Notes under the pieces: generated by a model
Databases searched by the model: none
Seen by the model: the letters and a program-made list of their open reading frames with translations, nothing else
What the model was told of the DNA's origin: nothing
IMG/VR virus record: IMGVR_UViG_3300010403_000705
Location: 124,001-188,000 of that record
Length of the DNA stretch: 64,000 nt
Reading direction: 5' to 3' (one strand)
Made by a program: the position numbers and the translations under genes
Part shown: piece after piece, positions 1 to 64,000 of the stretch
Numbering within the stretch: the first letter of the stretch is position 1
How the letters are laid out: each line of letters begins with the position of its first letter

Positions 1-2
1 AA

Positions 3-329
3 ACATTTGCTGAATTTTTAGGAGAATTATTTAAAGATAAATTCATAGAAATTTATTTCGGAGAATCATATGAAGAAGTAAGCACAGAACAAGTCTCTAC
101 TTCTTATCCAGCCGTTTTTTGTGGAAAAGTAATAGCAGCTTATAAAACATGCTTGATTGTTAATGGGGCATATGTAAATAATAAAAAAATGCAGATTGGC
201 AACATAATTTTTATAAACGAAAGTGCTATTAAAGCTGTAACAGAGATTGACGGTAAAGGCATTTTAGAAGAGTTATTATTAAGAAGCAAAGAATCTTTAA
301 ATGTAAAAACAAATTTTATAAATAAATAA
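3..329 (+). CDS. hypothetical protein, 3' part (runs off window start)
   Basis: Manual translation: open frame from position 3 (TFAEFLGELFKDKFIEIYFG...) to TAA 327-329; not in the supplied track. Confidence 0.7.
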   Translation, partial: TFAEFLGELFKDKFIEIYFGESYEEVSTEQVSTSYPAVFCGKVIAAYKTCLIVNGAYVNNKKMQIGNIIFINESAIKAVTEIDGKGILEELLLRSKESLNVKTNFINK

Positions 330-333
330 TAAC

Positions 334-1074
334 ATGTATAACCTAGATCAAATTACGAAGATGGCGTATATGTATGAAAATGTATGCTTATCTTTTACTA
401 AAGAAAGTCGTATTGTAAAATTACCTAACGATAAGTACCGTGTACTTTCTGAAAAAGGTAAAAATCTAGGTACTTCTAATTCAAAAGCCGAGGCTAAAAC
501 AAGATTAAAACAAATAGAATATTTTAAGCATAAAGATGATAATAAGGCAGAAGATAGTCAACATTTAGACTTAACTAAAACAGATGAATTTTCTTACTCA
601 GCTATTATGCGATGTTTAAGACAACAAGCTTCAAAAGAACAAGTGGTGGATTTTTTGAAACTCTTTAAGAAAGAGTTTGATAGAGCTGTGAAAAATAAGT
701 TACAAAGACCAGAAAAAATAGCTCTACAAAATTCTTTAATAAAATTAAACAAGATTCATCCAATAAAAATAAATAGAAAATTAGTTAAAACAGCGGCTAT
801 TAGTGAATTAGGAGATCCTATATGGGTTGGAAAATATCTAGCGGATATTATTAGATTTAGTTTAAATAGAATATCTGCTGACAAACGTCCTCTGGCATTG
901 AATAGATTAAGAAATAAAATTTATAATATGAATGAAAATGAGATTGGATCCAAGAATATGCCAGCCACCTCTTCTATGGGGCAATCCATTACTTTCGTCA
1001 AACATGTGCTATTTAATCATGATCCACAATATGTACGAGCTGTGTTAAATAACATAACTAGGAATTTGGTATGA
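334..1074 (+). CDS. putative head-associated protein
   Basis: 246 aa; small basic module IVKLPNDKYRVLSEKGKNLG...RLKQIEYFKH; NKAED and VKTAA motifs like neighbouring head-region proteins. Confidence 0.55.
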   Translation: MYNLDQITKMAYMYENVCLSFTKESRIVKLPNDKYRVLSEKGKNLGTSNSKAEAKTRLKQIEYFKHKDDNKAEDSQHLDLTKTDEFSYSAIMRCLRQQASKEQVVDFLKLFKKEFDRAVKNKLQRPEKIALQNSLIKLNKIHPIKINRKLVKTAAISELGDPIWVGKYLADIIRFSLNRISADKRPLALNRLRNKIYNMNENEIGSKNMPATSSMGQSITFVKHVLFNHDPQYVRAVLNNITRNLV

Positions 1075-1802
1075 TTCAAAAGCTACAAAAAGTTACTAAC
1101 GGTTTATATCGAGGTGGCGCCCCAACTCCTAAAGATGTGCTATGGCTCAAAGAGAATTTACATATTAATAAAATAATAAGTTTAGATCAAATGGCAGGTA
1201 CTAAAATTAATCGTGTATGTGAGATGTTACATATACAACATATTAATTTACCTATTGATAGCTCTCGCCAATCATTATTAAATGTGCTACAACATGATTT
1301 AAAAAAATTATTATTAAACAATGGACCTACTTATATCCATTGTCAAGCAGGCAAAGATCGCACAGGTTTAATTATCGCTTTATTCAAATGTAAATATATG
1401 AATGTTGATCCAGAAGTATCTATCAAAGAAGCTAAATCTTTAGGTTTTGGAATTGGAATTGATCCTCGTATTACTCAATTATATGAAAAGATAATTAGAA
1501 AATGCAAACCATCTAGAGATATAAATAATTCAGATATAGTCTCTAATGAAAGAGAATATAAAAACGATAACCAGGATTCTTTCTTAGAAACAACGTATCA
1601 AGGATCTTTTTCAACATATTTAGATACCACTATACAAAATTCTATGGATGATGCATATAATTATATGAACGTACAAGTCTATGAGCCAATAAAAATGCAT
1701 CAATCTAAGAATAATATACCGCAAGTAGGAATATTTAATAACGATGCTGGAGTAAAAGGTTTTGGTCCTACTGAAAATTATGGTGGGTTTTTTTATGATT
1801 AA
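1071..1802 (+). CDS. protein tyrosine / dual-specificity phosphatase (CX5R family)
   Basis: Intact P-loop YIHCQAGKDRTG (HCxxGxxRT) and N-terminal LYRGGAP segment typical of DSP/PTP domains; low-complexity C-terminal tail. Confidence 0.88.
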   Translation: MIQKLQKVTNGLYRGGAPTPKDVLWLKENLHINKIISLDQMAGTKINRVCEMLHIQHINLPIDSSRQSLLNVLQHDLKKLLLNNGPTYIHCQAGKDRTGLIIALFKCKYMNVDPEVSIKEAKSLGFGIGIDPRITQLYEKIIRKCKPSRDINNSDIVSNEREYKNDNQDSFLETTYQGSFSTYLDTTIQNSMDDAYNYMNVQVYEPIKMHQSKNNIPQVGIFNNDAGVKGFGPTENYGGFFYD

Positions 1803-2445
1803 AAAATCTTATTCAGTTCAAATGACATATGATGTGTCAGATTCAGAGAAGCTACAAGCAGAGCGCGCCTTATTATGTTTTAATCATGTATTAAAATTAT
1901 TGGACATTGCTTCTAATCATTTAGATATTATGAAAACGCCATTCAAAAATAATCCAGAGATGTCTCCCGAAGAAGTAATGAAAGCTCGTGCGGCTATTAG
2001 AAGATTTAGGGATAAATCTATTGAAAATTTTAATGAATTTAAAATAGCTTCTTTTAAGTGTGTGAATGTAATGCAAATTTTTTCATCAGATACTCAAACA
2101 CTAAAATTAATGAAATCATTTATTTCTTCTATTGATGACTTAGAAGTAAAAGTCAATGATTTTGCAGACTTATTTAATGATTTGGAAGATAAAGATTTTC
2201 CAAAAAATGTTATTACTTGTATTGAAGGTATTCAAAAGCAATGTGAAGAGATTGACGAAATAGTAGATGAAAGAGTGAAATCACATATTCAATCTAATAT
2301 CTTAGCTAAAAATTGGGTAGATACAGTTAGTGATGATTTGCAGATGAGAGTGCAAAAAAAAACTCCGTTAATACTAGATCTTTTTAATAAAAGACAAGAT
2401 CAACTAAATAACATAATAAAAGAGAAATCACAATTAGGTAATTAA
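1795..2445 (+). CDS. hypothetical helical protein
   Basis: Track ORF 1762..2445; ATG 1795 overlapping the upstream stop (ATGATTAA) preferred. Confidence 0.7.
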   Translation: MIKKSYSVQMTYDVSDSEKLQAERALLCFNHVLKLLDIASNHLDIMKTPFKNNPEMSPEEVMKARAAIRRFRDKSIENFNEFKIASFKCVNVMQIFSSDTQTLKLMKSFISSIDDLEVKVNDFADLFNDLEDKDFPKNVITCIEGIQKQCEEIDEIVDERVKSHIQSNILAKNWVDTVSDDLQMRVQKKTPLILDLFNKRQDQLNNIIKEKSQLGN

Positions 2446-2558
2446 ATTGGTAATAATATCATATACGGATAGGACCATACTATATTTTAGTAAATTGTAG
2501 TAATAATTCCCTATAATAATTGATACTTATTGTGATTCTCTCAAATGGAGAGTATATA

Positions 2559-2720
2559 ATGTTTATAAAACATGGTGATGGAAAAATAATGACTGTTATT
2601 GACGAAGAAGAATTAACTGATAAACAAAAAAAAGCAGTTGATGATTTATCTAAAAAATTAGTAAAACAATCTTATAATGATCGGGCTGATTCTTCAACAG
2701 AGAAGAATTCAGGGAGATAA
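2559..2720 (+). CDS. small hypothetical protein (53 aa)
   Basis: GGAG SD at 2547-2550 then ATG 2559 (MFIKHGDGKIM...), in frame with the track ORF. Confidence 0.65.
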   Translation: MFIKHGDGKIMTVIDEEELTDKQKKAVDDLSKKLVKQSYNDRADSSTEKNSGR

Positions 2721-2726
2721 TATAAT

Positions 2727-5700
2727 ATGACATTTATTAAATTAGGTGAATTTATTGAAATTAACAGAGTAGAAAATACTGAATCTTGTATTCCTGCCGT
2801 TAGTGCTGAAGTATTAGAAAATTTTAAAAAAATTGCAATGAACTTAAAAAAAGTTGCTCCAAGAGCAGAAGATTTTTTATATTTTTCTGCAGTTATGATG
2901 CACGCCGCTGAAGCTTCTGGACTTAATGATGATGGCACGCCTAAATTAAATTCTAAAGGTGAAGAAGTTCAAGTTGGCTGGGATAAAAAAAATGGTACTT
3001 GGCGATGGACAACTAACGATCCTAATATTAGACCATATAAAAATTCTAATGGTGATATTTTTCCAGAGGAAGAATTAGTTAAAGCATATAAAAAATGGAT
3101 ACATAAGCCTTTATGTGTTGATCACAAATCTAGTTCAGTTGATCATACAAGAGGATTTATTGTTGATACATACTATGATAGGAATTTAAAAAGAGTTATT
3201 GCGTTATGCGCTTTAGATAAAGCTAATTATCCAGATTTAGCAAGAAAAATTTCAACAGGAATGCAAACTTGCGTATCTATGGGAACTGCTGTAGGACGAG
3301 CTATTTGTACAGAAGAAGGTTGTCATCGTGTAGCTCGTGCTGAATCAGATTTTTGTGAGCACATGAAGCGTAAGACATGCTATGGTGAAATTAACATTGA
3401 TTTAAATCCTATTGAATTATCAATTGTTGTTAATGGCGCTGATCCAAAAGCAAATATTAAGCACATTATCGCTTCTGCTCATACACTTAATAGTTATATT
3501 GAAACTAAACAAAAAGAACTTAATAAATTAGCAGAACAAGAATTTATAGCTAATTTAACATTCAATAATGATAGTGATAGTAATAATACAATAACTAATA
3601 TTAGTGTTAGGTCTGGTTCTTTGGATAGTTTTAAAAAAGATTTAGAAAAAGCTATTGATGATTATCAATCATTAAATTCTTCAATACAAGAAGAAAATAT
3701 TAATTTAGATACTAATGATCTTGCATTTAATCAATCATCTGGCACTGTTGCGATGGACGAATCTCAAATTTCTAACACTGATTCTGGATTAGCACCACCT
3801 CATGCAAGATATGCATCACAAAAGATATTAGATGCAAATTCTATTAAAGAATTACGTGAAATAACAGCCACCATTGAATATAAATTAAATTATATGAAAG
3901 ATAGTTTAAATAAGTTAGCAAATTCTATAAATATACACGAGGAAATCATGCCTTCAAAAGAAATAAATAAAAAGGGTTATTACCTAGGAACGGAAGAGCC
4001 CACCCCTGGTCAGCCTAAATATCCAGTAGATAAAGGTCACATGACTTATGAAGAGGATAAGCATTTACATGGTCAAAAACCATTTCCTGACACGGGTCCA
4101 ATAGATGGAATGCATCCTGGTGTAGAAAGCGCAGGCGTTTCTGAATTAGAACGTAAAAAAATGTTAGCTCGTGCTGAGGCAGAAGAAAGAGCAATCCGCC
4201 GCCAAGCAATAGTTAATCTTGCTAAACAAGCTTTAGAAGATAAAAAAGCACAAGCTTTAGAAGATAAAAAAGCTTATTACGGTAATGGAGATGAAAAAAA
4301 TCCTGGCTTCCCAACTCCCGGCAAACCTAAATATCCAGTAGATAAAGGTCACATGACTTATGAAGAGGATAAGCATTTACATGGTCAAAAACCATTTCCA
4401 GGTGTTGGCGCAGTAGATGGATTACATCCAAGTCCAGAATCAGCTGAAGTATCTGATGAGTTAAAACGTAAAGAATTACTGCATAGAGCAAATACACTAC
4501 ATGGTAGATTTGTAAGAGCAGCTAAGAATGATGGTACTAGAGACTTAGATAATAGTGCTTGGGAAATCCGCTTAGGTGATAAGTTATTGTTAACTGCATC
4601 TGTAAAAGATCTTTCTGGTGGACGATCAGAAATGATGTATGATAGTATCAATACTGCTGAATTTGGGCAAAGACTACTAGAAAAAGTAAAAGTATATGGA
4701 GCTGACAGAGTGCGTTCCTTGGTAAAAAGTGGTCAAGAAACACCGGCGCCTGCTGCACCTCCGGCTGATGCTGCTCCAGCCGTTCCGCCAGAAACAACAC
4801 CTCCAACTGAAACTCCTACCCCTAATGGAGAAGATACTGGTAAAAGTGGAGATCCAAAAGAATCAGCCATAGAATTATCTGAGAAAGTTAGAGATGTAAG
4901 TTCAGATTTAGTTGAAGCTGTAAGAGCTTTAACTGGTGAACAAGCCGAAATGGGTGCTGATATGGGTGCAGCACCTGAGATGGCAGCCACAGCTTCTGAT
5001 TTCAATACCGAACACATGAATGCTTTAAGAGGTGAACTTAATGAATCTCTTACAAGTGCTATGAAAGAAGTTATTGCAGAACTTAATGACCACCAACAAG
5101 AATTAGACATGATAGTTGGTATGTATGATAAGGGCGCAGTAGTTGCTTCAAATGAAGATTTTATTAATACTATTGTAAATGACGCTTTTAATGAAGCTAA
5201 AACTGCAGTTGCCAATGGTTTCAGATTAATGACTGCCTTTGTTAAATACGCTCGTGGCACCAAAGCCATTGTCAAACGTGCAGAAATAGAAGCAGAGCTA
5301 CAGGCATTAGCAGAGGGAGGAGATACTTCGATGAATTCAGAGATTGGTAGTGATGAAGATTTAATGAATCTTATACAAGATACAAATTCAGATTTAAATT
5401 CTGTCCAAGAATTAATGTTTGAGGACACAGATGATGATACAGGTACTGATTTAGAAGGTGGAGATGATTCATTAGAGTCTTTAGAAGAACAGTCGCTTGA
5501 GTTACCTGAAGAAGAACTTACAAATAGTGAAGATCCTCTTGATTTAGAATCTTTACCTACTGATGATAATGATTTAATGGCAAAACCAGAAGAATTAAAA
5601 GATCTACAAGTTAAACCAGGTACTACTGTTCAAATAACAGCAAACTTGCAAACAAAACAAGGACGCGCTGTCCTTCGTGCCAAATTAGCGGCAGATGCTT

Positions 5701-6407
5701 TAGGTAAACCAGATGACGGTCAACTTCAAGACATGTCGAAAGCTAAGTTTAGTGATATGCTAGATGAAGCAGATAGTTTAACCAATGGACAAATTAAAGG
5801 ATTAGACACTAAGCCTTCAGATAATATGGCTTATGTAGAAACTTTACCAGAAGTTAATAAAGCCATGATGGATCTAGCCAAGGCTCCACCAAAAGTACGT
5901 AAAGAGGCGGAAGCAATTCACAGATTAGTCAGCGAAGGCAAACTTGATCCATCAGATTTAGAAGCTTTAGTGGCAGAAGGTCTGGATAAAGATGCTGTGT
6001 CATACTATAAAAAATATTATGGACAAACTGATGGAGGTAGTGAATTTGCAAGTGAGTTAGTTAAAGAGCATGTAAAAGCTCAATTAGAGGATGAGTTAAA
6101 TAAATATAGAATTAAATTAGCTAGGGCTTATGAAGTAGCATATGATATGGTTGAACGCGGATTATGTCATAATGATAAAATAGCTATCTCTTCACAAGTA
6201 GATGAGATTATGAAATTTAACGATGATAGTTTTGATACTCTTAAAAGAGTTGTCGCAAGACATGCTCCTATATTACGTAAAGAAGCTGGACGTATGCCAC
6301 AAGTTGGAATAATTGGATCTGGTGAAAGTAACACATCAGTAACCCCAGAAGACGATTGGTCGCTATTATCAGCAGCATTTGCTAAGACTTCTACAAGGAT
6401 GTTTTAA
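2727..6407 (+). CDS. prohead (capsid maturation) serine protease fused to scaffolding protein
   Basis: N-terminal ~250 aa has clan-SH / HK97-type protease motifs PLCVDH, CVSMG and ELSIVVNGADPKA plus a C-x4-C...CEH insert; remainder acidic, helical, repeat-containing; upstream of capsid gene. Confidence 0.8.
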   Translation: MTFIKLGEFIEINRVENTESCIPAVSAEVLENFKKIAMNLKKVAPRAEDFLYFSAVMMHAAEASGLNDDGTPKLNSKGEEVQVGWDKKNGTWRWTTNDPNIRPYKNSNGDIFPEEELVKAYKKWIHKPLCVDHKSSSVDHTRGFIVDTYYDRNLKRVIALCALDKANYPDLARKISTGMQTCVSMGTAVGRAICTEEGCHRVARAESDFCEHMKRKTCYGEINIDLNPIELSIVVNGADPKANIKHIIASAHTLNSYIETKQKELNKLAEQEFIANLTFNNDSDSNNTITNISVRSGSLDSFKKDLEKAIDDYQSLNSSIQEENINLDTNDLAFNQSSGTVAMDESQISNTDSGLAPPHARYASQKILDANSIKELREITATIEYKLNYMKDSLNKLANSINIHEEIMPSKEINKKGYYLGTEEPTPGQPKYPVDKGHMTYEEDKHLHGQKPFPDTGPIDGMHPGVESAGVSELERKKMLARAEAEERAIRRQAIVNLAKQALEDKKAQALEDKKAYYGNGDEKNPGFPTPGKPKYPVDKGHMTYEEDKHLHGQKPFPGVGAVDGLHPSPESAEVSDELKRKELLHRANTLHGRFVRAAKNDGTRDLDNSAWEIRLGDKLLLTASVKDLSGGRSEMMYDSINTAEFGQRLLEKVKVYGADRVRSLVKSGQETPAPAAPPADAAPAVPPETTPPTETPTPNGEDTGKSGDPKESAIELSEKVRDVSSDLVEAVRALTGEQAEMGADMGAAPEMAATASDFNTEHMNALRGELNESLTSAMKEVIAELNDHQQELDMIVGMYDKGAVVASNEDFINTIVNDAFNEAKTAVANGFRLMTAFVKYARGTKAIVKRAEIEAELQALAEGGDTSMNSEIGSDEDLMNLIQDTNSDLNSVQELMFEDTDDDTGTDLEGGDDSLESLEEQSLELPEEELTNSEDPLDLESLPTDDNDLMAKPEELKDLQVKPGTTVQITANLQTKQGRAVLRAKLAADALGKPDDGQLQDMSKAKFSDMLDEADSLTNGQIKGLDTKPSDNMAYVETLPEVNKAMMDLAKAPPKVRKEAEAIHRLVSEGKLDPSDLEALVAEGLDKDAVSYYKKYYGQTDGGSEFASELVKEHVKAQLEDELNKYRIKLARAYEVAYDMVERGLCHNDKIAISSQVDEIMKFNDDSFDTLKRVVARHAPILRKEAGRMPQVGIIGSGESNTSVTPEDDWSLLSAAFAKTSTRMF
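3948..6407 (+). CDS. putative nested in-frame scaffolding protein (819 aa) from internal Met408
   Basis: GAGGA 3939-3943 then AATC then in-frame ATG 3948; repeat region starts just after this Met. Confidence 0.5.
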   Translation: MPSKEINKKGYYLGTEEPTPGQPKYPVDKGHMTYEEDKHLHGQKPFPDTGPIDGMHPGVESAGVSELERKKMLARAEAEERAIRRQAIVNLAKQALEDKKAQALEDKKAYYGNGDEKNPGFPTPGKPKYPVDKGHMTYEEDKHLHGQKPFPGVGAVDGLHPSPESAEVSDELKRKELLHRANTLHGRFVRAAKNDGTRDLDNSAWEIRLGDKLLLTASVKDLSGGRSEMMYDSINTAEFGQRLLEKVKVYGADRVRSLVKSGQETPAPAAPPADAAPAVPPETTPPTETPTPNGEDTGKSGDPKESAIELSEKVRDVSSDLVEAVRALTGEQAEMGADMGAAPEMAATASDFNTEHMNALRGELNESLTSAMKEVIAELNDHQQELDMIVGMYDKGAVVASNEDFINTIVNDAFNEAKTAVANGFRLMTAFVKYARGTKAIVKRAEIEAELQALAEGGDTSMNSEIGSDEDLMNLIQDTNSDLNSVQELMFEDTDDDTGTDLEGGDDSLESLEEQSLELPEEELTNSEDPLDLESLPTDDNDLMAKPEELKDLQVKPGTTVQITANLQTKQGRAVLRAKLAADALGKPDDGQLQDMSKAKFSDMLDEADSLTNGQIKGLDTKPSDNMAYVETLPEVNKAMMDLAKAPPKVRKEAEAIHRLVSEGKLDPSDLEALVAEGLDKDAVSYYKKYYGQTDGGSEFASELVKEHVKAQLEDELNKYRIKLARAYEVAYDMVERGLCHNDKIAISSQVDEIMKFNDDSFDTLKRVVARHAPILRKEAGRMPQVGIIGSGESNTSVTPEDDWSLLSAAFAKTSTRMF
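4014..4399 (+). repeat. 74-bp perfect direct repeat (4014-4087 and 4326-4399)
   Basis: Both copies read cctaaatatccagtagataaaggtcacatgacttatgaagaggataagcatttacatggtcaaaaaccatttcc (PKYPVDKGHMTYEEDKHLHGQKPFP). Confidence 0.97.
4226..4273 (+). repeat. 24-bp perfect tandem duplication
   Basis: acaagctttagaagataaaaaagc x2, encoding QALEDKKA twice. Confidence 0.95.
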
Positions 6408-6424
6408 GTTATAAAGGAAACAAA

Positions 6425-7129
6425 ATGAGAAATAAAAGTGTATCAGATTTTGTCGCTGCCTCTATGGATGCAGTATTAAAGAGTGCGACACACCAATCTA
6501 TGTTTAACAACACATATAAATTTGCATCACAGCAATGTGAAAAATGTCATAAAACTATGGAAGAATGTTCATGTGATAGTAATAGCGCAGATGATAATGA
6601 TGTGAAAAAGAATTCAGATTCATCTAGTGATAGTAGCTCTAGTGATTCTAGCAGTGCTTTTGATGGCATACTAGATACAAATGACGTATCAGATAAAGAA
6701 GAAGATTGCACTGAAGAAATGGAATCATCTGCTCTTGATGTAGCAATAGATAGTTTACTTACAGCGTCCGCTGCTCTCGATCGTGCAGGATTAGAAAGAG
6801 GATCTTCTCTCAGTTTGAAACTAGCATCATTGGTAGTAGAAGCTAAGAAAAAAGAAGATAGCAAAAAGAAAGATTCTAAAAAAAGTAACAGTGATTCTAA
6901 AAAGAAAAGCGATTCTAATGATGCTAGAGCCAAGAAAAAGAAAGAAGAAGATATGAAGAAAAAGAAGGAAGAAGCGGCAAAAGCTAAGAAATTAAAAGAT
7001 TCTAATGACGCTAGAGCCAAGAAAAAGAAAGAAGAAGATTCTAAAAAATCTTCCTCAAGATCATCTTCATCGTCCTCTAGTTCCAGCTCTAGTAAAAGAC
7101 CTAATCCATTTCTAAAAAAAAGTAAATAG
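6425..7129 (+). CDS. low-complexity acidic/basic head-region protein
   Basis: 234 aa; Ser/Asp-rich middle, helical AALDRAGL motif, Lys/Ser-rich tail; AAGGA SD. Confidence 0.7.
   Translation: MRNKSVSDFVAASMDAVLKSATHQSMFNNTYKFASQQCEKCHKTMEECSCDSNSADDNDVKKNSDSSSDSSSSDSSSAFDGILDTNDVSDKEEDCTEEMESSALDVAIDSLLTASAALDRAGLERGSSLSLKLASLVVEAKKKEDSKKKDSKKSNSDSKKKSDSNDARAKKKKEEDMKKKKEEAAKAKKLKDSNDARAKKKKEEDSKKSSSRSSSSSSSSSSSKRPNPFLKKSK
6911..7039 (+). repeat. 42-bp direct repeat (6911-6952, 6998-7039), one mismatch
   Basis: gattctaatga(t/c)gctagagccaagaaaaagaaagaagaagat = DSNDARAKKKKEED twice. Confidence 0.9.
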
Positions 7130-7173
7130 TACTAGTTAAAAATATTGTTAAGTTTTTATAATGGATAAATTAT

Positions 7174-7395
7174 ATGTTTAAAATTAGCAGCTCCGAAGAA
7201 GAACTTTATCGTTCTATGCAAAATAAAATGTGTTCTAACCAATTAGAAAATAAATACAGTTTTGATAAAATTTCTAGAGCTGCTGATTATCTAAATTCTG
7301 CTGCTTCAATTTTTGATCAAGCTGGAATGAAAAAAGAAGCAGCAGAAATAACTGAAGTATTATCAGATTTAGCTAAACAAATATCTTCTAAGTAA
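7174..7395 (+). CDS. small helical protein, paralog of the N-terminus of 7403..8059
   Basis: 73 aa; RAADYLNSAASIFDQAGMKKEA vs KAADYINSAIEIFEDMGMYKHA. Confidence 0.8.
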   Translation: MFKISSSEEELYRSMQNKMCSNQLENKYSFDKISRAADYLNSAASIFDQAGMKKEAAEITEVLSDLAKQISSK

Positions 7396-7402
7396 GGCAA
7401 TA

Positions 7403-8059
7403 ATGATTAAAAAAAGTGTATTTGAAAATGAGTTAATTACTGGTATGCACAATCAGTTACTGAAGCAAGCCAAGCATCAAGATGATGAGCATCTTGAAAA
7501 GGCGGCAGATTATATTAATTCAGCAATTGAAATTTTTGAAGATATGGGTATGTATAAGCATGCTGATAAATTATTATATATATTAACCAAAATTGCCACT
7601 CATGATACTAAGGTTAAAAAATTGCCCTCCGAAGAAGCCTTAAAAGAAGAGGGAGCATCATATAATGATTTTGGTGCCATGAAATATAGTACATATGCTA
7701 AGGCTAAAGTTAATAATGCGCTTAGAAGATTAGGGTATACTGATAGAGAAATTAAAGAGCTAATTGGTGACCATAATTTTATTTCTTTCGAGGAACAAGA
7801 AAAATTACTAGACATGCCGCCATCATTTAAAGTCAGATTGCAGAATATCAGAGAAAATGTAAGAGCTTCTCATTTATCAGATCGTCATACAAAAGGATTA
7901 ACATCTGAAAAAATGATATCAAATTTAAAAGACCATGGTACAGTCTTCAATTTATCTGATGATGGTAAAATAGGAGATTTAGATATTGGTGAAGATACAT
8001 TAGAAGTATCTGATAATACTATTACTGAAATTCAAGATTTTGAAGATGAAATAGATTAA
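7403..8059 (+). CDS. putative internal head protein
   Basis: 218 aa; N-terminal ~65 aa paralogous to 7174..7395; acidic C-terminus. Confidence 0.65.
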   Translation: MIKKSVFENELITGMHNQLLKQAKHQDDEHLEKAADYINSAIEIFEDMGMYKHADKLLYILTKIATHDTKVKKLPSEEALKEEGASYNDFGAMKYSTYAKAKVNNALRRLGYTDREIKELIGDHNFISFEEQEKLLDMPPSFKVRLQNIRENVRASHLSDRHTKGLTSEKMISNLKDHGTVFNLSDDGKIGDLDIGEDTLEVSDNTITEIQDFEDEID

Positions 8060-8113
8060 TATAATTGTTATATAAGTATGAGAGTTTATAATATTGATTA
8101 ACAAGGATGTCTC

Positions 8114-8803
8114 ATGCTTAGATTAGTACAAGTTGGAAACACATTACCTGGTAGTTTTATCGTCGATCCTTCGGCAGAATTTCAACCTGGACAAATTGCT
8201 GAATTAACTGTTTTAGGAAACCAAGTAATGGTAACAGTGAGTAATGGAACTGCACCACTTGGCATCATTGATGATATTAAAACTAGAGCATTTACTAATG
8301 TATCTTGGAACGAGGAAGTACGAGTTCCTGCAGTTGGTGTACCTGGACCTAACAATGTTTTAGTAACTCCTATTGATATTAAAGCTGAATTAAGAAGACC
8401 TAATATAATACGTTCTAGTTTTTCTTCTACTATTAAAGCAGAATTAAATCCCGTTAATGGTGTTATTACTTTTTTAGCAGGTACACCTCTTAACATCGAT
8501 TTAATAGGTGCGGGTCAACCTAATGGCATTAAAGCTATTGTTAATTACACATATCAAGTAGCAAATATCCCAGGTGATGATAGTACACAAGGATCTGGTA
8601 GAGTTACTGTATGGTTTAATAGAATGTTTTTTCAAACCGATCAATATGAGACTAATCAACAATATCCTGTCAAAGCTAATTTATATGTTAGTGAAGTTGG
8701 ATTTTTAACTACTAGAAGACCTAGTACTATACATCCCGCAGTTGCTATGGTAACTGCACCACCTACTCCAATTAATCCCATGATAGAATGTCTTTGGTAC
8801 TAG
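8114..8803 (+). CDS. capsid decoration/cement-like protein, paralog 1
   Basis: 229 aa, beta-rich; MLRLVQVG and GSGRVTVW match MALKLLQPG and GSGKVTLW of the gene directly upstream of the capsid gene. Confidence 0.55.
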   Translation: MLRLVQVGNTLPGSFIVDPSAEFQPGQIAELTVLGNQVMVTVSNGTAPLGIIDDIKTRAFTNVSWNEEVRVPAVGVPGPNNVLVTPIDIKAELRRPNIIRSSFSSTIKAELNPVNGVITFLAGTPLNIDLIGAGQPNGIKAIVNYTYQVANIPGDDSTQGSGRVTVWFNRMFFQTDQYETNQQYPVKANLYVSEVGFLTTRRPSTIHPAVAMVTAPPTPINPMIECLWY

Positions 8804-8840
8804 AGGTAAAAGTTGATATATATAGTAGTGTGGAGAAATT

Positions 8841-9547
8841 ATGCACTATTTATATAAAATTACAAATGTTATTAACAACAAAGTTTACATAGGACAAACT
8901 AATAGTCCAAATTATAGGTGGTATCAGCATTGTTCTTACGCAAAAAAGAAAACAAACACAAACAATATATACATTATGCCATGGCAAAATATGGTGTTGA
9001 AAATTTTACATTTACAATAATTGCGTCTTGTATTGTAAATGATCAAATTGATATTGATAATATAGAAAATATTATAATTAATCAATACAATAGCAGAAAT
9101 AAAGAATTTGGTTATAATTTAAGAGTTGGCGGTAGTCGCGGTTTTCATTCTGAAAAAACAAAACAAAAAATAAGACAAGCTACTTTAAAATAAATCGCAG
9201 AAAAAGGTCATCCTGCTTTAGGTCATAAATGGACACAAGAACAAAAAGATAAATTAAGTATTGCTTTAAAATCTTTAGATAAAGAAAAAATATATACTTC
9301 TGAAGTTAGACAGCATATGTCAGAGGCTCATCTTGGTCATCAAGATTCCAAGGAAACCAAAGAAAATAAATCAGAAAGTGCCAAGCGAGTATGGGTGCAA
9401 AGAATTGATTATTCTGAAATAAAATGTCAAGCAACAAATTGCTCCATTACGGGGAAGGCAAAATATAAAATTGTTGATAACATTAGATATTGTAATAAAC
9501 ATGGCTTAAGAATGTTACGTCATGGAAAATTAGAAAGATTAAAATGA
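8841..9547 (+). pseudogene. GIY-YIG homing endonuclease with NUMOD3-like repeats, disrupted
   Basis: GGAG SD, ATG 8841: MHYLYKITNVINNKVYIGQT; frame break in the A-tract at 8942-8948; continues ...YGVENF...GYNL...GG; in-frame TAA 9191-9193; then HxxExKxK-type repeats to 9547. Confidence 0.9.
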
Positions 9548-9703
9548 AGTTTATAAATGTTTGAGATGTGATTCACTAATATCTCTGGCTGAGTGGAATA
9601 AAATTTATAGATTTTCTATTATCACACAATATATTTTATTAATTAGTTATACTGCATATATTTTCATATAATATAGATTATACTATATATTTGAGGCTTA
9701 CCT

Positions 9704-10810
9704 ATGACTTTTAAGCATATAAAATTTGAAGATTCCTCTACAATGCGTTCTTTAGAAAAAGTAGCGCGAGATAAAGGTTGGATTAGTAACACACCAATAT
9801 CTAAAATTGCCTCTATAAGTAAAGTTGATTTATCAATCTCAACTAATTTAACAGAAAATATTATGAAACTATGTGCGGGATTGAGATCATCCGGATTAGA
9901 TAAATATGCAAATGAAGTTGAGTCAAAATTCATGAATTATAAAAAAGCTCAAACTTTGTATGAAACATCAAAAGAAGTTGGTGAGGATCTAATTGATAAC
10001 GCTCATCCTAAAGGATCTCATAAGTTAAGTGGTATTGAAGGTGATAATATTATTGAAACTATTATTGATCAACATCTTGCAACTATTAAATTAACAGAAA
10101 AAAAACCAACTGGTAAACTATCTTCTCAAGATATTTTGCGATCAGTTAAAATAGTACTTTCACAAGCTGCTAGCAACCCTACTATTGTACAAGCTCTTAC
10201 TTCAGCGTTAAATGCCATGAAGACTATATTCAGTCTTCATAGCGAGCAATCTTTTTTAACACGTCCAATTGCATGGGGCGAAGATACATTGATAGAAAAT
10301 ATTAATTATGCTTTAAACAATACACATGATGTAAATGTACTAGAGAGAATTTATCCTAAAATTAAATTAGGTGTAGACAATTTTTATCTTGCCTACAAAC
10401 CAGGTACTGTTATTGGAGGTTCTAGCGCAGAAGTGTGGGCAGGTATGTTACCACTGTTTAATAAAGTATATGCTGCATTAACTACTATAAAACAAACAAT
10501 GGAAAATTCAAATAGTAAGATTCAACCAAAAACTTCAGTAGATGTATTAACTCAATGGTTACATAATGCTAATTCTACCTTAAAAGGTTTTCAAGCTAAG
10601 ATAAGTACAGATCCAGATCTAACTGAAAGTGAGAAACAAGAAGCTAGCACTTGGATAGTTAAAAAGATGAATAATGTCGCTAATGTAGAATCTCAGTTTC
10701 AATCTATGGACGATGACGAGAAAATACAAAATGCTGAATTACTATTATCTAATTTAAAAAAAATAACAACTCCTAGTTTCGGACAATTTAAAAAAGCATG
10801 GATAGATTAA
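9704..10810 (+). CDS. putative internal head/ejection protein, paralogous N-terminus with 14653..15888
   Basis: 368 aa; SLEKVARDKGWI, LYE...DLIDNAHP, KKPTGKL align by eye with FFKIAQEQGLI, LYG...NIIEDAHP, KVPNGHL. Confidence 0.55.
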   Translation: MTFKHIKFEDSSTMRSLEKVARDKGWISNTPISKIASISKVDLSISTNLTENIMKLCAGLRSSGLDKYANEVESKFMNYKKAQTLYETSKEVGEDLIDNAHPKGSHKLSGIEGDNIIETIIDQHLATIKLTEKKPTGKLSSQDILRSVKIVLSQAASNPTIVQALTSALNAMKTIFSLHSEQSFLTRPIAWGEDTLIENINYALNNTHDVNVLERIYPKIKLGVDNFYLAYKPGTVIGGSSAEVWAGMLPLFNKVYAALTTIKQTMENSNSKIQPKTSVDVLTQWLHNANSTLKGFQAKISTDPDLTESEKQEASTWIVKKMNNVANVESQFQSMDDDEKIQNAELLLSNLKKITTPSFGQFKKAWID

Positions 10811-10818
10811 AAGGGTTT

Positions 10819-11973
10819 ATGTCTGATAAATTAAATTTAATTAAAAAATACGCACAACAAACTGAAGATATACCTATTCCAACTAGAAAATCTCCTAAAA
10901 CTAAACAAGTCTCACAACAGAATGTAGATTCCAATATACCAGTAGCAAAAAAAATGGGACCAACTATTAAGGAACGTCTTCAAAATATAGTACCAGGATT
11001 TGCTTCCAAAAAAAATGCGCCAGGTAACTCTGCGCAGCAAATGGCAGATGCTATTAGTGCAGTTAAAGAAATGCAAACTGCAATGCAAAACTTAGCACAA
11101 ACAGTAATTACAGATGCGGAGTCTGGCACTATGGCATATAAACCAAAAGATGCCACTCAACCAGGAGCTAGTGATGAAGTAAAAACATCTAAAAAAAGTT
11201 TTAATGATTTTATTGCTGAGCAATATTTAGGTGGTTTAGACGAAGATAAGAAAGGTGTAGAATGGACCAAAGATACGCATGTAGTAACTTTACCAGGCAA
11301 GCAAAAAACACAAACAGACATTTATGAATTAGATGTTGTTATGGATACTTTGCGTAGAGTAGGTGCAAGTACTAAAGAATTTACAGTAGACGGTAAATGG
11401 GATTTTAGAACAGATAATGCATTAAGAAATATAATGGGTTTTGCTTATGCTTTATTACAATTAGAAGGTGATTTTGGACTAGAAAATAATATTTATACTT
11501 TTGATCACTGGAAAAATTTTAATAAAGCTTTATCTGAGTATAAAATAGAAAATGGAATAGTAAAACTTTCAGCGGCACATAAAATAACAAGAGCCAACGC
11601 TATCACTAAACATTTGAGAGCAATTAGTAAATTATATAATCATTTTAGACAACAAGTATTGGCTAGACCAGAATTTAGACCCACTATAGAAGGAAAAAGA
11701 CCTTTTGATAGGTATACGACACAAGGTTCTAATAAAAATGTTTTAACAGCACCAGAGGAACAAATGTCAAAATCAGATGCTATCAAAATTCCGCTTAACA
11801 CACCTTATTCTGCGCCTAATTTACCTAATAAAAAATTAGATTATATTCCAATTAAAGCACTACTTAATAGAAGCGAGTACATAAAATGGATGGTTAATTA
11901 CGCTGGTAATACAGAAGTTGCTGCTATGGATATTTTCAATAAAATTATAAAACCTAAAATTGAATTAATGTGA
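10819..11973 (+). CDS. putative internal head protein
   Basis: Track ORF 10798..11973; ATG 10819 after AAGGG preferred; begins MSDKLNLIKKYAQQ. Confidence 0.55.
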   Translation: MSDKLNLIKKYAQQTEDIPIPTRKSPKTKQVSQQNVDSNIPVAKKMGPTIKERLQNIVPGFASKKNAPGNSAQQMADAISAVKEMQTAMQNLAQTVITDAESGTMAYKPKDATQPGASDEVKTSKKSFNDFIAEQYLGGLDEDKKGVEWTKDTHVVTLPGKQKTQTDIYELDVVMDTLRRVGASTKEFTVDGKWDFRTDNALRNIMGFAYALLQLEGDFGLENNIYTFDHWKNFNKALSEYKIENGIVKLSAAHKITRANAITKHLRAISKLYNHFRQQVLARPEFRPTIEGKRPFDRYTTQGSNKNVLTAPEEQMSKSDAIKIPLNTPYSAPNLPNKKLDYIPIKALLNRSEYIKWMVNYAGNTEVAAMDIFNKIIKPKIELM

Positions 11974-11981
11974 AGGATACT

Positions 11982-13517
11982 ATGTCTTTTTTATATGATT
12001 TATATAATGAGTCTATGAATGATTTTCTTTTTAAAAAAACTGCTCAAAACATACCACCTATATCTCCTAATGAAGTTGCTAAAAAATTAGTTAGTAGACT
12101 AGAAAGAGAAATATCGGGTATACCAGAATCATTAAATATTTCTTCTGAAAATTCTAGTTCTGTTGATTTAGGAGTTAATCAATTACAAAATTTAGGAAAA
12201 TTACTTCAGTTCATGTCAGCTAATAAAATAAAAGTTGATAATATAAGAGTAGTATTTCCAGAGGCTGAAGCTAGTTCTTTACCAGAAGAAGAAAGACATA
12301 AACTATCTCCTGTTAGTGTCAATATGTCTAGAGATGCTGTTAGTAGAAAATGGAACACTGCCGATTTTTACACAAATCTTCCTTTATTAATAAAATATGT
12401 TACTTATCTACAAAATAAAGCTCAGGAATTAAAAAGAAATGGGGATGTCCAGGGCAGAATATTAGAAGTAATGATTGGTAAATTAATAGATTCTGTAAAT
12501 AATATCAAACCTGATTCTGGACTTTCTAGATCTCCTAAATCTAAACCAGATTTGCCTAATGAAATGCCGCAAGAAACAGTGGTAGATAATTTCGGAACAA
12601 AAATTTTCGACATTAATAATCCATATACTGATAAAGGACCACTAGTTCTAACTGGTAAAGATTTATTTAGCAAAGAATCTTTAAATGCTTGGATGAAACA
12701 GGCTCCAGAAGCACAAATTTTAGATGGACAATCATCAATAAAATTTACGGATCCTTCAGCGAATCATTGTAATATAATTAATGTGTTACACAAACGTGCT
12801 TCTAATTTAGTTAGAATTTCTTCTTCACCAGAAGATACAAAAAAATATAATTTTTATTTGAATAAGATAACCCAATTAGGACCCGCATTTACAGATCCTC
12901 AAGGGAAAGCTTGTAGTATTGGAGGGTCAACTTCACCTTCAGCAGGTCTATATAATAAACATAATTTTTTGGGACAGCCGGGGGGAGATGGTACTGGTGG
13001 TACTGGCATTTCTACACAAATTCTAGAACAACTTGTTCAAAGCCTTCCTCTTGATCCGCAAGATATAGATTTTAATCGTATTAGAAACTTTTTTAATTTA
13101 TATACTAGAGTAACATCTAGTGATAATGCACAATCTGCTATTACTTCTATGGGAACCGCTTTATATGCTATGACCACTGTTTCTGGATTAACACTAACAG
13201 GAAACCAACAAAATTTTAGGATAACTAGAAACGTACAAGAATTAATTACATGGTTAAAATCACCTGCCGGTAATAATGCTCTTCAATTTTTATATGCATT
13301 ACAGCAAATTATAACAGAGACTGGTAAAGTATTAAGAATGTTCTATAATGAATTTGTTAGAACTACTTATTCTGGAGATAGACAAACTTTAAATAGTGAG
13401 CAAAAAGCTTTAGTAGAGTCACAGATTCTGGGAGCTAATTCTATTTACTCGCAAAACCTTAGAGATATACAATCTTTAATAGCAAATTTTAAAAATACTG
13501 TGAGTACACAAAAATGA
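11982..13517 (+). CDS. putative internal head protein
   Basis: Track ORF 11970..13517; AAGGA SD then ATG 11982; FKKTAQ near the N-terminus. Confidence 0.55.
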   Translation: MSFLYDLYNESMNDFLFKKTAQNIPPISPNEVAKKLVSRLEREISGIPESLNISSENSSSVDLGVNQLQNLGKLLQFMSANKIKVDNIRVVFPEAEASSLPEEERHKLSPVSVNMSRDAVSRKWNTADFYTNLPLLIKYVTYLQNKAQELKRNGDVQGRILEVMIGKLIDSVNNIKPDSGLSRSPKSKPDLPNEMPQETVVDNFGTKIFDINNPYTDKGPLVLTGKDLFSKESLNAWMKQAPEAQILDGQSSIKFTDPSANHCNIINVLHKRASNLVRISSSPEDTKKYNFYLNKITQLGPAFTDPQGKACSIGGSTSPSAGLYNKHNFLGQPGGDGTGGTGISTQILEQLVQSLPLDPQDIDFNRIRNFFNLYTRVTSSDNAQSAITSMGTALYAMTTVSGLTLTGNQQNFRITRNVQELITWLKSPAGNNALQFLYALQQIITETGKVLRMFYNEFVRTTYSGDRQTLNSEQKALVESQILGANSIYSQNLRDIQSLIANFKNTVSTQK

Positions 13518-14599
13518 AGCGAAACTGTAATAGTGAAATAGATTTTTATGTAGATAGTATTATAGTAGAAACTATTTTAAGAGATGAAAAAATAACTAAA
13601 TATGCTGATACGACTAGTAGCGGATTAGTATTATCATTAATTGATAAAGTTAAAAATTATGTAAGTAATCATATTGATCCTGACGATAAGTCTGGCAGTC
13701 TTATTAGCATATTAGGACCTGGTGCTATATCAGTTGCTTTTAGCGCCATGGGACTGAGTTGGTTAGGCACGTTAATTGGTTTAGCTATGAGAGTATTTAA
13801 TATTAATGTAAAAGACATTATCAGTTCTATTTGGGACAAACTTAAATCTGCGATAGCTGGAGATAAACCAGTATCTTCCGCACAAGTAGATTCTTTTGTT
13901 CAAAGTGCGATACAAGAACATTCTCAGCCAGCTACACAAGAAGAAGCAGAAAAAGCTGCAAAAAATATGGAAAGCAAATCATTTTCAAAACTTGTTAGAG
14001 ATGCACAATTTGTTAAGTTAGCTATGATAAATTATGAAAATGATTCTTTTAGAAAAGAAGCTGGATTTTTTGAAATGTTCAGTAGCAGAAAATCTAAAAC
14101 TGTTTCGATTTTAACAAGAGTGCTTAGTTGGATTTTTAAGATTGCTCTAGCATCTGCTGGGCTCATGGTAGCAGGAGATGTTGTAAACAAATTTGTAGGT
14201 AGACCTAATGCCATTGATAATACTATTCAAAAAGGTAAGCCTATTGAACAACCCATAGTTCCCGCTAATATATCTAAACAAAAAAAATTTTTAGTTAAAC
14301 CTACCTATAATGCTAACGAAAAATACAACACCAGAGATTCTAATTGGATAGAAAGAATATCTAATGATCCATCTTCTATTGAAAACATGTTAATATCTTT
14401 TGTTAAAGAAGTATATGAAGGATTAAACGGCAAAGAGAATATTATTAAAAGCTCACCAGCTTTTCAAATGGTTAAAAATAGAATTATTTGGTATAATCAT
14501 ACTAGTCCTAATTCACCTATGATATGGATTCCAAAATATTTTTCTTCCAAAAAACAAATTGTCGATTATTTCATTGATGATGTAGCAGAAAGGGCATAA
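13514..14599 (+). CDS. putative internal/ejection protein with hydrophobic helices
   Basis: 361 aa; TKYAD and RKEAG motifs, each upstream of an apolar segment (GSLISILGPGAISVAFSAMGLSWLGTLIGLAM; VLSWIFKIALASAGLMVAG). Confidence 0.55.
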   Translation: MKRNCNSEIDFYVDSIIVETILRDEKITKYADTTSSGLVLSLIDKVKNYVSNHIDPDDKSGSLISILGPGAISVAFSAMGLSWLGTLIGLAMRVFNINVKDIISSIWDKLKSAIAGDKPVSSAQVDSFVQSAIQEHSQPATQEEAEKAAKNMESKSFSKLVRDAQFVKLAMINYENDSFRKEAGFFEMFSSRKSKTVSILTRVLSWIFKIALASAGLMVAGDVVNKFVGRPNAIDNTIQKGKPIEQPIVPANISKQKKFLVKPTYNANEKYNTRDSNWIERISNDPSSIENMLISFVKEVYEGLNGKENIIKSSPAFQMVKNRIIWYNHTSPNSPMIWIPKYFSSKKQIVDYFIDDVAERA

Positions 14600-14652
14600 T
14601 AAAATTGTGCATATGCTGACATATCTTTGTAATTTTGCCTGTGAGATAATCA

Positions 14653-15888
14653 ATGAATAAACGTAGAAGCGATGTTTTAGATAATTTCTTTAAAATAGCA
14701 CAAGAACAAGGTTTAATTTCAAATAAAAATACAACAGAAAAAACTAAACGAAAATTAGAAAAAACACACCGAGCTGATTCGTTAAGTGCCAAAGATATTG
14801 AAGAACTTTATGGAATCAAACCAGAAATGTCTAAAGGTAATCAATATACAAGAAATATTATTGAAGACGCTCATCCTACATCATATATCGCTGCTCCTTC
14901 ATATGATAAACTAAATGGTTTAGTGGAAAACGAAAATGAAAGACAAGATATTACATTACATATTTTAAATAAAGTTCCTAATGGACATCTGACTGGTCAT
15001 AAATATGCTGCAAAAGATTTAATATTATCACTAGTAAGAGTGGGTAATGATTTAGATCATAAAAATAATGATCGATTACGAATATTAGCAGATACTTGTT
15101 TGCTACAAGTTAGCCAACCAATGAAAAAAAATGCAGCTGCCGTATTGATAGCAATTCCGGTATTACTTGGATCCTTATATCTGCAACAACATTTATCATT
15201 CGTTAATGAAGGGTTTGAAAAAAATCATCAAAAAATAATTGCTGAAATAGACGATTTATTACAATCTAGTTCTTCGTGGGGAATAGGATATGATTATAAA
15301 TCAGATTTCAAAAATATGGTGCAAGATTTTAAAACTAAACTAATGAATTTTTATACACTATATAAAAAAATAGAACCTATAATTACTGATTTAGAAAAAC
15401 CAAGAACAGCAAAAGATTTAATAGAATTATCAAAACAACCACAAACAGATACAGTGGTAAAAGCTTACGGTGCCCTTAAATCCGCAGCAGACAATATGTT
15501 ACCTTATATTATTACTATTGAAAAAAACTTTGCTTCAGAAACTTATAAAACTAGACAAATAGAAGATAAAGGATTTATGTCTTCTCTAGTTGATAATCTA
15601 CAAGTTTTTCATGGAGGAAAAGGACTAGTAGCTGATGATTTTGAGGATATTGTAAGAGCTATTGATCCATACAAAAAATCTATAAATGATTTAGTTAATA
15701 TATTAAAAAATGCTGAATCTATTGAGAAATCAGCACAGCAGAAAATACAGGAAGCATCTGCATCAGAAACAAATACTCCTAATGAATTTGATTCTACAAC
15801 TCAAAAAGTTGAACCAACAATGGAAAAATCAGATGTTGATCAACAAGTGGAAGATTTAGAAAAAGATCTTGCCGGTGGACTATTATAA
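14653..15888 (+). CDS. putative internal/ejection protein
   Basis: 411 aa; N-terminus paralogous to 9704..10810; KKNA followed directly by hydrophobic AAVLIAIPVLLGSLYL. Confidence 0.55.
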   Translation: MNKRRSDVLDNFFKIAQEQGLISNKNTTEKTKRKLEKTHRADSLSAKDIEELYGIKPEMSKGNQYTRNIIEDAHPTSYIAAPSYDKLNGLVENENERQDITLHILNKVPNGHLTGHKYAAKDLILSLVRVGNDLDHKNNDRLRILADTCLLQVSQPMKKNAAAVLIAIPVLLGSLYLQQHLSFVNEGFEKNHQKIIAEIDDLLQSSSSWGIGYDYKSDFKNMVQDFKTKLMNFYTLYKKIEPIITDLEKPRTAKDLIELSKQPQTDTVVKAYGALKSAADNMLPYIITIEKNFASETYKTRQIEDKGFMSSLVDNLQVFHGGKGLVADDFEDIVRAIDPYKKSINDLVNILKNAESIEKSAQQKIQEASASETNTPNEFDSTTQKVEPTMEKSDVDQQVEDLEKDLAGGLL

Positions 15889-15926
15889 CAAAATAAATTA
15901 TTATTACTACAATTTGTTAATAATAT

Positions 15927-15951
15927 ATCAATAACAAAATATGTTATTGAT
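15927..15951. repeat. 10-bp perfect inverted repeat, 5-nt spacer
   Basis: atcaataaca-aaata-tgttattgat between 14653..15888 and the decoration gene. Confidence 0.75.
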
Positions 15952-15977
15952 TTAGTAAGTTAAGATGTAAGTATAGC

Positions 15978-16004
15978 GTGCCGAATTGTAAATTTATACG
16001 GCAT
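15978..16004 (+). promoter_or_regulatory. GC-rich hairpin in the leader of the decoration gene
   Basis: gtgccg (15978-83) pairs with cggcat (15999-16004), about 22 nt before ATG 16027. Confidence 0.45.
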
Positions 16005-16026
16005 TAAAAGATTATAGGAAAATGAA

Positions 16027-16725
16027 ATGGCTTTAAAATTATTACAACCAGGCGTACAACCTTTAGGTCAGTATGATGGTCTCGATACAGAATTTTTAAC
16101 ATTAAAAGGTGGAGAAATTGTTAGTTTCACTTCAGTTCCTGTTTCTGGATCTGATAAAGCGGCTAGAGACGTACTTGATGGATATGTAAATCCAGGTTCT
16201 GTTCAAAAAAGAGTAGCAGTAACCAGAAACGTTCCCACTACAAAAAGACCTCTTATGTTATCTGATGATGGTATTACTGGATATGGAACTTTATTTGGTT
16301 CCATAATTGGTGGTAGTTTAGGTGGACAAGTAGTTGGAGTTACTATAGGACCACACACTTCTTTAGGTTCAGGTAAAGTAACATTATGGGAAAAACCTGG
16401 TATCTATGCTGTATCTTTAGATGCATGTGATACATCATCTACTGATGGATTACAGCCTACTAATACAACTTTAGATACAGGAGCGGCATTAACTTGGGTT
16501 CCAGCTAGTACTTCTGGGGGTCGGCTAACTCCAGTTGGTAGTGCAGCGGCTGCTGGTAACACAGTGGTTGTGGGTCGCTTTATTGATTTTGAAAGTAATG
16601 GTTCTCTTGTTACTACTCCAAGTAGTTTAGTAGCGGCACTTAATGCACCAGATGGCACATTAGGGGGAGCACTTCCAAAACAATTTGCTTTTGCTACTTT
16701 CTATTTTAATCCTCCATCTGCTTAA
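16027..16725 (+). CDS. capsid decoration/cement-like protein, paralog 2
   Basis: 232 aa, Gly/Thr/Val-rich, immediately upstream of the major capsid gene (position of lambda gpD-type genes). Confidence 0.7.
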   Translation: MALKLLQPGVQPLGQYDGLDTEFLTLKGGEIVSFTSVPVSGSDKAARDVLDGYVNPGSVQKRVAVTRNVPTTKRPLMLSDDGITGYGTLFGSIIGGSLGGQVVGVTIGPHTSLGSGKVTLWEKPGIYAVSLDACDTSSTDGLQPTNTTLDTGAALTWVPASTSGGRLTPVGSAAAAGNTVVVGRFIDFESNGSLVTTPSSLVAALNAPDGTLGGALPKQFAFATFYFNPPSA

Positions 16726-16737
16726 TTAATTTATATT

Positions 16738-16822
16738 CTAGCCGAGGGGCTGGAATAATTCTCTTCGGGGAAACCCCTCAACTTTTAATAATGTTTAGCT
16801 GGTAAAACTGGCAAAAATTCCA
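16738..16822 (+). ncRNA. candidate structured cis-regulatory RNA in the capsid gene leader
   Basis: GC-rich island with gagggg/cccctc stem, cUUCGg hairpin, alternative GGG-GAAA-CCC hairpin and further stems with G-U pairs, ending just before the AGGAG SD. Confidence 0.55.
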
Positions 16823-16839
16823 TTTAGGAGAAAATTTAT

Positions 16840-17853
16840 ATGAATATGTTCAATAATCAAAACACAATGAACGCCTCCTCTTTAAAAGATATGTTGCAAC
16901 AACTAGTAAAATATGCAGCAGTTTTAGAAGAGAATCAACCAGCCAATATGGGTCTAGCTGGTCAAGTTTCATTAAGTGATGATAAAAGAGATGAGTTAAT
17001 TTCACGTGCTATTGTTACTCAAGATGGTAAAATTGCTTTAGCACAAGCTATGGCAAATCCAATTAGAAGAAACTTAGATTATCATGGTATTGCACGACGT
17101 GCACTTGTTGTAGATCCTTTACCTCAAGCAGCTACACCAAGTTACGATAGAGATATTGATGTCGCAGCTGTTGTTATTTCATCCAATGGTACTGGACCAG
17201 AATCTAGGGTGTTTGGTGATAGAGTAGTTGTTCCTACATTTGAAATATATGCAAATCCTACTGTTAGAATTTCTGAAGTAAGACGTCGTAGATTTAATGT
17301 TATTGATAGAGCTGTACAAAAAGCCCGTCAAGAAATTATGGCTCAAGAAGATGCAAATATCTTTGCAGCTATGGATGCCGCTGCTTCAGTAGAAAATACT
17401 TTAACTGATATTGCAGATGCAGGTCTTCTAAAAAGAGATCTTGTAGAAATAAAACAACAAATTGATCGTTGGGATTTAGTAACCACTAAATATTTTATGA
17501 ATATCAATGAATTCACTGATATGCTAAAATGGGGTTCCGGTGGTGGTCAAGGTGTTGGCGGTGGAGATTTTGATCCTGTGACTATGAGAGAAGTATTACA
17601 AACTGGTTTATATGCTCATATTTGGGGTACAGATATTATGGTAAGTAAAATTGTACCACCAGGCACAATTTATGGAGCAGCAGATCCTGAATTCGTGGGA
17701 GTAATGCCAATTAGACAAGATATCGAAGTTCTTCCTGCAGACGAACCAAAACAACTAAAACTTGGTTGGGTAGTTTCAGAAGAAATTGGAATCGGAATTG
17801 TAAATCCAAGAGGCGTCGCTGCCGGTAGAAAGAGTGTTGTTCTAGGCGCTTAA
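16840..17853 (+). CDS. major capsid protein (HK97-like fold)
   Basis: 337 aa; strong SD; downstream of protease/scaffold and decoration genes, followed by a terminator; LVVDPLPQ E-loop-like segment and terminal GWVVSEEIGIGIVNPRGV strand typical of HK97-fold capsids. Confidence 0.88.
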   Translation: MNMFNNQNTMNASSLKDMLQQLVKYAAVLEENQPANMGLAGQVSLSDDKRDELISRAIVTQDGKIALAQAMANPIRRNLDYHGIARRALVVDPLPQAATPSYDRDIDVAAVVISSNGTGPESRVFGDRVVVPTFEIYANPTVRISEVRRRRFNVIDRAVQKARQEIMAQEDANIFAAMDAAASVENTLTDIADAGLLKRDLVEIKQQIDRWDLVTTKYFMNINEFTDMLKWGSGGGQGVGGGDFDPVTMREVLQTGLYAHIWGTDIMVSKIVPPGTIYGAADPEFVGVMPIRQDIEVLPADEPKQLKLGWVVSEEIGIGIVNPRGVAAGRKSVVLGA

Positions 17854-17886
17854 TTAAAGTATATACACTTGCACATTAAAAAAACT

Positions 17887-17915
17887 AAAAGGCATATTTT
17901 TATATGCCTTTTTTT
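17887..17915 (+). terminator. Rho-independent terminator after capsid gene
   Basis: aaaa-ggcatat-tttt-atatgcc-ttttttt. Confidence 0.9.
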
Positions 17916-17986
17916 AATTTCTAACAAATAAAATACTATTAATATAATATGTTAAGTATACATCTTTAATGGATTAAATAAATAAT

Positions 17987-19639
17987 ATGAATATTTTTGC
18001 TACTGGAATAAGTGACAATGTTTTATTTGTTGTAAAGAATGTTACAATTTCACCAAAAAAAATAATTAAAGTATTTAATACTCCAATGTATCCTGGTACT
18101 ACATTAGATGTTATGCAAATTCCTGGTATTTCTGAAGAAGATATTAGAACATCTTTGATTAAGGGTGATTTAAAAAATAAATTGAAGACAGGTCAATTAC
18201 AAGTTGTATCATCTACGGTAGCTTTTCCGGAATCTGATACAGCTTTTATTAAGGAACTAGGTATAATGGGCTTATCTAATAATATTATCAATCCCGATGT
18301 TATTGCTGATATTTCTACTCAGGGAGATGGTTTGCCGGATGGAACGGTAAAATTTACCTCTCCTCCCCGTGCCGCTATGTGGACTTTAAATAAAAATATT
18401 GATTCATCTAAGGCTGATGGTATTAAATATATAGCTGCCCGAGGTGGAGGAGTATGGATCAGAAATATGGCTAATGGCTCACCAGGTGCTAATTTACAAG
18501 ATACCTGGTATGTAAATTTTGATACAGGCAATAATAATGCAGATGGTTTAACTCCATCCACTGCTGTTAAAAATGTAGATGAAATACAAGCTAGGTGGGG
18601 TAACCAAATCATTGATGGATATTTTACTCCATCTGTATTTATTCATATCTCTGGAAATGATTCAAAGCCACATACTTTTTCTCCATGTATGTCAAATTTC
18701 GTATTAATATATTTCAAAGGTACTAGAATAAATACTCCAGGATTATCCGGAACATTAACAACCTACCAAAATTGGAATGGTAATACTAAAACTCAATGTG
18801 AATTTTCTTGGTCATCTTTAATAGGAACATGGACACCTGGTCAATTTTTATCTTTGCCTTCATTAGGAAATGTCAGTGTAGTCGTTGGTAGAGATATTGG
18901 TTCAAAAACAGCAGTTTCTTGTGATGCAGTAGATTTAGATAATATTGCTTCTGTAGATGGTGCTGCTGTTACATTTCAAGGATATAGTTTTAATAAATTA
19001 AATGGAAAAATCTCTTTATCACCATCTGGAGAAGGTACTTTGATCTTTCAAGATATTCAACTTGGCGACCCTGATAATATAGATTTACATTGGGTTAATA
19101 TTACGGGTACAAATGGTGGTGGCGGACAAGTTTTATTTATTGGCTGTAGTATTTATGGAGTAGATAATTATAATGATACGTTAGCTGCTGCGGTGGGATG
19201 TTACATTGTGGGATGGCGTAATTATGGCAGAGATTTAATGCTAGGTAATATACATGATTCTGTAGGTGGCGCTATTTACAGAGTTCATGAACAAGGATTT
19301 TCTGATATCATTTCTAATGTTCTGTTATTGGGTGTACCATCTATAGATCCTTCTGGAGCACTTCTTATCGAATCTAATTGTTCTTGCTATAATGCATTTC
19401 AAGGTTGGTTAGTAAAAGGAGAAATAGAAATTGACGGATCTTTTTGGGTAAAAAATGCAAACATAAATGGGAGCGTATTACAAGTAACAGCCGGGGCAAA
19501 AGTAACATACACAGATGCTGCTAAAATTGGAAGTACTGGTACATCACCTACTAATCGTTATGTCGTTCCAGGTGCTAGTTCTAATACACTACCTTTAGTA
19601 TCACCTAATAGTCTTTGTGGAATTATCAAATTAATTTAA
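17987..19639 (+). CDS. putative spike/fibre protein with beta-helix (depolymerase-like)
   Basis: 550 aa; ~80-aa N-terminal domain, GGGVWIR segment, WYVNFDTGNNNADG...AVKNVDEI motif typical of the start of parallel beta-helix proteins; Gly/Asn/Ser-rich body. Confidence 0.5.
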   Translation: MNIFATGISDNVLFVVKNVTISPKKIIKVFNTPMYPGTTLDVMQIPGISEEDIRTSLIKGDLKNKLKTGQLQVVSSTVAFPESDTAFIKELGIMGLSNNIINPDVIADISTQGDGLPDGTVKFTSPPRAAMWTLNKNIDSSKADGIKYIAARGGGVWIRNMANGSPGANLQDTWYVNFDTGNNNADGLTPSTAVKNVDEIQARWGNQIIDGYFTPSVFIHISGNDSKPHTFSPCMSNFVLIYFKGTRINTPGLSGTLTTYQNWNGNTKTQCEFSWSSLIGTWTPGQFLSLPSLGNVSVVVGRDIGSKTAVSCDAVDLDNIASVDGAAVTFQGYSFNKLNGKISLSPSGEGTLIFQDIQLGDPDNIDLHWVNITGTNGGGGQVLFIGCSIYGVDNYNDTLAAAVGCYIVGWRNYGRDLMLGNIHDSVGGAIYRVHEQGFSDIISNVLLLGVPSIDPSGALLIESNCSCYNAFQGWLVKGEIEIDGSFWVKNANINGSVLQVTAGAKVTYTDAAKIGSTGTSPTNRYVVPGASSNTLPLVSPNSLCGIIKLI

Positions 19640-19651
19640 TATTGGAGTTTT

Positions 19652-19786
19652 ATGCGTGATGAAAAAGCTAAAAATGATTTGCGTCGTATTGCTGAGATTT
19701 TAAAAGAAGAAAAAATTAGAAGAGAAAAAGAAATTATAAAAGATTCATCCAGTAAAAAAGAAGGATCTAAACAAAAAAAACAATAA
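19652..19786 (+). CDS. small basic hypothetical protein (44 aa)
   Basis: Manual translation MRDEKAKNDLRRIAEILKEEK...; GGAG SD 19644-19647; fills the gap. Confidence 0.6.
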   Translation: MRDEKAKNDLRRIAEILKEEKIRREKEIIKDSSSKKEGSKQKKQ

Positions 19787-19790
19787 TTTA

Positions 19791-20387
19791 ATGAACTCAT
19801 TTTTTAACATATTAAAAATAGCTAAAAAGTTTGATAGTAAAAATTCGAACAAAAATCAATATATTTATCATATAAAAAATAAATCATTTAGAGGTAAATA
19901 CATTTATCCACTTTCAGAATTAAAAGAAATATATCCAGATATTTACAAAAAAGAAATTAAAAAATACGAAACAAGAAAACAACATCCTAAAATAAAAATA
20001 GACATTATCAATACAACTTGGGAAGATTGTGTTAATTTTTCTACTCTTAATCCAATTAAAATATTTCAATTAGAAGAATTATTAGGTACTCCAGGCTATA
20101 AAAATATTAAAGATATTGACGTATTTAGATTCAACATTAAAGATTTAAAAAATTTTGATATGTGTTTATACGACGATAGTAAATCTCCTAAAAATGATGA
20201 GGCTTACAAAAAAATTAATCCAAATACTTATAAAGAAACTCAATTTATACCAAATGAGACAACTAAATATTTTATTAAAAGCAAAGATAATCAAGAATAT
20301 CCATTACTTTTTGGATACATTACTCATCTATTAGTAAAAGGTAAGGTGCCAGTAAGTAAAGCAGATATAATTAATTTTGAAGATTAA
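19791..20387 (+). CDS. hypothetical protein
   Basis: 198 aa; YIYH...YIYPLSELK...W..C pattern recalls an uncharacterised bacterial family (from memory, unverified); LKIAK near the N-terminus. Confidence 0.6.
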   Translation: MNSFFNILKIAKKFDSKNSNKNQYIYHIKNKSFRGKYIYPLSELKEIYPDIYKKEIKKYETRKQHPKIKIDIINTTWEDCVNFSTLNPIKIFQLEELLGTPGYKNIKDIDVFRFNIKDLKNFDMCLYDDSKSPKNDEAYKKINPNTYKETQFIPNETTKYFIKSKDNQEYPLLFGYITHLLVKGKVPVSKADIINFED

Positions 20388-20469
20388 TTTGATATTTGTA
20401 AAATAAAATAAATATCACTTATTATTAAAGTATATAATAAACACTATCTTATAATTTGAGGTGCTAATT

Positions 20470-23277
20470 ATGTCTGGATTTGGAATACCTGGAACTGTTG
20501 GTGGCGGAGGGGGTGGTGGAGGAGGCGGAGATGCTTCGTCCGCAAATCAATTAACCCAAATTAATTTAGCCAATAGTACTAATAATTTACTAAATGCTGG
20601 TTTGCCATCATCTCTAGGAGTAGGTGGTGGATTAAAAATTGATGGATCAGGTTCCGCATTACCAATATCTGGAACTATTACTGCTAACATTGGTTCATCT
20701 GGCTCCCTAGCCCTTGATAGTTCAATTACATCATTATCACAAAAATTTAGTTCTTTGGGTCAGAAAACTTCAATTAATTCTACACCAGTTGTATTAGCAT
20801 CTGATCAGTCTATTATTGCTATATCTGCTGTATCTTTACCTTTGCCTACTGGAGCGGCTACAGCTACCCTACAAAATACAGGTATCAATTTATTAACTTC
20901 TCTTGATACTAAAGCTCCAACTTTAATTGGCGGAAGATTACCTGTGGATGGCTCTGGAGTTACTCAACCAATTTCTGGTTCAGTCACTGCTAATATTGGA
21001 TCAACCAATGGCTTAGCTTTAGATTCTAGTATTACATCATTAAACAATAAATTTGCAACTTTGGGTCAAAAATTATCTACTGGATCTACTCCTGTTGTAA
21101 TAGCATCTGATCAATCCGCTATTCCTATTTCTGGAAATATATCAATTTCAAATTTTCCATCTACACAAAATATTTCAGGAACTGTGACTGCTAATATAGG
21201 TACTACTAATGGAATAGCTTTAGATACAACACTGTTATCATTGTCTGCTAAATTTAATTCTTTAGGTCAGAAAACTTCAGCTAATTCAAGTCCAGTAGTA
21301 ATTGCTTCTGATCAGTCATCAATATCCGTAAATGCAAGTAGTCTTCCACTTCCAACTGGAGCATCTACTTCGGCTCTTCAATCTTCTACCAATTCTTTAC
21401 TTACTTCTATTGATAATAAAATAACTACAGTTAATACTGGGGCTGTAGTAGTAACTTCTTCTACTTTACCAACTGGAGCTTCAACTTCATCCCTACAAAC
21501 CACAGGAAATAATTCTTTATCTTCTATTGATACTAAAGTTCCTGCTTTAGTATCAGGTCGTGTACCAGTAGATGGTAGTGCTGTAGTTCAACCAGTTTCT
21601 GGTAACGTTGCAATTTCTAATTTTCCAGCTTCGCAGCCAGTAACTTTTTCTGGTTCTTTACCAGCTGGAACTAATCAGATTGGTCATGTTATTACTGATA
21701 TTGGTTCTACTGTTGCTGTAAGTAATTTTCCTGCTACACAGCCTATTTCAGGCACAGTTACTGCTAACATTGGTACAACTAATGGTTTAGCATTAGACAC
21801 TTCAGTAAATAATATTAACTCTAAATTAGGTTCTTTGGGTCAAAAAAATTCTGCCGGCTCAGCACCAGTAGTAATTGCTTCTGATCAGTCTACTCTACCT
21901 ATCTCTGCTAGCTCGTTACCTTTGCCAACAGGTGCCGCTACTTCAGCTTTGCAAACCAGCGGCAATGCTTCTTTAACATCAATTGCATCTTCTGTAACAT
22001 CTTTAGATAACAAATCACCTATTTTAATTTCTGGTAGAATACCAGTAGATGGAAGCGGAGTCACACAACCTATTTCAGGAACTATCACTGCCAATATTGG
22101 TACTACTAACGGTCTGGCATTGGATACTACTTTAGCTAAACTTAGTGTTTCTCAAGGTGTGGCTTTAGGTGCAAATACTCAAACTTTGATTGGAGGATCT
22201 GTAACCACTGCGGCTCCTACTTATATTACTGGTAATATCAATCCATTATCTTTAACTACCGCAGGAGCGCTAAGAGTAGACAATAGTGGTAACACACAAC
22301 CAGTGGCTGGTACGATTACTGCTAATATAGGTACCACTAATGGATTAGCCTTAGATTCTACATTATCCTCTTTGAATTCTAAATTTAATACTTTAGGACA
22401 GAAGACATCTGCTAATTCTACTCCAGTTGTTATTTCTTCTGATCAATCTTCTTTGTCTGTTACAGTAGGTAATTTTCCAGCTACACAAGCTATTTCAGCA
22501 ATTTCATTACCATTGCCGACAAATGCAGCCACTTCTGCTTTACAAACCACGGCAAATAATTCATTATCATCTATTGATGGAAAAATTATTGCTGTTAATA
22601 CAGGTGCAGTAACTGTTTCTTCTTCTGTTTTACCTACTGGAGCATCTACTGCTACTTTACAAACTTCAGGAAATGCATCTCTAACATCTATTGACTCTAA
22701 AACAGCTGCTTTAGTATCTGGAAGAGTTCCAGTTGATGGATCTGCGGTAATACAACCTATTTCTGGCACTATAACAGCTAATATTGGGACTACTAATGGA
22801 TTAGCATTAGATTCTAATTTAACGAGCTTAAGAAATCAGATCCCTACTACTTTAGGACAAAAAACTTCTGCTAACTCTTTGGCAGTAGTTATTGCATCAG
22901 ATCAATCTGTTGTATCTATTACCGGATCTGTGAACGCAGCTGCTCCAGTTTGGAATCGTACTGCTACTGGATCTATTACTGCTACATCTACAGGCACTAT
23001 TAAAAATAGTGCTGGCAGATTAAGAACAATAAGAATCTTATATAGTGGAGGTGGAACTAATTATTTTCAAATACATGATAAATTAACCGCTACTGCTTTC
23101 AGTAATGCAACTTTGGTTGGATTTGGATATGAAATTTCAAATACATTAGATTCCTTATTATTAGATTTTTCTGAGGAATTAGTAATGTCAGTCGGTATTT
23201 GCTGGGGCATCTCTTCGACTCAAGGGACATACACTGCTGCAGCTCAAAATGCAATTGTTTTTGCGGAATTCATTTAA
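20470..23277 (+). CDS. long repeat-rich fibre-like virion protein
   Basis: GAGGT SD then ATG 20470; poly-Gly N-terminus; 6x LGQK..S..VV(I/L)(A/S)SDQS, 7x TANIG....(L/I)ALD, 6x LPT(G/N)A.T..LQ. Confidence 0.7.
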   Translation: MSGFGIPGTVGGGGGGGGGGDASSANQLTQINLANSTNNLLNAGLPSSLGVGGGLKIDGSGSALPISGTITANIGSSGSLALDSSITSLSQKFSSLGQKTSINSTPVVLASDQSIIAISAVSLPLPTGAATATLQNTGINLLTSLDTKAPTLIGGRLPVDGSGVTQPISGSVTANIGSTNGLALDSSITSLNNKFATLGQKLSTGSTPVVIASDQSAIPISGNISISNFPSTQNISGTVTANIGTTNGIALDTTLLSLSAKFNSLGQKTSANSSPVVIASDQSSISVNASSLPLPTGASTSALQSSTNSLLTSIDNKITTVNTGAVVVTSSTLPTGASTSSLQTTGNNSLSSIDTKVPALVSGRVPVDGSAVVQPVSGNVAISNFPASQPVTFSGSLPAGTNQIGHVITDIGSTVAVSNFPATQPISGTVTANIGTTNGLALDTSVNNINSKLGSLGQKNSAGSAPVVIASDQSTLPISASSLPLPTGAATSALQTSGNASLTSIASSVTSLDNKSPILISGRIPVDGSGVTQPISGTITANIGTTNGLALDTTLAKLSVSQGVALGANTQTLIGGSVTTAAPTYITGNINPLSLTTAGALRVDNSGNTQPVAGTITANIGTTNGLALDSTLSSLNSKFNTLGQKTSANSTPVVISSDQSSLSVTVGNFPATQAISAISLPLPTNAATSALQTTANNSLSSIDGKIIAVNTGAVTVSSSVLPTGASTATLQTSGNASLTSIDSKTAALVSGRVPVDGSAVIQPISGTITANIGTTNGLALDSNLTSLRNQIPTTLGQKTSANSLAVVIASDQSVVSITGSVNAAAPVWNRTATGSITATSTGTIKNSAGRLRTIRILYSGGGTNYFQIHDKLTATAFSNATLVGFGYEISNTLDSLLLDFSEELVMSVGICWGISSTQGTYTAAAQNAIVFAEFI

Positions 23278-23293
23278 AAATAGGAGTTATAAT

Positions 23294-23710
23294 ATGCAGA
23301 TATCTTATGGCAGACCAGCCCAAGAATTATACGTTTTTTTTGGTGCTAATACTATTGGTAATAATACTACTGTTCGTTTTCTGATGCCTGGGTATGTAGG
23401 TACTTTAGCTCCTACAACTCCCAAAGGTCTTAGAATAACAGATTCAAGAAGAATTAATAGAATTTCTGTTTATGCTAACACAGCTGGCACAGGAACAGGA
23501 TCATATACTTTTACCTTGGTTAAAATTGTTGCTGGTGTTGCTAATGCGACCAGCCTATTACTTACTATTTTATCTACAGCTTCCTCAGGCACTGCAATTG
23601 GATCTGTTGATTTAGTAGAAGGAGATATTATTGGGATACAAATCACTCCTACTGGTACTATTTCTAGTGGGAATGATTATTTTGTTTCATTAGGATCAAC
23701 AGATAAATAA
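23294..23710 (+). CDS. small beta-rich protein (putative fibre accessory)
   Basis: AGGAG SD then ATG 23294 inside track ORF 23249..23710; Gly/Thr/Ser-rich. Confidence 0.65.
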   Translation: MQISYGRPAQELYVFFGANTIGNNTTVRFLMPGYVGTLAPTTPKGLRITDSRRINRISVYANTAGTGTGSYTFTLVKIVAGVANATSLLLTILSTASSGTAIGSVDLVEGDIIGIQITPTGTISSGNDYFVSLGSTDK

Positions 23711-23721
23711 GGAAATTATAC

Positions 23722-24345
23722 ATGCCTACATATAGATATAAAACCATTGGTGTAACACAATCACAAATTCAAAATATTCTATCAGTTGGAACAACTGTTT
23801 CAGTCAGCTCAACTATGCCAGAATCTTTTCAAGATGTAACTATTAATGATAGTAATGAATTAAGTAATCTAACAGATTATATGTCATCTGTAGGTTATTC
23901 TTTTTCAGAAAGTAGTCCGGAAGTTTCAGCAGCCAAATCTATTTTACAAATTCAATCTAATAGATTAACTTCAAATTTAGCTACCATTAATGTTGGTGCG
24001 GGTTTCGTTGATGTACTTTCATTAGATATTAAGTCTAAAGGAAATTCTGCTTTTGGTATTGTTGCTTCTCTTAGTGCGACAGTTTTAGTAGGTGGTTCTA
24101 TAAGAATAACTATTAATGGTGGTACTTTTTCTAACCAAGTATTAATGGGTCAAGCATTACCAGTTCTTGGTGGAGGAGGAGCTTCATTTACTGTGCCTTT
24201 GATCATCCCGTCATCTACATCATATACTACTTACACGGTAAAACTTCAAGCACAAGCTATTGGTTTATTAGCTTCTGTTAGTGTGGATGCTGCTACAAAT
24301 CCAGGATCTTCTGGAGCCACCTTAGTAGTTTTTGAATACGCATAA
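23722..24345 (+). CDS. beta-rich hypothetical virion protein
   Basis: 207 aa; AAGGA SD; Ser/Gly/Val-rich. Confidence 0.65.
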   Translation: MPTYRYKTIGVTQSQIQNILSVGTTVSVSSTMPESFQDVTINDSNELSNLTDYMSSVGYSFSESSPEVSAAKSILQIQSNRLTSNLATINVGAGFVDVLSLDIKSKGNSAFGIVASLSATVLVGGSIRITINGGTFSNQVLMGQALPVLGGGGASFTVPLIIPSSTSYTTYTVKLQAQAIGLLASVSVDAATNPGSSGATLVVFEYA

Positions 24346-24354
24346 TTAAATCAT

Positions 24355-24386
24355 ACCTGGTAGAGTACCGTACTCTACCAGGTTTT
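24355..24386 (+). terminator. putative terminator (13-bp perfect stem)
   Basis: acctggtagagta-ccg-tactctaccaggt followed by ttt, 10 nt after the stop of 23722..24345. Confidence 0.7.
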
Positions 24387-24496
24387 CTGATATTAAAATA
24401 ATATAGATATTTTGTGTGGCTATGGAATAATTTAGTATAGTATCAATATAATAGAAACTCTTAAGAGGATAAAATATACTATTAAAATTTACTTTT

Positions 24497-24850
24497 ATGC
24501 TAACTAATAAATTTCCTAACATAGGTAAAATAACTCGTGGAAGAGATTTTAATTTTCATCAAAAGATGATTGTAACTGCTAGCGATTTTGGTAGTAATTC
24601 CATTGATGGTTATCAACCAGACATGATTATTACTTTTTCCACGCAAGGCGTAATGTTTTTTAATGAATCTGGTGCTGGGGTAGTAGAATATAGTTTTAAT
24701 GGAACCACTGTACATGGCGAGTTAGATCCTACTTTACCTAGTAGAGCTTTATCTTTTGATAATAGAGTCATTTCTTTAATTTGGTTTAGAATTAAACCTG
24801 GTAGTTTTGGTCCTGTAGTAGTAAGAGTGGATGCGTGGGCAATCAGATAG
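24497..24850 (+). CDS. small beta-sandwich-like hypothetical protein
   Basis: 117 aa ORF with alternating hydrophobic strands. Confidence 0.65.
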   Translation: MLTNKFPNIGKITRGRDFNFHQKMIVTASDFGSNSIDGYQPDMIITFSTQGVMFFNESGAGVVEYSFNGTTVHGELDPTLPSRALSFDNRVISLIWFRIKPGSFGPVVVRVDAWAIR

Positions 24851-24856
24851 GCTATC

Positions 24857-25183
24857 GTGAAAAACAAGCAAAAATTAATTAAAGATAAATGCGAAATAGA
24901 AGATTGTAATGTAAATACACCACAAGCCTTACATCTTCATCATATCATAGAAAAAACAGAAATTAATACTACAAATCATATTTATAATTTGGCTATTATT
25001 TGCGCTACTCATCATGCCTATGTACATTGTGGTAGATTAAAAATTATTGGAGTTTATCCATCTACTAAGTTGCCAAATAAAAGAGTTTTGATATATGAAT
25101 TAGATGGCAAGAAGAATTTAAATATTGACGTTCCCTACACAAATTTCAAAAATAAATCATTTAAAATACAAGGTAAGAAATGA
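24857..25183 (+). CDS. HNH endonuclease
   Basis: CEIEDC...HLHHII...NHIYNLAIICATHHAYVH: HNH core with flanking Cys/His zinc ligands. Confidence 0.8.
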   Translation: MKNKQKLIKDKCEIEDCNVNTPQALHLHHIIEKTEINTTNHIYNLAIICATHHAYVHCGRLKIIGVYPSTKLPNKRVLIYELDGKKNLNIDVPYTNFKNKSFKIQGKK

Positions 25184-25461
25184 TGAGCTACAAGATTGAT
25201 GCAAGCGATCCAAATAATTTAAGTGATAAAATCTTATCAGAACGAGAAACCAGACGTCGTTTATTAACACATGCAAGGTTATTAGGTTTTGAAAAAGATA
25301 TGTTGTTGTTATTTTTAAAATATGATAAATTGCTTAGGAATTGTAGTAATGAAAAAGAGAGATTAGATATCTCTAAATTAGGAGCAGTAGAGACATATAG
25401 ATTACTTGGTGGGGGTGGTGAATTGTATATTGATGGAAAATTAATTATGAAGGAAGATTAA
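25180..25461 (+). CDS. hypothetical protein
   Basis: 93 aa ORF overlapping the HNH stop. Confidence 0.65.
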   Translation: MMSYKIDASDPNNLSDKILSERETRRRLLTHARLLGFEKDMLLLFLKYDKLLRNCSNEKERLDISKLGAVETYRLLGGGGELYIDGKLIMKED

Positions 25462-25462
25462 A

Positions 25463-25687
25463 ATGAATGATAAATTTAATGGTGAAGTATTATGGTTTGA
25501 TCCTAAACGTGGATATGGTTTTATTGGTTGGGAACAGCTAGGTTTACAACAAAAAGACTTGTTCGTGCATTTTTCTGATGTTTTATGTGAAGGTTTTAAA
25601 ACTCTTTATAAAGGTCAAAAAGTAACCTTTGGAGTAGGTGTTAATAAACATGGCACTCCAAAGGCTACTGAAGTAAAAACACTGTAA
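25463..25687 (+). CDS. csp: cold-shock domain protein
   Basis: GEVLWFDPKRGYGFI (RNP1) and DLFVHFS (RNP2), EGFKTL..GQKVTF. Confidence 0.95.
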   Translation: MNDKFNGEVLWFDPKRGYGFIGWEQLGLQQKDLFVHFSDVLCEGFKTLYKGQKVTFGVGVNKHGTPKATEVKTL

Positions 25688-25846
25688 TTATTTAGGAGGA
25701 TCTGGTGGACTATTTGGTCCTAAAGATACTTCTAGTTCCTCAGTTGTAATCATTGTATATAAAGTATGTAAGCTTATATACTCCTCTTTATCAATAGTAG
25801 TTAATTTTTTCTCTAATGCATTTCTCAATTGTAAATAAGTTAACAT
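25688..25846 (-). CDS. small hypothetical protein (52 aa)
   Basis: Manual translation MLTYLQLRNALEKKLTTIDKEEYISLHTLYTMITTEELEVSLGPNSPPDPPK; exactly fills the gap between flanking genes; no clear SD. Confidence 0.4.
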   Translation of the reverse strand: MLTYLQLRNALEKKLTTIDKEEYISLHTLYTMITTEELEVSLGPNSPPDPPK

Positions 25847-26461
25847 ATGGATCCTTTAATTATATTGTTATATGTGTTAGAATTAACTACTGCTATAGTA
25901 GCTATTCGTCAACATTTTAAATGGACAGCGTGCTTTTTATCTTTTTCCTTTTTATTAGATATTATCAATTTATTAATAACCCAGTACAACAATCATTATT
26001 CCAGCAAACCATATGCTGGAATTAATTTTTTATTGTGGATTATTAGTATGGCATGTTATTTAGGTATTTGTAACTTACTTTGTTTCATTACTAGTATCGT
26101 TTATAAAAACAAAAAATGGGCTTGTATCAATATTTTTGTTTATTTTATATCTATTTTTTATTTAACTATATATTATTTATCATTATCTGATATTGTAACC
26201 TCAAAACTTATAAATATATATTATATTATATTTATGTTTATTAATAGTTTAATATTAATTAGTAAAATTAAAGCAGGTTTTGGCATGGATAAATTTGTTT
26301 TGTTATTATGCTCTATTGGTGGACTAACAGAATTTCTAATTATTCAACAATATTCTTTTTCCAAATATTATCTATTAAATATTAGTAATGCTATTTTTTA
26401 TCTGATGGTGATTGCGATAATATGGATGCACGGGAAGTTAAATCGTTTAATTCCTGTATAA
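25847..26461 (+). CDS. polytopic membrane protein
   Basis: 204 aa with about 6-7 long hydrophobic segments. Confidence 0.75.
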   Translation: MDPLIILLYVLELTTAIVAIRQHFKWTACFLSFSFLLDIINLLITQYNNHYSSKPYAGINFLLWIISMACYLGICNLLCFITSIVYKNKKWACINIFVYFISIFYLTIYYLSLSDIVTSKLINIYYIIFMFINSLILISKIKAGFGMDKFVLLLCSIGGLTEFLIIQQYSFSKYYLLNISNAIFYLMVIAIIWMHGKLNRLIPV

Positions 26462-26690
26462 GAGTAATTGATTTATTTTGTACTTGTATTGATATTTTAG
26501 TTAGTTCAATTAATTTTATTTCTTCTTCTTTTAATTGATGTCTAATTATTTTATTACGGTAGAACAAATATTTCATTTCTGCAACTAAATAAAAAAAAAG
26601 GCAACCCGCAATTAATAAGATAGATATAGTAATATACAGAAAAAAAATTCCTAATTTATATATTAGGTTTAGCAGGATTAGATAAAACAT
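26391..26690 (-). CDS. single-TM protein with coiled-coil tail
   Basis: 99 aa; N-terminal hydrophobic stretch then charged heptads; overlaps both neighbours, start uncertain. Confidence 0.5.
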   Translation of the reverse strand: MFYLILLNLIYKLGIFFLYITISILLIAGCLFFYLVAEMKYLFYRNKIIRHQLKEEEIKLIELTKISIQVQNKSITLIQELNDLTSRASILSQSPSDKK

Positions 26691-27171
26691 CTTTTTTGGC
26701 TCCTGCTGTCTTTAAATCAAACTCATTAGTATATAACCGTCTTGCTTCAAGCGTAAAATTAGGATTGCTTTTATCTCTTTCTTTGTTAAGCACTAATGTT
26801 AGTTGATCAATTTTATTATTTCTTATCTCTTCTCTAATTTCTTCCATTTCCTGATCTATTTTACTAGTTAATCTTGCTTCAACCATAAATAAACCTTCTT
26901 TAAAAGAAACTATTGCTTCAGATACTCTTTCTAAAGCTCGAGATGAGTTTTCATATAAACTAAAATATCTTTCATTTATTTTGATTAGTTCGTCTGTTTT
27001 GCGATCTAGTGCTACATTACGGGCATCAAAATAAATTTTAATTCCATTTATTAACGCGTCTCGTTTAAACCAAAAAACCAAAAGCACAAATGTTAATACT
27101 AGCGCTAAAGAATGATTAATAGCTGCTTGTAAAATAGAGTCAAAACTAATGATTATATCTTGATTTGGCAT
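26656..27171 (-). CDS. single-TM coiled-coil protein (holin-like topology, unproven)
   Basis: 171 aa; SLALVLTFVLLVFWF then a charged helical tail. Confidence 0.55.
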   Translation of the reverse strand: MPNQDIIISFDSILQAAINHSLALVLTFVLLVFWFKRDALINGIKIYFDARNVALDRKTDELIKINERYFSLYENSSRALERVSEAIVSFKEGLFMVEARLTSKIDQEMEEIREEIRNNKIDQLTLVLNKERDKSNPNFTLEARRLYTNEFDLKTAGAKKDVLSNPAKPNI

Positions 27172-27178
27172 TCTATTA

Positions 27179-27574
27179 TTATCCTTTTTTAATAAGTGGC
27201 TGTGTATCCATTTCTGCTAATTCTGCGTTTTCAGAAGCAAAATCTACATCACTTAAATTAAGTTCTTCATATTTTTCATTCTTAATTATGTATATAGATT
27301 TCTCTCTTGATGGAATCATATTTTCACGCTTGAATGGTACATTATTTGTTGTATTATTTATTTCAGGATTAACTTTCCTTATAAATATTTTATTACGTTT
27401 TTTAAACAAAGATCCTTGAGAAGCTGATTGTATTAACTGATTTTTAGTAAAAGAATAATGCTTATCGTCTAATAAATTAACAGAAGAGAATGCTCTAATA
27501 GTTAAGTTAAGATCTGACAAGCTGACATTCATATTAGAAATATTAGTGACCCAAAAAGATTCTTTGTATTTCAT
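27179..27574 (-). CDS. hypothetical protein, possible homolog of the N-terminal domain of 17987..19639
   Basis: FWVTNIS...VNLL...QLIQSASQGSLFKK resembles FVVKNVT...LDVM...DIRTSLIKGDLKNK. Confidence 0.6.
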   Translation of the reverse strand: MKYKESFWVTNISNMNVSLSDLNLTIRAFSSVNLLDDKHYSFTKNQLIQSASQGSLFKKRNKIFIRKVNPEINNTTNNVPFKRENMIPSREKSIYIIKNEKYEELNLSDVDFASENAELAEMDTQPLIKKG

Positions 27575-27644
27575 TATGTTTATAATGTGTATATATTCAT
27601 AATTTTTAGTTGATATTAAGATATTATCATATAGTGAATTAAAT

Positions 27645-27980
27645 ATGCAAATACTTTCTTATTTCCCAGGACAAAAAGTAGTTATTTTTTTGGAAACTGT
27701 GAACAATAATAATGTTCGTACTGATAGTGTAACTTTACCAATAGTTGATAGAGTCATTTTTCCAGGATTAACTTTAGCTTCAGGATATCCTCAGACTATG
27801 ACACAATTAGACATAGGTTTATATTACTATCAGTTTATCTTACCATCTGGGGCTTCTTCTGTAGGAAATTATTTGATAGATGTTTCATTTGTTAATCCGG
27901 TCAATGGATTTAGTAATAATGAAATATATCAAATTATAGTTAATGCGCCTTTTGGTAATTTTGGCACAACAATAGGATAA
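27645..27980 (+). CDS. Ig-like virion structural protein
   Basis: 111 aa; GLYYYQF...GNYLIDV strands resemble the N-terminal part of the next gene (GKYSFIY...GVFNDIW). Confidence 0.55.
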   Translation: MQILSYFPGQKVVIFLETVNNNNVRTDSVTLPIVDRVIFPGLTLASGYPQTMTQLDIGLYYYQFILPSGASSVGNYLIDVSFVNPVNGFSNNEIYQIIVNAPFGNFGTTIG

Positions 27981-27982
27981 TT

Positions 27983-28882
27983 ATGTTAATTAAAGCTAGA
28001 GGAGAATTAATTGATGTTACTGATCAGGTAAATCTAACAGTACAATTTAAAGACACTTCTGGTGTGGCAATTGATACTGATTCATTTCCACAAATATCTA
28101 TTATTCAGCCAAGTGGTTTAGTTGCTTTAGCTCCTACTTCTGCTGGTGTCAGTAAAATCGCACCAGGGAAATATTCCTTCATTTACACTGTTCCTATAAA
28201 CGGTCCTTATGGAGTTTTTAATGATATATGGACTGGGTTTATTAATGGTTTTAGGATAGAGGCTACTTTTTCTTTTGTAGTCGCGCATACACAGTTGCCA
28301 GCTATAAATACTGATGGATATGTACATTTGGGCGATGATCCAGGTTTTAACTATTCACAATGTGCTACAAAAAATATTGATAAATTAATCAAGGCTCTTA
28401 GAGCAAGATTAAATAGTGCTGGAAAAGCTAAATCAACTGATTCTTTCGGAAATGTAGTATATGTAGATTGTGATATTTTTTCTATAGATATGTTAGTAAC
28501 TTTTTTAGCCACAGCTCTTTGGGATTTTAATCAGGTTCCATTTTTTACTTTTTTTACTTTTGATGATGATGGTTTTGTTGAACAATTTGGTGAAATCTTA
28601 GTAGAAGGTGCTACTTTATATTCATTATCCTCTAAGGCTTTGATAGAAAGAGGTAGAGAATTTCAATTCACTGATAATGGATTAAATTTTAATCCACCTA
28701 CAATAAGTGAATTAATGAGCACTCAATACAGTACTCTTCTCAGTCATTATTGGGAAAAATTAAAATATATTAAAAATAGTTTAAGACCAGCGCCTAGAGG
28801 TTTAGGAGTATTTAGTATGACAAGTGCTATAAATCCTGCTTTTGCTCGACTTAGACATCTTAGAGCTCGTAGATTAATATAA
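27983..28882 (+). CDS. putative head-tail adaptor (neck) protein
   Basis: 299 aa; Ig-like N-terminus plus helical C-terminal domain; lies between capsid and tail genes. Confidence 0.5.
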   Translation: MLIKARGELIDVTDQVNLTVQFKDTSGVAIDTDSFPQISIIQPSGLVALAPTSAGVSKIAPGKYSFIYTVPINGPYGVFNDIWTGFINGFRIEATFSFVVAHTQLPAINTDGYVHLGDDPGFNYSQCATKNIDKLIKALRARLNSAGKAKSTDSFGNVVYVDCDIFSIDMLVTFLATALWDFNQVPFFTFFTFDDDGFVEQFGEILVEGATLYSLSSKALIERGREFQFTDNGLNFNPPTISELMSTQYSTLLSHYWEKLKYIKNSLRPAPRGLGVFSMTSAINPAFARLRHLRARRLI

Positions 28883-28885
28883 TTA

Positions 28886-29677
28886 TTATGAATGTTGAAC
28901 TTTAAGAATTAAAGTTTGAACTAAATCAGGATTAGTATCTATACCTCCCCATGGATTTAATATCTTAGCTAATGGAGTAATATTTTGGTGTGTGATTTTT
29001 TTCCATTTATCCTCAAAATAAGGTATTTTTAGTTCCTCAAAAATAATTGGACATTTTTTTAAATTCCATTGATCAATTTTATTAGTTAAATTTGAGTTTA
29101 AATTTCCTATATGTTTATAGCTATAACCATTATGAAACTCTCCCATTAATTTACAAATAATATGTACTGATAAATTAGATACATTAATATCTAATAAAAT
29201 ACTTAATCTATAGAAATATTGTTTTTCTGTTATTGATTTTATTATAGGAATCTTATATAATTCTTCTATTGTATTAAAATAGTTTATGTGACGATTATAT
29301 TCTTCAGTTATTAACTTATATTTTTTTGATAATAAATTACAGCCACATGATGTAACAAGATTATCACGTAATTTATAAGTTGCGGTAATTATATTTTTTC
29401 CACAATCACATTGACACATCCAATATTTTCTGCCCTTAGAATAATCGGGTCCGATAACAAATAAATTTCCAAATCTTTTTCCAATAAGATTTGGAGAATG
29501 ATTACATCCACATGAAGTACTGTTACCAGTTCTTAAAGAATTTGAAGTAATAATTTTTTGTATACCACATTCACATTGACATAGCCATTGTGTTTTTCCA
29601 CATTTATTTTTATTTTGCTGATTAATAACTTGCCAAAATCCAAATCTTTGATTAGTTAAATCTATAAATTTCCCCAT
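28886..29677 (-). CDS. homing-endonuclease-associated Cys-repeat protein, nuclease domain not recognised
   Basis: Two tandem (D/N)L.(N/G).RFG...W.CQC(E/D)CG...(T)SCGC modules as in phage HNH/AP2 endonucleases; C-terminal ~145 aa has no clear HNH or GIY-YIG motif. Confidence 0.65.
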   Translation of the reverse strand: MGKFIDLTNQRFGFWQVINQQNKNKCGKTQWLCQCECGIQKIITSNSLRTGNSTSCGCNHSPNLIGKRFGNLFVIGPDYSKGRKYWMCQCDCGKNIITATYKLRDNLVTSCGCNLLSKKYKLITEEYNRHINYFNTIEELYKIPIIKSITEKQYFYRLSILLDINVSNLSVHIICKLMGEFHNGYSYKHIGNLNSNLTNKIDQWNLKKCPIIFEELKIPYFEDKWKKITHQNITPLAKILNPWGGIDTNPDLVQTLILKVQHS

Positions 29678-29692
29678 TTTAACCCCTTTATA

Positions 29693-29734
29693 TGTTGAAA
29701 TAAGTTTGAGTTTAAACTCAAACTTATTTCAACA
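29693..29734. repeat. perfect 42-bp palindrome
   Basis: tgttgaaataagtttgagttt|aaactcaaacttatttcaaca; second half is the exact reverse complement of the first. Confidence 0.97.
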
Positions 29735-29762
29735 ACTATTCAAATTGCTATAGATATAAAAA

Positions 29763-30749
29763 TTACACAGGTATTACTGGAGCAACACCTCTAGCAAAAT
29801 AAGCAGCCAATTGAGCTTCAGCTTTTGTAGCTTTATCACGTAAACGATCTGTTTCTATTCTATTAATAATATCTCTTGTATGAGAATTTTCAACTTGAAT
29901 TTTTTCTTTTAGATCATTATAACGATCTGAAACTTCTTTAGATAATTGTGCAGCAAGTTTTTCTGACAATAATGTTTGATCTTTAAATTGTAATAAGTTT
30001 TGCATTTGGTTAGTGTATGCGGTTTTCTCAGTTTCTGCATGTAATTTTAGTGTAAGAATTGCTTGATCTTTAAAAGCAAGAGCATTATCTCTAAAACCTT
30101 CAAATGATAATATTTGTATTTCTTTGCGCGCATCTTGAATTTTGTTTCCTAAATCATCAAATTTTTCACAGTTATTCATTAATATTTCTCTAAAATTTGA
30201 TGCTAACATTTCTCTAGTTCTAGTTTCTGCTTTTAAATTTTCTAATTCTGAATCTTTTATTTCTTGAACAATTTTTGCTTTAGTTTTTTCAGTTATGAAT
30301 TGAGATTCTTTAACATCTTCAATAGTTTTAATAAACCTATCAGCAGATGATCTATCTAATCTTGCTTCAGCATCTTTAATATCTTTAATAGTATGCATGA
30401 ATCTATTACTTGATGCTCTATCTAATTCTGCTTCAGAATCTTTTATTGTTTTTACAATATCAGCATACTGTAAACCGCCTGATCTTTCTAAATCTGCTTG
30501 TGCATCTTTTACGGTACATAATACATCAGCCTCAGCATCTTTAATAGTACATACTACATTGCCATACCTAGTACCTTCGTTATTACTTAAATCAGTAATA
30601 GCTGATAATACATGTTCAGAAGGACTATATCTATTACAGTCTTCTTTTGTTGCAATAATAGTTTTTACACTCACACTTTTTTCTTTATTATTTGTGCCAT
30701 CTTCTGCTACCACTGTATTATTTCCTGTTGGAATAAGTTCTACTACCAT
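29763..30749 (-). CDS. 11/22-residue repeat coiled-coil protein
   Basis: 328 aa; AGGAG SD; repeats TIKDAEAD, TVKDAQAD, TIKDSEAE, DIKDAEAR, DVKESQ, EIKDSELE. Confidence 0.75.
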   Translation of the reverse strand: MVVELIPTGNNTVVAEDGTNNKEKSVSVKTIIATKEDCNRYSPSEHVLSAITDLSNNEGTRYGNVVCTIKDAEADVLCTVKDAQADLERSGGLQYADIVKTIKDSEAELDRASSNRFMHTIKDIKDAEARLDRSSADRFIKTIEDVKESQFITEKTKAKIVQEIKDSELENLKAETRTREMLASNFREILMNNCEKFDDLGNKIQDARKEIQILSFEGFRDNALAFKDQAILTLKLHAETEKTAYTNQMQNLLQFKDQTLLSEKLAAQLSKEVSDRYNDLKEKIQVENSHTRDIINRIETDRLRDKATKAEAQLAAYFARGVAPVIPV

Positions 30750-30882
30750 TTTATTCTCCTTCTTTATATTGGTAAATTATTTTGAATTACCAAATAACTG
30801 ATTAAATAGTAAAAGAATAGCAGAAAGTCGCATGTACATACATCACTTTTAAATCACATTATAGAGTGGTATCAAGCTAACA

Positions 30883-31458
30883 ATGAATATACCATCAGTT
30901 AAATATAATTATAATATGTCGTTATTTTACTATAAAAGTATGTCTAAAAATAAAAAACTACCATTATCACAAGTGAAAAAATTACCTTATCAGTCTCTTA
31001 ATCGCATGTTAAAAAAATTAAGAGAATTCTTAAAAAATGATGAAGTAGTAAAAAAGATGTTTAAAGAATATGAAGTGGATATTGCAGAAATAGATTATAT
31101 TCCCATGAAGTTTGGTAATCTTGATGTATCCGCGAAAACAGATCACGGAGTGATAATTTATAATTATAGATTGTTAACGGATGGAGATTTTTTTAAAGAT
31201 TTTTCTTATGGTGTACATGAGATGACGCACTGGTTACAGCAAACAACTGGAACAAAACCAACACAAAGTTCTGATGATGGTAATTATTTAGATAATCCAT
31301 ATGAACAAGAAGGTTTTCAAAATCAAGTAAATTATATTGCACAGCATTTCGGGGATGATGAAGCTGAAGAATATGTAGATCAATTATTAGAACATCATGA
31401 AGTAGAGGACAAAGAAGAAAAAGAAGATAAAAAAGAAACGTTAATGGCTAAAGTATAA
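30883..31458 (+). CDS. putative zinc metallopeptidase (HExxH)
   Basis: VHEMTHWLQ followed by YLDNPYEQEGF supplying a likely third ligand; true start may be a later ATG. Confidence 0.7.
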   Translation: MNIPSVKYNYNMSLFYYKSMSKNKKLPLSQVKKLPYQSLNRMLKKLREFLKNDEVVKKMFKEYEVDIAEIDYIPMKFGNLDVSAKTDHGVIIYNYRLLTDGDFFKDFSYGVHEMTHWLQQTTGTKPTQSSDDGNYLDNPYEQEGFQNQVNYIAQHFGDDEAEEYVDQLLEHHEVEDKEEKEDKKETLMAKV

Positions 31459-31555
31459 TTTACTCACATATAAATAACTACTTCCCCTATTATATAGTCC
31501 CCAACTTTTTGTCGAGAGTCTTTGGATAATCAAATCAATAAAAAAGAATAATAAT

Positions 31556-33133
31556 ATGCCATACTATTTAAATCCAATTAGAGCGGGTCTAGATGCAGTA
31601 TCATCTTTGGGTGACGGATATAGTATAAACATAAGATGGTTCCAAGCTTATCCCAGCATCAAAACAAATAAAATAGCTTATCATATATATTTTTCTACTG
31701 CAAAAGAAAATGTATTTTCAGAAGGGATTAAATATGTTTCTATAGATGATTCATTAGAAGCAAATATTATAGATTTAACTCCTGGTCAAGAATATTTTTT
31801 TAGTGTACGTCCAGTTGAATATAATTTTAACATGTTTAATTTGAATTTGCTTCCTATTGCTTATGATAATATTAGAGTTTATCCTATTAGTATGCTTAGA
31901 CAAAACATTTCAGAAACAGATTTAGTAATTCCTTTATTAGATGTAATAGGATTTCCTAATACTGGCGTAATAAAAATTGGTGTAGAACTAATACAATATT
32001 CCTCAATAGATAACTTGAATAACAATTTATTATTAACAAATTTAAATCAACGTGGTCTATTTAAGAGTAAGATAAGTTTACATACTTCAAATGGTTTTGA
32101 TGGATACAAGTTAAGAGATCCAATAGTTACATTATTTACGGAAGAAGAATCTAATTTATTTGATAGAATTTTTGTCTGTCAGTGTCGTTTTGAATATCCA
32201 AACTATGCTTTTACTATTGTAGACGGATATCATCAAGTTACTAAAGATTTACTGTCAACTGATTTAGAAGCTTCTGATGCTGCTAACACTAATTTTCCTT
32301 CATATGATTATGCCGGATATCACCGCACAGATCCCGTTCAACTTTTAAATGGTACATGTGTAGGTAGTTATATTGGTGGTGAAATGGGCTGCATAGACGG
32401 CTATGGTAATTATAATATATTAAGAGGGCTTAATTTACAAGATCAGAATACGCAAAGACAAGAAATGGAATTGTCTGTTACCGGTAGACCTGCTGTATTA
32501 ATAAGAAGAGTTCAAACAGGTATTACTTGTGCATGTTATTTAGCTTCCAGTGAGTACCCCGATGATCGTTGCCCTCTTTGTTATGGTACCAAGTTTGTAT
32601 TTGGATATGAACAATATTTTAATCCAAAAAGATCAGATGGTAGAATCATGGTTCGTCCAGGACCCACAGATGAAAATACAAAAATGTATGAAGCAGGACT
32701 AGAATCTGAATTTCCATTAAGTTTATGGACATTAACAGTCCCAACAATTAAAACTAGAGATATAATAATTTTATTTGATTTAGCGGGAAATGAAGAATTT
32801 AGATATGAAGTTATTACAGTAACTCGAAATAATACTATTTTAGGTCAACAAGGTGGACAATTACTTAAGGTCATGAGAATAAGAAAATTTGACCCAGCTT
32901 ATCAGATTAGAGTGTTTAGAGATACTTCTATGTTTCCTTCAAAATTATCTACTAGTATTAGTTTTGTACCTGGAATACCACCTCATTTACATGAGATTGT
33001 AATCAACGAAAAAATTATTTCTATAACTCAAATAAATGAGACTACAGCTCTTAGTCAGGGTCATAATCACCCTATTGTAAATGGAAAAATAATGGAAGTA
33101 TTAGGACATACTCATCAAATTATTCTTATTTGA
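31556..33133 (+). CDS. putative neck/head-closure protein with extra domains
   Basis: 525 aa; FN3/Ig-like N-terminus, CxC...CPLCYGT motif, C-terminal HxH repeats; precedes tail genes. Confidence 0.55.
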   Translation: MPYYLNPIRAGLDAVSSLGDGYSINIRWFQAYPSIKTNKIAYHIYFSTAKENVFSEGIKYVSIDDSLEANIIDLTPGQEYFFSVRPVEYNFNMFNLNLLPIAYDNIRVYPISMLRQNISETDLVIPLLDVIGFPNTGVIKIGVELIQYSSIDNLNNNLLLTNLNQRGLFKSKISLHTSNGFDGYKLRDPIVTLFTEEESNLFDRIFVCQCRFEYPNYAFTIVDGYHQVTKDLLSTDLEASDAANTNFPSYDYAGYHRTDPVQLLNGTCVGSYIGGEMGCIDGYGNYNILRGLNLQDQNTQRQEMELSVTGRPAVLIRRVQTGITCACYLASSEYPDDRCPLCYGTKFVFGYEQYFNPKRSDGRIMVRPGPTDENTKMYEAGLESEFPLSLWTLTVPTIKTRDIIILFDLAGNEEFRYEVITVTRNNTILGQQGGQLLKVMRIRKFDPAYQIRVFRDTSMFPSKLSTSISFVPGIPPHLHEIVINEKIISITQINETTALSQGHNHPIVNGKIMEVLGHTHQIILI

Positions 33134-33251
33134 TTATTAATATTTCTATATTATGAGTACAACCAATTAGATTATTTTTAAATATAATTCTATAGTTAAG
33201 ATAATAAGATCACATAAATGATACAAATTCATGAAATTGATATGAGGAACG

Positions 33252-36200
33252 ATGAGTAATTTTCCGATTGATTATGACGATGATACAACTTTACCACCTA
33301 TTAATGATAATATTCAGGATTTAGGGGGCGAAGCTATAAATTCACTTCGAGATGCTGTATTTAATATTGAACAGTATTTAGGTATTGGAGGGGCTGGCAC
33401 AACTGATTCTATATCTGCTAGAATTGGTATATCATTGAATCCTGACGGAGATATAAAACCATCTGCTATTGCAGGTTTAGGTTTAGTTACTTTACCAATA
33501 ACTAATGATCAAATTTCTAACACAGCTGAAATACCAGAATCTAAATTGAAATTAGATCATAGAACACAAGATTTATTTAATTATACACAAGATTTAATTA
33601 ATGATATTAATTTATCTTTAGGTTGGATTTCCTTAACTGGTATAAAATTAGAGCCACATTTAATTGGCGCACTCTATAGACATACTTTAAGACAAATTAA
33701 TGTAAGTGACAATCCAATTCAATATTTAAAAAATAAATTCAATGTCTTGAGAGATAATCATGACGGTTATACATTAATCAACAGTATAAATAATGAATTA
33801 CTAACACATCAATTTACTGATGGCTCTATAATTGATAATATACAACCTATAATTACATTTAGTGGATTAAGTTATCCATCTAATTATGGACATACGGCTA
33901 GTGGTATTTTTTTAAATACTTCTAGATTCACAGTTATTCCTCAAACTGCTGAAGACTTGCAGCAATTAGCAGAATTTATAGATAGTTCAAGTATTTTCAC
34001 TTTTGGTGGTAGAATTCAAAATTTATATACGAATGGAATTTCTAGAAGCTCCAGATCAGTAAATCTATTAACAGATGGATATGGTTCTAATATTATTCCA
34101 CCTACTCATGTTATTACTTATTTGCTGAATACGGGTGGTGCAAGCGCACCTTTTGATGATATTAATACTGGTGATGATATTATAGAATTCTTGCCACCTG
34201 CTGATCAAATGATATCTAATTCATTCGACGAGAAATTTGCTTTGGTAAAAATTGGAGATATAATTAGAGTTAATTATGGAACAGTAGAAGCTCAATATAT
34301 AATTAAAGAAAAAAAATATATTCAAAACTCTGGTAATAAAAAATATATAATCAGAATATCTGGTAAAAATTTATTTTACTCTACAAATGCTTCTGCTAGA
34401 ATAGACAAATCTCTTTTTAATAATAACAAGTATGGTGTGTTATCCGTTGCAGCAGCAAACAATACTTTTTCTGAAATACCAAGTTTAATTATTGGTCAAC
34501 CACGTGGGGCGCAATGTTTAGGAGCGGGTTTTAATCCAAATCAATTAGATAATTCTCATTATCTGCTTTATTTAGTTTTATATCCTACTGGTAATCCAAT
34601 TGAAGGATATACGATATTACCAGGTATTGATGTAACAGGTAATGAAGGAACTACGCCAGGACAATATACATTAAATAAAATAGTAGAATCAACAAATAAT
34701 GCATTTAGAAAAGCTGGATATAATTATAGATTCATTGCATTTTCATATAATGGTGAATTTGGAATTATGTTAGCAGATCCATACAACAATGTTGGTTTTT
34801 CTATTATAAGTGCGTTAATGGATAGTGTAGGATTTTACGATAAAACATTAACACTTGCTACTTTTCCTAATAATGTAATCGATGTTTTTACATCGATTAC
34901 AGGATCAGGTCCAGTTGATGCTTTAGGTTTTGGACCACAACATGCTAATGTAGCTAGTCCACCATTTTTGTCATCCTATCCATCTGCCGAAACTTCTCAA
35001 GTTCCTACTAAAATATTTTTACCTTTGAGAAGAAATAACTACTATGTTGATGGTATTGAAAAAGAAAGACTTATATTAGAATTTGAACAAATACCAGACA
35101 AATATGGAGATGGTTATTGGACAGCCATTGTTTCTAATAAACAAATTTTTCCAGGACCTTCTGGCAGAGTAGAGATTACATATAGCATTCCTATAGATTT
35201 ATCTCAGACTAATTTAAAAATTGGTAAAACTATAGTAGTACAACCATTAAATAATATTTCCCAAGCAGGATTAATTAATTATGGTCGCTTTATAATAAAA
35301 GGAATTAATATTATTGGATGCTCACCAAATGCTCATACGGAAATTACTGTGTATGATGCTATTCATGCCACAGCTATTTCCCCCTCTGTCTCTTTAAATA
35401 TTGGAAGTGCAGTAGCTTTATATTTTAATGCTGATTCTGTATCTTTTAATAAAGAATCAGCTACAGATGAAGATATATTAAATGTTTTTAAAAGACATTT
35501 TGAAGTTTATACTGATCCGTTAGGTAATACTTTTACCCATGAAAGGGGCAGAATTAATATTAGCAATTCTGATAAAATTGTAAATGGTGTTGTTTTACAT
35601 ACAGGCTCTGAAATAAGTAAACTTAGTATTATAAAAATATCTAACAAGTTAAGAGGATATCAATTTGGTAGTATAAATAAAATAACTTTAAACATTATAA
35701 GTTATGATATTAACACCGAATTATTTTCTGGCAGATTAGCTTACTATGATGGCATTAGTTATCAAAAAATGGGACCTATAATTAATGGTAAAAAAGGAGA
35801 AATTACTAGATTCTATGATGAAACTAATATAGATTATATTGATATAATTTTCGATTTTGAAGATACAGTATCAAGTTTTAATAATTCTAATATTGATTTT
35901 CAATTATTTCCAACTTTATCATTAAACGAAGAAATTATGTTGATTGCTAGTTGTCAATTTAATGATATTTCAAAATTGATTAATTATGTAAAAGATGAAA
36001 GACAATTTGGTAATACTAGTGAGAAAGATTTAAGTTCTTCTGCGCTTAATTTTGTTTCTTTGCCGGAAAAATTGTTACACAGTAATGGAGTAGTTAATGG
36101 TTTTGATATATCAGATGGCTATAATTTAGTTGGTAATCAAATTTATCTATCTGGAGGTACAGTATTAGTAAATGGTAAATTTATACAAAAAAATAATGAT

Positions 36201-38624
36201 ACTGTTTCCATGCCTGTAGTTAAAGAAATATTTGGAGCCACTTTATTTGACATTGAGTGGGCAGTTTGTATAAACGATAGAGGTGAGTATCAAACTATAC
36301 CATTATTGGATTTCGATCCTTCAATAAATAATCCAACAGATATTTTTAGAAGATTTGTAGTTCATAATCCATTAATTGGAAATAATTATTCATTGGATGC
36401 TGTTACATTTTCAGATTTAGTTGGTAAAAGAAAAGACTTAACTGTTTTATATATTGTTTTAACAGTAGTTGATCATACAGTAGATCCTGCTACCATTACA
36501 TTATTCATTAGAGATGCAAGAAAATATTTAGTTGATGGAGAGTCTAATGATCCTTTAATTTTAACTTCAGATAATTCACAAGGTAATTTTAAATCTTTTG
36601 AGTCATTATCAACCTGGTTGAACAAAAATACTTCTTATAATACACACGTTCTAATCAGAGGTGAAATAGATTTATTTTCTATACAGTCATTACATTTTGC
36701 TAATAAGAAAAAGCAGATAACTTTTGAAGGAGACGGCGGGACGATTAATATCCATTCTAGTATCGGATTTTTTATAAACTCTTATGTTAAATTTAAAAAT
36801 ATTAATTTTGTATATAAACATACACCTACACCAGCCCTTACTTCAAGTGATTTTGTAAATACTGGACAAGGTTTAATATATATTGTGCCAGATGTAGACT
36901 TAATTATAAAAGATATCACAATTGAAGATTGTATATTTTCTGTAGAAAATATAAGCGGAGAAAAATATCCATATATTAATGTCGACATTAAAGATGCATC
37001 GGCTAAAATTAATAATGTTATTATTAAAAATAACCAATTTAAAGTACAAAAAAATAATGATTTCAGTTCTGCAATTGCTATTGTGAATACAGATACAGAT
37101 GTAAGTGGTAATATAAATAAAGCATGTGTAATACAAAATTTGTTGATAGATAATAATATATTGGATAGTGAACAGAGTATTATATTAACTACAGCCAAAA
37201 ATACTAATACTGGCTTTTTTGAATTACCTGGTATTGCATGTATTAATTGCAAAATTTCCAATAATTTATGCGGGGCTATTGGCGTACTAACTACATTAGT
37301 TTTAGGAGCTGATGGTTATTCTGAATTTAATAATGAATTATGTATTGATCATAATTCTTGTAAATATATAGCAAACCTTGATGAAAAAGGAAAATTTATT
37401 GAAGTTTATAATATAAATACAAATACTGTAAATATACAAGGAATTATTGGACCTACTACAATTGCTAATAATAATTGTTCTTTTATACATCATGGTTTTA
37501 TAAATGCTAATAACAGTAATTTAAGAATTACAAAAAATAATTTGTGTTCTAATATAACAGAATTGACAGCACATGGTTTGGATTATTTAAGTAATTTTAA
37601 CTATCCTTTTAATAATAAAAGATATGCTATATATGTAAGCTCTCCGTTTAATTTTAATAAAAATATGAATGTTTTTATAACTGAAAATATAACTTATGGT
37701 ATAGAGACATTAATCAATTTAGCAACAAATAATGCAAATACTGTATATGAATCTTATATACGATCAAATACTTCAAGTATTATTAGTAATAATACCTTAA
37801 GTGGAATAGCGCCTGCTATTAATATTTCTGATTTTGAATATTCTGGAATAATTTTTGATGGATACAATGGTATTATCACTCATAATTCTATAAATACAAA
37901 TAGCATTGCCATTTACTCATATTTAACAACTAGATTTAATTTATCTGTCATAAAAACTTTTGTACAAGCAACTGATAATTTTTTTGATACTCCTTCTGCT
38001 GATAATATTACAACACAAGTAGGAAAGGATAGTTCTGGTAATCCATTATCACAATATTGGTTATTTGAAAGAAATATTAATCAAACAGAAAGTGCATCTA
38101 TAAGAGCACAAACTGGTTTACATTCCTATGGAGGTACTCTATTCCCAGTTGGTGGCAGATACACTATAATTGGTAATACTCAACCTGGCTTAGAAGTAAC
38201 GGTAACAAATAATAATTCAATTGCCGATGACAATATTCGAATTCTTTATACAGCGGCTAATTCTAATTTAGTATATTATCAATGGTGTGTTAAATTAAGA
38301 GATGTTTTACCAGATAATGTATTGGTATTAAGTGTAAATACTAGTACTAGATGTTCTGTACAAGCATCAAATATCAGTTCAGCCTGCAGATTTGTATTTT
38401 TCAAAAAAGACGTCTTAGTACATGAACAGACTGTAAATTTCTCTTCGCCATACATACCTAATACCTCATCTACTGTACCTCTTTTAAATTTTGCATTAAC
38501 TCTTGATCGCAATTTAGAAAATACTGTCATTAATGATTTAACATATCTTGTTGAGGCTGCTATTGGTCACACTGATCCAGCAGCGTTAGTAATAGAAAAT
38601 ATAGATATAACCTATCGTTGGTAA
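33252..38624 (+). CDS. very large virion structural/fibre protein with C-terminal beta-helix-like region
   Basis: 1790 aa; GAGGA SD; Asn-ladder repeats (IKNNQF, IDNNIL, ISNNLC, IDHNSC, IANNNC, ITKNNL) in the C-terminal third. Confidence 0.6.
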   Translation: MSNFPIDYDDDTTLPPINDNIQDLGGEAINSLRDAVFNIEQYLGIGGAGTTDSISARIGISLNPDGDIKPSAIAGLGLVTLPITNDQISNTAEIPESKLKLDHRTQDLFNYTQDLINDINLSLGWISLTGIKLEPHLIGALYRHTLRQINVSDNPIQYLKNKFNVLRDNHDGYTLINSINNELLTHQFTDGSIIDNIQPIITFSGLSYPSNYGHTASGIFLNTSRFTVIPQTAEDLQQLAEFIDSSSIFTFGGRIQNLYTNGISRSSRSVNLLTDGYGSNIIPPTHVITYLLNTGGASAPFDDINTGDDIIEFLPPADQMISNSFDEKFALVKIGDIIRVNYGTVEAQYIIKEKKYIQNSGNKKYIIRISGKNLFYSTNASARIDKSLFNNNKYGVLSVAAANNTFSEIPSLIIGQPRGAQCLGAGFNPNQLDNSHYLLYLVLYPTGNPIEGYTILPGIDVTGNEGTTPGQYTLNKIVESTNNAFRKAGYNYRFIAFSYNGEFGIMLADPYNNVGFSIISALMDSVGFYDKTLTLATFPNNVIDVFTSITGSGPVDALGFGPQHANVASPPFLSSYPSAETSQVPTKIFLPLRRNNYYVDGIEKERLILEFEQIPDKYGDGYWTAIVSNKQIFPGPSGRVEITYSIPIDLSQTNLKIGKTIVVQPLNNISQAGLINYGRFIIKGINIIGCSPNAHTEITVYDAIHATAISPSVSLNIGSAVALYFNADSVSFNKESATDEDILNVFKRHFEVYTDPLGNTFTHERGRINISNSDKIVNGVVLHTGSEISKLSIIKISNKLRGYQFGSINKITLNIISYDINTELFSGRLAYYDGISYQKMGPIINGKKGEITRFYDETNIDYIDIIFDFEDTVSSFNNSNIDFQLFPTLSLNEEIMLIASCQFNDISKLINYVKDERQFGNTSEKDLSSSALNFVSLPEKLLHSNGVVNGFDISDGYNLVGNQIYLSGGTVLVNGKFIQKNNDTVSMPVVKEIFGATLFDIEWAVCINDRGEYQTIPLLDFDPSINNPTDIFRRFVVHNPLIGNNYSLDAVTFSDLVGKRKDLTVLYIVLTVVDHTVDPATITLFIRDARKYLVDGESNDPLILTSDNSQGNFKSFESLSTWLNKNTSYNTHVLIRGEIDLFSIQSLHFANKKKQITFEGDGGTINIHSSIGFFINSYVKFKNINFVYKHTPTPALTSSDFVNTGQGLIYIVPDVDLIIKDITIEDCIFSVENISGEKYPYINVDIKDASAKINNVIIKNNQFKVQKNNDFSSAIAIVNTDTDVSGNINKACVIQNLLIDNNILDSEQSIILTTAKNTNTGFFELPGIACINCKISNNLCGAIGVLTTLVLGADGYSEFNNELCIDHNSCKYIANLDEKGKFIEVYNINTNTVNIQGIIGPTTIANNNCSFIHHGFINANNSNLRITKNNLCSNITELTAHGLDYLSNFNYPFNNKRYAIYVSSPFNFNKNMNVFITENITYGIETLINLATNNANTVYESYIRSNTSSIISNNTLSGIAPAINISDFEYSGIIFDGYNGIITHNSINTNSIAIYSYLTTRFNLSVIKTFVQATDNFFDTPSADNITTQVGKDSSGNPLSQYWLFERNINQTESASIRAQTGLHSYGGTLFPVGGRYTIIGNTQPGLEVTVTNNNSIADDNIRILYTAANSNLVYYQWCVKLRDVLPDNVLVLSVNTSTRCSVQASNISSACRFVFFKKDVLVHEQTVNFSSPYIPNTSSTVPLLNFALTLDRNLENTVINDLTYLVEAAIGHTDPAALVIENIDITYRW

Positions 38625-38626
38625 AT

Positions 38627-39454
38627 ATGAGTTCCAATAATTTTTTTAAATCTGATTTATTTCCAATACATAATGTTATACAAGCATCTATGCTTGTATA
38701 TCCAAAAGAAATTATTATTTCTACTTTAAGAGATTTTTTTTCTAAAGATAGTTATTATCATTATTCTAAAGATCAATGGGGATACGCTAATACTACAGAT
38801 CATACAGATTTACCACCAGGAGCAGATTTACCTTCAGGTCCAGGAGCTCAACCTTTATTAAGTAATACATTAAATTTAAGTACACGTGTATTTATTGGTG
38901 AAAACTATAGGTATGATGGTATTTATTATCCAGCTATTTTAGTAAAAAGTGGAGGCAGTAGATATGTTCCTATTTCGATAAATAGGGACCAGGGTGGTAT
39001 TCAATATGAAAGTATTATTTTTGAAGATGGCTATGGGAATCAGAGTGTTGTCAACAGACCTAAAACGCTTATCACTGCTGGAGCCTGGGAAGGGTCTATA
39101 ATTATTGACGTGTTAACTAGAAGCTTACGATCGCGAGATGACTTGGTAGAATTAATAGCAATGTGTTTTACAGAAATTAATTTCGATACTCTAGTAGATA
39201 TTGGAGTAGTTATTAAACCAATTAATATTGGAGCATCTTCCGAAACTGATGATAGAAATGATAAGTTATTTAGGCAAAGTTTAACATTAGATATAAGAAC
39301 GGAATGGAGAAGAGAAATTCCAATTGAAAATATTATTGATACTATTCTTTTCACTGTTGAATTTGTAAATTTATCTAAACCAGATAATCCAGTAGCTGCC
39401 AATTTGACTATAAATACAGAAACTAGTATAACAGATATGTTATTAAATATATAA
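38627..39454 (+). CDS. tail terminator / tail completion protein
   Basis: Directly upstream of sheath; YPAILV...IIIDVLTRS...RDDLVELI...LTLDIRTEW pattern of terminator-fold proteins; ATG 38627 preferred over TTG 38618. Confidence 0.6.
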   Translation: MSSNNFFKSDLFPIHNVIQASMLVYPKEIIISTLRDFFSKDSYYHYSKDQWGYANTTDHTDLPPGADLPSGPGAQPLLSNTLNLSTRVFIGENYRYDGIYYPAILVKSGGSRYVPISINRDQGGIQYESIIFEDGYGNQSVVNRPKTLITAGAWEGSIIIDVLTRSLRSRDDLVELIAMCFTEINFDTLVDIGVVIKPINIGASSETDDRNDKLFRQSLTLDIRTEWRREIPIENIIDTILFTVEFVNLSKPDNPVAANLTINTETSITDMLLNI

Positions 39455-39476
39455 TTTAATTGTAAATTAACAAAAT

Positions 39477-39510
39477 TATTAATATATCTTACCGAATAGG
39501 AATATTAATA
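39477..39510. promoter_or_regulatory. AT-rich 14-bp hairpin upstream of the sheath gene
   Basis: tattaatat-a-tctta-ccgaa-tagga-atattaata (one bulge, one G-U). Confidence 0.4.
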
Positions 39511-39602
39511 CATTTTAATGATAATCGTAAAAGTATATTGTATGAGGATTCAATTATCTTGAGCAACTCTACAAAAACAAAAATTCTTAGAGGAGAAAAA
39601 TA

Positions 39603-42377
39603 ATGGCAAATCAACCTGGAGGAGCTGGTCTATTACCAGGAGTTACATCGGTTACTGACGTAATTAGTCGTGGAGTAGCAATTCCTGGAGGTTCCCGTAT
39701 TGCAGCTATGATTGGTGAAGGTTCAACAGATGAAGTAATCATTTCACAAGCTAATGGCAAAGGCGCAGATGGTTTAAATGTATCTTATTCATCTACTTCA
39801 GGAGCTGATGGCAGGCATTTTCAATTGTCTAATTTTCCATTAATATCTAATAGAACTACATTATTTAAAAATGGTGTTCCACTTGTAGGTCTAGAATCAT
39901 TAATTGATTCTAATCCATTTAATAATAAATATGATTATAGAATTGATATTTCTACTGGAAGAATAGAATTACAGACAGCTCACTTGGTTGATCAGGGCGG
40001 GGCTTTTTATGTCCCATTATCTACTAATATAGGCTTAGGAACTTTGAATACATTAATCTTACAGGATGCAAATGCTCCTCCAGAAACTTGGACTATTAGA
40101 TGTGTATCTGTACAAAGAAATGTTTTGAATCAACCTATCGCTGGGACCGCGAAATTTCTAGCCTTTGGTTCCGTATCTGGTGCCAAACTTGATGCAAATG
40201 GAAACCCAATTGTATGGGCTGCTAACAATCAAGTTATAACAAATGGTATAATAAGTTTTTCTATTCAAGAAACACAAGTAATGTCCGTAGTGGTGTCTTC
40301 TTTTAGAGAAGGAGATGCTTTTACAATAAAAGTAGCTAGTGGAGTTTTAGTAAGAAGTGATTCTTTAACAGCAAATTATATACCATCATTATTTTTGAAT
40401 GATCCTATTTTAACACAAGGTTTAGGTGATGTAGTAAACAGACATGGATTTCCAAGTCTAACTAACAATTTATCACTTGGCGCACAGTTAGCTTATGCTA
40501 ACAATGCTCCTAATTTAATTACTGTTCAAGCTGCTCCCGCCATGCCAAGAAGATTATCTTTTATATTGGAAAATGGCGTTAATTCACTATCTACAAATGA
40601 CGATGATTTTATTTTTCCGTTGCCTTTAGGAATAACTCCAGATTTCAATTCTAATATTCATTTTTTTATTAAGAATAATGCGACTAATGTAGAGACACAG
40701 GTTCTTCCAAATAAATTAGATTATTATTTATTAGATACAGCGGGACACCCAACGACGCATCAATTTATTATTGATAACACGCCCGCACCTGCTGGTTTTT
40801 CATATTTTTACACAGTTAAACAAAGCTTAGCAACTATATCTACTGGAGAAGATGGATACATTGGAAGAGACTTAGCATTTACCACTAAAGGTGTTTTCGG
40901 AGCTCCATCAGTAACATTTGATTCAACATACATTGGAAAAAAATTAAAAATCATTGACTCTTCTAATAAAGCTAATGGCGGAATATATACTGTCAATGCT
41001 GTAAGTGCAGGTCAATTATATGTAACACATGATACATTTACCGATTTTACTAATGAGTCTCCCGTTACTTTTGAAATTATTGATGTATCAACAAACTTGC
41101 CATTAGCTGGAGGATCTGCTACTGATGGCAATCTTATATCTTTGATTGCTACGGCAACTGCCACTCTAAATAGTAGCACTACTACAGGTGTAGATTTTGG
41201 AGCTATTAATAATTTGCTAACTCGTCGATTGCAAATCAATGGTTCTATTATTAACGATGGCTTATACGATATTATTGGCTATGACAATTTGACTAACACT
41301 ATTACTATTCAAAAGACCATAGTAAATGAAAGTAATATGAGATATGAAGTATTAGATGCTGATGATGTAAGTAATTATATTGTAATTAACAGAAATGTTG
41401 TTCCAACTGGATTCGCTTTAAGAGTGACAATAATTGATAATAAAGAAGCTTCGTTTTATGATGCTGGATGGATCAATGCGCTAACATCTCTAGAAACTGT
41501 AGAGTGTGATATTCTTGTTCCTTTGCCAAAACAAACTACTTCCATAATTTTTCAAAATGCACTATCTCACTGTAAAGCAATGAGTAATATTCGTAATAAA
41601 AAAGAAAGAATATTATTTATTGGTGCAATAAATGGTTTGAAACCTGAAAATTTAACGGGAATTAAACCTGCTGCCGTAGAAGATATTGGTATACTAGAAG
41701 GAATTCAGGGAGAAACTATTACTGATATTTTAGCTGGAAACATAGAAGATTTATCAAATTATTCTGTACCAGATGCTTTTGGCAATACATTCAGATGTGT
41801 ATATTTCTATCCAGATCAAATTGTAGTACAAGCAGGTTCTGATAATGTTTTAATAGATGGATTCTATATTGCTGCAGCTGCGGCAGGATATGAATCAGCT
41901 GATGTAAGAATTGAAAATCCACTGACTAACAAAGTCTTAACTGGTTTCACAATTCTTAGAAATAAACAATTCTCTACTTCAATTTTAGAACAACTAGCAG
42001 CAGCTGGAATTACAACATTACAACCAGTAGCTGGTGGTGGCAGAGTTATTTGGGGCTTAACTACTTCACAAAGTGGCTTTATAGAAGAACAAGAAATTTC
42101 TATAGTATTCATAAGAGATAGAGTTGCTAAAACATTAAGAGCAGGATTTATAGGATTTATTGGTCAACCACAAACCAAAGACACGGGCGCAATTCTAAAT
42201 ACACGCGCAGTAATATTATTGAACTCTTTGGTATCTCAAGGTCTTATTACAACTTATAAAGATTTAAGTGTGATACAAGATGATGTAGATCCAACACAAT
42301 GGAATATTTCAGTAAGAGTTCAACCAACATATCCAGTAAACTTTATTTTTATTAAAGTAAATCTTGGTCAACTATAA
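39603..42377 (+). CDS. contractile tail sheath protein with large insertion domains
   Basis: 924 aa; N-terminal PGV...AMIGEG and C-terminal GGRVIWGLTT...EISIVFIRD...ISVRVQPTYPVNFIFI sheath signature; followed by tube gene. Confidence 0.92.
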   Translation: MANQPGGAGLLPGVTSVTDVISRGVAIPGGSRIAAMIGEGSTDEVIISQANGKGADGLNVSYSSTSGADGRHFQLSNFPLISNRTTLFKNGVPLVGLESLIDSNPFNNKYDYRIDISTGRIELQTAHLVDQGGAFYVPLSTNIGLGTLNTLILQDANAPPETWTIRCVSVQRNVLNQPIAGTAKFLAFGSVSGAKLDANGNPIVWAANNQVITNGIISFSIQETQVMSVVVSSFREGDAFTIKVASGVLVRSDSLTANYIPSLFLNDPILTQGLGDVVNRHGFPSLTNNLSLGAQLAYANNAPNLITVQAAPAMPRRLSFILENGVNSLSTNDDDFIFPLPLGITPDFNSNIHFFIKNNATNVETQVLPNKLDYYLLDTAGHPTTHQFIIDNTPAPAGFSYFYTVKQSLATISTGEDGYIGRDLAFTTKGVFGAPSVTFDSTYIGKKLKIIDSSNKANGGIYTVNAVSAGQLYVTHDTFTDFTNESPVTFEIIDVSTNLPLAGGSATDGNLISLIATATATLNSSTTTGVDFGAINNLLTRRLQINGSIINDGLYDIIGYDNLTNTITIQKTIVNESNMRYEVLDADDVSNYIVINRNVVPTGFALRVTIIDNKEASFYDAGWINALTSLETVECDILVPLPKQTTSIIFQNALSHCKAMSNIRNKKERILFIGAINGLKPENLTGIKPAAVEDIGILEGIQGETITDILAGNIEDLSNYSVPDAFGNTFRCVYFYPDQIVVQAGSDNVLIDGFYIAAAAAGYESADVRIENPLTNKVLTGFTILRNKQFSTSILEQLAAAGITTLQPVAGGGRVIWGLTTSQSGFIEEQEISIVFIRDRVAKTLRAGFIGFIGQPQTKDTGAILNTRAVILLNSLVSQGLITTYKDLSVIQDDVDPTQWNISVRVQPTYPVNFIFIKVNLGQL

Positions 42378-42391
42378 TTAGGGAGATATAA

Positions 42392-43090
42392 ATGGCTACC
42401 GCACCAAATACTCAGTCTACGTTAACATTACCAAATGGTGTAAATAAGACAAGTACAGCATTATCGACTAATATAATCATTTTAGTTAACAACACTGCCG
42501 TAGGTGCTGTTCAATCAATGGCTATATCAGAAAAAAGACAAATTAAAATGATAGATGAAGTAGGAACTGATGGTCATGTAGACTCTGTTCCAGTTTCTTC
42601 AACTAATATTACTGGAACTTGTCAGAGAATTAGATTTGACAGGTTAAGAATAACTGAAGCTTTTAGTAGAGGTTTCTTGCATGCTGCTGCTCAAGTTTAT
42701 CCTTTTGATATTGTTATTTTAGATAAACAAAAAAGAGATCAAGGAAGTCAAATATCTACGGTAATAAAAAATGTATGGATATCTGGATTAGATTATACGT
42801 TTCAAGCCAATGATTGGATAATTACAGACTCTATGCAATGGGAAGCAGAAACTATATTTAGCGTTCTGAATGGCGGTTCGTCACCAATTGCTGGTGGAGT
42901 TCCTGCCGCTGTAGGTGGTGAAAGAGGTATTCCACATATGGGTGCTGGTCCTAATGGTATTGTTAATATTACAAGTGGAGATGGTATTGTTAACATTGAA
43001 CAATTGGTTGATACTGGCTCTGCTGGTCGAAGAGGTTCTCTAGATGCTGCTGGATTGATTGATATTGGATCGGCAGGAGACTTATTCTAA
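42392..43090 (+). CDS. tail tube protein
   Basis: 232 aa directly after sheath; VGAVQS...EVG...FDIVI...IKNVWISG..YT strands typical of tube proteins; Gly-rich C-terminal extension. Confidence 0.85.
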   Translation: MATAPNTQSTLTLPNGVNKTSTALSTNIIILVNNTAVGAVQSMAISEKRQIKMIDEVGTDGHVDSVPVSSTNITGTCQRIRFDRLRITEAFSRGFLHAAAQVYPFDIVILDKQKRDQGSQISTVIKNVWISGLDYTFQANDWIITDSMQWEAETIFSVLNGGSSPIAGGVPAAVGGERGIPHMGAGPNGIVNITSGDGIVNIEQLVDTGSAGRRGSLDAAGLIDIGSAGDLF

Positions 43091-43117
43091 GAATAATAGC
43101 TAAAGTAAACTACAATT

Positions 43118-43161
43118 AAAAATATCCTACAATTGATATATTCCAATTGTAGGATATTTTT
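43118..43161. terminator. 18-bp perfect inverted repeat, probable terminator after tube gene
   Basis: aaaaatatcctacaattg-atatattc-caattgtaggatattttt. Confidence 0.75.
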
Positions 43162-43177
43162 ATATAAGGAGTTATAA

Positions 43178-43843
43178 ATGCCTAGTTTTGAGAGCCCTTT
43201 AGGAAATAAAAAATTTGGAACTACTTCACCTTTGAGAGAGTTGGATATTCCAGATGAAACTGAGTTTAACCAAGACAATATAGTAAACCCAATAATGAGA
43301 AGAAAAGCTGCTATGCCAATCTTAGACGATCAGGCTATGCAAAATTTTCAGAATAGATTGCAAGAGAAAGATCCAGCAGAAATAGAAAGAGAATTTAGAG
43401 AGGCAAGAAGAGTCAAAGTCTCTGGTAAAGAAAGATTAAATGAAGGAGCAAAAAGAAGATTAGAAATGCTTCTTAACATGACTCGCACAACACATGAAGT
43501 AAATATTGGTGAAAATATTTTTGTGCTACAAACCATACCTTCAAAATCTATGAGAGAAGCAATTATGGTAGCTTCTGAATATGATGGAACCGTGCAAGCT
43601 CCTTTTGAAGCAAGAAGGCAGTTTCTAGCACGTTCTATAGTACAAATTGCTGGGGTAGAATTTGGTCAGTTCGTCGGCTCAGATTCCTTACAATCTAAAT
43701 TATCTTTCATTGATGAATTAGATGAACCTTTACTAAATACACTATATGGTGAGTATTTAAAAATGTCTGAAATAGCTAAAAATAAATACTCGGTTAAAAA
43801 TAACATAGAGGCAAAGGAGATTGTTGAAGATTTAAAAAAATAA
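43178..43843 (+). CDS. tail assembly chaperone (gpG-like)
   Basis: 221 aa between tube and tape measure; AGGAG SD; ends in slippery GAT TTA AAA AAA TAA. Confidence 0.8.
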   Translation: MPSFESPLGNKKFGTTSPLRELDIPDETEFNQDNIVNPIMRRKAAMPILDDQAMQNFQNRLQEKDPAEIEREFREARRVKVSGKERLNEGAKRRLEMLLNMTRTTHEVNIGENIFVLQTIPSKSMREAIMVASEYDGTVQAPFEARRQFLARSIVQIAGVEFGQFVGSDSLQSKLSFIDELDEPLLNTLYGEYLKMSEIAKNKYSVKNNIEAKEIVEDLKK

Positions 43844-44190
43844 TATATGAATCGGATCATCGATTCATATGGTTTTTATGTAAAGAAATTTACAAAACTA
43901 CTCCTGATGATTTAAGGATAATGAATATGGATCCGGTTCAAAAAATGTGGATGTACGAACATTGGCTTGCTGACCAAAATGAGCAGGCTGAATTATTTAA
44001 AAATCATGCTTATTTATTAGGTTCATTTTGGAATCCAGAAGCAGTGAAACAATTAGTAGGTGAGGGAAATGTACACACTTCAACAGATGAAGAATTCGAA
44101 GAATCCACAAAGATGGTCAAGCAAATAAATGAACAATTAGCTCAAAGTAATCCTCTTAAGTTAAAAAGAAGAAAACGCCGTTCATCATAA
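43178..44190 (+). CDS. frameshifted tail chaperone (gpGT-like, about 337 aa) via -1 shift
   Basis: -1 frame is open from the slippery site (IIYESDHRFIWFLCKEIYKTTPDD...) into track ORF 43921..44190. Confidence 0.8.
43831..43870 (+). promoter_or_regulatory. -1 programmed ribosomal frameshift signal
   Basis: In-phase T_TTA_AAA (43831-37) / A_AAA_AAA (43834-40), then perfect 10-bp hairpin atatgaatcg-gatcat-cgattcatat (43845-43870). Confidence 0.85.
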
Positions 44191-44200
44191 GGAATAATTA

Positions 44201-46357
44201 ATGCCAGATAATGTACCTACAACAACAGAACTAGCAGCCACCGCAGATGCTGCTACCAAAACAGCACAAGCCTTAGATGCATTATCTATATCTTCTGCCC
44301 AATCTGGTGATAGTTTAAATAATTTAGGAGAATTCACTAGTAATACTAAAAACGCTTTTAATGCATTTAATACTACTTTGTCTGCCTATGGTGTATCACT
44401 TAATAATTCCATGGCATTAACAGAAAAACAAACTACTCAATTTGGATTGTTAAGTGCTGCTGTATTAGGAGCTAGAACTTCTTTTAATACTTTACATAAT
44501 ATTGATGTAGGTGGTTTAAATACATTTGTTGATCAGATAGGATATCTAACAGAGACATTTACGGATGCGAAAAGTGGAATTGGTCAATTAGTAAATTTTG
44601 CTCAACAAGCTTTTGGAAGAATGGTCCCACAAACTATAATTTCACAAGGCTTAAGTGCTGTCAAAAATTTTGTGATAAATTTGGCTCAAAGTGCTGATAA
44701 TGCTTTAAGATTACAGAATGCGTATATTCAATTATCTGCTAGAACAGGTAATTTATCAGAAGTATATGCAGCAGCGGGTCCCAATCTTGAAAATTTAAAT
44801 ACGTTATTAGAAAAACAAACTGCACTTGTTGCAAATGCAATAAAAACTACCGGACTAGGACCAGAAGTTGTGCAAAGTTATTATGCACAATTAGGAACAA
44901 TACCTAAAGCATTGGAAGCAACAGTGACTAGTAGTGATAGTGCTTCAGAAACAATTAGTTTACTTACTGCTAGTATTAAAATAGCAAGTGGTACAGGACG
45001 CAATTATGTTGATATCATAGAAGACATGAAAGTTGCATTTAAGGATTATAATTTGACTGGTGAAGAAGCCTTGAAATTTACTTCTCGTATGACTGAAATT
45101 AGTAATAAATTTGGCACTAACCTTGATGTAGTAAGAGATTCTTTAAGAGGCACTGCTGGTGTTTTCAAAATGTTTGGCAATGAAGCTGAAGCATCATCTA
45201 GAATATTGAATAATTATGTTGGAGCATTACAATCAACTGGGTTAAGTGGTGATGCTGCAGTAGAAGTAGTTACTGATATGACACGTGCTATAGGGAATTT
45301 AGGTATAGCCCAAAAGGCATTTCTGTCTGCTCAAACTGGTGGTCCAGGTGGTTTAATGGGAGCATTCCAAATAGAAAAAATGATGCGTGAAGGTAAGATA
45401 GATGAAGTATTTGAAAAAGTAAGAACACAAATGCAAAAGCAATTTGGACAAATAGTTACTCTAGATGATGCCTCATCAAATCCAGCAGCAGCAGCTCAAA
45501 TGACCAAACAAATGATGATTTTAAGACAGGGACCATTAGGGCAATTTGCAAAATCTGATCAAGAAGCTATAAGGATATTAGAAGGTTTTAAAAATAGACA
45601 AGAAAGAAAAACAGTCACTGATCTTTCTAGTAGAATTGTACAAGACAATATGAGTAAAGGTACTCTACTACAAGAAAAATCATATACAGAACTAAGTAGA
45701 ATACGTGGTATTTTAGAAGGAGCGAGAGGTGTGGCTGATATTAGTAATTTAGGGTTTATGCAAAAAAGTTTAACAGCTGGTATGGGTATAGAAGGTCAAT
45801 TATCAGAAGCACAAAGAAAATCTAAGGATAACTTATCTTTATTTATGACTAGTAGTGGTGTTGCTGGCGGCGCTACAGCACAGGATTATGCCAGAGATAT
45901 TAAAACTAGAGCGCCAATTGCAGATGCAGGTAAAAGAGCCGCCTCTTCTATTACAGAATTTTATAAATTATTTGGTGATATTCCAGAAAGTATGAAAGCG
46001 CCTTTGGACGCCTTAACACAAGCAATGGAATCTGGTAAAATCATTAACAAATCTACCGAATTACAGTTAAAAGAAGATGTAGAAAAAATAAAAACAGACT
46101 CCAAAAAATTACCAGGAGATTATGCATCCTCAAGATCTGTAGGTGCTGCAGTAAGTCGAGCTACTAATATATCTAGTTTGCAAAGAATTAATTTAGCTCC
46201 CTCTAATTCTTTTGTGACCCCAAGTAATGGAAATAACTTAGAAAAACTAGGTGATATTAATGTACATGTTACAGGATATTGTATAAAATGTAAACAAGAA
46301 ATTGAGGGCGGACAACAAGCTGCTGCTGTAAATCCAGCAGGCGTAAGAAATTATTAA
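44201..46357 (+). CDS. tape measure protein
   Basis: 718 aa, Ala/Gly/Thr-rich helical, directly after the chaperone pair. Confidence 0.85.
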   Translation: MPDNVPTTTELAATADAATKTAQALDALSISSAQSGDSLNNLGEFTSNTKNAFNAFNTTLSAYGVSLNNSMALTEKQTTQFGLLSAAVLGARTSFNTLHNIDVGGLNTFVDQIGYLTETFTDAKSGIGQLVNFAQQAFGRMVPQTIISQGLSAVKNFVINLAQSADNALRLQNAYIQLSARTGNLSEVYAAAGPNLENLNTLLEKQTALVANAIKTTGLGPEVVQSYYAQLGTIPKALEATVTSSDSASETISLLTASIKIASGTGRNYVDIIEDMKVAFKDYNLTGEEALKFTSRMTEISNKFGTNLDVVRDSLRGTAGVFKMFGNEAEASSRILNNYVGALQSTGLSGDAAVEVVTDMTRAIGNLGIAQKAFLSAQTGGPGGLMGAFQIEKMMREGKIDEVFEKVRTQMQKQFGQIVTLDDASSNPAAAAQMTKQMMILRQGPLGQFAKSDQEAIRILEGFKNRQERKTVTDLSSRIVQDNMSKGTLLQEKSYTELSRIRGILEGARGVADISNLGFMQKSLTAGMGIEGQLSEAQRKSKDNLSLFMTSSGVAGGATAQDYARDIKTRAPIADAGKRAASSITEFYKLFGDIPESMKAPLDALTQAMESGKIINKSTELQLKEDVEKIKTDSKKLPGDYASSRSVGAAVSRATNISSLQRINLAPSNSFVTPSNGNNLEKLGDINVHVTGYCIKCKQEIEGGQQAAAVNPAGVRNY

Positions 46358-46369
46358 GGACCAATTGTT

Positions 46370-47230
46370 ATGGCAATAGATGATATTACTACAATTATTA
46401 AAGATATAAATTCTGTACAAAATGCATTAAATGGCGATTCGTTGTTAAGTGAAGATCAAGTTCAGCAATTTAAATCGGATGGTTTTTTATTGCCCGCTAC
46501 CTTCTCCGCTGACGGGACTGGTTTACCTTCAAATAAAATTACTTCATATAGAGATGGACAGCTCAGAAGAAATATTATAACATGGTTTGTTCCACAATTT
46601 GGTATAATAAGAATGTATGTAAATCCAAACTCTATTAGTTATAATCATAAAAAATTAATTAATAAAGATAGAACCAAAGGAGGATATACTTTACAATATT
46701 GGGGGGAAGAATTAGACACCATTAATATTTCTGGTACTACTGGTGCTGCTGGTATTGAAGGAATTAATGTATTATACGAAATATATAGAGCTGAACAATA
46801 TGCGTTTGATGGTTCAGCATTAACTTTGTCTGCTAATAATACTTCAACTTCTTTATCTAGTACTTTTTCTAATGTAGGTCAATCTATAGGTGGATCTGTA
46901 GGAGGGGTAATAGGAAACGTTATTGGAAGTGTTTTAGGTATAGATCCTATAAATAGTAATTTAGCTGTACAAAATATTCCATCACTAGCTCAACTAGCAT
47001 TTACTGTTGAAATGTATTATAATGGTTGGGTATATAGAGGATATTTTGATAATATGACCATAAATGAAAAAGCTGATAATTTTCTAATGGAATATCAAAT
47101 AACATTTATAGCCACACAAAGAAGAGGTTATAGAATCAATTATTTTCCTTGGGCAAAAAGTGCAACTAATGGTCCAAGTCAATACAATTCTCCACAATCA
47201 TTTTCAGGCAATGTAAATTCAGGATTTTAA
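46370..47230 (+). CDS. tail tube initiator / baseplate tube-like protein
   Basis: 286 aa after TMP; MYVNPNSISY...LQYWGEELDTINISGTTG...YRGYF...YQITF tube-fold pattern. Confidence 0.65.
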   Translation: MAIDDITTIIKDINSVQNALNGDSLLSEDQVQQFKSDGFLLPATFSADGTGLPSNKITSYRDGQLRRNIITWFVPQFGIIRMYVNPNSISYNHKKLINKDRTKGGYTLQYWGEELDTINISGTTGAAGIEGINVLYEIYRAEQYAFDGSALTLSANNTSTSLSSTFSNVGQSIGGSVGGVIGNVIGSVLGIDPINSNLAVQNIPSLAQLAFTVEMYYNGWVYRGYFDNMTINEKADNFLMEYQITFIATQRRGYRINYFPWAKSATNGPSQYNSPQSFSGNVNSGF

Positions 47231-50200
47231 ATGAGTTTTTTAGGTAATTTAGCAGGACAAATAGATAGTCAATTTTTAACTGGTGAAAACAACAATCATG
47301 TTTTGGACTCCATAGTAGGTGGGCAAAATATTAAATATGGATCCTTAGGAGATTTTGCGTCTAAGTTTGATCAGTCTGCACAACGTAAATATGTAGAAGA
47401 AGGTTATTTAAGGAGAGATCCTTATAATGTGGATCCAAAACAATTCGAAGTTTTATTCCAAGAACCCAATGCTAGCATTTTAATTAAAAAAAGAATGTTT
47501 TCATCCATAGCTGAAAATTTCAGACCAGACTTCATGGATCAGGATGAAAAATTATATTATAGAGCTATGAAATTTCTATTTCAAAATAAATGTAGAGTAA
47601 TAGCTGCATTGGAAAAATTATCTAAAATACAGAAAGTAACTTCTAGTATTGGTACAATTAGTGATCAATTAATTCCTATTATTGCCACCTTATCAGATGT
47701 CATCAATAACAATTCTGGAAATTTTTTTAGCTCGCTTAGTGGTGGTGGATTGGGCGGAACTACAGATGCTAGTCAATTAGCAAAAGTCATGGATAAAGTA
47801 AGAAGATTATATGGATTTAATAATGGCAACAATGTTACTACATGGATAACTGATAGTACTAATTTATTTCAGTCTCAATTTGGTCAGGGTACGGGTGTTA
47901 TAGAAATTACTAATTTTATGAATTTAAATACCAACGTCTCTGTAGAGGGTATTAAAAACCCTGGATCATTTAGTGTATCCATCAGTGACCCGTATGAATC
48001 TATGTTAATAACAGATTGGGATATAGAAAAAGCTATCAGTGATGCTACTAATATGTTTTTCAATCACGGTATTTTTCAATTTGGAAAACAAGAAATAGAA
48101 CAATCAATTAATGATTTGCAAAATAAATTAAATACAATGAGATCATTACGAGGTGTAAGCAGTATATCTTTTAATATAAGTCCTGATACATTATTAGGAA
48201 AAAGAGTAACGGCTATTATAGATCGTATAGGTATAGAATTAATTTTTGATTATAATTCTGGTTTTGGTGGTTTAGGTAATAGTGTAGAAGTAGGAGTAGA
48301 TTATTTACAAGGAGGCGCTATTGCGGGTGTAGATGGATTGAGTACTAAATTTGGAATTACAAATAATAATGTTAAGCAACTAATTCCTGATACAGAATTA
48401 TCAGTTTTTAGAAATTTAGTTTCTTCTATTTATACTAAAATTCAATTAGATGCTAATTCTAAGAACTCTTTTCAAATTGCTAATAAAAATACCAACTACG
48501 CTAGAAAAAAAATGAGATTTAACTTCTCCGGACATTTAATTATTGAATCTATGGATGTGATTCATGTATACATTAATAGTAAAAGCAGATTTGATAACAA
48601 ATTACTCTCTGGCTTGCAAACTATGTTCACTGGTGTAGGTGTCTTGCAAAATTTAAACAATACCGTAACAAATTTAAATAATGCAGTAGGTGCATTATTT
48701 AATCCGTCTAGTAATATTAATTTGCAGGCTGAAAAATCTGCTTTTGTTGGCGAAGATTTTCCTAACTATTTATGGTTATCACTAAGAGGACAATTTATAA
48801 ATGAGAAAGAAGGAACACACGTTTTTGCTGGCTTGGTAGATAATGCTACTGATTCATGGTCTGATGGAAAATTCACAGTTGATGTTAGGGGTCGAGATAA
48901 TACTGCTTATTTTGATCAAGGCAAAGTTAATTTTAAACCTGGAGTTGATTCTTTTAATGGCGCTATTTTTGATCCTCTGACGCCATTTAAATCCAATTTT
49001 GATACTATCACTAGTAATGCTAAAGATGATAGACCACAATTGTTAGATGAAAATATAGCAATCCTTGGTACTTCTCAAGATAAAAAAGGTTTATTAAAAT
49101 CTAAAGCCGGACCTAATGCAGGACAGAAAATAACTAGTGATTCTTTTTTTCAAGGAATATTAGTCGATCCCAATACCGGAAATGTAAGCAAAGAAGTTTT
49201 CGCTCCTGATGGATTAGTGTATAAATGGAAAGAAGGCATTGGAGTATTTGTACAATTTGGTAATTCATTAGATTTAAATGATCCAAATAAAGTTGGTAAT
49301 CCAAATATTGCTAAAGAACCCTTCGCTGGTCAAGATATAATGAATGTTATTTCATTACTAATAACTGGTCAACCATATAATTACGCTAATTATTGGAAAG
49401 CTGCATCTAACATAGATGGCATTGGAAGAGACTTGCAAAGTCAACAAGATGCCGCTTATTCATATACCGCTTCCTTAAAAAATGATTTGGTTAAAAACAA
49501 CACATTATGGGGTAATTTTATTCCGTTCAAGAATTTAGTAATTGATGAACAGAGCTTTGCTCTCGCTATGCAGTCACAGTTTAGAATAATTCAAAAGAAT
49601 AGAGAATTAGATGCTAAGATACAAAAATTAGCAGATTTAAATAGAGAGGCATCTTTGTTTGGGGCGGTGACCGCATTTTCAAATATTAACAATGGATTTA
49701 ATCCTCAATTATTAGAAGTAAGAGCACAATTAAATAGTCTAGAAGAATCAATTCAAAATGATATTAATAGTATCCAAAAAGAAGATTCTGATTTTAATCA
49801 ATTAGCTGCTGCGTCTGGACCAGACGCCACATTTGATTTTTCTAACACAGACAATTCTAACAAAATTAATATATCTTCTTCTGATCCAAATATTAGAAGA
49901 GAGCTTAGAAGGAAACTTAATTTCTTAACTAGACGTATGTCATATAATATTAGATCAAATGAAGATAAGAATTTATTTATAGTAGATGATTTTTATGATA
50001 AAGATTATGACATTTTAGCATACGAACAATCATTAACTGATGGTATTAGATTATATAATAGTGAGTTTACATCTATTAGAGAAAAAATAATCAATACCTC
50101 TGACTTATTAAACTTAGAAGTTTTTGCAGACACTCAGGGACACATAAGAGTGCGTCCACCTCAATATAATAGAATGCCAAGTTCCGTTTTTTATAGAATG

Positions 50201-52171
50201 ATGTATCTGAAACAAGCTTATGGAATTCAGATTTTTCCTGAATTTTTATCAGATTTATTTGGCAATCAAATAGATACCCTAAGAAAAAGAATAGAGATAT
50301 TAGAAGACTTGGTAAGGCTGGACTGTGCCATTCTTAATCATACTACTGATGACGATGCTACTAAATTTATTTTATCTGGAGGCATAACTGATGGTACAGG
50401 CGCTTCATTTAGTTTTATTTCTGATGATAGCGGGCTTATAACAGATATCAATCAATTAATAAATTCTTCCAAAGAAAATCCAGACACTTCTGTACAAGAC
50501 TTTATCTCTTTGTTAGAAGGACAAGTAAAATCTACTAAAAATGTATTTAGCAATTCTCAAAAATATTCTGAAATAGTTAAACAGCTAATGGCACAAGGAT
50601 TGGGCTTACAAGGATACTCAGTACAAGATATTTTTACGCCTAGCAATGATACATATATTCAAAAACTAATAAATAGAATTCAAACAAAATCAGGTCAAAG
50701 AATAGATAAAAGAGATTATATATCTAATAATACAGATGGATTAAAAGATGTTGTTGTGCCACTTGCACAAACTATAGATGTTTTTAAAGTAACCAAAGAA
50801 TTACAGGAAAAATTACAGGAAAGACAAAAAGTAATTAAATTATTTTATTCAGCTATAAAAAATACCACAGAATTTAAATCTTTAGACGAACAAAGTGATG
50901 TTACAGGTAATCAATTATTAGCTCCTGGAATCTTCGGAAATTCTAATGTACCAGAAATTTATGAACATATGATTGAAGATGAAACATATGATGATTATGG
51001 TCCAGGTTCTGGAGCTAGGTTTATAATTAAAAGATCACAAATAAGAAATATACAAGTTACCATAAATCCCCCAGATTTTACTATGGTAGAAGTACAAGGA
51101 GTACTAAATCCTTTTGCTCCTAATGCATTACCAGAAGGTTTAAATTCTTTTCCAGATAATGGAAATGGATTAGTTACTGCTGTAGCAGTAGATTATGATT
51201 CATGGAGAAACTATGGATTCAAAAACGCTTCTACAATTAGAGTGCCATTTTTAAGTGATCCTAATTCGCAGTGTGCGCCTTATGCTAGTATGATTTTAAG
51301 TAGAAATAGAAAAAATATTATAAGAGCAACGGTTACCATATCTGGGAACGAATTTATGCAACCAGGAGAAGTAGTTTATTTACAGGATAGACAATTATTA
51401 TTTTATGTCTCGTCTGTTAAACATAATTTTGGATTTGGAAGTGGTTTTACTACTACATTAGATTTATCTTATGGACATTCCCCTGGAGAATACATACCAA
51501 CTACAATGGATGTCATTGGAAAAATGATTTATAATAATAAAGATGTAGCCGGCTATACCATACAAAGACAAAGTAATTCTGGGAATGAAAATAATTTAGG
51601 AGTTATTATTAAAGATACAAATGGGAATGCATCTTTATCATTAGATAATGCTAAAACTCCCCCTAATTCTTTTAGCACATTTAATAGTCAAACTTTAAAT
51701 AATATATTATATACAGCTGCTTATACAATTAATTCTAATAACACTAAAGGTAATAATATTATTGCCAATGTAGAATTAAGAATATATCATGATAATTCTA
51801 GTACTTTGAATAATGATTTAAACAAATTTGCCGACGAGATTAGAAACATTTTGACGGACCAAAGAAATTCTCCTGATAATCCAGTAAATAATCAAAAATT
51901 TCCAAAAGAAAATGTAAAAATAGTTATTGTTAATTTAGATAGTGAAATAGATAGAAGATCGCCGTCTCAAAAAGCTATTGATGCTGCACGCAATCAGATA
52001 GCTCTCAATAGCACAACTTCTGATTTATCTTTTGGTTCAGATACTACTACTCCAACTGCGGGAGTCGATAAAATTAGAAAATCTTTATTTAGTTATATAG
52101 TTGATTGTTGGTTAATTTTTCAACAAGTAGATGCCAATATTTCTACCTCCGAAAATAGTAGTGGGTCCTAA
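47231..52171 (+). CDS. baseplate hub protein (gp27/gpD-like) with large insertions
   Basis: 1646 aa; VFAGLVD...TVDVRGRD, LEVFADTQGHIRVRPP, ATVTISGNEFMQPGEVVYL...YVSSVKHNF...FTTTLDL hub motifs. Confidence 0.7.
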   Translation: MSFLGNLAGQIDSQFLTGENNNHVLDSIVGGQNIKYGSLGDFASKFDQSAQRKYVEEGYLRRDPYNVDPKQFEVLFQEPNASILIKKRMFSSIAENFRPDFMDQDEKLYYRAMKFLFQNKCRVIAALEKLSKIQKVTSSIGTISDQLIPIIATLSDVINNNSGNFFSSLSGGGLGGTTDASQLAKVMDKVRRLYGFNNGNNVTTWITDSTNLFQSQFGQGTGVIEITNFMNLNTNVSVEGIKNPGSFSVSISDPYESMLITDWDIEKAISDATNMFFNHGIFQFGKQEIEQSINDLQNKLNTMRSLRGVSSISFNISPDTLLGKRVTAIIDRIGIELIFDYNSGFGGLGNSVEVGVDYLQGGAIAGVDGLSTKFGITNNNVKQLIPDTELSVFRNLVSSIYTKIQLDANSKNSFQIANKNTNYARKKMRFNFSGHLIIESMDVIHVYINSKSRFDNKLLSGLQTMFTGVGVLQNLNNTVTNLNNAVGALFNPSSNINLQAEKSAFVGEDFPNYLWLSLRGQFINEKEGTHVFAGLVDNATDSWSDGKFTVDVRGRDNTAYFDQGKVNFKPGVDSFNGAIFDPLTPFKSNFDTITSNAKDDRPQLLDENIAILGTSQDKKGLLKSKAGPNAGQKITSDSFFQGILVDPNTGNVSKEVFAPDGLVYKWKEGIGVFVQFGNSLDLNDPNKVGNPNIAKEPFAGQDIMNVISLLITGQPYNYANYWKAASNIDGIGRDLQSQQDAAYSYTASLKNDLVKNNTLWGNFIPFKNLVIDEQSFALAMQSQFRIIQKNRELDAKIQKLADLNREASLFGAVTAFSNINNGFNPQLLEVRAQLNSLEESIQNDINSIQKEDSDFNQLAAASGPDATFDFSNTDNSNKINISSSDPNIRRELRRKLNFLTRRMSYNIRSNEDKNLFIVDDFYDKDYDILAYEQSLTDGIRLYNSEFTSIREKIINTSDLLNLEVFADTQGHIRVRPPQYNRMPSSVFYRMMYLKQAYGIQIFPEFLSDLFGNQIDTLRKRIEILEDLVRLDCAILNHTTDDDATKFILSGGITDGTGASFSFISDDSGLITDINQLINSSKENPDTSVQDFISLLEGQVKSTKNVFSNSQKYSEIVKQLMAQGLGLQGYSVQDIFTPSNDTYIQKLINRIQTKSGQRIDKRDYISNNTDGLKDVVVPLAQTIDVFKVTKELQEKLQERQKVIKLFYSAIKNTTEFKSLDEQSDVTGNQLLAPGIFGNSNVPEIYEHMIEDETYDDYGPGSGARFIIKRSQIRNIQVTINPPDFTMVEVQGVLNPFAPNALPEGLNSFPDNGNGLVTAVAVDYDSWRNYGFKNASTIRVPFLSDPNSQCAPYASMILSRNRKNIIRATVTISGNEFMQPGEVVYLQDRQLLFYVSSVKHNFGFGSGFTTTLDLSYGHSPGEYIPTTMDVIGKMIYNNKDVAGYTIQRQSNSGNENNLGVIIKDTNGNASLSLDNAKTPPNSFSTFNSQTLNNILYTAAYTINSNNTKGNNIIANVELRIYHDNSSTLNNDLNKFADEIRNILTDQRNSPDNPVNNQKFPKENVKIVIVNLDSEIDRRSPSQKAIDAARNQIALNSTTSDLSFGSDTTTPTAGVDKIRKSLFSYIVDCWLIFQQVDANISTSENSSGS

Positions 52172-52174
52172 ATC

Positions 52175-54187
52175 ATGGTTAATAATCATATATTTGATGA
52201 ACAAGTAGGTCTTTTAAAAACAGGGGCTATTGTTGGATATGACTCTGCCAAAGGTGTACTTAAAGTTAGATTAAATAACGTTATTTCTATTAAAGGACAA
52301 GCACAACCTATAGATGTCCCAGCTCCTCATTCTTTATTTTATAACAATGGATTATTCATTGGTAGTTACCCAGTTTCTGGCACCCCTATTGTTGTAGGTC
52401 AAGGTAGTGGTGGTCAATATTATTTTGTGTCATTCTTGGCTGAAAATTTACCAGAGGTGCCAGAATTACATATCGGTGAGTTGCTAATTAAAACAAACAC
52501 TAATACACAGATATCACTTAATTTAAATAATGATATTAGTATTGGATCATCTGATAACAAAATACATATAAATACAAAATCTAATTTAATTACTACCAAT
52601 TTTTATAATGAAAATCATTTTACACAAGCTAGCAGAAAAATTGAAGGTTTAGTTAAAAGAGATTTAAAGATTAATTCTAATTTTGATCAGGAATCAAAAT
52701 TAGAAAATGATACGTATGATTCTAGGTTTTATCTTATTGGATTAGATCCTACGGTAAGTCCAAATCCAATAATAACAGGTTCTGGTAAAAATCCTCCATT
52801 AGTAGAACAAAGAGAATTAATTTATGAATTTCAATATTCATCAGAAGTTAATGATGATCTATCAGAATCGACTCTATATGGAAATACTAAACCGCCTGCT
52901 ACTTCTTTTACTTTCCCGAATCGTAGAAAAAGTAGATCGGATACATTGAGTTTAACTTTAGCTGCCCCAAATTATTTAATGGAAACCATTAAAGGCACTG
53001 TGGTAGATATTTTCGGTAACATTCTAGATATAAATAGAACTCCTTTATCTGTAGGCAAAGATCAAAATACTTTACGAGCTACTACAAGTATAGACAAAGT
53101 TAAATCATATCAATTAATAAAAGAATTAGAAAGGAAAAGTATAGCATTTCATTTTGAATTGAATGCTAGAAAAGATTTAACTGGTTTAGATGGTAAGATA
53201 TCCCTGCCAGATATTAATTCTAACGCTGATTATGCACGAAATAGAAGTCGTTTTTTCTTTGATATTGACAAAGAAGGTGTGTTTAAATTAAATGGTCCCG
53301 CTTCCAGTGAAAAAGGTAATATACCATTACTAACAAGATATGAAAATTATTCTACTTTTGGAACAGAAGATAATAATAATCCTAACAAACTAATTTTTAG
53401 AGATGATAATTTAGACATATTTCAAGACTCTTTTGCAGCCCCAAATTTTAATATTAGTAATGGTTTATTTTCTGAGAATAAAGGCTCGATAAATTTAGAT
53501 AATAATGGTGCGAACGGCGCTCCTTTAGATAGAATAACTAATGCTCATATAAAACACGGCACTGCTTATCATGATATTTTAGCAACTTGTTATGCTCATC
53601 AAAAATCAGATTTTTTAAAGTATGTTGGTGATGATCAAAATCCAGTTTTCAGTAAAAATGCAATTGATAAAATTCCAGTTATCAATCATATTGCTAAGGA
53701 AACAATCACAATTAGTGGTGATAATGCAAATGCTGGAGGACGTAGTGGCTCTGTGAGTTTTGATGGCTCTATAGATTTTAATATAGGTGCTAATACTTCT
53801 GATAGACATTCATTATGGATTGATACTGCTGGTGCAGTAGTTGCTAATGTAGGACGAGATATTAATAACATGAGCGCCGCATTATCTATGAATGGAGATA
53901 CGTTTGTGCAAGTTGGTGGTATAGGAGTATCTACTGATAGTAGATTTACAAAACAGAATAATGGTCATATTGGTGCAGTTTTAGATATTAGGGTGTTTAA
54001 TTCTGGATTAAGAGTAACTATGATAAGAATAGATGATGAAGGGATAAAAATTTTAACACCAGGTAATTTATCGATTCATGCTGGACAAAACATGCGCATA
54101 TCAGCGGATGCTGATATCACTATGGAATGTGAAACATTAACTGTACAAGGTAGAATGGTTTTGAAAGAGTTCGGAGGATCTATATGA
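52175..54187 (+). CDS. baseplate central spike (gp5/gpV-like)
   Basis: 670 aa after hub; N-terminal OB-fold-like GAIVGYD..KGVLKVRL; C-terminal beta-helix-like NLSIHAGQNMRISADADITMECETLTVQG. Confidence 0.65.
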   Translation: MVNNHIFDEQVGLLKTGAIVGYDSAKGVLKVRLNNVISIKGQAQPIDVPAPHSLFYNNGLFIGSYPVSGTPIVVGQGSGGQYYFVSFLAENLPEVPELHIGELLIKTNTNTQISLNLNNDISIGSSDNKIHINTKSNLITTNFYNENHFTQASRKIEGLVKRDLKINSNFDQESKLENDTYDSRFYLIGLDPTVSPNPIITGSGKNPPLVEQRELIYEFQYSSEVNDDLSESTLYGNTKPPATSFTFPNRRKSRSDTLSLTLAAPNYLMETIKGTVVDIFGNILDINRTPLSVGKDQNTLRATTSIDKVKSYQLIKELERKSIAFHFELNARKDLTGLDGKISLPDINSNADYARNRSRFFFDIDKEGVFKLNGPASSEKGNIPLLTRYENYSTFGTEDNNNPNKLIFRDDNLDIFQDSFAAPNFNISNGLFSENKGSINLDNNGANGAPLDRITNAHIKHGTAYHDILATCYAHQKSDFLKYVGDDQNPVFSKNAIDKIPVINHIAKETITISGDNANAGGRSGSVSFDGSIDFNIGANTSDRHSLWIDTAGAVVANVGRDINNMSAALSMNGDTFVQVGGIGVSTDSRFTKQNNGHIGAVLDIRVFNSGLRVTMIRIDDEGIKILTPGNLSIHAGQNMRISADADITMECETLTVQGRMVLKEFGGSI

Positions 54188-54540
54188 TTAAATTAAATAA
54201 TACTATTTATAATAAAATGCAATTGCAGTCTGAAGAGGCTAAAGAGCAAGGTCTATTGAAATTGGCTGAATCAGTTAAAAATGCTATAGGTGATTCATAT
54301 AATATGGATCATAAATTAGAGTATTCATCTGAAGATTTAGATAAACAAATACATCGATATCTATGGAAGATTGCTACTACTTTAACAGCATTTCATAATT
54401 TAGAAAGTATAGATATAGAGAAAGTTGATAAAACTTTAATTTCTTGGGCAGATAAAATAGTAAATGATTTAGAAAAAACATTACAAATACCAAATACAAT
54501 AAAAGGTCCTTTGGAACCTAAGTTACCGGGTGAAGAATAA
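54184..54540 (+). CDS. small helical hypothetical protein
   Basis: 118 aa; EEAKEQGLLKLAESV resembles the helical motif of head-region proteins. Confidence 0.65.
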   Translation: MIKLNNTIYNKMQLQSEEAKEQGLLKLAESVKNAIGDSYNMDHKLEYSSEDLDKQIHRYLWKIATTLTAFHNLESIDIEKVDKTLISWADKIVNDLEKTLQIPNTIKGPLEPKLPGEE

Positions 54541-54564
54541 GTTGATATATAACAAATTACCAAT

Positions 54565-56748
54565 ATGTCACCCTGTAGCCCTAGCGATGTTTCTATAAAT
54601 GTTCCAGATGGTCCAACCGGTCCTTCTATACCAGGTTTTGGAAATCCTTCTTCCATTAACTTACCGAATATAAATCCTTTTCCAGAAGGTTTTCCGGAAG
54701 ATTTGTTGAATTTATTAGATACATTACAATTATTAATTCCTCCTGGAGCTTTAAAACCCGCATTGAACCTTAATTTTGGTAAAGATGTATTTGATGCTAT
54801 TATGAAGTTATTGGATCAGTTTTTACCATTCCTAATGATGTATAAATTTTTCTTACCCGTATTAAATATTATTATTTGTATTATAGAAGTAATTTGCGCT
54901 ATTGCAAATCCTTTCAAATTAATTCCAGCAATTATTAAGCTATTTAAAGAATGCATACCAGCATTCTTATCACTATTTCCTGTATTCGCATTAGTGATTA
55001 TGGTTATTTCATTATTGCTATTATTATTGGCATTAGTTGAATATATAGTGTCACAAATTTTAAAGTTTATCAATACAATATTAAAAAATATTGCTATGCT
55101 AACTAATGCATTCCAAGAGGCTAATGCTAATTCTGTATTAGCAATAGCAAAAAAGATAGGTGCTTTGTTATGCGTTTTTCAAAATTTATTTGTTTTATTG
55201 GCTGTATTCGGAATAATTATTCAAGTAATAAAAGACATTTTAGCTATAGCTTTTGCTATACCTCCCTGTGATGATAATGGTGATTGTTGTACTCCAGACG
55301 TGTGTCCAGCTTTTATTAAATCATCCCCATATACTAGTGTCACAGGTACTTTGCAATATCTAAATGGGGTAGGAGTAAGTACAAATGTAGAGATACCGCT
55401 GCCACCTCCAGCTAACCCTATTTTTCTTACTTATCCTATTAGAACTGAGAGTTGGCAACTATATGATGTAAATCAAACTATTATTCAACAATTTATTAAT
55501 ATCATTAATGCTTTTGATGTGCCTACTTCCACTGACAATTCACCTCCTTTTTTTAAACCAATATTTTTTCCAACTGATAGTGTATATTCTAAAAATACTT
55601 CTCCCAAACAAGCTGCATATACTGTGGATTTAAGAGTTTTTTATAATCCTCAGGAATGGGGGCGTGCAGGCGTACCACGTTTTATAAGGTTTAAAGATTG
55701 TATAGTGACTTCAATTCCATCTCTAAATCTAAATAAATATGATAATTCTACTTCTTCTACATCTACTGGTGTTCTAAATTTGGCTGGTGGTAGAGGATAT
55801 GAAGATGATGGCATACAAGAAATTCATGGTTATGAAATAGATGCTATTACTAGTATTTCTAGTCAAGCAACCTTAGAAAATTTTCTACATAAACCAGATG
55901 TTAATTCAACTGCTCCAGTTTTTTTGCCAAGTGATGGATATTCTTTTAATAATATTGAATACACCTTCAAACCTAATATGTCGGTTCTTTTATCAAAAGA
56001 ACTAGTAACTGCGGGATGCATGCCAGACTTGTCTTTTGCTAAAAATTTCATTAATAATGCATTAGCAGGAGATGTGGCATTAAAAACACAATCATTAAAA
56101 AACATAATCAATAGCGTTAATTTTCCAAATCCTGATGCCGCACAGCAATGCTTATCAACAGCTTTATCTGCATTAAGAGTTAACTTGACGGCACAAGGAG
56201 TATCAGAATTTCAAACTACTGCTACATTATGTTTACAAAAATTAAAGGATGATACTATGACAGCACTTTCAACTTTAATTGGATTAGGATTTGATCCATG
56301 CAAATCAACATTTACAATAAGTCCAGCAGTACAATTTACTAGTAAACCAATTGTCATCAATGTAAATTTAAATGAAAATAATAATATTTCTTTAACAAAT
56401 AATATTCCCATAGAAGTAGCTGATAGTTTGGCACAAAAAATTAAAGGACATGTCACGTTCGGAAATATATCAAATTTCACTTATGATGGATACCAGGCAT
56501 TCACCGCAACTCTCACAAGTACAAATACTGGTAAAGGTCAGATAATGATTTCTTTTGATAATAATATATTTTGTAATAATAATATAGATACATTGAGTCA
56601 TACATTACAAACATTAGATTATCAATTTGTTTATACTCCTAACCAAGGCTCTACAGTACCAGTAGGAGATCAATCTGACGGCACTCAACCAAGAAGAGAT
56701 AATAATGACTTAGCAAATACAGGTCATAATGAAGGTTATAATGGTTGA
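54565..56748 (+). CDS. baseplate-region protein with long hydrophobic Cys-rich domain and C-terminal Ig-like domain
   Basis: 727 aa; residues ~75-235 strongly apolar; FTATLTSTNTGKGQIMISFD resembles Big_1 Ig strands. Confidence 0.6.
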   Translation: MSPCSPSDVSINVPDGPTGPSIPGFGNPSSINLPNINPFPEGFPEDLLNLLDTLQLLIPPGALKPALNLNFGKDVFDAIMKLLDQFLPFLMMYKFFLPVLNIIICIIEVICAIANPFKLIPAIIKLFKECIPAFLSLFPVFALVIMVISLLLLLLALVEYIVSQILKFINTILKNIAMLTNAFQEANANSVLAIAKKIGALLCVFQNLFVLLAVFGIIIQVIKDILAIAFAIPPCDDNGDCCTPDVCPAFIKSSPYTSVTGTLQYLNGVGVSTNVEIPLPPPANPIFLTYPIRTESWQLYDVNQTIIQQFINIINAFDVPTSTDNSPPFFKPIFFPTDSVYSKNTSPKQAAYTVDLRVFYNPQEWGRAGVPRFIRFKDCIVTSIPSLNLNKYDNSTSSTSTGVLNLAGGRGYEDDGIQEIHGYEIDAITSISSQATLENFLHKPDVNSTAPVFLPSDGYSFNNIEYTFKPNMSVLLSKELVTAGCMPDLSFAKNFINNALAGDVALKTQSLKNIINSVNFPNPDAAQQCLSTALSALRVNLTAQGVSEFQTTATLCLQKLKDDTMTALSTLIGLGFDPCKSTFTISPAVQFTSKPIVINVNLNENNNISLTNNIPIEVADSLAQKIKGHVTFGNISNFTYDGYQAFTATLTSTNTGKGQIMISFDNNIFCNNNIDTLSHTLQTLDYQFVYTPNQGSTVPVGDQSDGTQPRRDNNDLANTGHNEGYNG

Positions 56749-58405
56749 TCAAATACCTAATCAAGCTAATTATCAAGATGCACAAAATTTTGATATTGAT
56801 ATTGATAAAATATATAATGATTTTATCTTAGCTATTGATAGAGTTAGAAGCTATACTAACTGTTCTGCTATTAGTAATCAAAGTGCTATAAATATTTTTC
56901 AATCAGGAGATTTAACTTTATCTAAATTAAAATCTCAAGGTTTTATCAGTTTAAAACCACAGGAAAGTAGATGTCACGCTTTTTTTAGAATTATAGGATT
57001 TCCAGTGGTATCGAATGCTTATAAAATATATAATCCTGGGCATGATATAATTTATGATAGTTCCAGGACCATTGGTGCTGCGGTTAGTTCTGCTAAACTA
57101 AGTATTGCTGGAAACCCTATTGCTAAATTTAGAGAGTTATCATTACAAAGAGAAAATTATGTATCTAGTATATTAAACACATTTAATTTAACAAGAACAA
57201 TAGATGCATCTGTGTTAGCATTATCATCTGGTTTTAAAATAAGACAATTTGCCACACCATTAATTAATAATTCAGAAGCTTTTGATATGGAAACTAAAAA
57301 TCAACAATATAAAATAGATTTAAGTAGTTTAGTAGGACTAAATGAAAAAAAATTAACTGAATATGTTGATATTTTTGGTAATTTACCAACTAAATTACAA
57401 TCACAAAGAACACATATTATAAAACCTTTTATAGTGGATCCAGTAATAGATTTTACAGTTAACGACGCAACAAAATTGATTAGCGTACCATTTGTACAAA
57501 ATAAAATTCAATTAATGGTAAAAGACAATGTATTCGTTAATAGACCTATTATAGAACAAGTGATTAGGGATAGATTTACTGTAATTAACCAGCAGTCTAG
57601 CGTAGGCACAGCAGATAAATCAGTTATAGATTATATAAAAAGTATTCCAGCTATTCAAAATGAGGCTATTATAAATAGTATTAGCAGTGGAGATGTTTAT
57701 AAATTAGGAGAGCAAACCCAGTTCGTTAAATTCATTAATATCATTAGGGCTATGGTATCAAAATTAGTAGAATCTCAGTTAATAATTTTTTCCGCACAAT
57801 CTAAATACTATTGGGTTCCTGTGCCATCATTATCAGGACCAGAAGATGGATGTAGTACTCAAGGAGTATTTTTATCCACTAAAGTACCTAGTGATTTTAT
57901 TACTACACGAGATCAAGCAATTATAGAAGCCAAAATTAGAACAACTATTAATCAAGTAAATGCTCAAACATCGAATATACAAGGAGTGCCAGATGTAGGC
58001 GGCTTTTCTTTTGATAGTTTTAAAACTACTTTTGGTCCTGACACTAGCAATGCTTTAGGAGATATTGGTACACAATCTTTAAAAGAATTAACTAAAAAAA
58101 GATCTAGTGAATTACAGAAGGCTAATGATGCTTTAAGAAGCATAGAGATAATTATGGGAGAGTTTAGTGGCTTAGGATTGTGTGACATAATTGCAATTAT
58201 GGGCGCCTTATATATTATGCCTAAGCAAGATTTATTGGGATTTTTGGATGATGATGCTGTAAAAAGAATGAATATATCCCTAAAATTAAATGAATCTAAA
58301 ACAGATATTCAAACAACTATGAAATCTTTTACTAGTTCTGTAAAAGATTATTATAATTTAATGGATAAAATATACCAAGATCAATCACAAAATAATGGAT
58401 TGTAA
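56741..58405 (+). CDS. hypothetical baseplate-region protein
   Basis: Track ORF 56729..58405; GAAGG SD then ATG 56741. Confidence 0.6.
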   Translation: MVDQIPNQANYQDAQNFDIDIDKIYNDFILAIDRVRSYTNCSAISNQSAINIFQSGDLTLSKLKSQGFISLKPQESRCHAFFRIIGFPVVSNAYKIYNPGHDIIYDSSRTIGAAVSSAKLSIAGNPIAKFRELSLQRENYVSSILNTFNLTRTIDASVLALSSGFKIRQFATPLINNSEAFDMETKNQQYKIDLSSLVGLNEKKLTEYVDIFGNLPTKLQSQRTHIIKPFIVDPVIDFTVNDATKLISVPFVQNKIQLMVKDNVFVNRPIIEQVIRDRFTVINQQSSVGTADKSVIDYIKSIPAIQNEAIINSISSGDVYKLGEQTQFVKFINIIRAMVSKLVESQLIIFSAQSKYYWVPVPSLSGPEDGCSTQGVFLSTKVPSDFITTRDQAIIEAKIRTTINQVNAQTSNIQGVPDVGGFSFDSFKTTFGPDTSNALGDIGTQSLKELTKKRSSELQKANDALRSIEIIMGEFSGLGLCDIIAIMGALYIMPKQDLLGFLDDDAVKRMNISLKLNESKTDIQTTMKSFTSSVKDYYNLMDKIYQDQSQNNGL

Positions 58406-58458
58406 ACTCCTTATTGATAATTTATCTATAATTGCGCATTAAGAAGAGAGTTACATAT

Positions 58459-58890
58459 ATGTCATTTGATCTTAAAATAAAAAATAAAGATTTAGTTATT
58501 ATTAATGGTGCTTTACAAACAGTAGTGGATAGTGAAAAACTAATACAAGACATATTAAAAATGTGTTTAACTACTACTGGATCTAACGTATATCAACCGT
58601 GGTATGGATCTTTTCTATCACGAACAATTGTTGGAAATCCTCTTCATACATCTATATTAGTACAAGTTGCTAAATCACAGTTAAATACTGCATTGGATAA
58701 TTTGAAAAATCTACAAAATGCACAAGTACAATCATTTCAAAGAGTTAGCGCTGACGAACAAATTAATGCTATTATAGATATATCTATAATAAGAAATCAA
58801 ATTGATCCTAGGTTATTTGATGTACGTATTCAAGCTACAACCAAGGGATTAAAACCTATTACTACAGCATTTAGGGTTTCTTCAATATAA
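58459..58890 (+). CDS. baseplate wedge protein, gp25/gpW-like (sheath initiator)
   Basis: MSFDLKI...DLVI...EKLIQDI..L.T..GS..YQPWYGS.L: gp25/GP46-type pattern; directly before J-like gene. Confidence 0.85.
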   Translation: MSFDLKIKNKDLVIINGALQTVVDSEKLIQDILKMCLTTTGSNVYQPWYGSFLSRTIVGNPLHTSILVQVAKSQLNTALDNLKNLQNAQVQSFQRVSADEQINAIIDISIIRNQIDPRLFDVRIQATTKGLKPITTAFRVSSI

Positions 58891-58909
58891 AATTGCTGAA
58901 GGATAACAC

Positions 58910-61900
58910 ATGGTTACAATACGTCACGCAAATGAAATTATTCAAAGTTTAGTAGATTTTTTTAGACTAGCACAACCTGATCTAGATACTAAACCGGGTA
59001 CAGTTGCTAGAGATTTATTTATTGAAGCTCCCTCTAGTCAATTGGCTATATTATATGATGAATTAGCCAGTATTTCAAGTAAACAATCTTTGAGATTGGT
59101 TATCGGATCTGATTTAGATAAGTTAGCTAAAAATTTTGGTATTGTTAGAAAACAATCTACTCCTGCTGTTGGGACAGTGTTATTAACATTTTCAGCCATT
59201 AATTCTCCTATCAATATAAATAAAGGAGATACTATAATTGCCACTAATGGAATATCTTATTCTATTACAGCTGGTGTGTCTGTTTCTCCTAGTAATTCTA
59301 ATTTCTATAAATCTTTAGCAAGTAAATTCAGAGATCAATTGGATACGATTGGTATAAGTGATGAATTCGCGGTGCAAGTCACTGTGATTGCTGTATCAGC
59401 TGGCTCTGCTGGAAATATAGGTACTTTTTCTTTATCACGCACTACTATACCAGGTGTCTCAAATGTTACTAATATAAATTCTTTTTCTGGGGGAACAGAT
59501 CAAGAAAGTGATGCTTCTTTTAGAAATCGCGTCTTAGCTTCATTTAGTGGATCTAGTGTTGGCACGGCTTTAGGTTACTTAAATATTGCGTTAAGTACAA
59601 CAGGAGTAGCTGATGCTTATGTGGCGTCTCCTGGAGATGTATTAATGACCAGAGATGGTACTACTGTAAAAATTAATACAGATGGTTCCAGAACTGTTAT
59701 TTCAGAAGGTTCAGGTGGTAAAGTTGATATTATTGTACTAGGAAATAATCTAATAGAAAATAAAGATAGTTTTATTTATAGAGATAAAAGTAATAACAAT
59801 GATCCAACTAATGTAAAAAATAATATTGTTTTAGGACAAATTGTAGGAGATGAGAATAAAACAATTAATAGGAAACGCATAGACAATATTAAAAATGGTA
59901 CGCTACCAGCCCAACCAGTTAATTCTATTTTAGAAGTCACAGGATCTATTAGTGGATCCAATTTTATACCTAAATCAACAGATACCTTAGGCAGAGTATC
60001 AGGTAATTATGAATTAATTAAAGACAATGGAGTGTACGGAGGTAGTCCATGGGGATTTGATACATTTAAATGGGTTTCTAATAAGATATCATTATTTAAT
60101 GAAGATCGAATTAAAGGTCAATTTAATGGACAAGATGCAGTTACTTTTACCGACGTATTAGAAATACCTAAAATACAACAAAGTATCTCGATTACTAACG
60201 AGAACAGTATAGTAACTAATGATAGATCCATTATACAACTTTTACATACTCCCTCTATTAATGTAACTAGAGTGTTTAATGTTCACACCGGTGAAAGATA
60301 TATTATAACAAATCAAAACTTAGATGGATCTAGCACATTTAATAATACAGGAAGAATACAAATTTCTGGAAACACATTACCTTCACCAAGTGATCAATTG
60401 CAAGTTGATTATAATTGGATAGTAAATTATGATCAATATGCAGATTATGATGGTTTATCCAATACTATAAATGCAAGACCGGTCACTGATAGTATCGATT
60501 GGGGATTTGCATCTATTGTAAATAATGAAAATATATTATTTACAAAGGATATTTCTAATGGATTTTTTTCTGGTATTTCGTCGCATCCGATTAGCGTAGT
60601 TTTATCAGCTAAATCATTTGTAGAAGTTAATGGAATAGTAAAAAAAGTTAATTCAGGTATATTTGTTAATAGATTATCTGTAACAATAAATAATTTGTTC
60701 AAACCTACCACATCGATTGATGAAGTTACTTGGAAAAATAATAATACAGAATTGTATATAACCGCACAAAATAATGGTAGTTTTAGTAACAATACAGTTG
60801 TGTCTGGAATTAATATATTGTATAATACTATTATTATATTACCAAGTGATACAGTAGCAATTGATGGAGATAAAGTATCTGTCATCTTAAATAGCTTTGA
60901 TGTTTTTCATGGAATAGATATTAATGGAAGTAGTACTAACACACAGATTACTATACCAAGCTCTCTTTTAACTACACTTGCAAATGCAATTATGTTAAGA
61001 GTAACTTATATTGCTAATATTTCTGATTTATTTTCTTTGTCTACTACGTCATTACCTAGTAGTAGAGTAGGTAATGGTTTTATACCTAACACAAATATTG
61101 GATTTAATAATTTTAGTCAAGTAAATATTTCAAGAAGAGAACATCAAATTGTACAAAAAAACAATAGTAACCAACTATATATTGATTTAAATTCTTCTGC
61201 CGTAGATTTTTCTTTAACTACATCACAAGTAGTTTCTATAGTTAGGTTGTCTGATAATCTAGAGCTTTGGAATTCGGATAATATTGGGAATATTATTGTT
61301 AGTAACACAGGAAACTACCAAATAGTTTTAAATGGTGTTAATACTCCTAGTACGGGAGATAGGGTTTTAATCATATATTACACATACGATATTCGTAGAT
61401 TTCAACCTTTTAGTTATTCCAATAGTTTAATTAAAAATAAAATAAATACCTTACAAGTTGATCCAAATACAAATAGATTAGCGATACCACTAAATAATTT
61501 TGTTTCACAATCCAACATTGCATTTAGTATAGTAGAGCCGAATACTGATATTGTTTTATTTAATGCTACAGATGGTAATTTAACAGATAATAATACTAAT
61601 GCATTATTAACAAGCGCTAGTATTAATTTTGCCACATTAACTGATTTATTAAATAAAAAGATTAAAATTACTGGGTCGTCTGGTAATTTTAATAATGGCG
61701 TATATGATATTATTAATTATAATACTACAACAAATACATTAACCATCACTAATATTTTAGATAAAATAACTACTGATCAAATTTGTGTGATAAGAATTTC
61801 TGATGGACAAGAAATATGGAATTATGGAGGTATTATAGATAACGGTAATAATAAAATATTATTACCTACTAGTAATTTTGCGCATGCCGGTGATAAAGTG

Positions 61901-63004
61901 TATGTTCTATTATTCAATTTTAATGTACTAAGAAAAGCAGCTACTAAAATATCTGGTACTATCGTAGATCAAGTTGTTAATACAGGAGTATTAACAATAA
62001 ATGGTACAACTTTATTTAAAGCAGAAGATGTAATTTTTACAGTTACTAATACTGGTCTAAAATTAAATATCACTGAAGCAGTTAGAAAAGTTCTTGGTAT
62101 TTCTTCTGCAATTTCCATACCTAATAACATAAAAATTGTTAGAGTTACTAAAATGGAAAAAGTAGTAACAGTCAGCGCAAGTAATGATGAAGTACTACAA
62201 GTGTTAACAGTGTATGATTTAAAAAATGCGATAGTGCAAAATAATTTATTATATCCAAATGAATTATTAGCAAATCCTACATTATCAAACTTAGATATTA
62301 TATTGCCTAGTACCACAAATAATATGTTGAATAATAATACACATAATTTACCTACTTTAGGTGATAAAATTAAAATAACTTTTTATTATATTATTGAAAA
62401 TGATTCGGAAAATTTGTCATATACCAGAAATGGCACACTATATACTAATAAAAAATTCGCTTTTATCAATAAAACTTATATATCTAGCGGTTTCAAATCT
62501 TCTCAATCTACTAAATTTACCGCTACCTCTTTTACTCAGCCTAGTTTGGGATCTCGATATAAAACATTCTATGATTATTTAGCTCCAAAACCAAACGAAA
62601 GAATCGTGGTTCGTTATAACTATAATAAAATAATCTCCGATGTTACTTTTAATTTAGAAAATACAAGACCCATTAATGCAGATGTTATTGCTCGTGAAGC
62701 AAAACAAGTGCTTATAGATTTAACTATGAATGTAGTAATAAACGAAACTGCACAATCGTCTACAACAACAATTTTGCAAAACTTACGAGATCAATTAATT
62801 TCTGCCATGACTACTACTAAATTAGGAGATATAGTTGATACATTTAGTTTGATTAATGTGGCTCAAGCTGTAAAAGGTATCGCTCGTGCTAGAATACTTT
62901 ATTTTAATAAGAGTGGCAAATTAGGGCAAGTATTAAATGTTCAAGCCCAACAAGACGAATATCTAACACCTAATAATGTGATTATTAATACAGAGACCAG
63001 ATAA
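58910..63004 (+). CDS. baseplate wedge J-like (gp6-like) protein, greatly extended
   Basis: 1364 aa; LDTKPG.VARDLF, LDKLA.NFGI.RK, AGSAGNI, VTN...FSGGTDQESDA.FRNR baseplate-J motifs. Confidence 0.88.
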   Translation: MVTIRHANEIIQSLVDFFRLAQPDLDTKPGTVARDLFIEAPSSQLAILYDELASISSKQSLRLVIGSDLDKLAKNFGIVRKQSTPAVGTVLLTFSAINSPININKGDTIIATNGISYSITAGVSVSPSNSNFYKSLASKFRDQLDTIGISDEFAVQVTVIAVSAGSAGNIGTFSLSRTTIPGVSNVTNINSFSGGTDQESDASFRNRVLASFSGSSVGTALGYLNIALSTTGVADAYVASPGDVLMTRDGTTVKINTDGSRTVISEGSGGKVDIIVLGNNLIENKDSFIYRDKSNNNDPTNVKNNIVLGQIVGDENKTINRKRIDNIKNGTLPAQPVNSILEVTGSISGSNFIPKSTDTLGRVSGNYELIKDNGVYGGSPWGFDTFKWVSNKISLFNEDRIKGQFNGQDAVTFTDVLEIPKIQQSISITNENSIVTNDRSIIQLLHTPSINVTRVFNVHTGERYIITNQNLDGSSTFNNTGRIQISGNTLPSPSDQLQVDYNWIVNYDQYADYDGLSNTINARPVTDSIDWGFASIVNNENILFTKDISNGFFSGISSHPISVVLSAKSFVEVNGIVKKVNSGIFVNRLSVTINNLFKPTTSIDEVTWKNNNTELYITAQNNGSFSNNTVVSGINILYNTIIILPSDTVAIDGDKVSVILNSFDVFHGIDINGSSTNTQITIPSSLLTTLANAIMLRVTYIANISDLFSLSTTSLPSSRVGNGFIPNTNIGFNNFSQVNISRREHQIVQKNNSNQLYIDLNSSAVDFSLTTSQVVSIVRLSDNLELWNSDNIGNIIVSNTGNYQIVLNGVNTPSTGDRVLIIYYTYDIRRFQPFSYSNSLIKNKINTLQVDPNTNRLAIPLNNFVSQSNIAFSIVEPNTDIVLFNATDGNLTDNNTNALLTSASINFATLTDLLNKKIKITGSSGNFNNGVYDIINYNTTTNTLTITNILDKITTDQICVIRISDGQEIWNYGGIIDNGNNKILLPTSNFAHAGDKVYVLLFNFNVLRKAATKISGTIVDQVVNTGVLTINGTTLFKAEDVIFTVTNTGLKLNITEAVRKVLGISSAISIPNNIKIVRVTKMEKVVTVSASNDEVLQVLTVYDLKNAIVQNNLLYPNELLANPTLSNLDIILPSTTNNMLNNNTHNLPTLGDKIKITFYYIIENDSENLSYTRNGTLYTNKKFAFINKTYISSGFKSSQSTKFTATSFTQPSLGSRYKTFYDYLAPKPNERIVVRYNYNKIISDVTFNLENTRPINADVIAREAKQVLIDLTMNVVINETAQSSTTTILQNLRDQLISAMTTTKLGDIVDTFSLINVAQAVKGIARARILYFNKSGKLGQVLNVQAQQDEYLTPNNVIINTETR

Positions 63005-63007
63005 ATC

Positions 63008-64000
63008 ATGCAAAATTTAAGAATCATTAATGTACAAGTAAACAATAGTTCAAATATTGATGTTATTTTTACAGACAACTTAACTAGTAATCTTACAACA
63101 TCAAATGTAGTTATTATAACAGATACGCCAGACGTACCTTCTTCTGAGGTGTTAGAAATAAAAGTAATAGGTAATACGCTAAGCATTATTTGTCAACCAT
63201 TAACTCCATTAGCCGCTTATTTTGTTAAATTTGAATCTACAACTTTACACCCATTTATTTCTTTAAATGGAGAAGCTAAAATATCTGAAGATGGCGTTTC
63301 AAATAAATATTTAATACTTGGACCATTAGCTCCAGATAATGCTGTCAAAAATTATTTTCTTTCTTATTTTAAAGATAATGTTTATGATATTAACGATGAT
63401 AATGCTCTTGTCACAAAATATATAAACTCTTTATCTATAGCTTTATCTAGAGCCTTATATGATATTGGTCAATTGAAAAATGAAAATTATCTTTCTTTTA
63501 CTGTTACTGATGAACAAAAAACAAGAGGTGAAGGACCATTTGATAGATTAAATGAAGAGGGAGCATATGATATCATTAGAGTAGGCAGAAATGTAAGTAC
63601 TGCTAATGCAAAAATGATATTTTCTATAGATAATTTTCCTACTTTCCCGATTACCTTACAACAACAGAGTAATATAGAATATTTAAAGACTAATTCTATA
63701 GACGAGGCGGGTTATTTTAACATCAATAATCTAATTTTAAATTTAAATACTTCTCCCATAACAAAAATTAAAAGTATCATTTTTACGTTAACTACTAACA
63801 ATCCAATTTACGTATATGATATAGAAAAATTAGGTTATCAGATAAGAAATTCTAGATATGATCAAGAGTTCGCTTTTGATTATATTTTGTTAAATGATAA
63901 TCAGGTGAAAATTAGTGATAAAATTTTAGAGGATGCTAATTTTTCTTTAAATAATATTTTTAACATAGAAGTTAATTATGAATCAAAGGATTTAGGTAGA
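63008..64000 (+). CDS. putative baseplate wedge partner protein, 5' part (runs off window end)
   Basis: Manual translation from ATG 63008 (MQNLRIINVQVNNSSNIDVIF...), appears open to 64000; follows the J-like gene; absent from track because it has no stop. Confidence 0.65.
   Translation, partial: MQNLRIINVQVNNSSNIDVIFTDNLTSNLTTSNVVIITDTPDVPSSEVLEIKVIGNTLSIICQPLTPLAAYFVKFESTTLHPFISLNGEAKISEDGVSNKYLILGPLAPDNAVKNYFLSYFKDNVYDINDDNALVTKYINSLSIALSRALYDIGQLKNENYLSFTVTDEQKTRGEGPFDRLNEEGAYDIIRVGRNVSTANAKMIFSIDNFPTFPITLQQQSNIEYLKTNSIDEAGYFNINNLILNLNTSPITKIKSIIFTLTTNNPIYVYDIEKLGYQIRNSRYDQEFAFDYILLNDNQVKISDKILEDANFSLNNIFNIEVNYESKDLGR

What the first reader, a model, noticed from the sequence alone, without database searches (positions are those of the whole stretch)
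1071..1802. CX5R phosphatase embedded among head morphogenesis genes: possible virion-packaged phosphatase
Seen: intact HCQAGKDRTG, start overlapping the previous stop and stop overlapping the next start, with an NNSD motif at the boundary between catalytic domain and a low-complexity tail. Known: poxviruses package the DSP VH1; CX5R enzymes also act on inositol (pyro)phosphates and other small phosphoesters. Inference: delivered with the DNA to reverse host kinase signalling or kinase-based defence, or to control phosphorylation of structural proteins.
Basis: partly seen in the sequence, partly recalled or inferred. Interest (0 to 1): 0.6.

Follow-up and report, generated by a model that had tools for sequence, protein, structure and literature searches.

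The report
Head-module phosphatase of a megaphage
A giant soil phage, and all its sampled relatives, carry an intact cysteine phosphatase inside the head-assembly gene block; its tail shares a short motif with the capsid scaffold, which suggests (unproven) that the enzyme is loaded into the capsid.

Summary
ORF 1071-1802 (+) encodes a 243-aa protein with an intact HCQAGKDRTG loop. Its start overlaps the previous stop and its stop overlaps the next start. It lies between portal and protease-scaffold/major capsid genes of a 433-kb, phage-G-related soil myovirus.

Residues 1-146 fold confidently as an atypical dual-specificity phosphatase, closest to TpbA, Siw14 and AtPFA-DSP1.

The "low-complexity tail" is wrong. 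Residues 147-243 are predicted disordered but are as conserved as the enzyme domain.

New evidence ties the protein to head assembly:
- Gene order is fixed in about 80 relatives, and 70 of 70 loci found through the neighbouring gene also carry it.
- Several lineages fuse it to either neighbour.
- One lineage lost the catalytic Cys and Arg but kept the slot and the tail.
- A motif, ΦPQVGΦΦ, occurs in only two proteins of the genome: this tail and the C-terminal end of the protease-scaffold. It is conserved in both families.

Best reading (about 0.45): the enzyme is cargo recruited into the prohead by a scaffold-like C-terminal peptide, and is probably delivered with the DNA. Packaging, cleavage, activity, substrate and host are all untested. 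I found no paper that studies this protein family.

The parts
3..329 (+). C-terminal part of a 127-aa head-module protein (the gene starts 54 nt before the window)
   Evidence: A homologue sits at the same place in 80 relatives. No family match.
334..1074 (+). 246-aa protein (P0295) directly upstream; its stop overlaps the phosphatase start
   Evidence: It is directly upstream in 79 of 80 loci. Its N-terminal part is fused to the phosphatase in 6 proteins. In L006 its homologue is the C-terminal part of a 745-aa SLT + Peptidase_M15_4 cell-wall hydrolase.
1071..1802 (+). Phosphatase gene (P0001, 243 aa)
1071..1508 (+). Catalytic domain, residues 1-146: atypical dual-specificity phosphatase fold
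   Evidence: AlphaFold2 pLDDT is above 95. Best Foldseek matches are Siw14, TpbA and AtPFA-DSP1. A profile search of PDB sequences gives E=7.7e-17 for the TpbA sequence (2m3v, titled 'Putative uncharacterized protein'; 4r0s, named TpbA, 1.7e-16).
1338..1367 (+). P-loop HCQAGKDRTG (Cys91, Asp96, Arg97)
   Evidence: HCxxG[KRSQ]DRTG is kept in nearly all of the roughly 290 homologues checked.
1509..1799 (+). Conserved C-terminal extension, residues 147-243: acidic, predicted disordered
   Evidence: pLDDT about 50. Conservation is shown. It is found only on this phosphatase family.
1524..1535 (+). NNSD, part of the conserved D-x-N-N-[AS]-D-I-V-S-N-x-R-E block at the domain/tail boundary
   Evidence: D150, N152, V157, N159 and R161 invariant; D155 nearly invariant.
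1716..1736 (+). IPQVGIF motif, 27 residues from the C-terminus
   Evidence: PQVG occurs in only 2 of 674 ORFs of the genome. P-x-[VIAL]-G lies in the last 50 residues of 214 of 261 full-length homologues.
1737..1799 (+). Terminal peptide after the motif (Gly/Asn-rich, then PTENY, then GGFFYD): the most conserved part of the tail
   Evidence: The last 27 residues (217-243, nt 1719-1799, which include PQVGIF) have pairwise identity 0.78. A C-terminal peptide with the same core (ΦP-x-VG … G-x-GP-x-E … Φ) is kept at the extreme C-terminus even in P0223, which has a roughly 500-aa insertion.
1795..2445 (+). 216-aa helical-bundle protein (P0296) directly downstream; its start overlaps the phosphatase stop
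   Evidence: It is directly downstream in 67 of 71 loci. It is fused to the phosphatase in 13 proteins. All 70 of 70 loci found through this protein carry the phosphatase upstream.
2559..2720 (+). Small conserved ORF of about 53 aa (ATG at 2559 is the likely start; listed from TTG at 2520)
2727..6407 (+). Prohead protease (N-terminal ~250 aa) fused to a long acidic scaffold-like region (P0297, 1226 aa)
   Evidence: phrog_18299 head maturation protease, 1.2e-11. It is 34% identical to phage G gp19 over residues 35-250, and gp19 is named head maturation protease in 10.1101/2024.12.16.628780. The remainder has 178 D+E against 111 K+R and internal repeats.
6294..6314 (+). MPQVGII motif in the protease-scaffold, 36 residues from its C-terminus
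   Evidence: It is conserved in 47 of 49 distinct scaffold C-termini. The codons differ from those in the phosphatase at synonymous sites, so this is not a DNA repeat. hhalign aligns the two profiles on this motif (P=1.3e-4, probability 54%).
16840..17853 (+). Major capsid protein
   Evidence: phrog_2522, 8.1e-76. 53% identical to phage G gp27.

Best explanation
The gene encodes an active cysteine (CX5R) phosphatase of the atypical dual-specificity type. It is a fixed component of the head-assembly module in a clade of uncultured 200-480 kb myoviruses distantly related to phage G.

Proposed mechanism:
1. The folded enzyme (residues 1-146) carries a conserved, disordered, acidic C-terminal extension.
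2. The end of that extension (ΦPQVGΦΦ, a Gly-rich spacer, then an acidic-aromatic patch) imitates the C-terminal end of the protease-scaffold polyprotein.
3. The imitation brings the enzyme into the assembling prohead with the scaffold. PQVG may be the site where the prohead protease releases it.
4. The enzyme then stays in the filled head together with the products of the neighbouring genes (246-aa and 216-aa proteins, cell-wall hydrolase).
5. It enters the host with the DNA and removes phosphate from a host-made substrate.

Shown here: the fold, the intact active site, the fixed gene order, the gene fusions, the dead-enzyme variant, tail conservation, and the shared motif.

Inferred: recruitment into the prohead (about 0.5), retention and ejection (about 0.35), and the substrate (unknown; the variable general-acid position and the invariant Asp in the P-loop are leads only).
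For: Enzyme:
- Intact HCX5R loop.
- Pfam Y_phosphatase2, 8e-13.
- pLDDT above 95 for residues 1-146.
- Closest solved structures are TpbA, Siw14 and AtPFA-DSP1.
- The P-loop is conserved in nearly all of about 290 homologues.

Head module:
- Gene order is terminase, portal, 411 aa, glucosaminidase, 127 aa, 246 aa, phosphatase, 216 aa, small ORF, protease-scaffold, then major capsid protein. All are on one strand, with overlapping stops and starts around the phosphatase.
- Sheath and baseplate genes follow.

Synteny:
- 246-aa gene directly upstream in 79 of 80 loci.
- 216-aa gene directly downstream in 67 of 71.
- Protease-scaffold within 4 kb in 57 of 57.
- Portal upstream in 52 of 53.
- The order is kept down to 32% identity.
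- 70 of 70 loci recruited through the 216-aa protein carry the phosphatase.

Fusions:
- 13 proteins join the phosphatase to the 216-aa protein, 6 join the N-terminal part of the 246-aa protein to the phosphatase, and one (counted in both) joins all three.
- In L006 the 246-aa homologue is part of a cell-wall hydrolase.
- Other versions in the same slot add pentapeptide repeats, a second phosphatase domain or a 500-aa insert.

Role beyond catalysis:
- P0144 lacks the Cys and Arg but keeps slot, length and tail. It occurs on 8 contigs from at least 3 samples.

Tail:
- As conserved as the enzyme domain, predicted disordered, and found nowhere else.

Shared motif:
- PQVG occurs only in the phosphatase tail and the scaffold C-terminal end among 674 ORFs; 0.5 are expected. 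A degenerate 7-mer gives the same two hits; 0.29 are expected.
- It is conserved in 214 of 261 phosphatases and 47 of 49 scaffolds, at similar distances from the C-terminus.
- hhalign P=1.3e-4. The similarity is at protein level only.

Precedent:
- T4 internal proteins and Alt carry targeting propeptides that the prohead protease removes, and they are ejected.
- The SPN3US protease is proposed to use a C-terminal propeptide for targeting (PMC7411985).
Against: - There is no direct evidence of presence in any virion. No relative is cultured, and only one DNA run and no RNA run hold the sequence.
- The motif is short and I noticed it by eye after looking at both proteins. The hhalign probability is only 54%.
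- Phage G, the only cultured relative, has neither the phosphatase nor the motif in the head region examined, nt 1-32,000; a tblastn of the whole phage collection at E<=1e-3 also gave no phage G hit. Its virion proteome therefore gives no help.
- A late cytoplasmic enzyme could sit in a late operon for expression reasons alone.
- In fused forms the terminal peptide is internal. It therefore need not act as a free C-terminus.
- The phosphatase evolves faster than the core head proteins: 44-63% identity against 70-90%.
Confidence: 0.45

Rival explanations
1. Prohead-only component. The protein is recruited into the prohead by its scaffold-like tail. It acts there as a core or assembly factor or regulator, and is degraded or expelled with the scaffold at maturation. 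It is therefore absent from mature virions and never delivered to the host.
For: - The shared motif links it to the scaffold, which normally leaves the head.
- The dead-enzyme variant shows a role that does not need catalysis.
- The neighbouring 216-aa protein is a plain helical bundle, like many core or scaffold proteins.
Against: - The active site is conserved in about 99% of homologue clusters. A purely structural role does not explain that.
- No phage kinase was found that would create an assembly-linked phospho-substrate.
- Neighbours include cell-wall hydrolases whose catalytic domains are swapped between relatives. That fits proteins that meet the host.
Confidence: 0.2
2. Late cytoplasmic enzyme. 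The protein is made with the head proteins but never enters the capsid. It acts in the infected cell on host or phage phospho-substrates, for example against a kinase-based defence triggered by capsid proteins. Its tail binds the 216-aa or 246-aa partner or a host target.
For: - Co-expression alone would explain the operon position and the translational coupling.
- The phosphatase diverges faster than the structural genes, as host-interacting proteins often do.
Against: - It does not explain the motif shared only with the scaffold end.
- It does not explain retention of a catalytically dead copy in the same slot.
- It does not explain presence in every sampled head module of the clade.
Confidence: 0.2
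3. The substrate is not a phosphoprotein. Wherever the enzyme acts, it may hydrolyse a small or lipid phosphate: a phosphoanhydride such as polyphosphate or a nucleotide pyrophosphate, a phospholipid head group, a 5'-phosphorylated nucleic acid, or a phosphorylated nucleotide signal.
For: - The best structural relatives, Siw14 and AtPFA-DSP1, cleave inositol pyrophosphates and lack the usual general-acid Asp (PMC9038691).
- The equivalent position (D63) varies across the phage family.
- Weaker matches include PTPMT1, glucan phosphatases, RNA 5'-phosphatases and nucleotide-system phosphatase families.
- The P-loop G-K-D-R-T-G matches the PtpB-type family PF13350.
Against: - TpbA, an equally close relative, is deposited as a protein tyrosine phosphatase and was solved with bound phosphotyrosine.
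- The P-loop lacks the cluster of basic residues that binds inositol pyrophosphates (PMC9038691).
- Bacteria are not known to make inositol pyrophosphates (my own knowledge).
Confidence: 0.3
4. Not a real functional gene: a chance ORF or a decaying acquired gene.
For: None found.
Against: - Hundreds of full-length homologues exist.
- dN/dS is about 0.35, with dS near saturation.
- The structure prediction is confident.
- The gene is present in every sampled head module of the clade.
Confidence: 0.01

Closest known systems
Pseudomonas aeruginosa TpbA (PDB 2m3v, 4r0s)
   Same: Best sequence-profile match among solved structures (E=7.7e-17 for the same sequence under 2m3v; 1.7e-16 for 4r0s, named TpbA). 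Same small dual-specificity fold. The nearest cellular homologues of the phage enzyme are bacterial proteins of this type at 26-30% identity.
   Different: The phage protein starts directly with the fold and shows no signal-peptide-like N-terminus. Its P-loop is G-K-D-R rather than G-N-N-R. It carries the 97-residue conserved tail, which no cellular homologue has. TpbA's Asp105 position is not conserved in the phage family.
Siw14 / AtPFA-DSP1 (plant and fungal atypical DSPs, Pfam PF03162)
   Same: The Pfam family assignment is above threshold. They are the top Foldseek matches. Like them, the phage family has no conserved general-acid Asp on the WPD-equivalent loop (PMC9038691).
   Different: The phage P-loop is not polybasic and holds an invariant Asp. 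Their substrates, inositol pyrophosphates, are eukaryotic. The context here is a phage head module.
Mycobacterium tuberculosis PtpB and Pfam PF13350
   Same: The P-loop segment HCxAGKDRTG matches this family (PF13350, 1.1e-7 over residues 79-116; 1ywf, E=1.1e-5).
   Different: Only the P-loop region matches. The rest of the fold is the smaller DSP type. PtpB's broad specificity is recalled from memory and was not tested here.
T4 ejection proteins (IPI-III, Alt) and SPN3US head cargo
   Same: These are enzymes or internal proteins loaded into the prohead through a short targeting propeptide. The prohead protease processes them and they are ejected with the DNA (PMC7411985). The phage protein has a conserved terminal peptide and sits beside the protease-scaffold gene.
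   Different: The T4 signal is N-terminal and binds the core. Here the candidate signal is C-terminal and resembles the scaffold's own end. Loading, cleavage and ejection are unproven here.
Vaccinia VH1 and baculovirus PTP (virion-associated cysteine phosphatases of eukaryotic viruses)
   Same: Same superfamily, with weak profile matches (2q05, 2p4d, 8gz4 and 1yn9 at E about 1e-3). They are a conceptual precedent for a phosphatase carried in a virion (memory).
   Different: The sequence relation is only distant. Host domain and particle architecture differ. There is no evidence of common origin.
UniProt A0A6J5RU40, 'Protein-tyrosine phosphatase, SIW14-like' of an uncultured Caudovirales phage
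   Same: Full-length member of the same family (56% identity, 247 aa).
   Different: Automatic annotation only. I found no study of the family.

Membership tests
Cysteine-based protein tyrosine phosphatase superfamily (CX5R) | P-loop H-C-X5-R-[ST] with catalytic Cys and Arg | tested here: met
   HCQAGKDRTG at residues 90-99. It is conserved in nearly all homologues.
Cysteine-based protein tyrosine phosphatase superfamily (CX5R) | PTP/DSP alpha-beta fold with the P-loop between a strand and a helix | tested here: met
   AlphaFold2 pLDDT above 95 for residues 1-146. 217 PDB matches at E<=0.001; all of the 50 best rows shown are phosphatases of this fold.
Cysteine-based protein tyrosine phosphatase superfamily (CX5R) | Conserved general-acid Asp on the WPD-equivalent loop | tested here: not met
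   D63 is present in the window's protein. Across homologues the position varies (D, N, G, E, S, T, L, F, K). An invariant Asp96 inside the P-loop could substitute; this is a lead from memory of myotubularins and was not tested.
Cysteine-based protein tyrosine phosphatase superfamily (CX5R) | Phosphatase activity abolished by Cys-to-Ser | not testable with these tools
   Needs recombinant protein.
PFA-DSP / Siw14 family (Pfam PF03162) | Score above Pfam's gathering threshold | tested here: met
   48.7 bits against 27, over residues 7-106.
PFA-DSP / Siw14 family (Pfam PF03162) | Polybasic P-loop (Lys, Arg, Lys, His, Arg) that binds inositol pyrophosphate | tested here: not met
   The phage loop is C-Q-A-G-K-D-R. 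The AtPFA-DSP1 residues are listed in PMC9038691.
PFA-DSP / Siw14 family (Pfam PF03162) | Hydrolysis of the beta-phosphate of inositol pyrophosphates | not testable with these tools
   Needs an enzyme assay. The substrate is not expected in bacteria (my own knowledge).
TpbA-like bacterial DSP | Closest sequence-profile relation | tested here: met
   E=7.7e-17 (2m3v, same sequence, untitled) and 1.7e-16 (4r0s, TpbA) over profile positions 4-130.
TpbA-like bacterial DSP | Export signal (periplasmic enzyme) | tested here: not met
   By inspection only. The N-terminus MIQKLQKVTNG runs straight into the first strand at residue 6. No signal-peptide predictor was available.
Capsid-targeted cargo / ejection protein (T4 IP/Alt type) | Encoded and co-expressed with head-assembly genes | tested here: met
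   Position, strand and overlapping stops and starts. Fixed synteny.
Capsid-targeted cargo / ejection protein (T4 IP/Alt type) | Short terminal targeting peptide | tested here: inconclusive
   The candidate is a C-terminal peptide whose ΦPQVGΦΦ core is shared only with the scaffold end. It is not N-terminal as in T4. Function untested.
Capsid-targeted cargo / ejection protein (T4 IP/Alt type) | Processing by the prohead protease | not testable with these tools
   The cleavage specificity of this protease type is unknown. It needs mass spectrometry.
Capsid-targeted cargo / ejection protein (T4 IP/Alt type) | Presence in purified virions and entry into the host | not testable with these tools
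   No cultured relative carries the gene. Phage G lacks it in the head region examined (nt 1-32,000) and gave no tblastn hit at E<=1e-3.

The most novel reading that the evidence does not exclude
The C-terminal peptide (ΦPQVGΦΦ, a Gly-rich spacer, then an acidic-aromatic patch) may be a portable capsid-loading and protease-release signal used by both the scaffold and its cargo. These megaphages would then load an enzyme into the head by scaffold mimicry, and the phosphatase would be the first cysteine-phosphatase effector known to be injected by a phage. The slot appears to accept further payload domains: pentapeptide repeats, a second phosphatase domain, a large insert.
Probability: 0.3. Interest if true: 0.75.

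Novelty: new variant of a known kind. Interest (0 to 1): 0.6.

Why it matters
Giant phages carry many proteins in their heads, but how these proteins are selected for loading is known for only a few model phages. Here a recognisable enzyme is a fixed part of the head module of a widespread, uncultured megaphage clade. It shares a short terminal motif with the scaffold.

That gives a concrete, testable loading signal, and a candidate injected effector with an easily assayed activity. If confirmed, it would:
- add a phosphatase to the small list of phage-delivered enzymes;
- point to host phosphorylation, or a phosphorylated small molecule, as an early target of infection;
- offer a peptide tag for putting foreign proteins into large capsids.

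If it is wrong, the result is still a well-delimited new subfamily of atypical dual-specificity phosphatases with a conserved disordered tail.

Tried and rejected
- **Complex prediction** of the phosphatase with the 216-aa neighbour returned 'no answer' (score 0.00). It is not evidence either way.
- **Nucleotide search of 50,697 phage records** found nothing.
- **Protein search of the same phage records** found only two 'Acinetobacter phage MD-2021a' records. These are really bacterial chromosome (secA, trpA and similar genes) with a TpbA-like gene.
- **Phage G** shares portal, protease and capsid protein but has no phosphatase, 246-aa or 216-aa homologue and no PQVG motif in its head region. 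Its particle proteome therefore cannot be transferred; the phosphatase it reports, gp437, lies outside the head region examined, and P0001 gave no tblastn hit in phage G at E<=1e-3.
- **The 216-aa protein** folds as a generic four-helix bundle with no informative structural match. The language-model leads to HlyE/HBL scored 0.80, which is chance level.
- **The 246-aa protein** gave only unnamed viral clusters.
- **NCBIfam** added nothing.
- **The tail profile** finds nothing else in the genome.
- **No Hanks-type kinase** is encoded in the genome.
- **Promoter-like sites** occur no more often than chance.
- **Host**: no tRNA gene lies in the window, and prokaryote genomes hold only distant catalytic-domain relatives. 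The host stays unknown.
- **Expression**: only one DNA run (soil, probably the source) and no RNA run hold the sequence. Timing could not be examined and read laying was not used.
- **T4-type L-x-E cleavage site** in the tail: considered and dropped, because the consensus L-D-E is L-E-T in the window's own protein.
- **Shared N- or C-terminal peptides** among other head-module proteins: none seen.
- **A suspected paralogy** between ORFs 8114-8803 and 16027-16725 was not supported.
- **Literature**: searches found no paper on this family.
Full report
**1. The observation**

ORF 1071-1802 on the + strand encodes 243 residues with HCQAGKDRTG at residues 90-99.
- Its ATG overlaps the stop of the upstream ORF (ATGA).
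- The ATG of the next ORF at 1795 overlaps its TAA at 1800-1802.
- NNSD is at residues 152-155.

**2. The genome**

The window is bases 124,001-188,000 of a single 432,844-bp virus record with about 33% G+C, estimated 97% complete. It was assembled from a soil metagenome.

- The major capsid protein (16840-17853) matches phrog_2522 at 8e-76. It is 53% identical to gp27 of Bacillus/Lysinibacillus phage G.
- Upstream of the window lie the large terminase (622 aa; phrog_675, 1.9e-61) and the portal (607 aa; phrog_16240, 9e-51).
- Downstream lie tail sheath (39603-42377) and baseplate genes (58432-63004).
- The standard code reads all of these as long ORFs. No other genetic code was needed.

So this is one long, co-directional structural block of a very large myovirus.

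**3. Gene order around the finding**

Terminase, portal, 411 aa, a 327-aa glucosaminidase (PF01832), 127 aa, 246 aa (P0295), phosphatase (P0001), 216 aa (P0296), a small ORF, then a 1226-aa protein (P0297).

The N-terminal ~250 residues of P0297 match a head maturation protease (phrog_18299, 1.2e-11). They are 34% identical to phage G gp19, which the phage G multi-omics preprint names as head maturation protease. The rest of P0297 is acidic, repetitive and scaffold-like.

The phosphatase therefore sits two genes before the protease-scaffold gene and about 15 kb before the capsid gene.

**4. The protein**

*Family and fold*
- Pfam: Y_phosphatase2 at 48.7 bits (cut-off 27). Weaker partial matches include Y_phosphatase3 over the P-loop.
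- With a 69-sequence alignment, AlphaFold2 gives pLDDT above 95 for residues 1-146 and about 50 for residues 147-243.
- The best solved relatives by profile and by fold are P. aeruginosa TpbA, yeast Siw14 and Arabidopsis PFA-DSP1.

*Active site*
- The P-loop HCxxG[KRSQ]DRTG is kept in nearly all of about 290 homologues.
- The position of the usual general-acid Asp (D63 here) varies freely. Asp96 inside the P-loop is invariant.
- PFA-DSPs also lack the general acid (PMC9038691). However, the phage loop lacks their polybasic character.

*Tail*
- The tail is acidic: 14 D+E against 6 K+R, while the enzyme domain is basic.
- It is as conserved as the enzyme domain. Pairwise identity is 0.68 against 0.63 among close relatives, and 0.78 for the last 27 residues. 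dN/dS is 0.37 against 0.33, with dS near saturation.
- It occurs only on this phosphatase. There is no other copy in the genome, no other domain partner among 91 tail-matching proteins apart from mis-called starts and fusions, and no tail in any prokaryote genome. Prokaryotes hold only catalytic-domain relatives at 30% identity or less.

**5. Distribution and synteny**

The family is large: 477 clusters at 90% identity and 1042 representatives at 50%. It is carried on contigs of up to about 480 kb.

In 83 loci from relatives:

| Feature | Loci |
|---|---|
| 246-aa gene directly upstream | 79 of 80 |
| 216-aa gene directly downstream (the others have an inserted gene) | 67 of 71 |
| Protease-scaffold within 4 kb | 57 of 57 |
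| Portal upstream | 52 of 53 |

- The order survives down to 32-36% phosphatase identity (L006, L007).
- Loci recruited independently through the 216-aa protein carry the phosphatase in 70 of 70 cases with enough upstream sequence. Within this clade the gene is core, not an occasional passenger.
- It evolves faster (44-63% identity) than terminase, portal or the 216-aa protein.
- Phage G has no counterpart in the head region examined (nt 1-32,000), and the tblastn of the whole phage collection gave no phage G hit at E<=1e-3.

**6. Evidence for physical integration with the head module**

(a) *Gene fusions.* Thirteen proteins are phosphatase plus 216-aa protein, six are the N-terminal part of the 246-aa protein plus phosphatase, and one (counted in both) joins all three. 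In L006 the 246-aa homologue is the C-terminal part of a 745-aa SLT + M15 cell-wall hydrolase that directly precedes the phosphatase.

(b) *Domain accretion in the same slot.* Versions exist with pentapeptide repeats plus phosphatase plus tail (P0259, L155), with a tandem phosphatase (P0175), and with a roughly 500-aa insert between the catalytic domain and the terminal peptide (P0223, L156).

(c) *A dead enzyme.* P0144 has Gly for the catalytic Cys and Ile for the Arg, yet keeps length, tail, overlapping start and slot. It occurs on 8 contigs from at least three samples. P0253 (Cys to Phe) and P0128 (Arg to Cys) are further cases. The protein therefore has a role that does not need catalysis.

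(d) *A shared motif.*
- The tail holds IPQVGIF 27 residues before its end. The protease-scaffold holds MPQVGII 36 residues before its end.
- Among 674 ORFs (132,494 residues) of the genome, PQVG occurs only in these two proteins; 0.5 occurrences are expected. A degenerate seven-residue pattern also finds only these two; 0.29 are expected.
- The motif is conserved in 214 of 261 full-length phosphatases and in 47 of 49 distinct scaffold ends.
- In the window's two proteins the same spacing then leads to P-T-E-N-Y and P-E-D-D-W, followed by a hydrophobic residue.
- hhalign aligns the two C-terminal profiles on the motif with P=1.3e-4 and probability 54%.
- Codons differ at synonymous sites, so this is not a DNA repeat.
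- Caveat: the motif is short and I found it by eye.

**7. Mechanism proposed**

In model phages, scaffold and protease are held in the prohead by terminal segments. Cargo such as T4 IPI-III and Alt is loaded by a short propeptide that the prohead protease removes, after which the cargo is ejected with the DNA. For SPN3US a C-terminal propeptide is proposed to target the protease (PMC7411985).

By analogy, I propose three steps:
- The phosphatase tail mimics the scaffold's C-terminal end and brings the enzyme into the prohead.
- PQVG may be the release site.
- The enzyme, probably with its neighbours and the cell-wall hydrolase, is delivered at infection.

My estimates are about 0.5 for recruitment into the prohead and about 0.35 for retention and ejection.

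The substrate is open. No phage Hanks-type kinase exists, so a host-made phosphoprotein or a small or lipid phosphate is more likely than phage structural proteins. The absence of a conserved general acid and the PtpB-like P-loop are leads towards good leaving groups or non-protein substrates, not tests.

**8. Rivals**

- A prohead-only assembly factor that leaves with the scaffold.
- A late cytoplasmic enzyme placed in the operon for timing alone.
- A chance or decaying gene, which the conservation data exclude.

Virion or procapsid proteomics and peptide-deletion experiments would separate the first two from the favoured model.

**9. Known or new**

One family member is in UniProt with an automatic 'SIW14-like' name. 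I found no paper that discusses a phosphatase in the head module of these phages.

The enzyme class is known, and so is the idea of packaged enzymes. What is new:
- the combination;
- the conserved tail;
- the scaffold-like motif;
- the fusions;
- the dead variant.

I rate it a new variant of a known kind, with interest 0.6.

**10. Limits**

- The host is unknown.
- There are no expression data.
- The one complex prediction gave no answer and is listed only under things tried.
- Statements about myotubularin, PtpB, vaccinia VH1, baculovirus PTP and herpesvirus scaffolds rest on my own knowledge and are marked as such.

Noticed in passing
window 8841-9020, and the ORF-free stretch 9021-9703: A 59-aa ORF starts like a GIY-YIG homing endonuclease and is followed by about 680 nt with no long ORF. 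Relative L001 has a full 258-aa GIY-YIG gene at the same place. This looks like a decayed homing endonuclease inside the head module.
   Followed up: partly
window 28886-29677 (-); L004 11196-11849 (-); L001 1580-4501; L090 1-6352: Homing-type elements pepper the structural block. There is an HNH endonuclease on the opposite strand in the window and another just before the terminase gene. Relatives carry LAGLIDADG or intein insertions in terminase and portal genes; the L090 portal gene product is 1358 aa.
   Followed up: no
window 4017-4088 and 4329-4400: An exact 24-residue repeat (KYPVDKGHMTYEEDKHLHGQKPFP) occurs twice, 104 residues apart, in the scaffold-like part of the 1226-aa protease-scaffold protein. 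Function unknown.
   Followed up: no
window 1767-1787: A terminator-like hairpin followed by a T-run lies inside the last codons of the phosphatase gene, right before the overlapping start of the next gene. The stem is weak (3 G-C pairs) and may be chance, or it may modulate coupling between the two genes.
   Followed up: no
L009 (CAKLQH020000002.1) and CAKLQF020000003.1 in the phage collection: The two records named 'Acinetobacter phage MD-2021a' that matched the phosphatase are bacterial chromosome (secA, trpA/B, accD, folC) carrying a TpbA-like gene. The phage label is misleading.
   Followed up: yes
L006 7767-10004; L004 16955-17938; L001 7720-8871: The cell-wall hydrolase upstream of the phosphatase swaps catalytic domains between relatives (glucosaminidase here, SLT + M15 peptidase in L006) while the flanking parts stay homologous. 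That fits adaptation to different host walls.
   Followed up: partly
window 6425-7129 (C-terminal end) and 20461-23277 (N-terminal end): The first protein has a run of 11 serines near its C-terminus. The second has a run of 11 glycines near its N-terminus. Neither has a known function.
   Followed up: no
whole record G000: IMG/VR classes this 433-kb record as 'provirus', although it reads as a near-complete (97%) free megaphage genome with no obvious host flank in the parts examined.
   Followed up: no

What the first reader, a model, noticed from the sequence alone, without database searches (positions are those of the whole stretch)
334..17853. Candidate head-cargo system: recurrent x-x-Ala motifs mark head-region proteins for Ala-specific maturation
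Seen: most genes from 334 to the capsid gene carry (K/R)-x-A near the N-terminus or at compositional boundaries: VKTA-A (334), RYA-S, KLA-E, KKA-Y, KEA-G (2727), KFA-S (6425), KQA, KIA (7403), KIA-S, KKA-Q (9704), KKYA-Q (10819), KKTA-Q (11982), KYA-D, KEA-G (13514), KIA-Q, KYA-A, KNA-A (14653), KYA-A near capsid residue 25, KIA (19791). A second variant N-x-(A/S)-(D/E) recurs in 334, 1071, 6425 and 7403 (related DRAD in 2559). The N-termini of sheath, tube, TMP and baseplate proteins lack it. Known: jumbo-phage prohead proteases process many internal proteins at short motifs, usually after Glu (T4 gp21, phiKZ gp175). Inference: here cleavage is after Ala and releases about ten packaged proteins. 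Caveat: K-x-A arises by chance a few times per Lys-rich protein, so only the positional bias is informative.
Basis: partly seen in the sequence, partly recalled or inferred. Interest (0 to 1): 0.8.

Follow-up and report, generated by a model that had tools for sequence, protein, structure and literature searches.

The report
Conserved Lys-x-Ala tag on head proteins
In this uncultivated 433-kb relative of Bacillus phage G, about a dozen unrelated head-module proteins share a short, strongly conserved hydrophobic-x-Lys-x-Ala tag, most likely the cutting and address signal of the phage's capsid-maturation protease, which would let the packaged proteins of such giant phages be predicted from sequence alone.

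Summary
The main observation is real. In the head module (window 334-17853, plus portal and one gene just upstream), 10 of 16 ORFs carry [LIVMFY]-x-K-x-A in their first 45 residues, against 1.2 expected. The rest of the window has 2 of 29 against 1.2 expected.

K-x-A ranks first of 1600 two-residue patterns. Across 20-65 orthologs per family (often 25-55% identical), 23 K-x-A pairs are conserved in head families, 0 in tail families and about 3 by chance.

The tags sit 12-35 residues from the N-terminus and are usually followed by hypervariable linkers. The protease-scaffold fusion (2727-6407) carries at least six.

Its protease domain models confidently. Its best structural matches are T4 gp21 and herpesvirus assemblins.

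Published N-terminal sequencing shows that phage G capsid protein is cut after Ala27, before Gln28. That matches the tag's Ala-Gln end, so cleavage after Ala is plausible but not shown here.

- The second motif, N-x-(A/S)-(D/E), is chance.
- The capsid's main cut is probably at Ala68|Gln69, not near residue 25.
- Ala-specific cleavage is already known for herpesvirus assemblins.

Packaging of the tagged proteins remains inference. Verdict: a new variant of a known kind of system.

The parts
2727..6407 (+). Protease-scaffold fusion, 1226 aa. The protease domain spans about residues 45-250, with invariant His133 and Ser184. The rest is scaffold-like.
   Evidence: phrog_18299 'head maturation protease', E=1e-11. 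34% identity to phage G gp19, E=9e-25. AF2 model pLDDT 87.6. Top PDB fold hits are T4 gp21, EBV protease and PrV pUL26N, prob 0.98-0.99. Invariant residues.
2829..2837 (+). Tag K35-I-A37 (FKKIA|M) ahead of the protease domain.
   Evidence: Conserved in 94-97% of orthologs and across 50%-identity representatives as F-x-K-x-A. Phage G gp19 has LVKTA|A at the same place.
3525..3533 (+). Tag K267-L-A269 (LNKLA|E) just after the protease domain; a candidate release site.
   Evidence: Conserved in 82-86% of orthologs and followed by an indel-rich stretch. Phage G gp19 has LLKIA|S and Tunturi_5 gp331 has RKKVA|S at the same position.
4725..4733 (+). Scaffold tag K667-S-G669 (LVKSG|Q; K-[SN]-A in most orthologs), followed by a Pro/Ala-rich hypervariable linker.
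5244..5282 (+). Two scaffold tags: FVKYA|RGTKAIVKRA|E (K840-A842 and K850-A852).
   Evidence: 94-97% conserved.
6279..6287 (+). Scaffold tag K1185-E-A1187 (LRKEA|G), 39 residues from the C-terminus, ahead of a conserved C-terminal tail; a candidate maturation (M-like) site.
   Evidence: 83% conserved. The tail ...DDWSxLSAAFAKTSKRMF is conserved.
334..1074 (+). 246-aa protein of unknown function with an internal tag K152-T-A154 (nt 787-795, LVKTA|A).
   Evidence: K in 56/57 and A in 55/57 orthologs.
6425..7129 (+). 234-aa Ser/Asp/Lys-rich protein. The conserved 34-residue N-terminal peptide ends in K32-F-A34|S (nt 6518-6526), followed by a hypervariable acidic region.
   Evidence: K and A in 36/36 orthologs.
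7174..8059 (+). Paralog pair 7174-7395 and 7403-8059, with tags K32-I-S34 (nt 7267-7275; K-I-A in most orthologs) and K63-I-A65 (nt 7589-7597).
   Evidence: hhalign probability 99.4% between the two families. Conservation.
9704..10810 (+). 368-aa candidate cargo with tags at A21, A36 and A82 (nt 9758-9766, 9803-9811, 9941-9949).
   Evidence: 85-100% conserved. Its N-terminal part is a paralog of 14653.
10798..11973 (+). Candidate cargo; the likely true start is 10819. Tag LIKKYA|Q (nt 10846-10854), followed by a Pro/Ala/Gly-rich hypervariable linker.
   Evidence: 46/50 orthologs have phi-x-K-x-[AG] near the N-terminus, against 9.8 expected.
11970..13517 (+). Candidate cargo; the likely true start is 11982. 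Tag FKKTA|Q (nt 12036-12044), followed by a variable linker.
   Evidence: K-x-[AG] near the site in 98% of 42 orthologs that are only about 27% identical overall.
13514..14599 (+). 361-aa candidate cargo with tag ITKYA|D (nt 13598-13606) and two membrane-span-like segments (residues 63-92 and 203-224).
   Evidence: K in 50/51 and A in 48/51 orthologs. Hydrophobic segments.
14653..15888 (+). 411-aa candidate cargo with tags at A16, A119 and A161 (nt 14692-14700, 15001-15009, 15127-15135). A hydrophobic segment (161-179) follows the last tag.
   Evidence: 92-98% conserved.
16840..17853 (+). Major capsid protein, 337 aa. It has tag LVKYA26|A (nt 16909-16917) and the probable main cut GKIALA68|Q69.
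   Evidence: phrog_2522, E=8e-76. 53% identity to phage G gp27. The A68|Q69 site is homologous to the sequenced phage G cut A27|Q28.
8114..8803 (+). 229-aa decoration-like protein with no tag; serves as a negative control.
   Evidence: No conserved K-x-A.
16027..16725 (+). 232-aa protein immediately upstream of the capsid gene, at the position of phage G decoration protein gp26. It has no K-x-A tag.

Best explanation
The first 18 kb of the window is the head-assembly module of an uncultivated 433-kb phage whose closest cultured relative is Bacillus phage G.

ORF 2727-6407 encodes a capsid-maturation serine protease with the T4 gp21/herpesvirus-assemblin fold, fused to a scaffold of about 950 residues.

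At least eleven unrelated protein families of the module carry one short tag, consensus [L/F/I/M]-x-K-x-A-[Q/A/S/E]. They are the portal, an unnamed 411-aa protein just upstream of the window, 334, the protease-scaffold, 6425, 7174/7403, 9704/14653, 10798, 11970, 13514 and the capsid protein.

I propose the tag is the protease's recognition site, cut after the Ala. The conserved 12-35-residue peptide ahead of it would act as a prohead-targeting propeptide, like the T4 capsid-targeting sequence.

On this model, the tagged proteins co-assemble with the scaffold inside the prohead. The protease then frees itself (K35-I-A37 and K267-L-A269) and cuts the scaffold into pieces, including a C-terminal 39-residue tail. 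It also trims portal and capsid protein (main cut probably A68|Q69) and releases about nine mature internal proteins that stay in the head.

Shown here: existence, positional enrichment, conservation and head-specificity of the tag; the protease fold.

Taken from the literature: phage G capsid protein is cut Ala|Gln.

Inferred: that the tags are cut, the exact bond, and that the tagged proteins are packaged or ejected.
For: - Positional enrichment: 10/16 against 1.2 expected, with flat controls. K.A ranks first of 1600 patterns.
- Conserved K-x-A pairs: 23 in head families, 0 in tail families, about 3 expected.
- K and A are near-invariant in families only 25-45% identical overall. P5 is hydrophobic in 81% of sites and P1' is Gln in 33%.
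- Hypervariable, indel-rich linkers start right after the tag.
- The tag occurs in obligate prohead components: capsid protein, portal and protease-scaffold.
- Tags flank the protease domain and are kept in phage G gp19 and Tunturi_5 gp331. Phage G gp20 and gp21 start with LKKTA and RKKLA.
- Protease fold: AF2 pLDDT 87.6, and the top PDB matches are T4 gp21 and herpesvirus proteases.
- The phage G capsid protein's mature N-terminus is Gln28, after Ala27 (PMC5646251). The site is 100% conserved in the window clade.
- Decoration-like proteins, TerL and the lysin lack the tag.
Against: - There is no proteomic or biochemical data for this phage.
- The one verified site in the lineage (RVALA|Q) has Ala at P3 and Arg at P5, so K-x-A is not the whole rule.
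- In the upstream 411-aa protein the tag lies at residues 3-5 (MQKTA|Q), too close to the end for a P5-P1 recognition site.
- phi-x-K-phi-A is also a plausible amphipathic-helix heptad, and the two tags flanking the protease domain lie in predicted helices.
- A small protein in the baseplate module (54184) also has a conserved LLKLA.
- The tagged proteins have no recognisable function or relatives in phage G, so packaging is inferred only from gene position and the tag.
Confidence: 0.6

Rival explanations
1. The tag is a docking helix only. It would bind the scaffold or inner shell surface to bring proteins into the prohead, without being cut.
For: The pattern phi-x-K-phi-A fits an amphipathic heptad. 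The tags at 35-37 and 267-269 lie in predicted helices. A designed coiled coil with KKIA repeats was the top weak PDB sequence hit. The MQKTAQ tag at the very N-terminus of the upstream 411-aa protein cannot offer P5-P4 residues.
Against: Near-invariance of exactly K and A/G is unlike ordinary coiled-coil positions. The hypervariable linker begins right after the tag. The lineage does cut its capsid protein after Ala, before Gln. A protease is fused to the scaffold. The tags bracket the protease domain, as release sites do in herpesviruses.
Confidence: 0.17
2. The tag is a cleavage site in another register, for example cut after the Lys as in HK97 gp5 (TFNK|S).
For: HK97's related protease cuts after Lys103 (site from established knowledge; sequence). 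Lys is the most invariant tag residue.
Against: The only mapped site in this lineage is Ala|Gln. P1' under the Lys register would be highly variable. Gln enrichment right after Ala fits the Ala register. Assemblin-fold proteases with known sites read P3 and P1: L/I-x-E, A-x-E, and x-x-A in herpesviruses.
Confidence: 0.1
3. The shared tag reflects common descent of N-terminal modules through gene duplication, not a functional signal.
For: 9704/14653 and 7174/7403 are paralog pairs.
Against: The tag also occurs in the capsid protein, portal, protease-scaffold and several families with no detectable mutual similarity. It sits at different distances from the N-terminus. Only the K and A are kept.
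Confidence: 0.04
4. It is a chance or compositional artefact of Lys- and Ala-rich helical proteins.
For: Whole-protein [KR]xA counts are only about 1.3-fold above composition.
Against: Shuffle tests, spacing controls, tail-protein controls and conservation all reject this.
Confidence: 0.02
5. Processing is done by a host protease, as staphylococcal phage 80alpha uses the host L27 protease.
For: Short N-terminal peptides removed from capsid and scaffold proteins are known for that system (from memory, not checked here).
Against: This phage encodes its own maturation protease, fused to the scaffold. The tag brackets that protease. The motif differs from the host-L27 type.
Confidence: 0.03

Closest known systems
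T4 prohead protease gp21 with capsid-targeting sequences of internal proteins
   Same: A phage serine protease of the same fold (top fold hit 5jbl). A short N-terminal peptide targets internal proteins to the prohead and is then removed. Scaffold, capsid protein and internal proteins share one short motif.
   Different: T4 cuts after Glu in L/I-x-E (PMC12991175). That motif is not enriched here. Here the tag is phi-x-K-x-A, and the protease is fused to the scaffold.
phiKZ gp175 / SPN3US gp245 giant-phage head maturation
   Same: Many head proteins carry N-terminal propeptides. Propeptides can hold several motif copies. Portal, capsid protein and ejection proteins are all processed (PMC10052503).
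   Different: The motif there is A/S/G-x-E, cut after Glu. [SAG]xE is not enriched here. There is no sequence relationship between the substrates.
Herpesvirus assemblin (UL26 protease-scaffold fusion with R and M sites)
   Same: An N-terminal protease fused to a scaffold. A release site lies right after the protease domain and a maturation site near the scaffold C-terminus. The cut is after Ala: the in vivo PrV protease ends at Ala225 (PMC4498786). Fold hits to EBV, PrV, HCMV and HSV proteases.
   Different: By my recollection the herpes consensus has V/L/I at P3 and Ser at P1'. Here P3 is Lys and P1' is mostly Gln/Ala/Ser. A Ser-His-His triad is not established here. There are many more substrates.
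Bacillus phage G gp19 protease / gp27 capsid protein
   Same: The closest cultured relative: capsid protein 53% identical and protease 34% identical. K-x-A tags flank gp19 and begin gp20 and gp21. The capsid protein is cut Ala27|Gln28.
   Different: The phage G protease is a separate 300-aa protein, not fused to a long scaffold. Its capsid protein lacks the extra 41-residue N-terminal extension. No homologs of the tagged cargo families were found in it.
HK97 gp4 protease / gp5 delta domain
   Same: A distantly related prohead protease. The best (non-significant) profile alignment puts Ser184 on catalytic Ser114. ESM Atlas neighbours carry Peptidase_S78.
   Different: There is no Pfam S78 match. 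HK97 cuts after Lys. In HK97 the scaffold function lies in the capsid protein's delta domain, and no internal cargo is known.

Membership tests
Capsid-maturation proteases of the T4 gp21 / herpesvirus assemblin fold | Protease domain adopts the gp21/assemblin fold | tested here: met
   AF2 model pLDDT 87.6, pTM 0.79. The five best PDB matches are T4 gp21 (three chains), EBV protease and PrV pUL26N, prob 0.98-0.99 and TM by target 0.51-0.53 for gp21. E-values are only 6e-3 to 2e-2.
Capsid-maturation proteases of the T4 gp21 / herpesvirus assemblin fold | Conserved catalytic Ser and His | tested here: inconclusive
   His133 and Ser184 are invariant in 56 diverse homologs and in phage G, Tunturi_5 and LR745208. 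Ser184 aligns with HK97 Ser114 only in a non-significant hhalign. No structural superposition of active sites was made.
Capsid-maturation proteases of the T4 gp21 / herpesvirus assemblin fold | Encoded in the head module between portal and capsid genes | tested here: met
   Gene order is TerL, portal..., protease-scaffold..., capsid protein.
Pfam Peptidase_S78 (HK97) or S77 (T4) sequence families | Match to the family HMM above its threshold | tested here: not met
   No Pfam hit for the window protein or any of 19 homologs. No PDB sequence hit. Only ESM Atlas neighbours at rank 48 or lower carry S78/S77.
T4/phiKZ-type propeptide (capsid-targeting sequence) systems | One short motif shared by capsid protein, portal, scaffold and internal proteins, near N-termini | tested here: met
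T4/phiKZ-type propeptide (capsid-targeting sequence) systems | Motif ends in Glu (L/I-x-E or S/A/G-x-E) | tested here: not met
   Neither pattern is enriched in head N-termini. The tag ends in Ala.
T4/phiKZ-type propeptide (capsid-targeting sequence) systems | Propeptides are actually removed and mature proteins are present in the head | not testable with these tools
   The phage is uncultivated. The only related data point is the phage G capsid protein N-terminus.
Herpesvirus-type protease-scaffold fusion with release and maturation sites | Protease fused N-terminally to the scaffold, with a site after the protease domain and a site near the scaffold C-terminus | tested here: met
   One ORF of 1226 aa. 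Conserved tags at 267-269 and 1185-1187, the latter 39 residues from the end. The same fusion occurs in about 140 of the 150 best representatives and in actinophages E3, Myrna and RedWattleHog. That these sites are cleaved is not shown.
Herpesvirus-type protease-scaffold fusion with release and maturation sites | Consensus (V/L/I)-x-A|S | tested here: not met
   P1 Ala is shared, but P3 is Lys and P1' is mostly Gln/Ala/Ser/Glu.

The most novel reading that the evidence does not exclude
A large, undescribed lineage of capsid-maturation proteases has a Lys-x-Ala|Gln-type specificity. The lineage comprises 1989 representative clusters at 50% identity, includes phage G and many 400-480-kb uncultivated phages, and is mostly fused to its scaffold. 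The matching N-terminal tag would be a readable address label, so the packaged, and possibly ejected, protein set of uncultivated megaphages could be listed from genome sequence alone. That set would include membrane-active proteins such as 13514 and 14653.
Probability: 0.45. Interest if true: 0.65.

Novelty: new variant of a known kind. Interest (0 to 1): 0.58.

Why it matters
Giant uncultivated phages carry hundreds of genes of unknown function, and there is no way to purify their particles.

If a short sequence tag marks the proteins that are built into the head and trimmed by the maturation protease, genome sequence alone would tell which proteins travel with the DNA. Those proteins could then act first in the infected cell.

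The work would also define the specificity of a protease family that no curated library (Pfam, NCBIfam, PDB sequences) covers.

It adds a phage example of the herpesvirus-style protease-scaffold fusion with Ala-type sites, strengthening the evolutionary link between the two assembly systems.

The prediction is directly testable in phage G, which can be grown.

Tried and rejected
- The second motif N-x-(A/S)-(D/E) is at chance level.
- Whole-protein [KR]xA counts are only weakly informative.
- The 'KKVA-P' second site ahead of the protease domain was rejected as a tag. Its Lys is not kept across 50%-identity representatives, and Ala-Pro is an invariant part of the domain.
- KTAQ at residues 20-23 of the TMP-like ORF 44201 is not conserved.
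- Pfam, NCBIfam and PDB sequence searches on the protease and cargo found nothing.
- The first AF2 model, from a shallow alignment, was unusable at pLDDT 43. A deeper alignment of representatives fixed this.
- hhalign of the protease profile against HK97 gp4 was not significant.
- Profile comparisons of the cargo families against phage G gp15-gp54 gave no hit.
- ESM Atlas searches for 13514 and 11982 gave no credible relatives.
- Literature searches for a described K-x-A prohead-protease motif found none.
- The phage G cryo-EM/MS paper (PMC7316594) is not held. The supplements of the 2025 phage G paper are not held either.
- More distant capsid relatives (Lu11, AD1) do not show K-x-A at the aligned N-terminal position. 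Actinophages show G[LF]GR[FV]A instead. I therefore claim the tag only for the window clade and phage G.

Full report
**What the region is**

The window is about 30% G+C. It is part of IMG/VR contig IMGVR_UViG_3300010403_000705, 432,844 bp, positions 124001-188000. No phage record matches it at the DNA level.

Its capsid protein (16840-17853; phrog_2522, E=8e-76) is 53% identical to gp27 of Bacillus phage G, the closest cultured relative. It is 85-95% identical to hundreds of metagenomic proteins, many on 400-480-kb contigs.

Upstream DNA of the same contig (L082) shows this gene order:
- TerL
- portal
- a 411-aa unknown protein
- a glucosaminidase-domain protein
- a small ORF
- window ORFs 334, 1071 (Tyr phosphatase), 1762, 2520
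- 2727 (protease-scaffold)
- 6425, 7174, 7403
- 8114 (decoration-like)
- two short ORFs
- 9704, 10798, 11970, 13514, 14653
- 16027 (at the position of phage G decoration protein gp26)
- the capsid gene

The sheath (39603-42377) and the tube-like and TMP-like genes lie further downstream.

**The observation**

Total counts of [KR]xA are only slightly above composition. Position is not.

- [LIVMFY]-x-K-x-A falls in the first 45 residues of 10 of 16 head ORFs. Shuffling each protein gives 1.2, and none of 2000 shuffles reaches 10.
- The other 29 ORFs of the window give 2 against 1.2.
- Control spacings (AxK, KxxA, KA) and the T4- and phiKZ-type motifs are flat.
- Without any prior choice, K.A is the most over-represented of 1600 two-residue patterns in these N-termini (11/16 against 3.6, p=5e-5). 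L.K is third and F.K fifth.

**Conservation**

I fetched 160 related loci around the capsid and protease genes and about 75 around tail genes. I built ortholog alignments of 20-65 distinct sequences per family.

The capsid protein is about 91% identical across these loci. The proteins between protease and capsid gene are only 25-55% identical, so conservation there is informative.

Pairs of K and A two residues apart, kept in at least 80% of orthologs:

| Group | Length | Conserved K-x-A pairs |
|---|---|---|
| Head-module families | 5724 aa | 23 |
| Tail families | 6184 aa | 0 |
| TerL, lysin, decoration-like proteins | see note | 0 |
| Capsid protein | 337 aa | 3 |

Note: TerL, lysin, the two decoration-like proteins and the capsid protein were scored as one group of 1747 aa.

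In the head families, the chance expectation from the numbers of conserved K and A columns is about 3, and five control spacings give 3-7.

Per-site counts are striking in families that are otherwise poorly conserved:
- 14653: K in 49/51 and A in 49/51 orthologs
- 13514: 50/51 and 48/51
- 6425: 36/36 and 36/36
- 334: 56/57 and 55/57

In the 10798 family, 46 of 50 orthologs have the tag 8-28 residues from the start, against 9.8 expected. It is followed directly by a Pro/Ala/Gly-rich stretch that cannot be aligned.

The family-weighted profile of 21 sites gives P5 as L/F/I/M in 81%, P3 as K, P2 often aromatic or aliphatic, P1 as A (G in 6%), and P1' as Q in 33%, then A/E/S.

The second motif, N-x-(A/S)-(D/E), occurs 9 times against 9.1 expected and is mostly unconserved.

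**Who carries the tag**

These families are independent; only 7174/7403 and 9704/14653 are paralog pairs:

| Protein | Tag | Position |
|---|---|---|
| Portal | VKKYA\|Q | residue 83 |
| Upstream 411-aa protein | MQKTA\|Q | residue 5 |
| 334 | LVKTA\|A | internal, residue 154 |
| Protease-scaffold | several | see below |
| 6425 | YKFA\|S | residue 34 |
| 7174/7403 | K-I-[AS] | residues 34 (7174) and 65 (7403) |
| 9704 | three tags | residues 21, 36, 82 |
| 10798 | IKKYA\|Q | residue 19 (12 from the likely true start) |
| 11970 | FKKTA\|Q | residue 25 (21 from the likely true start) |
| 13514 | ITKYA\|D | residue 31 |
| 14653 | three tags | residues 16, 119, 161 |
| Capsid protein | LVKYA\|A | residue 26 |

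The decoration-like proteins 8114 and 16027, the phosphatase 1071, 1762, TerL and the lysin have none.

13514 has two membrane-span-like segments and 14653 has one. None of the tagged unknowns matches any family in PHROGs, Pfam, NCBIfam or the ESM Atlas.

**The protease-scaffold**

ORF 2727 matches a PHROG of head-maturation proteases and phage G gp19 (34% identity, E=9e-25). It matches no Pfam or PDB sequence.

A profile search of 1.8 billion representatives finds 1989 relatives. Nearly all of the best 150 are 1000-1600-aa fusions.

With a 56-sequence alignment the domain models at pLDDT 87.6. The five best PDB matches are T4 gp21 (three chains), Epstein-Barr virus protease and pseudorabies pUL26N (probability 0.98-0.99, but modest E-values). 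His133 and Ser184 are invariant.

One conserved tag precedes the domain (FKKIA37). One follows it (LNKLA269). Both are kept in phage G gp19, and the second also in Tunturi_5 gp331.

The scaffold part has further conserved tags at 667-669 (followed by a Pro/Ala-rich linker), 840-842, 850-852 and 1185-1187. The last is 39 residues before a conserved C-terminal tail.

This layout mirrors herpesvirus UL26, which has an N-terminal protease, a release site, the scaffold, and a maturation site near the C-terminus. Its protease ends in Ala in vivo (PMC4498786).

**Where the cut is**

No paper in the library describes a K-x-A motif for a prohead protease. One experimental anchor exists.

Hua et al. 2017 list the phage G capsid protein as 282 residues (31.2 kDa) and the mature form as 255 residues (28.2 kDa), from N-terminal sequencing (PMC5646251). 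Only a start at Gln28 gives 255 residues and 28.17 kDa. The cut is therefore EEGRVALA27|Q28AMANPIR, after Ala and before Gln.

Two qualifications follow:
- P3 of the verified site is Ala and the basic residue sits at P5, so K-x-A is not the complete rule.
- The homologous sequence in the window capsid protein, GKIALA68|Q69AMANPIR, is invariant in all 59 orthologs. The capsid propeptide is therefore probably 68 residues long. It would contain the residue-26 tag as an upstream site or address element rather than the final cut.

**Mechanism proposed**

The tagged proteins enter the prohead with the protease-scaffold. The tag and its N-terminal peptide would provide docking and then the cleavage site.

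The protease would release itself, cut the scaffold into fragments of about 45 kDa or less, trim the portal and capsid protein, and leave about nine mature internal proteins in the head.

Only the sequence-level facts and the fold are shown. Cleavage, its exact bond, and packaging or ejection are inferred.

The main rivals are a docking-only helix (the tag fits an amphipathic heptad and lies in predicted helices) and a different cleavage register, as in HK97, which cuts after Lys.

A conserved LLKLA in a 118-aa protein of the baseplate module (54184) shows the tag is not strictly confined to the head gene cluster. It is either a cargo gene placed elsewhere or a background hit.

**Verdict**

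The main observation is real, specific and conserved.

In kind it is the known propeptide-and-protease scheme of T4, phiKZ and herpesviruses, with a different, undescribed motif, in a protease lineage that no curated library covers.

Noticed in passing
window 8918-9193 and 9317-9547: Two short ORFs between the decoration-like gene and the first cargo gene. By eye they look like pieces of a GIY-YIG-type homing endonuclease, but there is no Pfam hit. The head module of the distant relative LR745208 also holds a GIY-YIG-like ORF (L163:9344-10204).
   Followed up: partly
window 1071-1802: A tyrosine/dual-specificity phosphatase (PF03162, E=8e-13) sits inside the head module without a K-x-A tag. 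Whether it is packaged is open.
   Followed up: partly
L082:6229-7212 (same contig, just upstream of the window): A protein with a glucosaminidase (peptidoglycan hydrolase) domain, PF01832 E=3e-10, lies between the portal and the protease. It has no tag.
   Followed up: partly
proteins P0137, P0138, P0145, P0160 and about 20 more: Many protease-scaffold homologs have an insertion of about 370 residues inside the protease domain at profile position ~105, matching in two stretches. These are probably inteins; ESM Atlas structural neighbours include a LAGLIDADG/Hint cluster.
   Followed up: no
window 20461-23277: A 938-aa Gly/Ser/Thr-rich protein with about eight long internal repeats (...LPLPTGA.T..LQ...), downstream of the capsid gene. 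It may be a fibre.
   Followed up: no
window 54184-54540: A 118-aa protein in the baseplate gene cluster with a conserved phi-x-K-L-A at residues 24-28 in about 17 of 20 orthologs. The same tag occurs outside the head module.
   Followed up: partly
Only one other related locus has it, so conservation of the tag could not be judged.
   Followed up: partly
window 3975-4091 and 4272-4421 (ORF 2727 residues ~417-455 and ~516-565): Two tandem copies of a His/Tyr/Pro-rich peptide (...PKYPVDKGHMTYEEDKHLHGQKPFP...). Each is preceded by KK[G/A]|YY, so they could be released as small peptides.
   Followed up: no
L244:4680-8315, L245:5079-8348, L167:5662-8349: Mycobacteriophage Myrna gp97 (annotated 'tape measure'), Gordonia phage RedWattleHog gp13 and Rhodococcus phage E3 gp77 are protease-scaffold fusions homologous to ORF 2727 (E=1e-13 to 1e-15). 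Their capsid proteins begin with a conserved G[LF]GR[FV]AK. The Myrna annotation looks wrong.
   Followed up: partly
   Followed up: yes

What the first reader, a model, noticed from the sequence alone, without database searches (positions are those of the whole stretch)
6425..15888. Shared helical leader motif (A..(L/F)D..G(L/M)...A) across paralogous head-region proteins: possible capsid-targeting signal
Seen: the 73-aa ORF 7174 is almost entirely a paralog of the first ~65 aa of 7403 (RAADYLNSAASIFDQAGMKKEA / KAADYINSAIEIFEDMGMYKHA). Similar helices occur in 6425 (ASAALDRAGLERGS), 9704 (CAGLRSSGLDKYA), 14653 (VGNDLDHKNNDRL) and the baseplate-region ORF 54184 (EEAKEQGLLKLA). They often sit beside a K-x-A motif and next to unrelated sequence. 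Inference: a modular scaffold-binding/targeting domain loading diverse cargo into the prohead, analogous to the T4 internal-protein capsid targeting sequence; the stand-alone 73-aa copy could be an adaptor or core filler.
Basis: partly seen in the sequence, partly recalled or inferred. Interest (0 to 1): 0.72.

Follow-up and report, generated by a model that had tools for sequence, protein, structure and literature searches.

The report
Paired helical-hairpin head-module proteins

Summary
The window is part of a 432,844-bp virus record from a soil metagenome.

Only 7174 (73 aa) and the first ~66 aa of 7403 (218 aa) are demonstrably related (BLASTP E 3e-10; family profiles 99.4%, E 3.5e-21). 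HMMs built from 2 or 205 family members do not recover the other four ORFs:
- 6425: E 0.13-1.5; profile-profile probability 2-3.5%.
- 9704, 14653, 54184: E 0.9-88.

9704 and 14653 are true paralogs of each other, but the quoted "motifs" lie at non-homologous positions.

What is real is a two-gene cassette that is always adjacent (spacing median -1 nt). It is present in 74 of 76 related huge-phage loci, between the protease-scaffold gene and the capsid gene. The duplication is ancient (A and B clades split with support 100/99.9).

The shared domain is an N-terminal alpha-hairpin with one TPR-like motif. It is fused in different phages to at least 32 unrelated tails. I infer a hetero-oligomeric head-assembly accessory pair; the complex prediction gives only weak support. 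Function is untested.

The parts
7174..7395 (+). A-type gene: 73-aa protein made almost only of the shared N-terminal alpha-hairpin domain. The TPR-like core is at aa 35-56 (nt 7276-7341).
   Evidence: BLASTP against 7403, E 3e-10. Family HMM E 1.4e-29. Orthologues lie immediately upstream of the B gene in 74 of 76 loci. The A clade is monophyletic with support 100/99.9.
7403..7600 (+). B-type gene, N-terminal domain (aa 1-66): long helix 4-47, turn, helix 51-65.
   Evidence: AF2 model. Family HMM E 2.3e-30. The profile of A plus B finds 453 representative clusters, nearly all matched at residues 1 to about 70.
7601..7870 (+). B-type gene, optional middle domain (aa 67-156): a small helical domain, pLDDT 85-90, present only in the ~210-390-aa members of the family.
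   Evidence: Domain mapping of 67 homologues, alignment A2, AF2 model.
7871..8059 (+). B-type gene, C-terminal signature (aa 157-218): D-x-H-T-x-G-L-T-x-x-K-M-x-x-N-L-x-x-H-G-x-x-x-N-x-x-D-D, then an acidic tail ending DFEDE. Mostly disordered in the model.
   Evidence: Invariant columns D160 T163 G165 L166 N174 L175 H178 G179 N183. The motif HMM hits only B-type proteins in the genome and in 76 loci.
6425..7129 (+). Upstream neighbour (234 aa). It is at most a sub-threshold look-alike of the shared domain.
   Evidence: Family present in 73 loci. HMM E 0.13 and 1.5. hhalign probability 3.5% and 2.1%. AF2 gives H96-120, turn, H126-151 at pLDDT 58. Motif counts.
2727..6407 (+). 1226-aa protein read as a protease-scaffold fusion. 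The protease domain is at aa ~103-215. The long helical and low-complexity remainder is taken to be the scaffold from its composition and position, not from any match.
   Evidence: phrog_18299 head maturation protease, E 1.2e-11. 52 homologues of 1002-1252 aa in the related loci.
9704..10810 (+). 368-aa head-region protein, a true paralog of 14653 over its first ~140 aa.
   Evidence: hhalign of the two families: 98.2%, E 4.7e-14, 110 columns. Against the shared domain: HMM E 47, hhalign probability 5% over 13 columns.
14653..15888 (+). 411-aa head-region protein, paralog of 9704.
   Evidence: Against the shared domain: E 0.92 on a different segment, hhalign P 0.24.
16840..17853 (+). Major capsid protein; marks the downstream end of the conserved block.
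   Evidence: 53% identity to phage G gp27. phrog_2522 E 8e-76.
54184..54540 (+). Not related to the shared domain.
   Evidence: HMM E 34-42 and 21. No PHROG match.

Best explanation
SHOWN
- 7174 (A) and 7403 (B) are the two members of an ancient tandem duplication that is fixed in a clade of uncultivated huge phages with phage-G-like capsid proteins.
- Both begin with the same ~70-residue domain: a long helix, a Gly-containing turn and a second helix. Its core (AxDYLNsAxxIFxxxGMxxxA) looks like a single TPR-type repeat.
- A is usually this domain alone. B adds an optional helical middle domain and an almost invariant C-terminal linear motif followed by an acidic DFEDE end.
- The two genes always abut or overlap.
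- They sit in an invariant gene order between the protease-scaffold gene and the capsid gene.
- The resemblances in 6425, 9704, 14653 and 54184 are ordinary amphipathic helix-turn-helix segments at chance level.

INFERRED
- A and B are made together and pair through their hairpin domains into a helical bundle, forming a small hetero-oligomeric accessory of prohead assembly (a core, scaffold-associated or internal protein).
- The B C-terminal motif serves as a docking peptide for another head component.
- The lineage-specific tails of A are passengers or adaptors.
For: - Paralogy.
- Two adjacent copies in 74 of 76 loci; the two exceptions are cut by contig ends.
- A-to-B spacing has a median of -1 nt, range -26 to 15, which suggests coupled expression. 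Gene order 6425 > A > B > 8114 > 9704 > ... > capsid is invariant.
- The A and B clades are separated by one branch with support 100/99.9.
- The domain is nearly always at residue 1: 453 representative clusters at E<=1e-3.
- TPR likeness: two TPR-like repeat proteins are hit with 10 and 7 stretches on profile positions 26-58. Sub-threshold ComR_TPR and SNAP hits occur in 6 and 4 of 23 B members.
- Hairpin fold.
- Complex prediction of 7403 with 7174: verdict weak support, ipSAE 0.38 against a best control of 0.01. The mark was reached by 58 of 80 solved complexes and 2 of 110 mismatches. The three runs agree in at least 90% of contacts and the partner pLDDT is at least 63.
- Head-module context: TerL, portal, protease and capsid protein.
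- The B C-motif is exclusive to B proteins.
Against: - No experimental data of any kind exist. There is no cultured relative, no virion proteome and no RNA run; a single soil DNA run holds the sequence.
- By the tool's own calibration, the complex score falls in the band that is more often wrong than right unless pairing was already likely.
- An alpha-hairpin is a generic fold. Fold searches gave only background: Foldseek PDB E>=1.8, VIA Z<=7.8, AFDB E>=0.8.
- Position in a head module does not prove a structural or assembly role. The same block also holds endolysin-like and phosphatase-like genes.
Confidence: 0.45

Rival explanations
1. One reading: one helical leader motif is shared by 6425, 7174, 7403, 9704, 14653 and 54184. 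It acts as a capsid-targeting or scaffold-binding signal that loads diverse cargo, as the T4 CTS does.
For: - The strings exist.
- 6425 ranks 4th of 1856 ORFs with the family HMM.
- All but 54184 lie in the head block.
Against: - No E-value is significant: 0.13 to 88. hhalign probabilities are 5% or less.
- The segments are internal, not N-terminal.
- The 9704 and 14653 segments are at non-homologous positions of two true paralogs.
- The loose motif occurs at the chance rate.
- The ranks are what selection by eye among ~33 ORFs would give.
- An HMM of the N-terminal 28 residues ranks 6425 at 57th and 9704 at 190th of 1008 N-termini.
Confidence: 0.04
2. Restricted version of the reader's idea: the N-terminal domain of A and B alone is a prohead-anchoring module. 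It carries whatever is fused behind it (the B C-motif, or the lineage-specific A tails) into the assembling head. The stand-alone 73-aa form acts as a filler or adaptor.
For: - The domain is nearly always at residue 1 and is followed by at least 32 unrelated tail families.
- Its first ten residues are strongly conserved in both paralogs: M(F/I)K..(S/V)FE.E.
- It lies directly downstream of the protease-scaffold gene.
Against: - There are only two carriers per genome.
- Most A proteins carry no cargo at all: 38 of 58 unique A proteins are 81 aa or shorter.
- Binding to the scaffold was not tested.
- No cleavage site is known.
- This is compatible with, and not clearly separable from, the heterodimer explanation.
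Confidence: 0.2
3. 6425 is a third, very divergent paralog. Its N-terminal helix plus its conserved helix-turn-helix (aa 96-151) would correspond to the two halves of the shared domain, split by an inserted Cys knuckle and S-rich repeats.
For: - Alignments are consistently in the same register: AIDSLLTASAALDxxG(L/M) against A(A/I)D(Y/L)LNxAAxIFxxAGM.
- 16.5% of A and B sequences exceed the shuffled 95th percentile with the 6425 HMM.
- AF2 puts the Gly at the turn between two helices.
- The gene is directly adjacent, and the ASDENDAK linker motif is shared with some B proteins.
Against: - E 0.012-1.5 and probability 2-3.5%.
- The N-terminal halves do not score: hhalign E 0.61, HMM domain score -0.6 bits.
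- The A and B sequences are not independent of one another, so a consistent register adds little.
- The regex that singles out 6425 was written after seeing it.
Confidence: 0.2
4. A and B are not head components at all. They are small regulators or chaperones (for example TPR-like peptide binders) that merely sit in the late operon.
For: - TPR-like motifs usually mediate protein-protein regulation.
- The block also contains non-structural genes.
- There is no proteome evidence.
Against: - The position between protease-scaffold and capsid genes is invariant over a deep clade.
- There is no DNA-binding or enzymatic signature.
Confidence: 0.2

Closest known systems
T4 capsid targeting sequence (CTS) of internal proteins IPI/IPII/IPIII and Alt (established knowledge; reviewed in PMC9958956 and PMC9026906, found but not read)
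   Same: A conserved element at the very N-terminus of head-module proteins, followed by unrelated sequence. The genes lie near the protease and scaffold genes.
   Different: - The T4 CTS is about 10 residues, is carried by several unrelated cargo proteins of one phage, and is removed by gp21.
- Here the element is a folded ~70-residue hairpin domain on exactly two paralogs per genome.
- No cleavage or targeting has been shown.
T4 gp67 and gp68 small prohead-core proteins (from my own knowledge)
   Same: Two small adjacent genes in the portal-protease-scaffold-capsid block. Plausible minor core or scaffold accessories.
   Different: There is no sequence or fold match. The T4 pair are not paralogs of each other. 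The analogy rests on position and size only.
Tetratricopeptide (TPR) repeat
   Same: The core helix-turn-helix has the TPR-like pattern of small and large residues. The family profile hits TPR-like repeat proteins P0081 and P0174 repeat by repeat. Sub-threshold ComR_TPR and SNAP hits occur.
   Different: There is a single unit preceded by a long N-terminal helix, not a tandem array. All Pfam scores are below the gathering cut-offs (17.8 bits against 26.5).
Helical-hairpin scaffolding proteins such as phi29 gp7 (from my own knowledge)
   Same: A small helix-loop-helix protein that dimerises into a bundle, with an acidic C-terminal tail, encoded upstream of the capsid gene.
   Different: No detectable sequence or Foldseek similarity. 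This phage already has a 1226-aa protease-scaffold protein.
N-terminal propeptides of ejection and inner-body proteins in phiKZ/SPN3US-like giant phages (PMC5694885, PMC7411985, PMC10052503; found, abstracts only)
   Same: A giant-phage head block with many paralogous proteins of unknown function between the protease and capsid genes. 9704 and 14653 are such a paralog pair.
   Different: Those propeptides are defined by mapped protease cleavage sites. No cleavage data exist here, and phiKZ-like phages were not compared with this genome here.

Membership tests
A/B N-terminal hairpin domain family (defined here; 453 clusters) | Significant match to the family HMM or profile: 7174 and 7403 | tested here: met
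   E 1.4e-29 and 2.3e-30. hhalign 99.4%.
A/B N-terminal hairpin domain family (defined here; 453 clusters) | Significant match to the family HMM or profile: 6425 | tested here: inconclusive
   E 0.13 and 1.5. hhalign probability 3.5% and 2.1%. Consistent register but sub-threshold.
A/B N-terminal hairpin domain family (defined here; 453 clusters) | Significant match to the family HMM or profile: 9704, 14653, 54184 | tested here: not met
   E 47, 0.92 (on another segment) and 34. hhalign probability 5% over 13 columns for 9704 and 0.3% for 14653.
A/B N-terminal hairpin domain family (defined here; 453 clusters) | Domain starts at residue 1 of the protein | tested here: met
   Met for 7174 and 7403. 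The look-alike segments of 6425, 9704, 14653 and 54184 start at aa 114, 57, 130 and 17.
T4-type capsid targeting sequence | The same short N-terminal peptide on several otherwise unrelated internal proteins of one phage | tested here: not met
   Only two carriers in the 433-kb genome, and they are paralogs. An N-terminal-28-residue HMM finds no other N-terminus among 1008 ORFs; the best other is E 0.54.
T4-type capsid targeting sequence | Removal by the prohead protease after targeting (T4: cleavage after L/I-x-E) | not testable with these tools
   No proteome or N-terminal mapping exists. The protease is identified only through phrog_18299. There is no Pfam or PDB sequence match to class it.
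T4-type capsid targeting sequence | Sufficient to direct a foreign protein into the prohead | not testable with these tools
   Needs an experiment.
TPR repeat proteins | Match to a TPR Pfam model above its gathering score | tested here: not met
   ComR_TPR scores 17.8 bits against a cut-off of 26.5. 6 of 23 B members and 0 of 33 A members hit it below threshold.
TPR repeat proteins | Tandem array of three or more 34-residue helix-turn-helix units | tested here: not met
   The AF2 model shows a single hairpin. Only one stretch per protein matches, except in the two true repeat proteins.
Phage scaffolding or prohead-core protein | Present in proheads; required for head assembly; lost or cleaved on maturation | not testable with these tools
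   Only the gene position supports it.

The most novel reading that the evidence does not exclude
The ~70-residue N-terminal hairpin is a genuine prohead-anchoring module of a large clade of uncultivated megaphages. A and B pair through it on the scaffold core. The variable tails fused behind it in different lineages (at least 32 unrelated families) are cargo delivered into the capsid, which would make it a folded-domain counterpart of the T4 CTS. The recurrent DxNDA(K/R) linker motif in 6425 and in some B proteins would then mark the maturation-protease cleavage sites.
Probability: 0.12. Interest if true: 0.6.

Novelty: new member of a known kind. Interest (0 to 1): 0.3.

Why it matters
If the inferred role holds, the A/B cassette would be a conserved, previously unnamed accessory of head assembly in soil and freshwater megaphages, a group with only one cultivated relative (phage G), which itself lacks the cassette.

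A domain that always sits at residue 1 and tolerates many different C-terminal fusions could be tried as a handle for packaging proteins into very large capsids. As it stands, this is an uncharacterised protein family with a clear genomic signature and no functional data.

The practical lesson for the scan is that short amphipathic helix-Gly-helix patterns recur by chance in helical phage proteins. They should be tested with profiles before being read as shared signals.

Tried and rejected
1. Shared N-terminal signal. By eye, the N-termini of 6425 (MRNKSVSDF..M..VLKSATHQ), 9704 (KFEDSSTMRSLEKVA) and 11970 resemble MIKKSVFENELITGMHNQLLKQAKHQ. An HMM of the first 28 residues ranked them 57th, 190th and 178th of 1008 ORF N-termini. 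Rejected.
2. 8114 and 16027 as paralogs. BLASTP E 0.029 and hhalign probability 3.2%. Not supported.
3. Known family for the domain. Pfam, PHROGs, PDB sequence search and the ESM Atlas gave nothing, or only unnamed viral clusters.
4. Known fold. Foldseek against PDB, BFVD and AFDB, and VIA wide, gave only own-family homologues or generic hairpins at background Z.
5. Cultured carriers. tblastn of 7403 against 50,697 phage records found no match at E<=1. A profile search of phage G, Tunturi_5 and LR745208 was empty, while the positive control G001 gave both genes.
6. Pfam domains in the variable tails of ten representatives. None at E<=0.01, apart from one sub-threshold match (DEATH_SH3BP4) that falls on the shared N domain, not on a tail.
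7. Classing the protease as T4 gp21-like or HK97-like. No Pfam or PDB sequence hit. Left open.
8. Expression data. Only one DNA run holds the region and no RNA run does.
9. Rejected, because the ORFs were selected by eye for resemblance.
Full report
**Origin and context**

The window is bases 124,001-188,000 of a single 432,844-bp contig with GC 0.33. The tools class it as a virus record. Only one public run holds the region, a 2017 soil-metagenome DNA run, and no RNA run does.

- The ORF at 16840-17853 is the major capsid protein: 53% identical to Bacillus phage G gp27, and phrog_2522 at E 8e-76.
- Upstream of the window lie the large terminase, the portal and an endolysin-like gene.
- ORF 2727-6407 (1226 aa) carries a head-maturation-protease domain at aa ~103-215 (phrog_18299, E 1.2e-11). 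A long helical, low-complexity remainder follows; I read this protein as a protease-scaffold fusion.

The finding therefore lies inside the head-morphogenesis block of an uncultivated megaphage.

**Checking the observation**

The central claim holds. 7174 (73 aa) aligns with residues 1-67 of 7403 at 36% identity, E 3e-10.

The extension to the other four ORFs does not hold.

- A two-sequence HMM run with all heuristic filters off, against all 1856 ORFs of 40 aa or more in the genome, returns only 7174 and 7403 (E about 1e-43). The next hit is an unrelated ORF at E 0.29. 54184 scores E 42 and 14653 E 63; 6425 and 9704 are not within E 100.
- I enlarged the family through the 1.84-billion-protein representative library. 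This gave 453 clusters at E<=1e-3 and 190 at E<=1e-10.
- A 205-sequence HMM from that set gave 7403 E 2e-30 and 7174 E 1e-29.
- Splitting the HMM did not help. The N-terminal 28 residues rank 6425 at 57th and 9704 at 190th of 1008 N-termini. The hairpin core ranks 6425 at 7th with E 1.5.
- For profile-profile tests I built alignments of every neighbouring gene family from 76 related loci. hhalign against the domain gave probability 3.5% for 6425, 5% for 9704 over 13 columns, 0.3% for 14653 and below 1% for the rest.
- The tool's own hhalign gave 2.1% for the A family against the 6425 family. The positive control, A family against B family, gave 99.4%, E 3.5e-21.
A loose version matches 16 times against 10 +/- 3.3 in shuffles.
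- Among the 33 window + strand ORFs scored with the core HMM, the four extra ORFs rank 3rd, 5th, 9th and 14th, interleaved with tail genes. This is the result expected when look-alikes are picked by eye.

**What is really there**

- Homologues of 7403 are confined to metagenomic and IMG/VR contigs of up to 491 kb.
- In 74 of 76 loci there are exactly two ORFs with the domain, side by side. The two exceptions are cut by contig ends.
- The upstream ("A") gene is the orthologue of 7174 and the downstream ("B") gene is the orthologue of 7403.
- The gap between them has a median of -1 nt (range -26 to 15).
- The gene order is invariant in every locus: 6425-family, A, B, 8114-family, 9704, 10798, 11970, 13514, 14653, 16027, capsid (examples).
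- A maximum-likelihood tree of 118 domains separates 59 A from 59 B sequences on one branch, with support 100/99.9.

The 73-aa ORF is thus an old, fixed gene and not a recent fragment.

**Anatomy**

- The shared domain nearly always starts at residue 1.
- AF2 with 23 homologues (mean pLDDT 68.5) gives helix 4-47, a turn at the conserved Gly, and helix 51-65.
- The conserved core is AxDYLNsAxxIFxxxGMxxxA. The family profile also hits two TPR-like repeat proteins once per repeat (P0081 with 10 stretches, P0174 with 7). Several B members give sub-threshold ComR_TPR or SNAP matches. The core therefore looks like one TPR-type unit, but it fails every Pfam cut-off.
- B proteins add an optional helical middle domain (aa 67-156 here, pLDDT 85-90).
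- B proteins also add a nearly invariant C-terminal signature, DxHTxGLTxxKMxxNLxxHGxxxNxxDD, followed by an acidic tail ending DFEDE. That signature occurs in no other protein of the genome or the loci.
- A proteins are mostly the bare domain (68-81 aa), but about a third carry unrelated tails.
- Among 138 unbiased representatives, 52 have the B signature, 21 are stand-alone, and 62 carry tails that fall into 32 unrelated BLAST clusters. Ten representative tails gave no Pfam domain.

**Function**

Nothing known matches.

- Pfam, PHROGs, PDB sequences and the ESM Atlas gave nothing useful.
- Foldseek against PDB, BFVD and AFDB gave nothing beyond the family's own uncharacterised members.
- VIA wide returned only generic alpha-hairpins at Z<=7.8, which the tool states is background for helical models.
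- Phage G, Tunturiibacter phage Tunturi_5 and LR745208, which share the capsid protein at 33-53% identity, lack the domain. A 480-kb positive control has both genes.
- According to PMC12484599, phage G is the only cultivated megaphage. No virion proteome can therefore be consulted.

Strict adjacency, overlapping stops and starts, and universal co-occurrence point to two subunits made together.

A complex prediction of 7403 with 7174 gave the verdict "weak support".
- Score: ipSAE 0.38 (runs 0.36, 0.38, 0.39) against a best control of 0.01.
- Calibration: the mark was reached by 58 of 80 solved complexes and 2 of 110 mismatched pairs, but scores of 0.60 or under are more often wrong than right unless pairing was already likely.
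- Quality: the runs agree in at least 90% of contacts and the partner pLDDT is at least 63.

My best reading is a hetero-oligomeric accessory of prohead assembly that pairs through the hairpins, with the B C-terminal motif as a docking peptide. That step is inference.

The idea of a modular N-terminal domain next to unrelated sequence is right for the A/B family across phages. A prohead-anchoring role cannot be excluded.

It is not a tag shared by many cargo proteins of this phage, for three reasons.
- There are two carriers per genome, and they are paralogs.
- The other segments are internal.
- 9704 and 14653 are true paralogs of each other (hhalign 98.2%, E 4.7e-14), yet the 9704 segment lies in an insert that 14653 lacks, and the 14653 segment lies beyond the homologous region.

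The defining features of the T4 CTS are either not met or untestable here.

**The 6425 question**

6425 is the only extra ORF with any trace of similarity.

- Its very conserved helix-turn-helix, AAFDVAIDSLLTASAALDsvGl..., aligns in a constant register on the hairpin core.
- AF2 places the Gly at a turn between helices 96-120 and 126-151 (pLDDT 58).
- All statistics remain sub-threshold, and the N-terminal halves do not score.

I leave it as a possible third, very divergent paralog, with probability about 0.2.

**Verdict**

The finding reduces to one real, conserved paralog pair of unknown function plus chance look-alikes. It is a tidy new family with a clear genomic signature, and of modest interest until an experiment shows what it does.

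Noticed in passing
window 8841-9547: Remnant of a GIY-YIG homing endonuclease between the 8114 and 9704 genes. It is 46-70% identical to aa 1-232 of the intact 305-aa GIY-YIG/NUMOD3 protein at the same position in L003. It is broken by a frameshift near 8942-8951 and an in-frame stop at 9191-9193, and it lacks the C-terminal ~70 aa.
   Followed up: partly
window 9704-10810 and 14653-15888: These two head-region proteins are true paralogs over their first ~130-140 aa (hhalign 98.2%, E 4.7e-14). Shared motifs are MRSLEKVAxxKGxIS, LY and (L/I)I(D/E)xAHP. Single-sequence BLASTP misses the relationship (E 0.24).
   Followed up: yes
window 6425-7129; also L002 7973-8713, L005 1819-2583, L018 10240-11319, L047 10001-10420: The motif [DSEN][DEQS]ND[AVT][KR], usually ADDNDA(R/K)KKK, occurs 165 times in 65 of 73 members of the 6425 family and 4 times in B-type linkers just before the C motif. 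It occurs zero times in 855 other + strand ORFs and in all other head families of the 76 loci. D[DE]ND is also present in 35 of 52 protease-scaffold homologues (window protein aa 946). It could be a protease cleavage or docking motif; untested.
   Followed up: partly
window 6536-6574 and 6860-7129: 6425 has a Cys knuckle, C-x2-C-x6-C-x-C (aa 38-50), and a long K/S/A/E-rich basic tail. Both are conserved in kind across the family. This suggests a zinc-binding, DNA-condensing or scaffold-like internal protein.
   Followed up: no
window 4005-4090 and 4317-4400 (2727 protein aa 427 and 531): The protease-scaffold protein contains an internal direct repeat, PG(Q/K)PKYPVDKGHMTYEEDKHLHGQKPFP, present twice about 104 residues apart. 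Read directly from the translation.
   Followed up: no
window 13700-13798, 14108-14185 (13514 protein) and 15133-15189 (14653 protein): Long hydrophobic stretches that look like transmembrane helices, in proteins encoded between the protease and capsid genes. This is reminiscent of ejection or internal proteins. Read from the sequence only.
   Followed up: no
window 16840-16970: The capsid protein has about 44 N-terminal residues that find no counterpart in phage G gp27 (the match starts at residue 45). They are conserved among the related loci. Possibly a propeptide.
   Followed up: no
window 8114-8803: This 229-aa protein is the most conserved gene of the block. It is present in 74 loci, and long runs of its N-terminal consensus are identical in at least 80% of sequences. 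It has no Pfam or PHROG match.
   Followed up: no
L069 9558-10004, L068 9417-9824, L006 4008-4493, L002 7587-7976: A-type proteins of other phages carry unrelated C-terminal tails. Examples are a KVEMEHTxDxxxAKEIAMDHL module, a 90-residue tail ending ALKVAKFFV, and a Cys-rich tail whose CDACAKTM resembles CEKCHKTM of 6425.
   Followed up: partly
G001:C1:322563-322670: In the 480-kb positive-control phage, a third weak match to the hairpin core (E 0.05, profile positions 35-70) lies inside a 2386-aa ORF. Probably another TPR-like unit.
   Followed up: no
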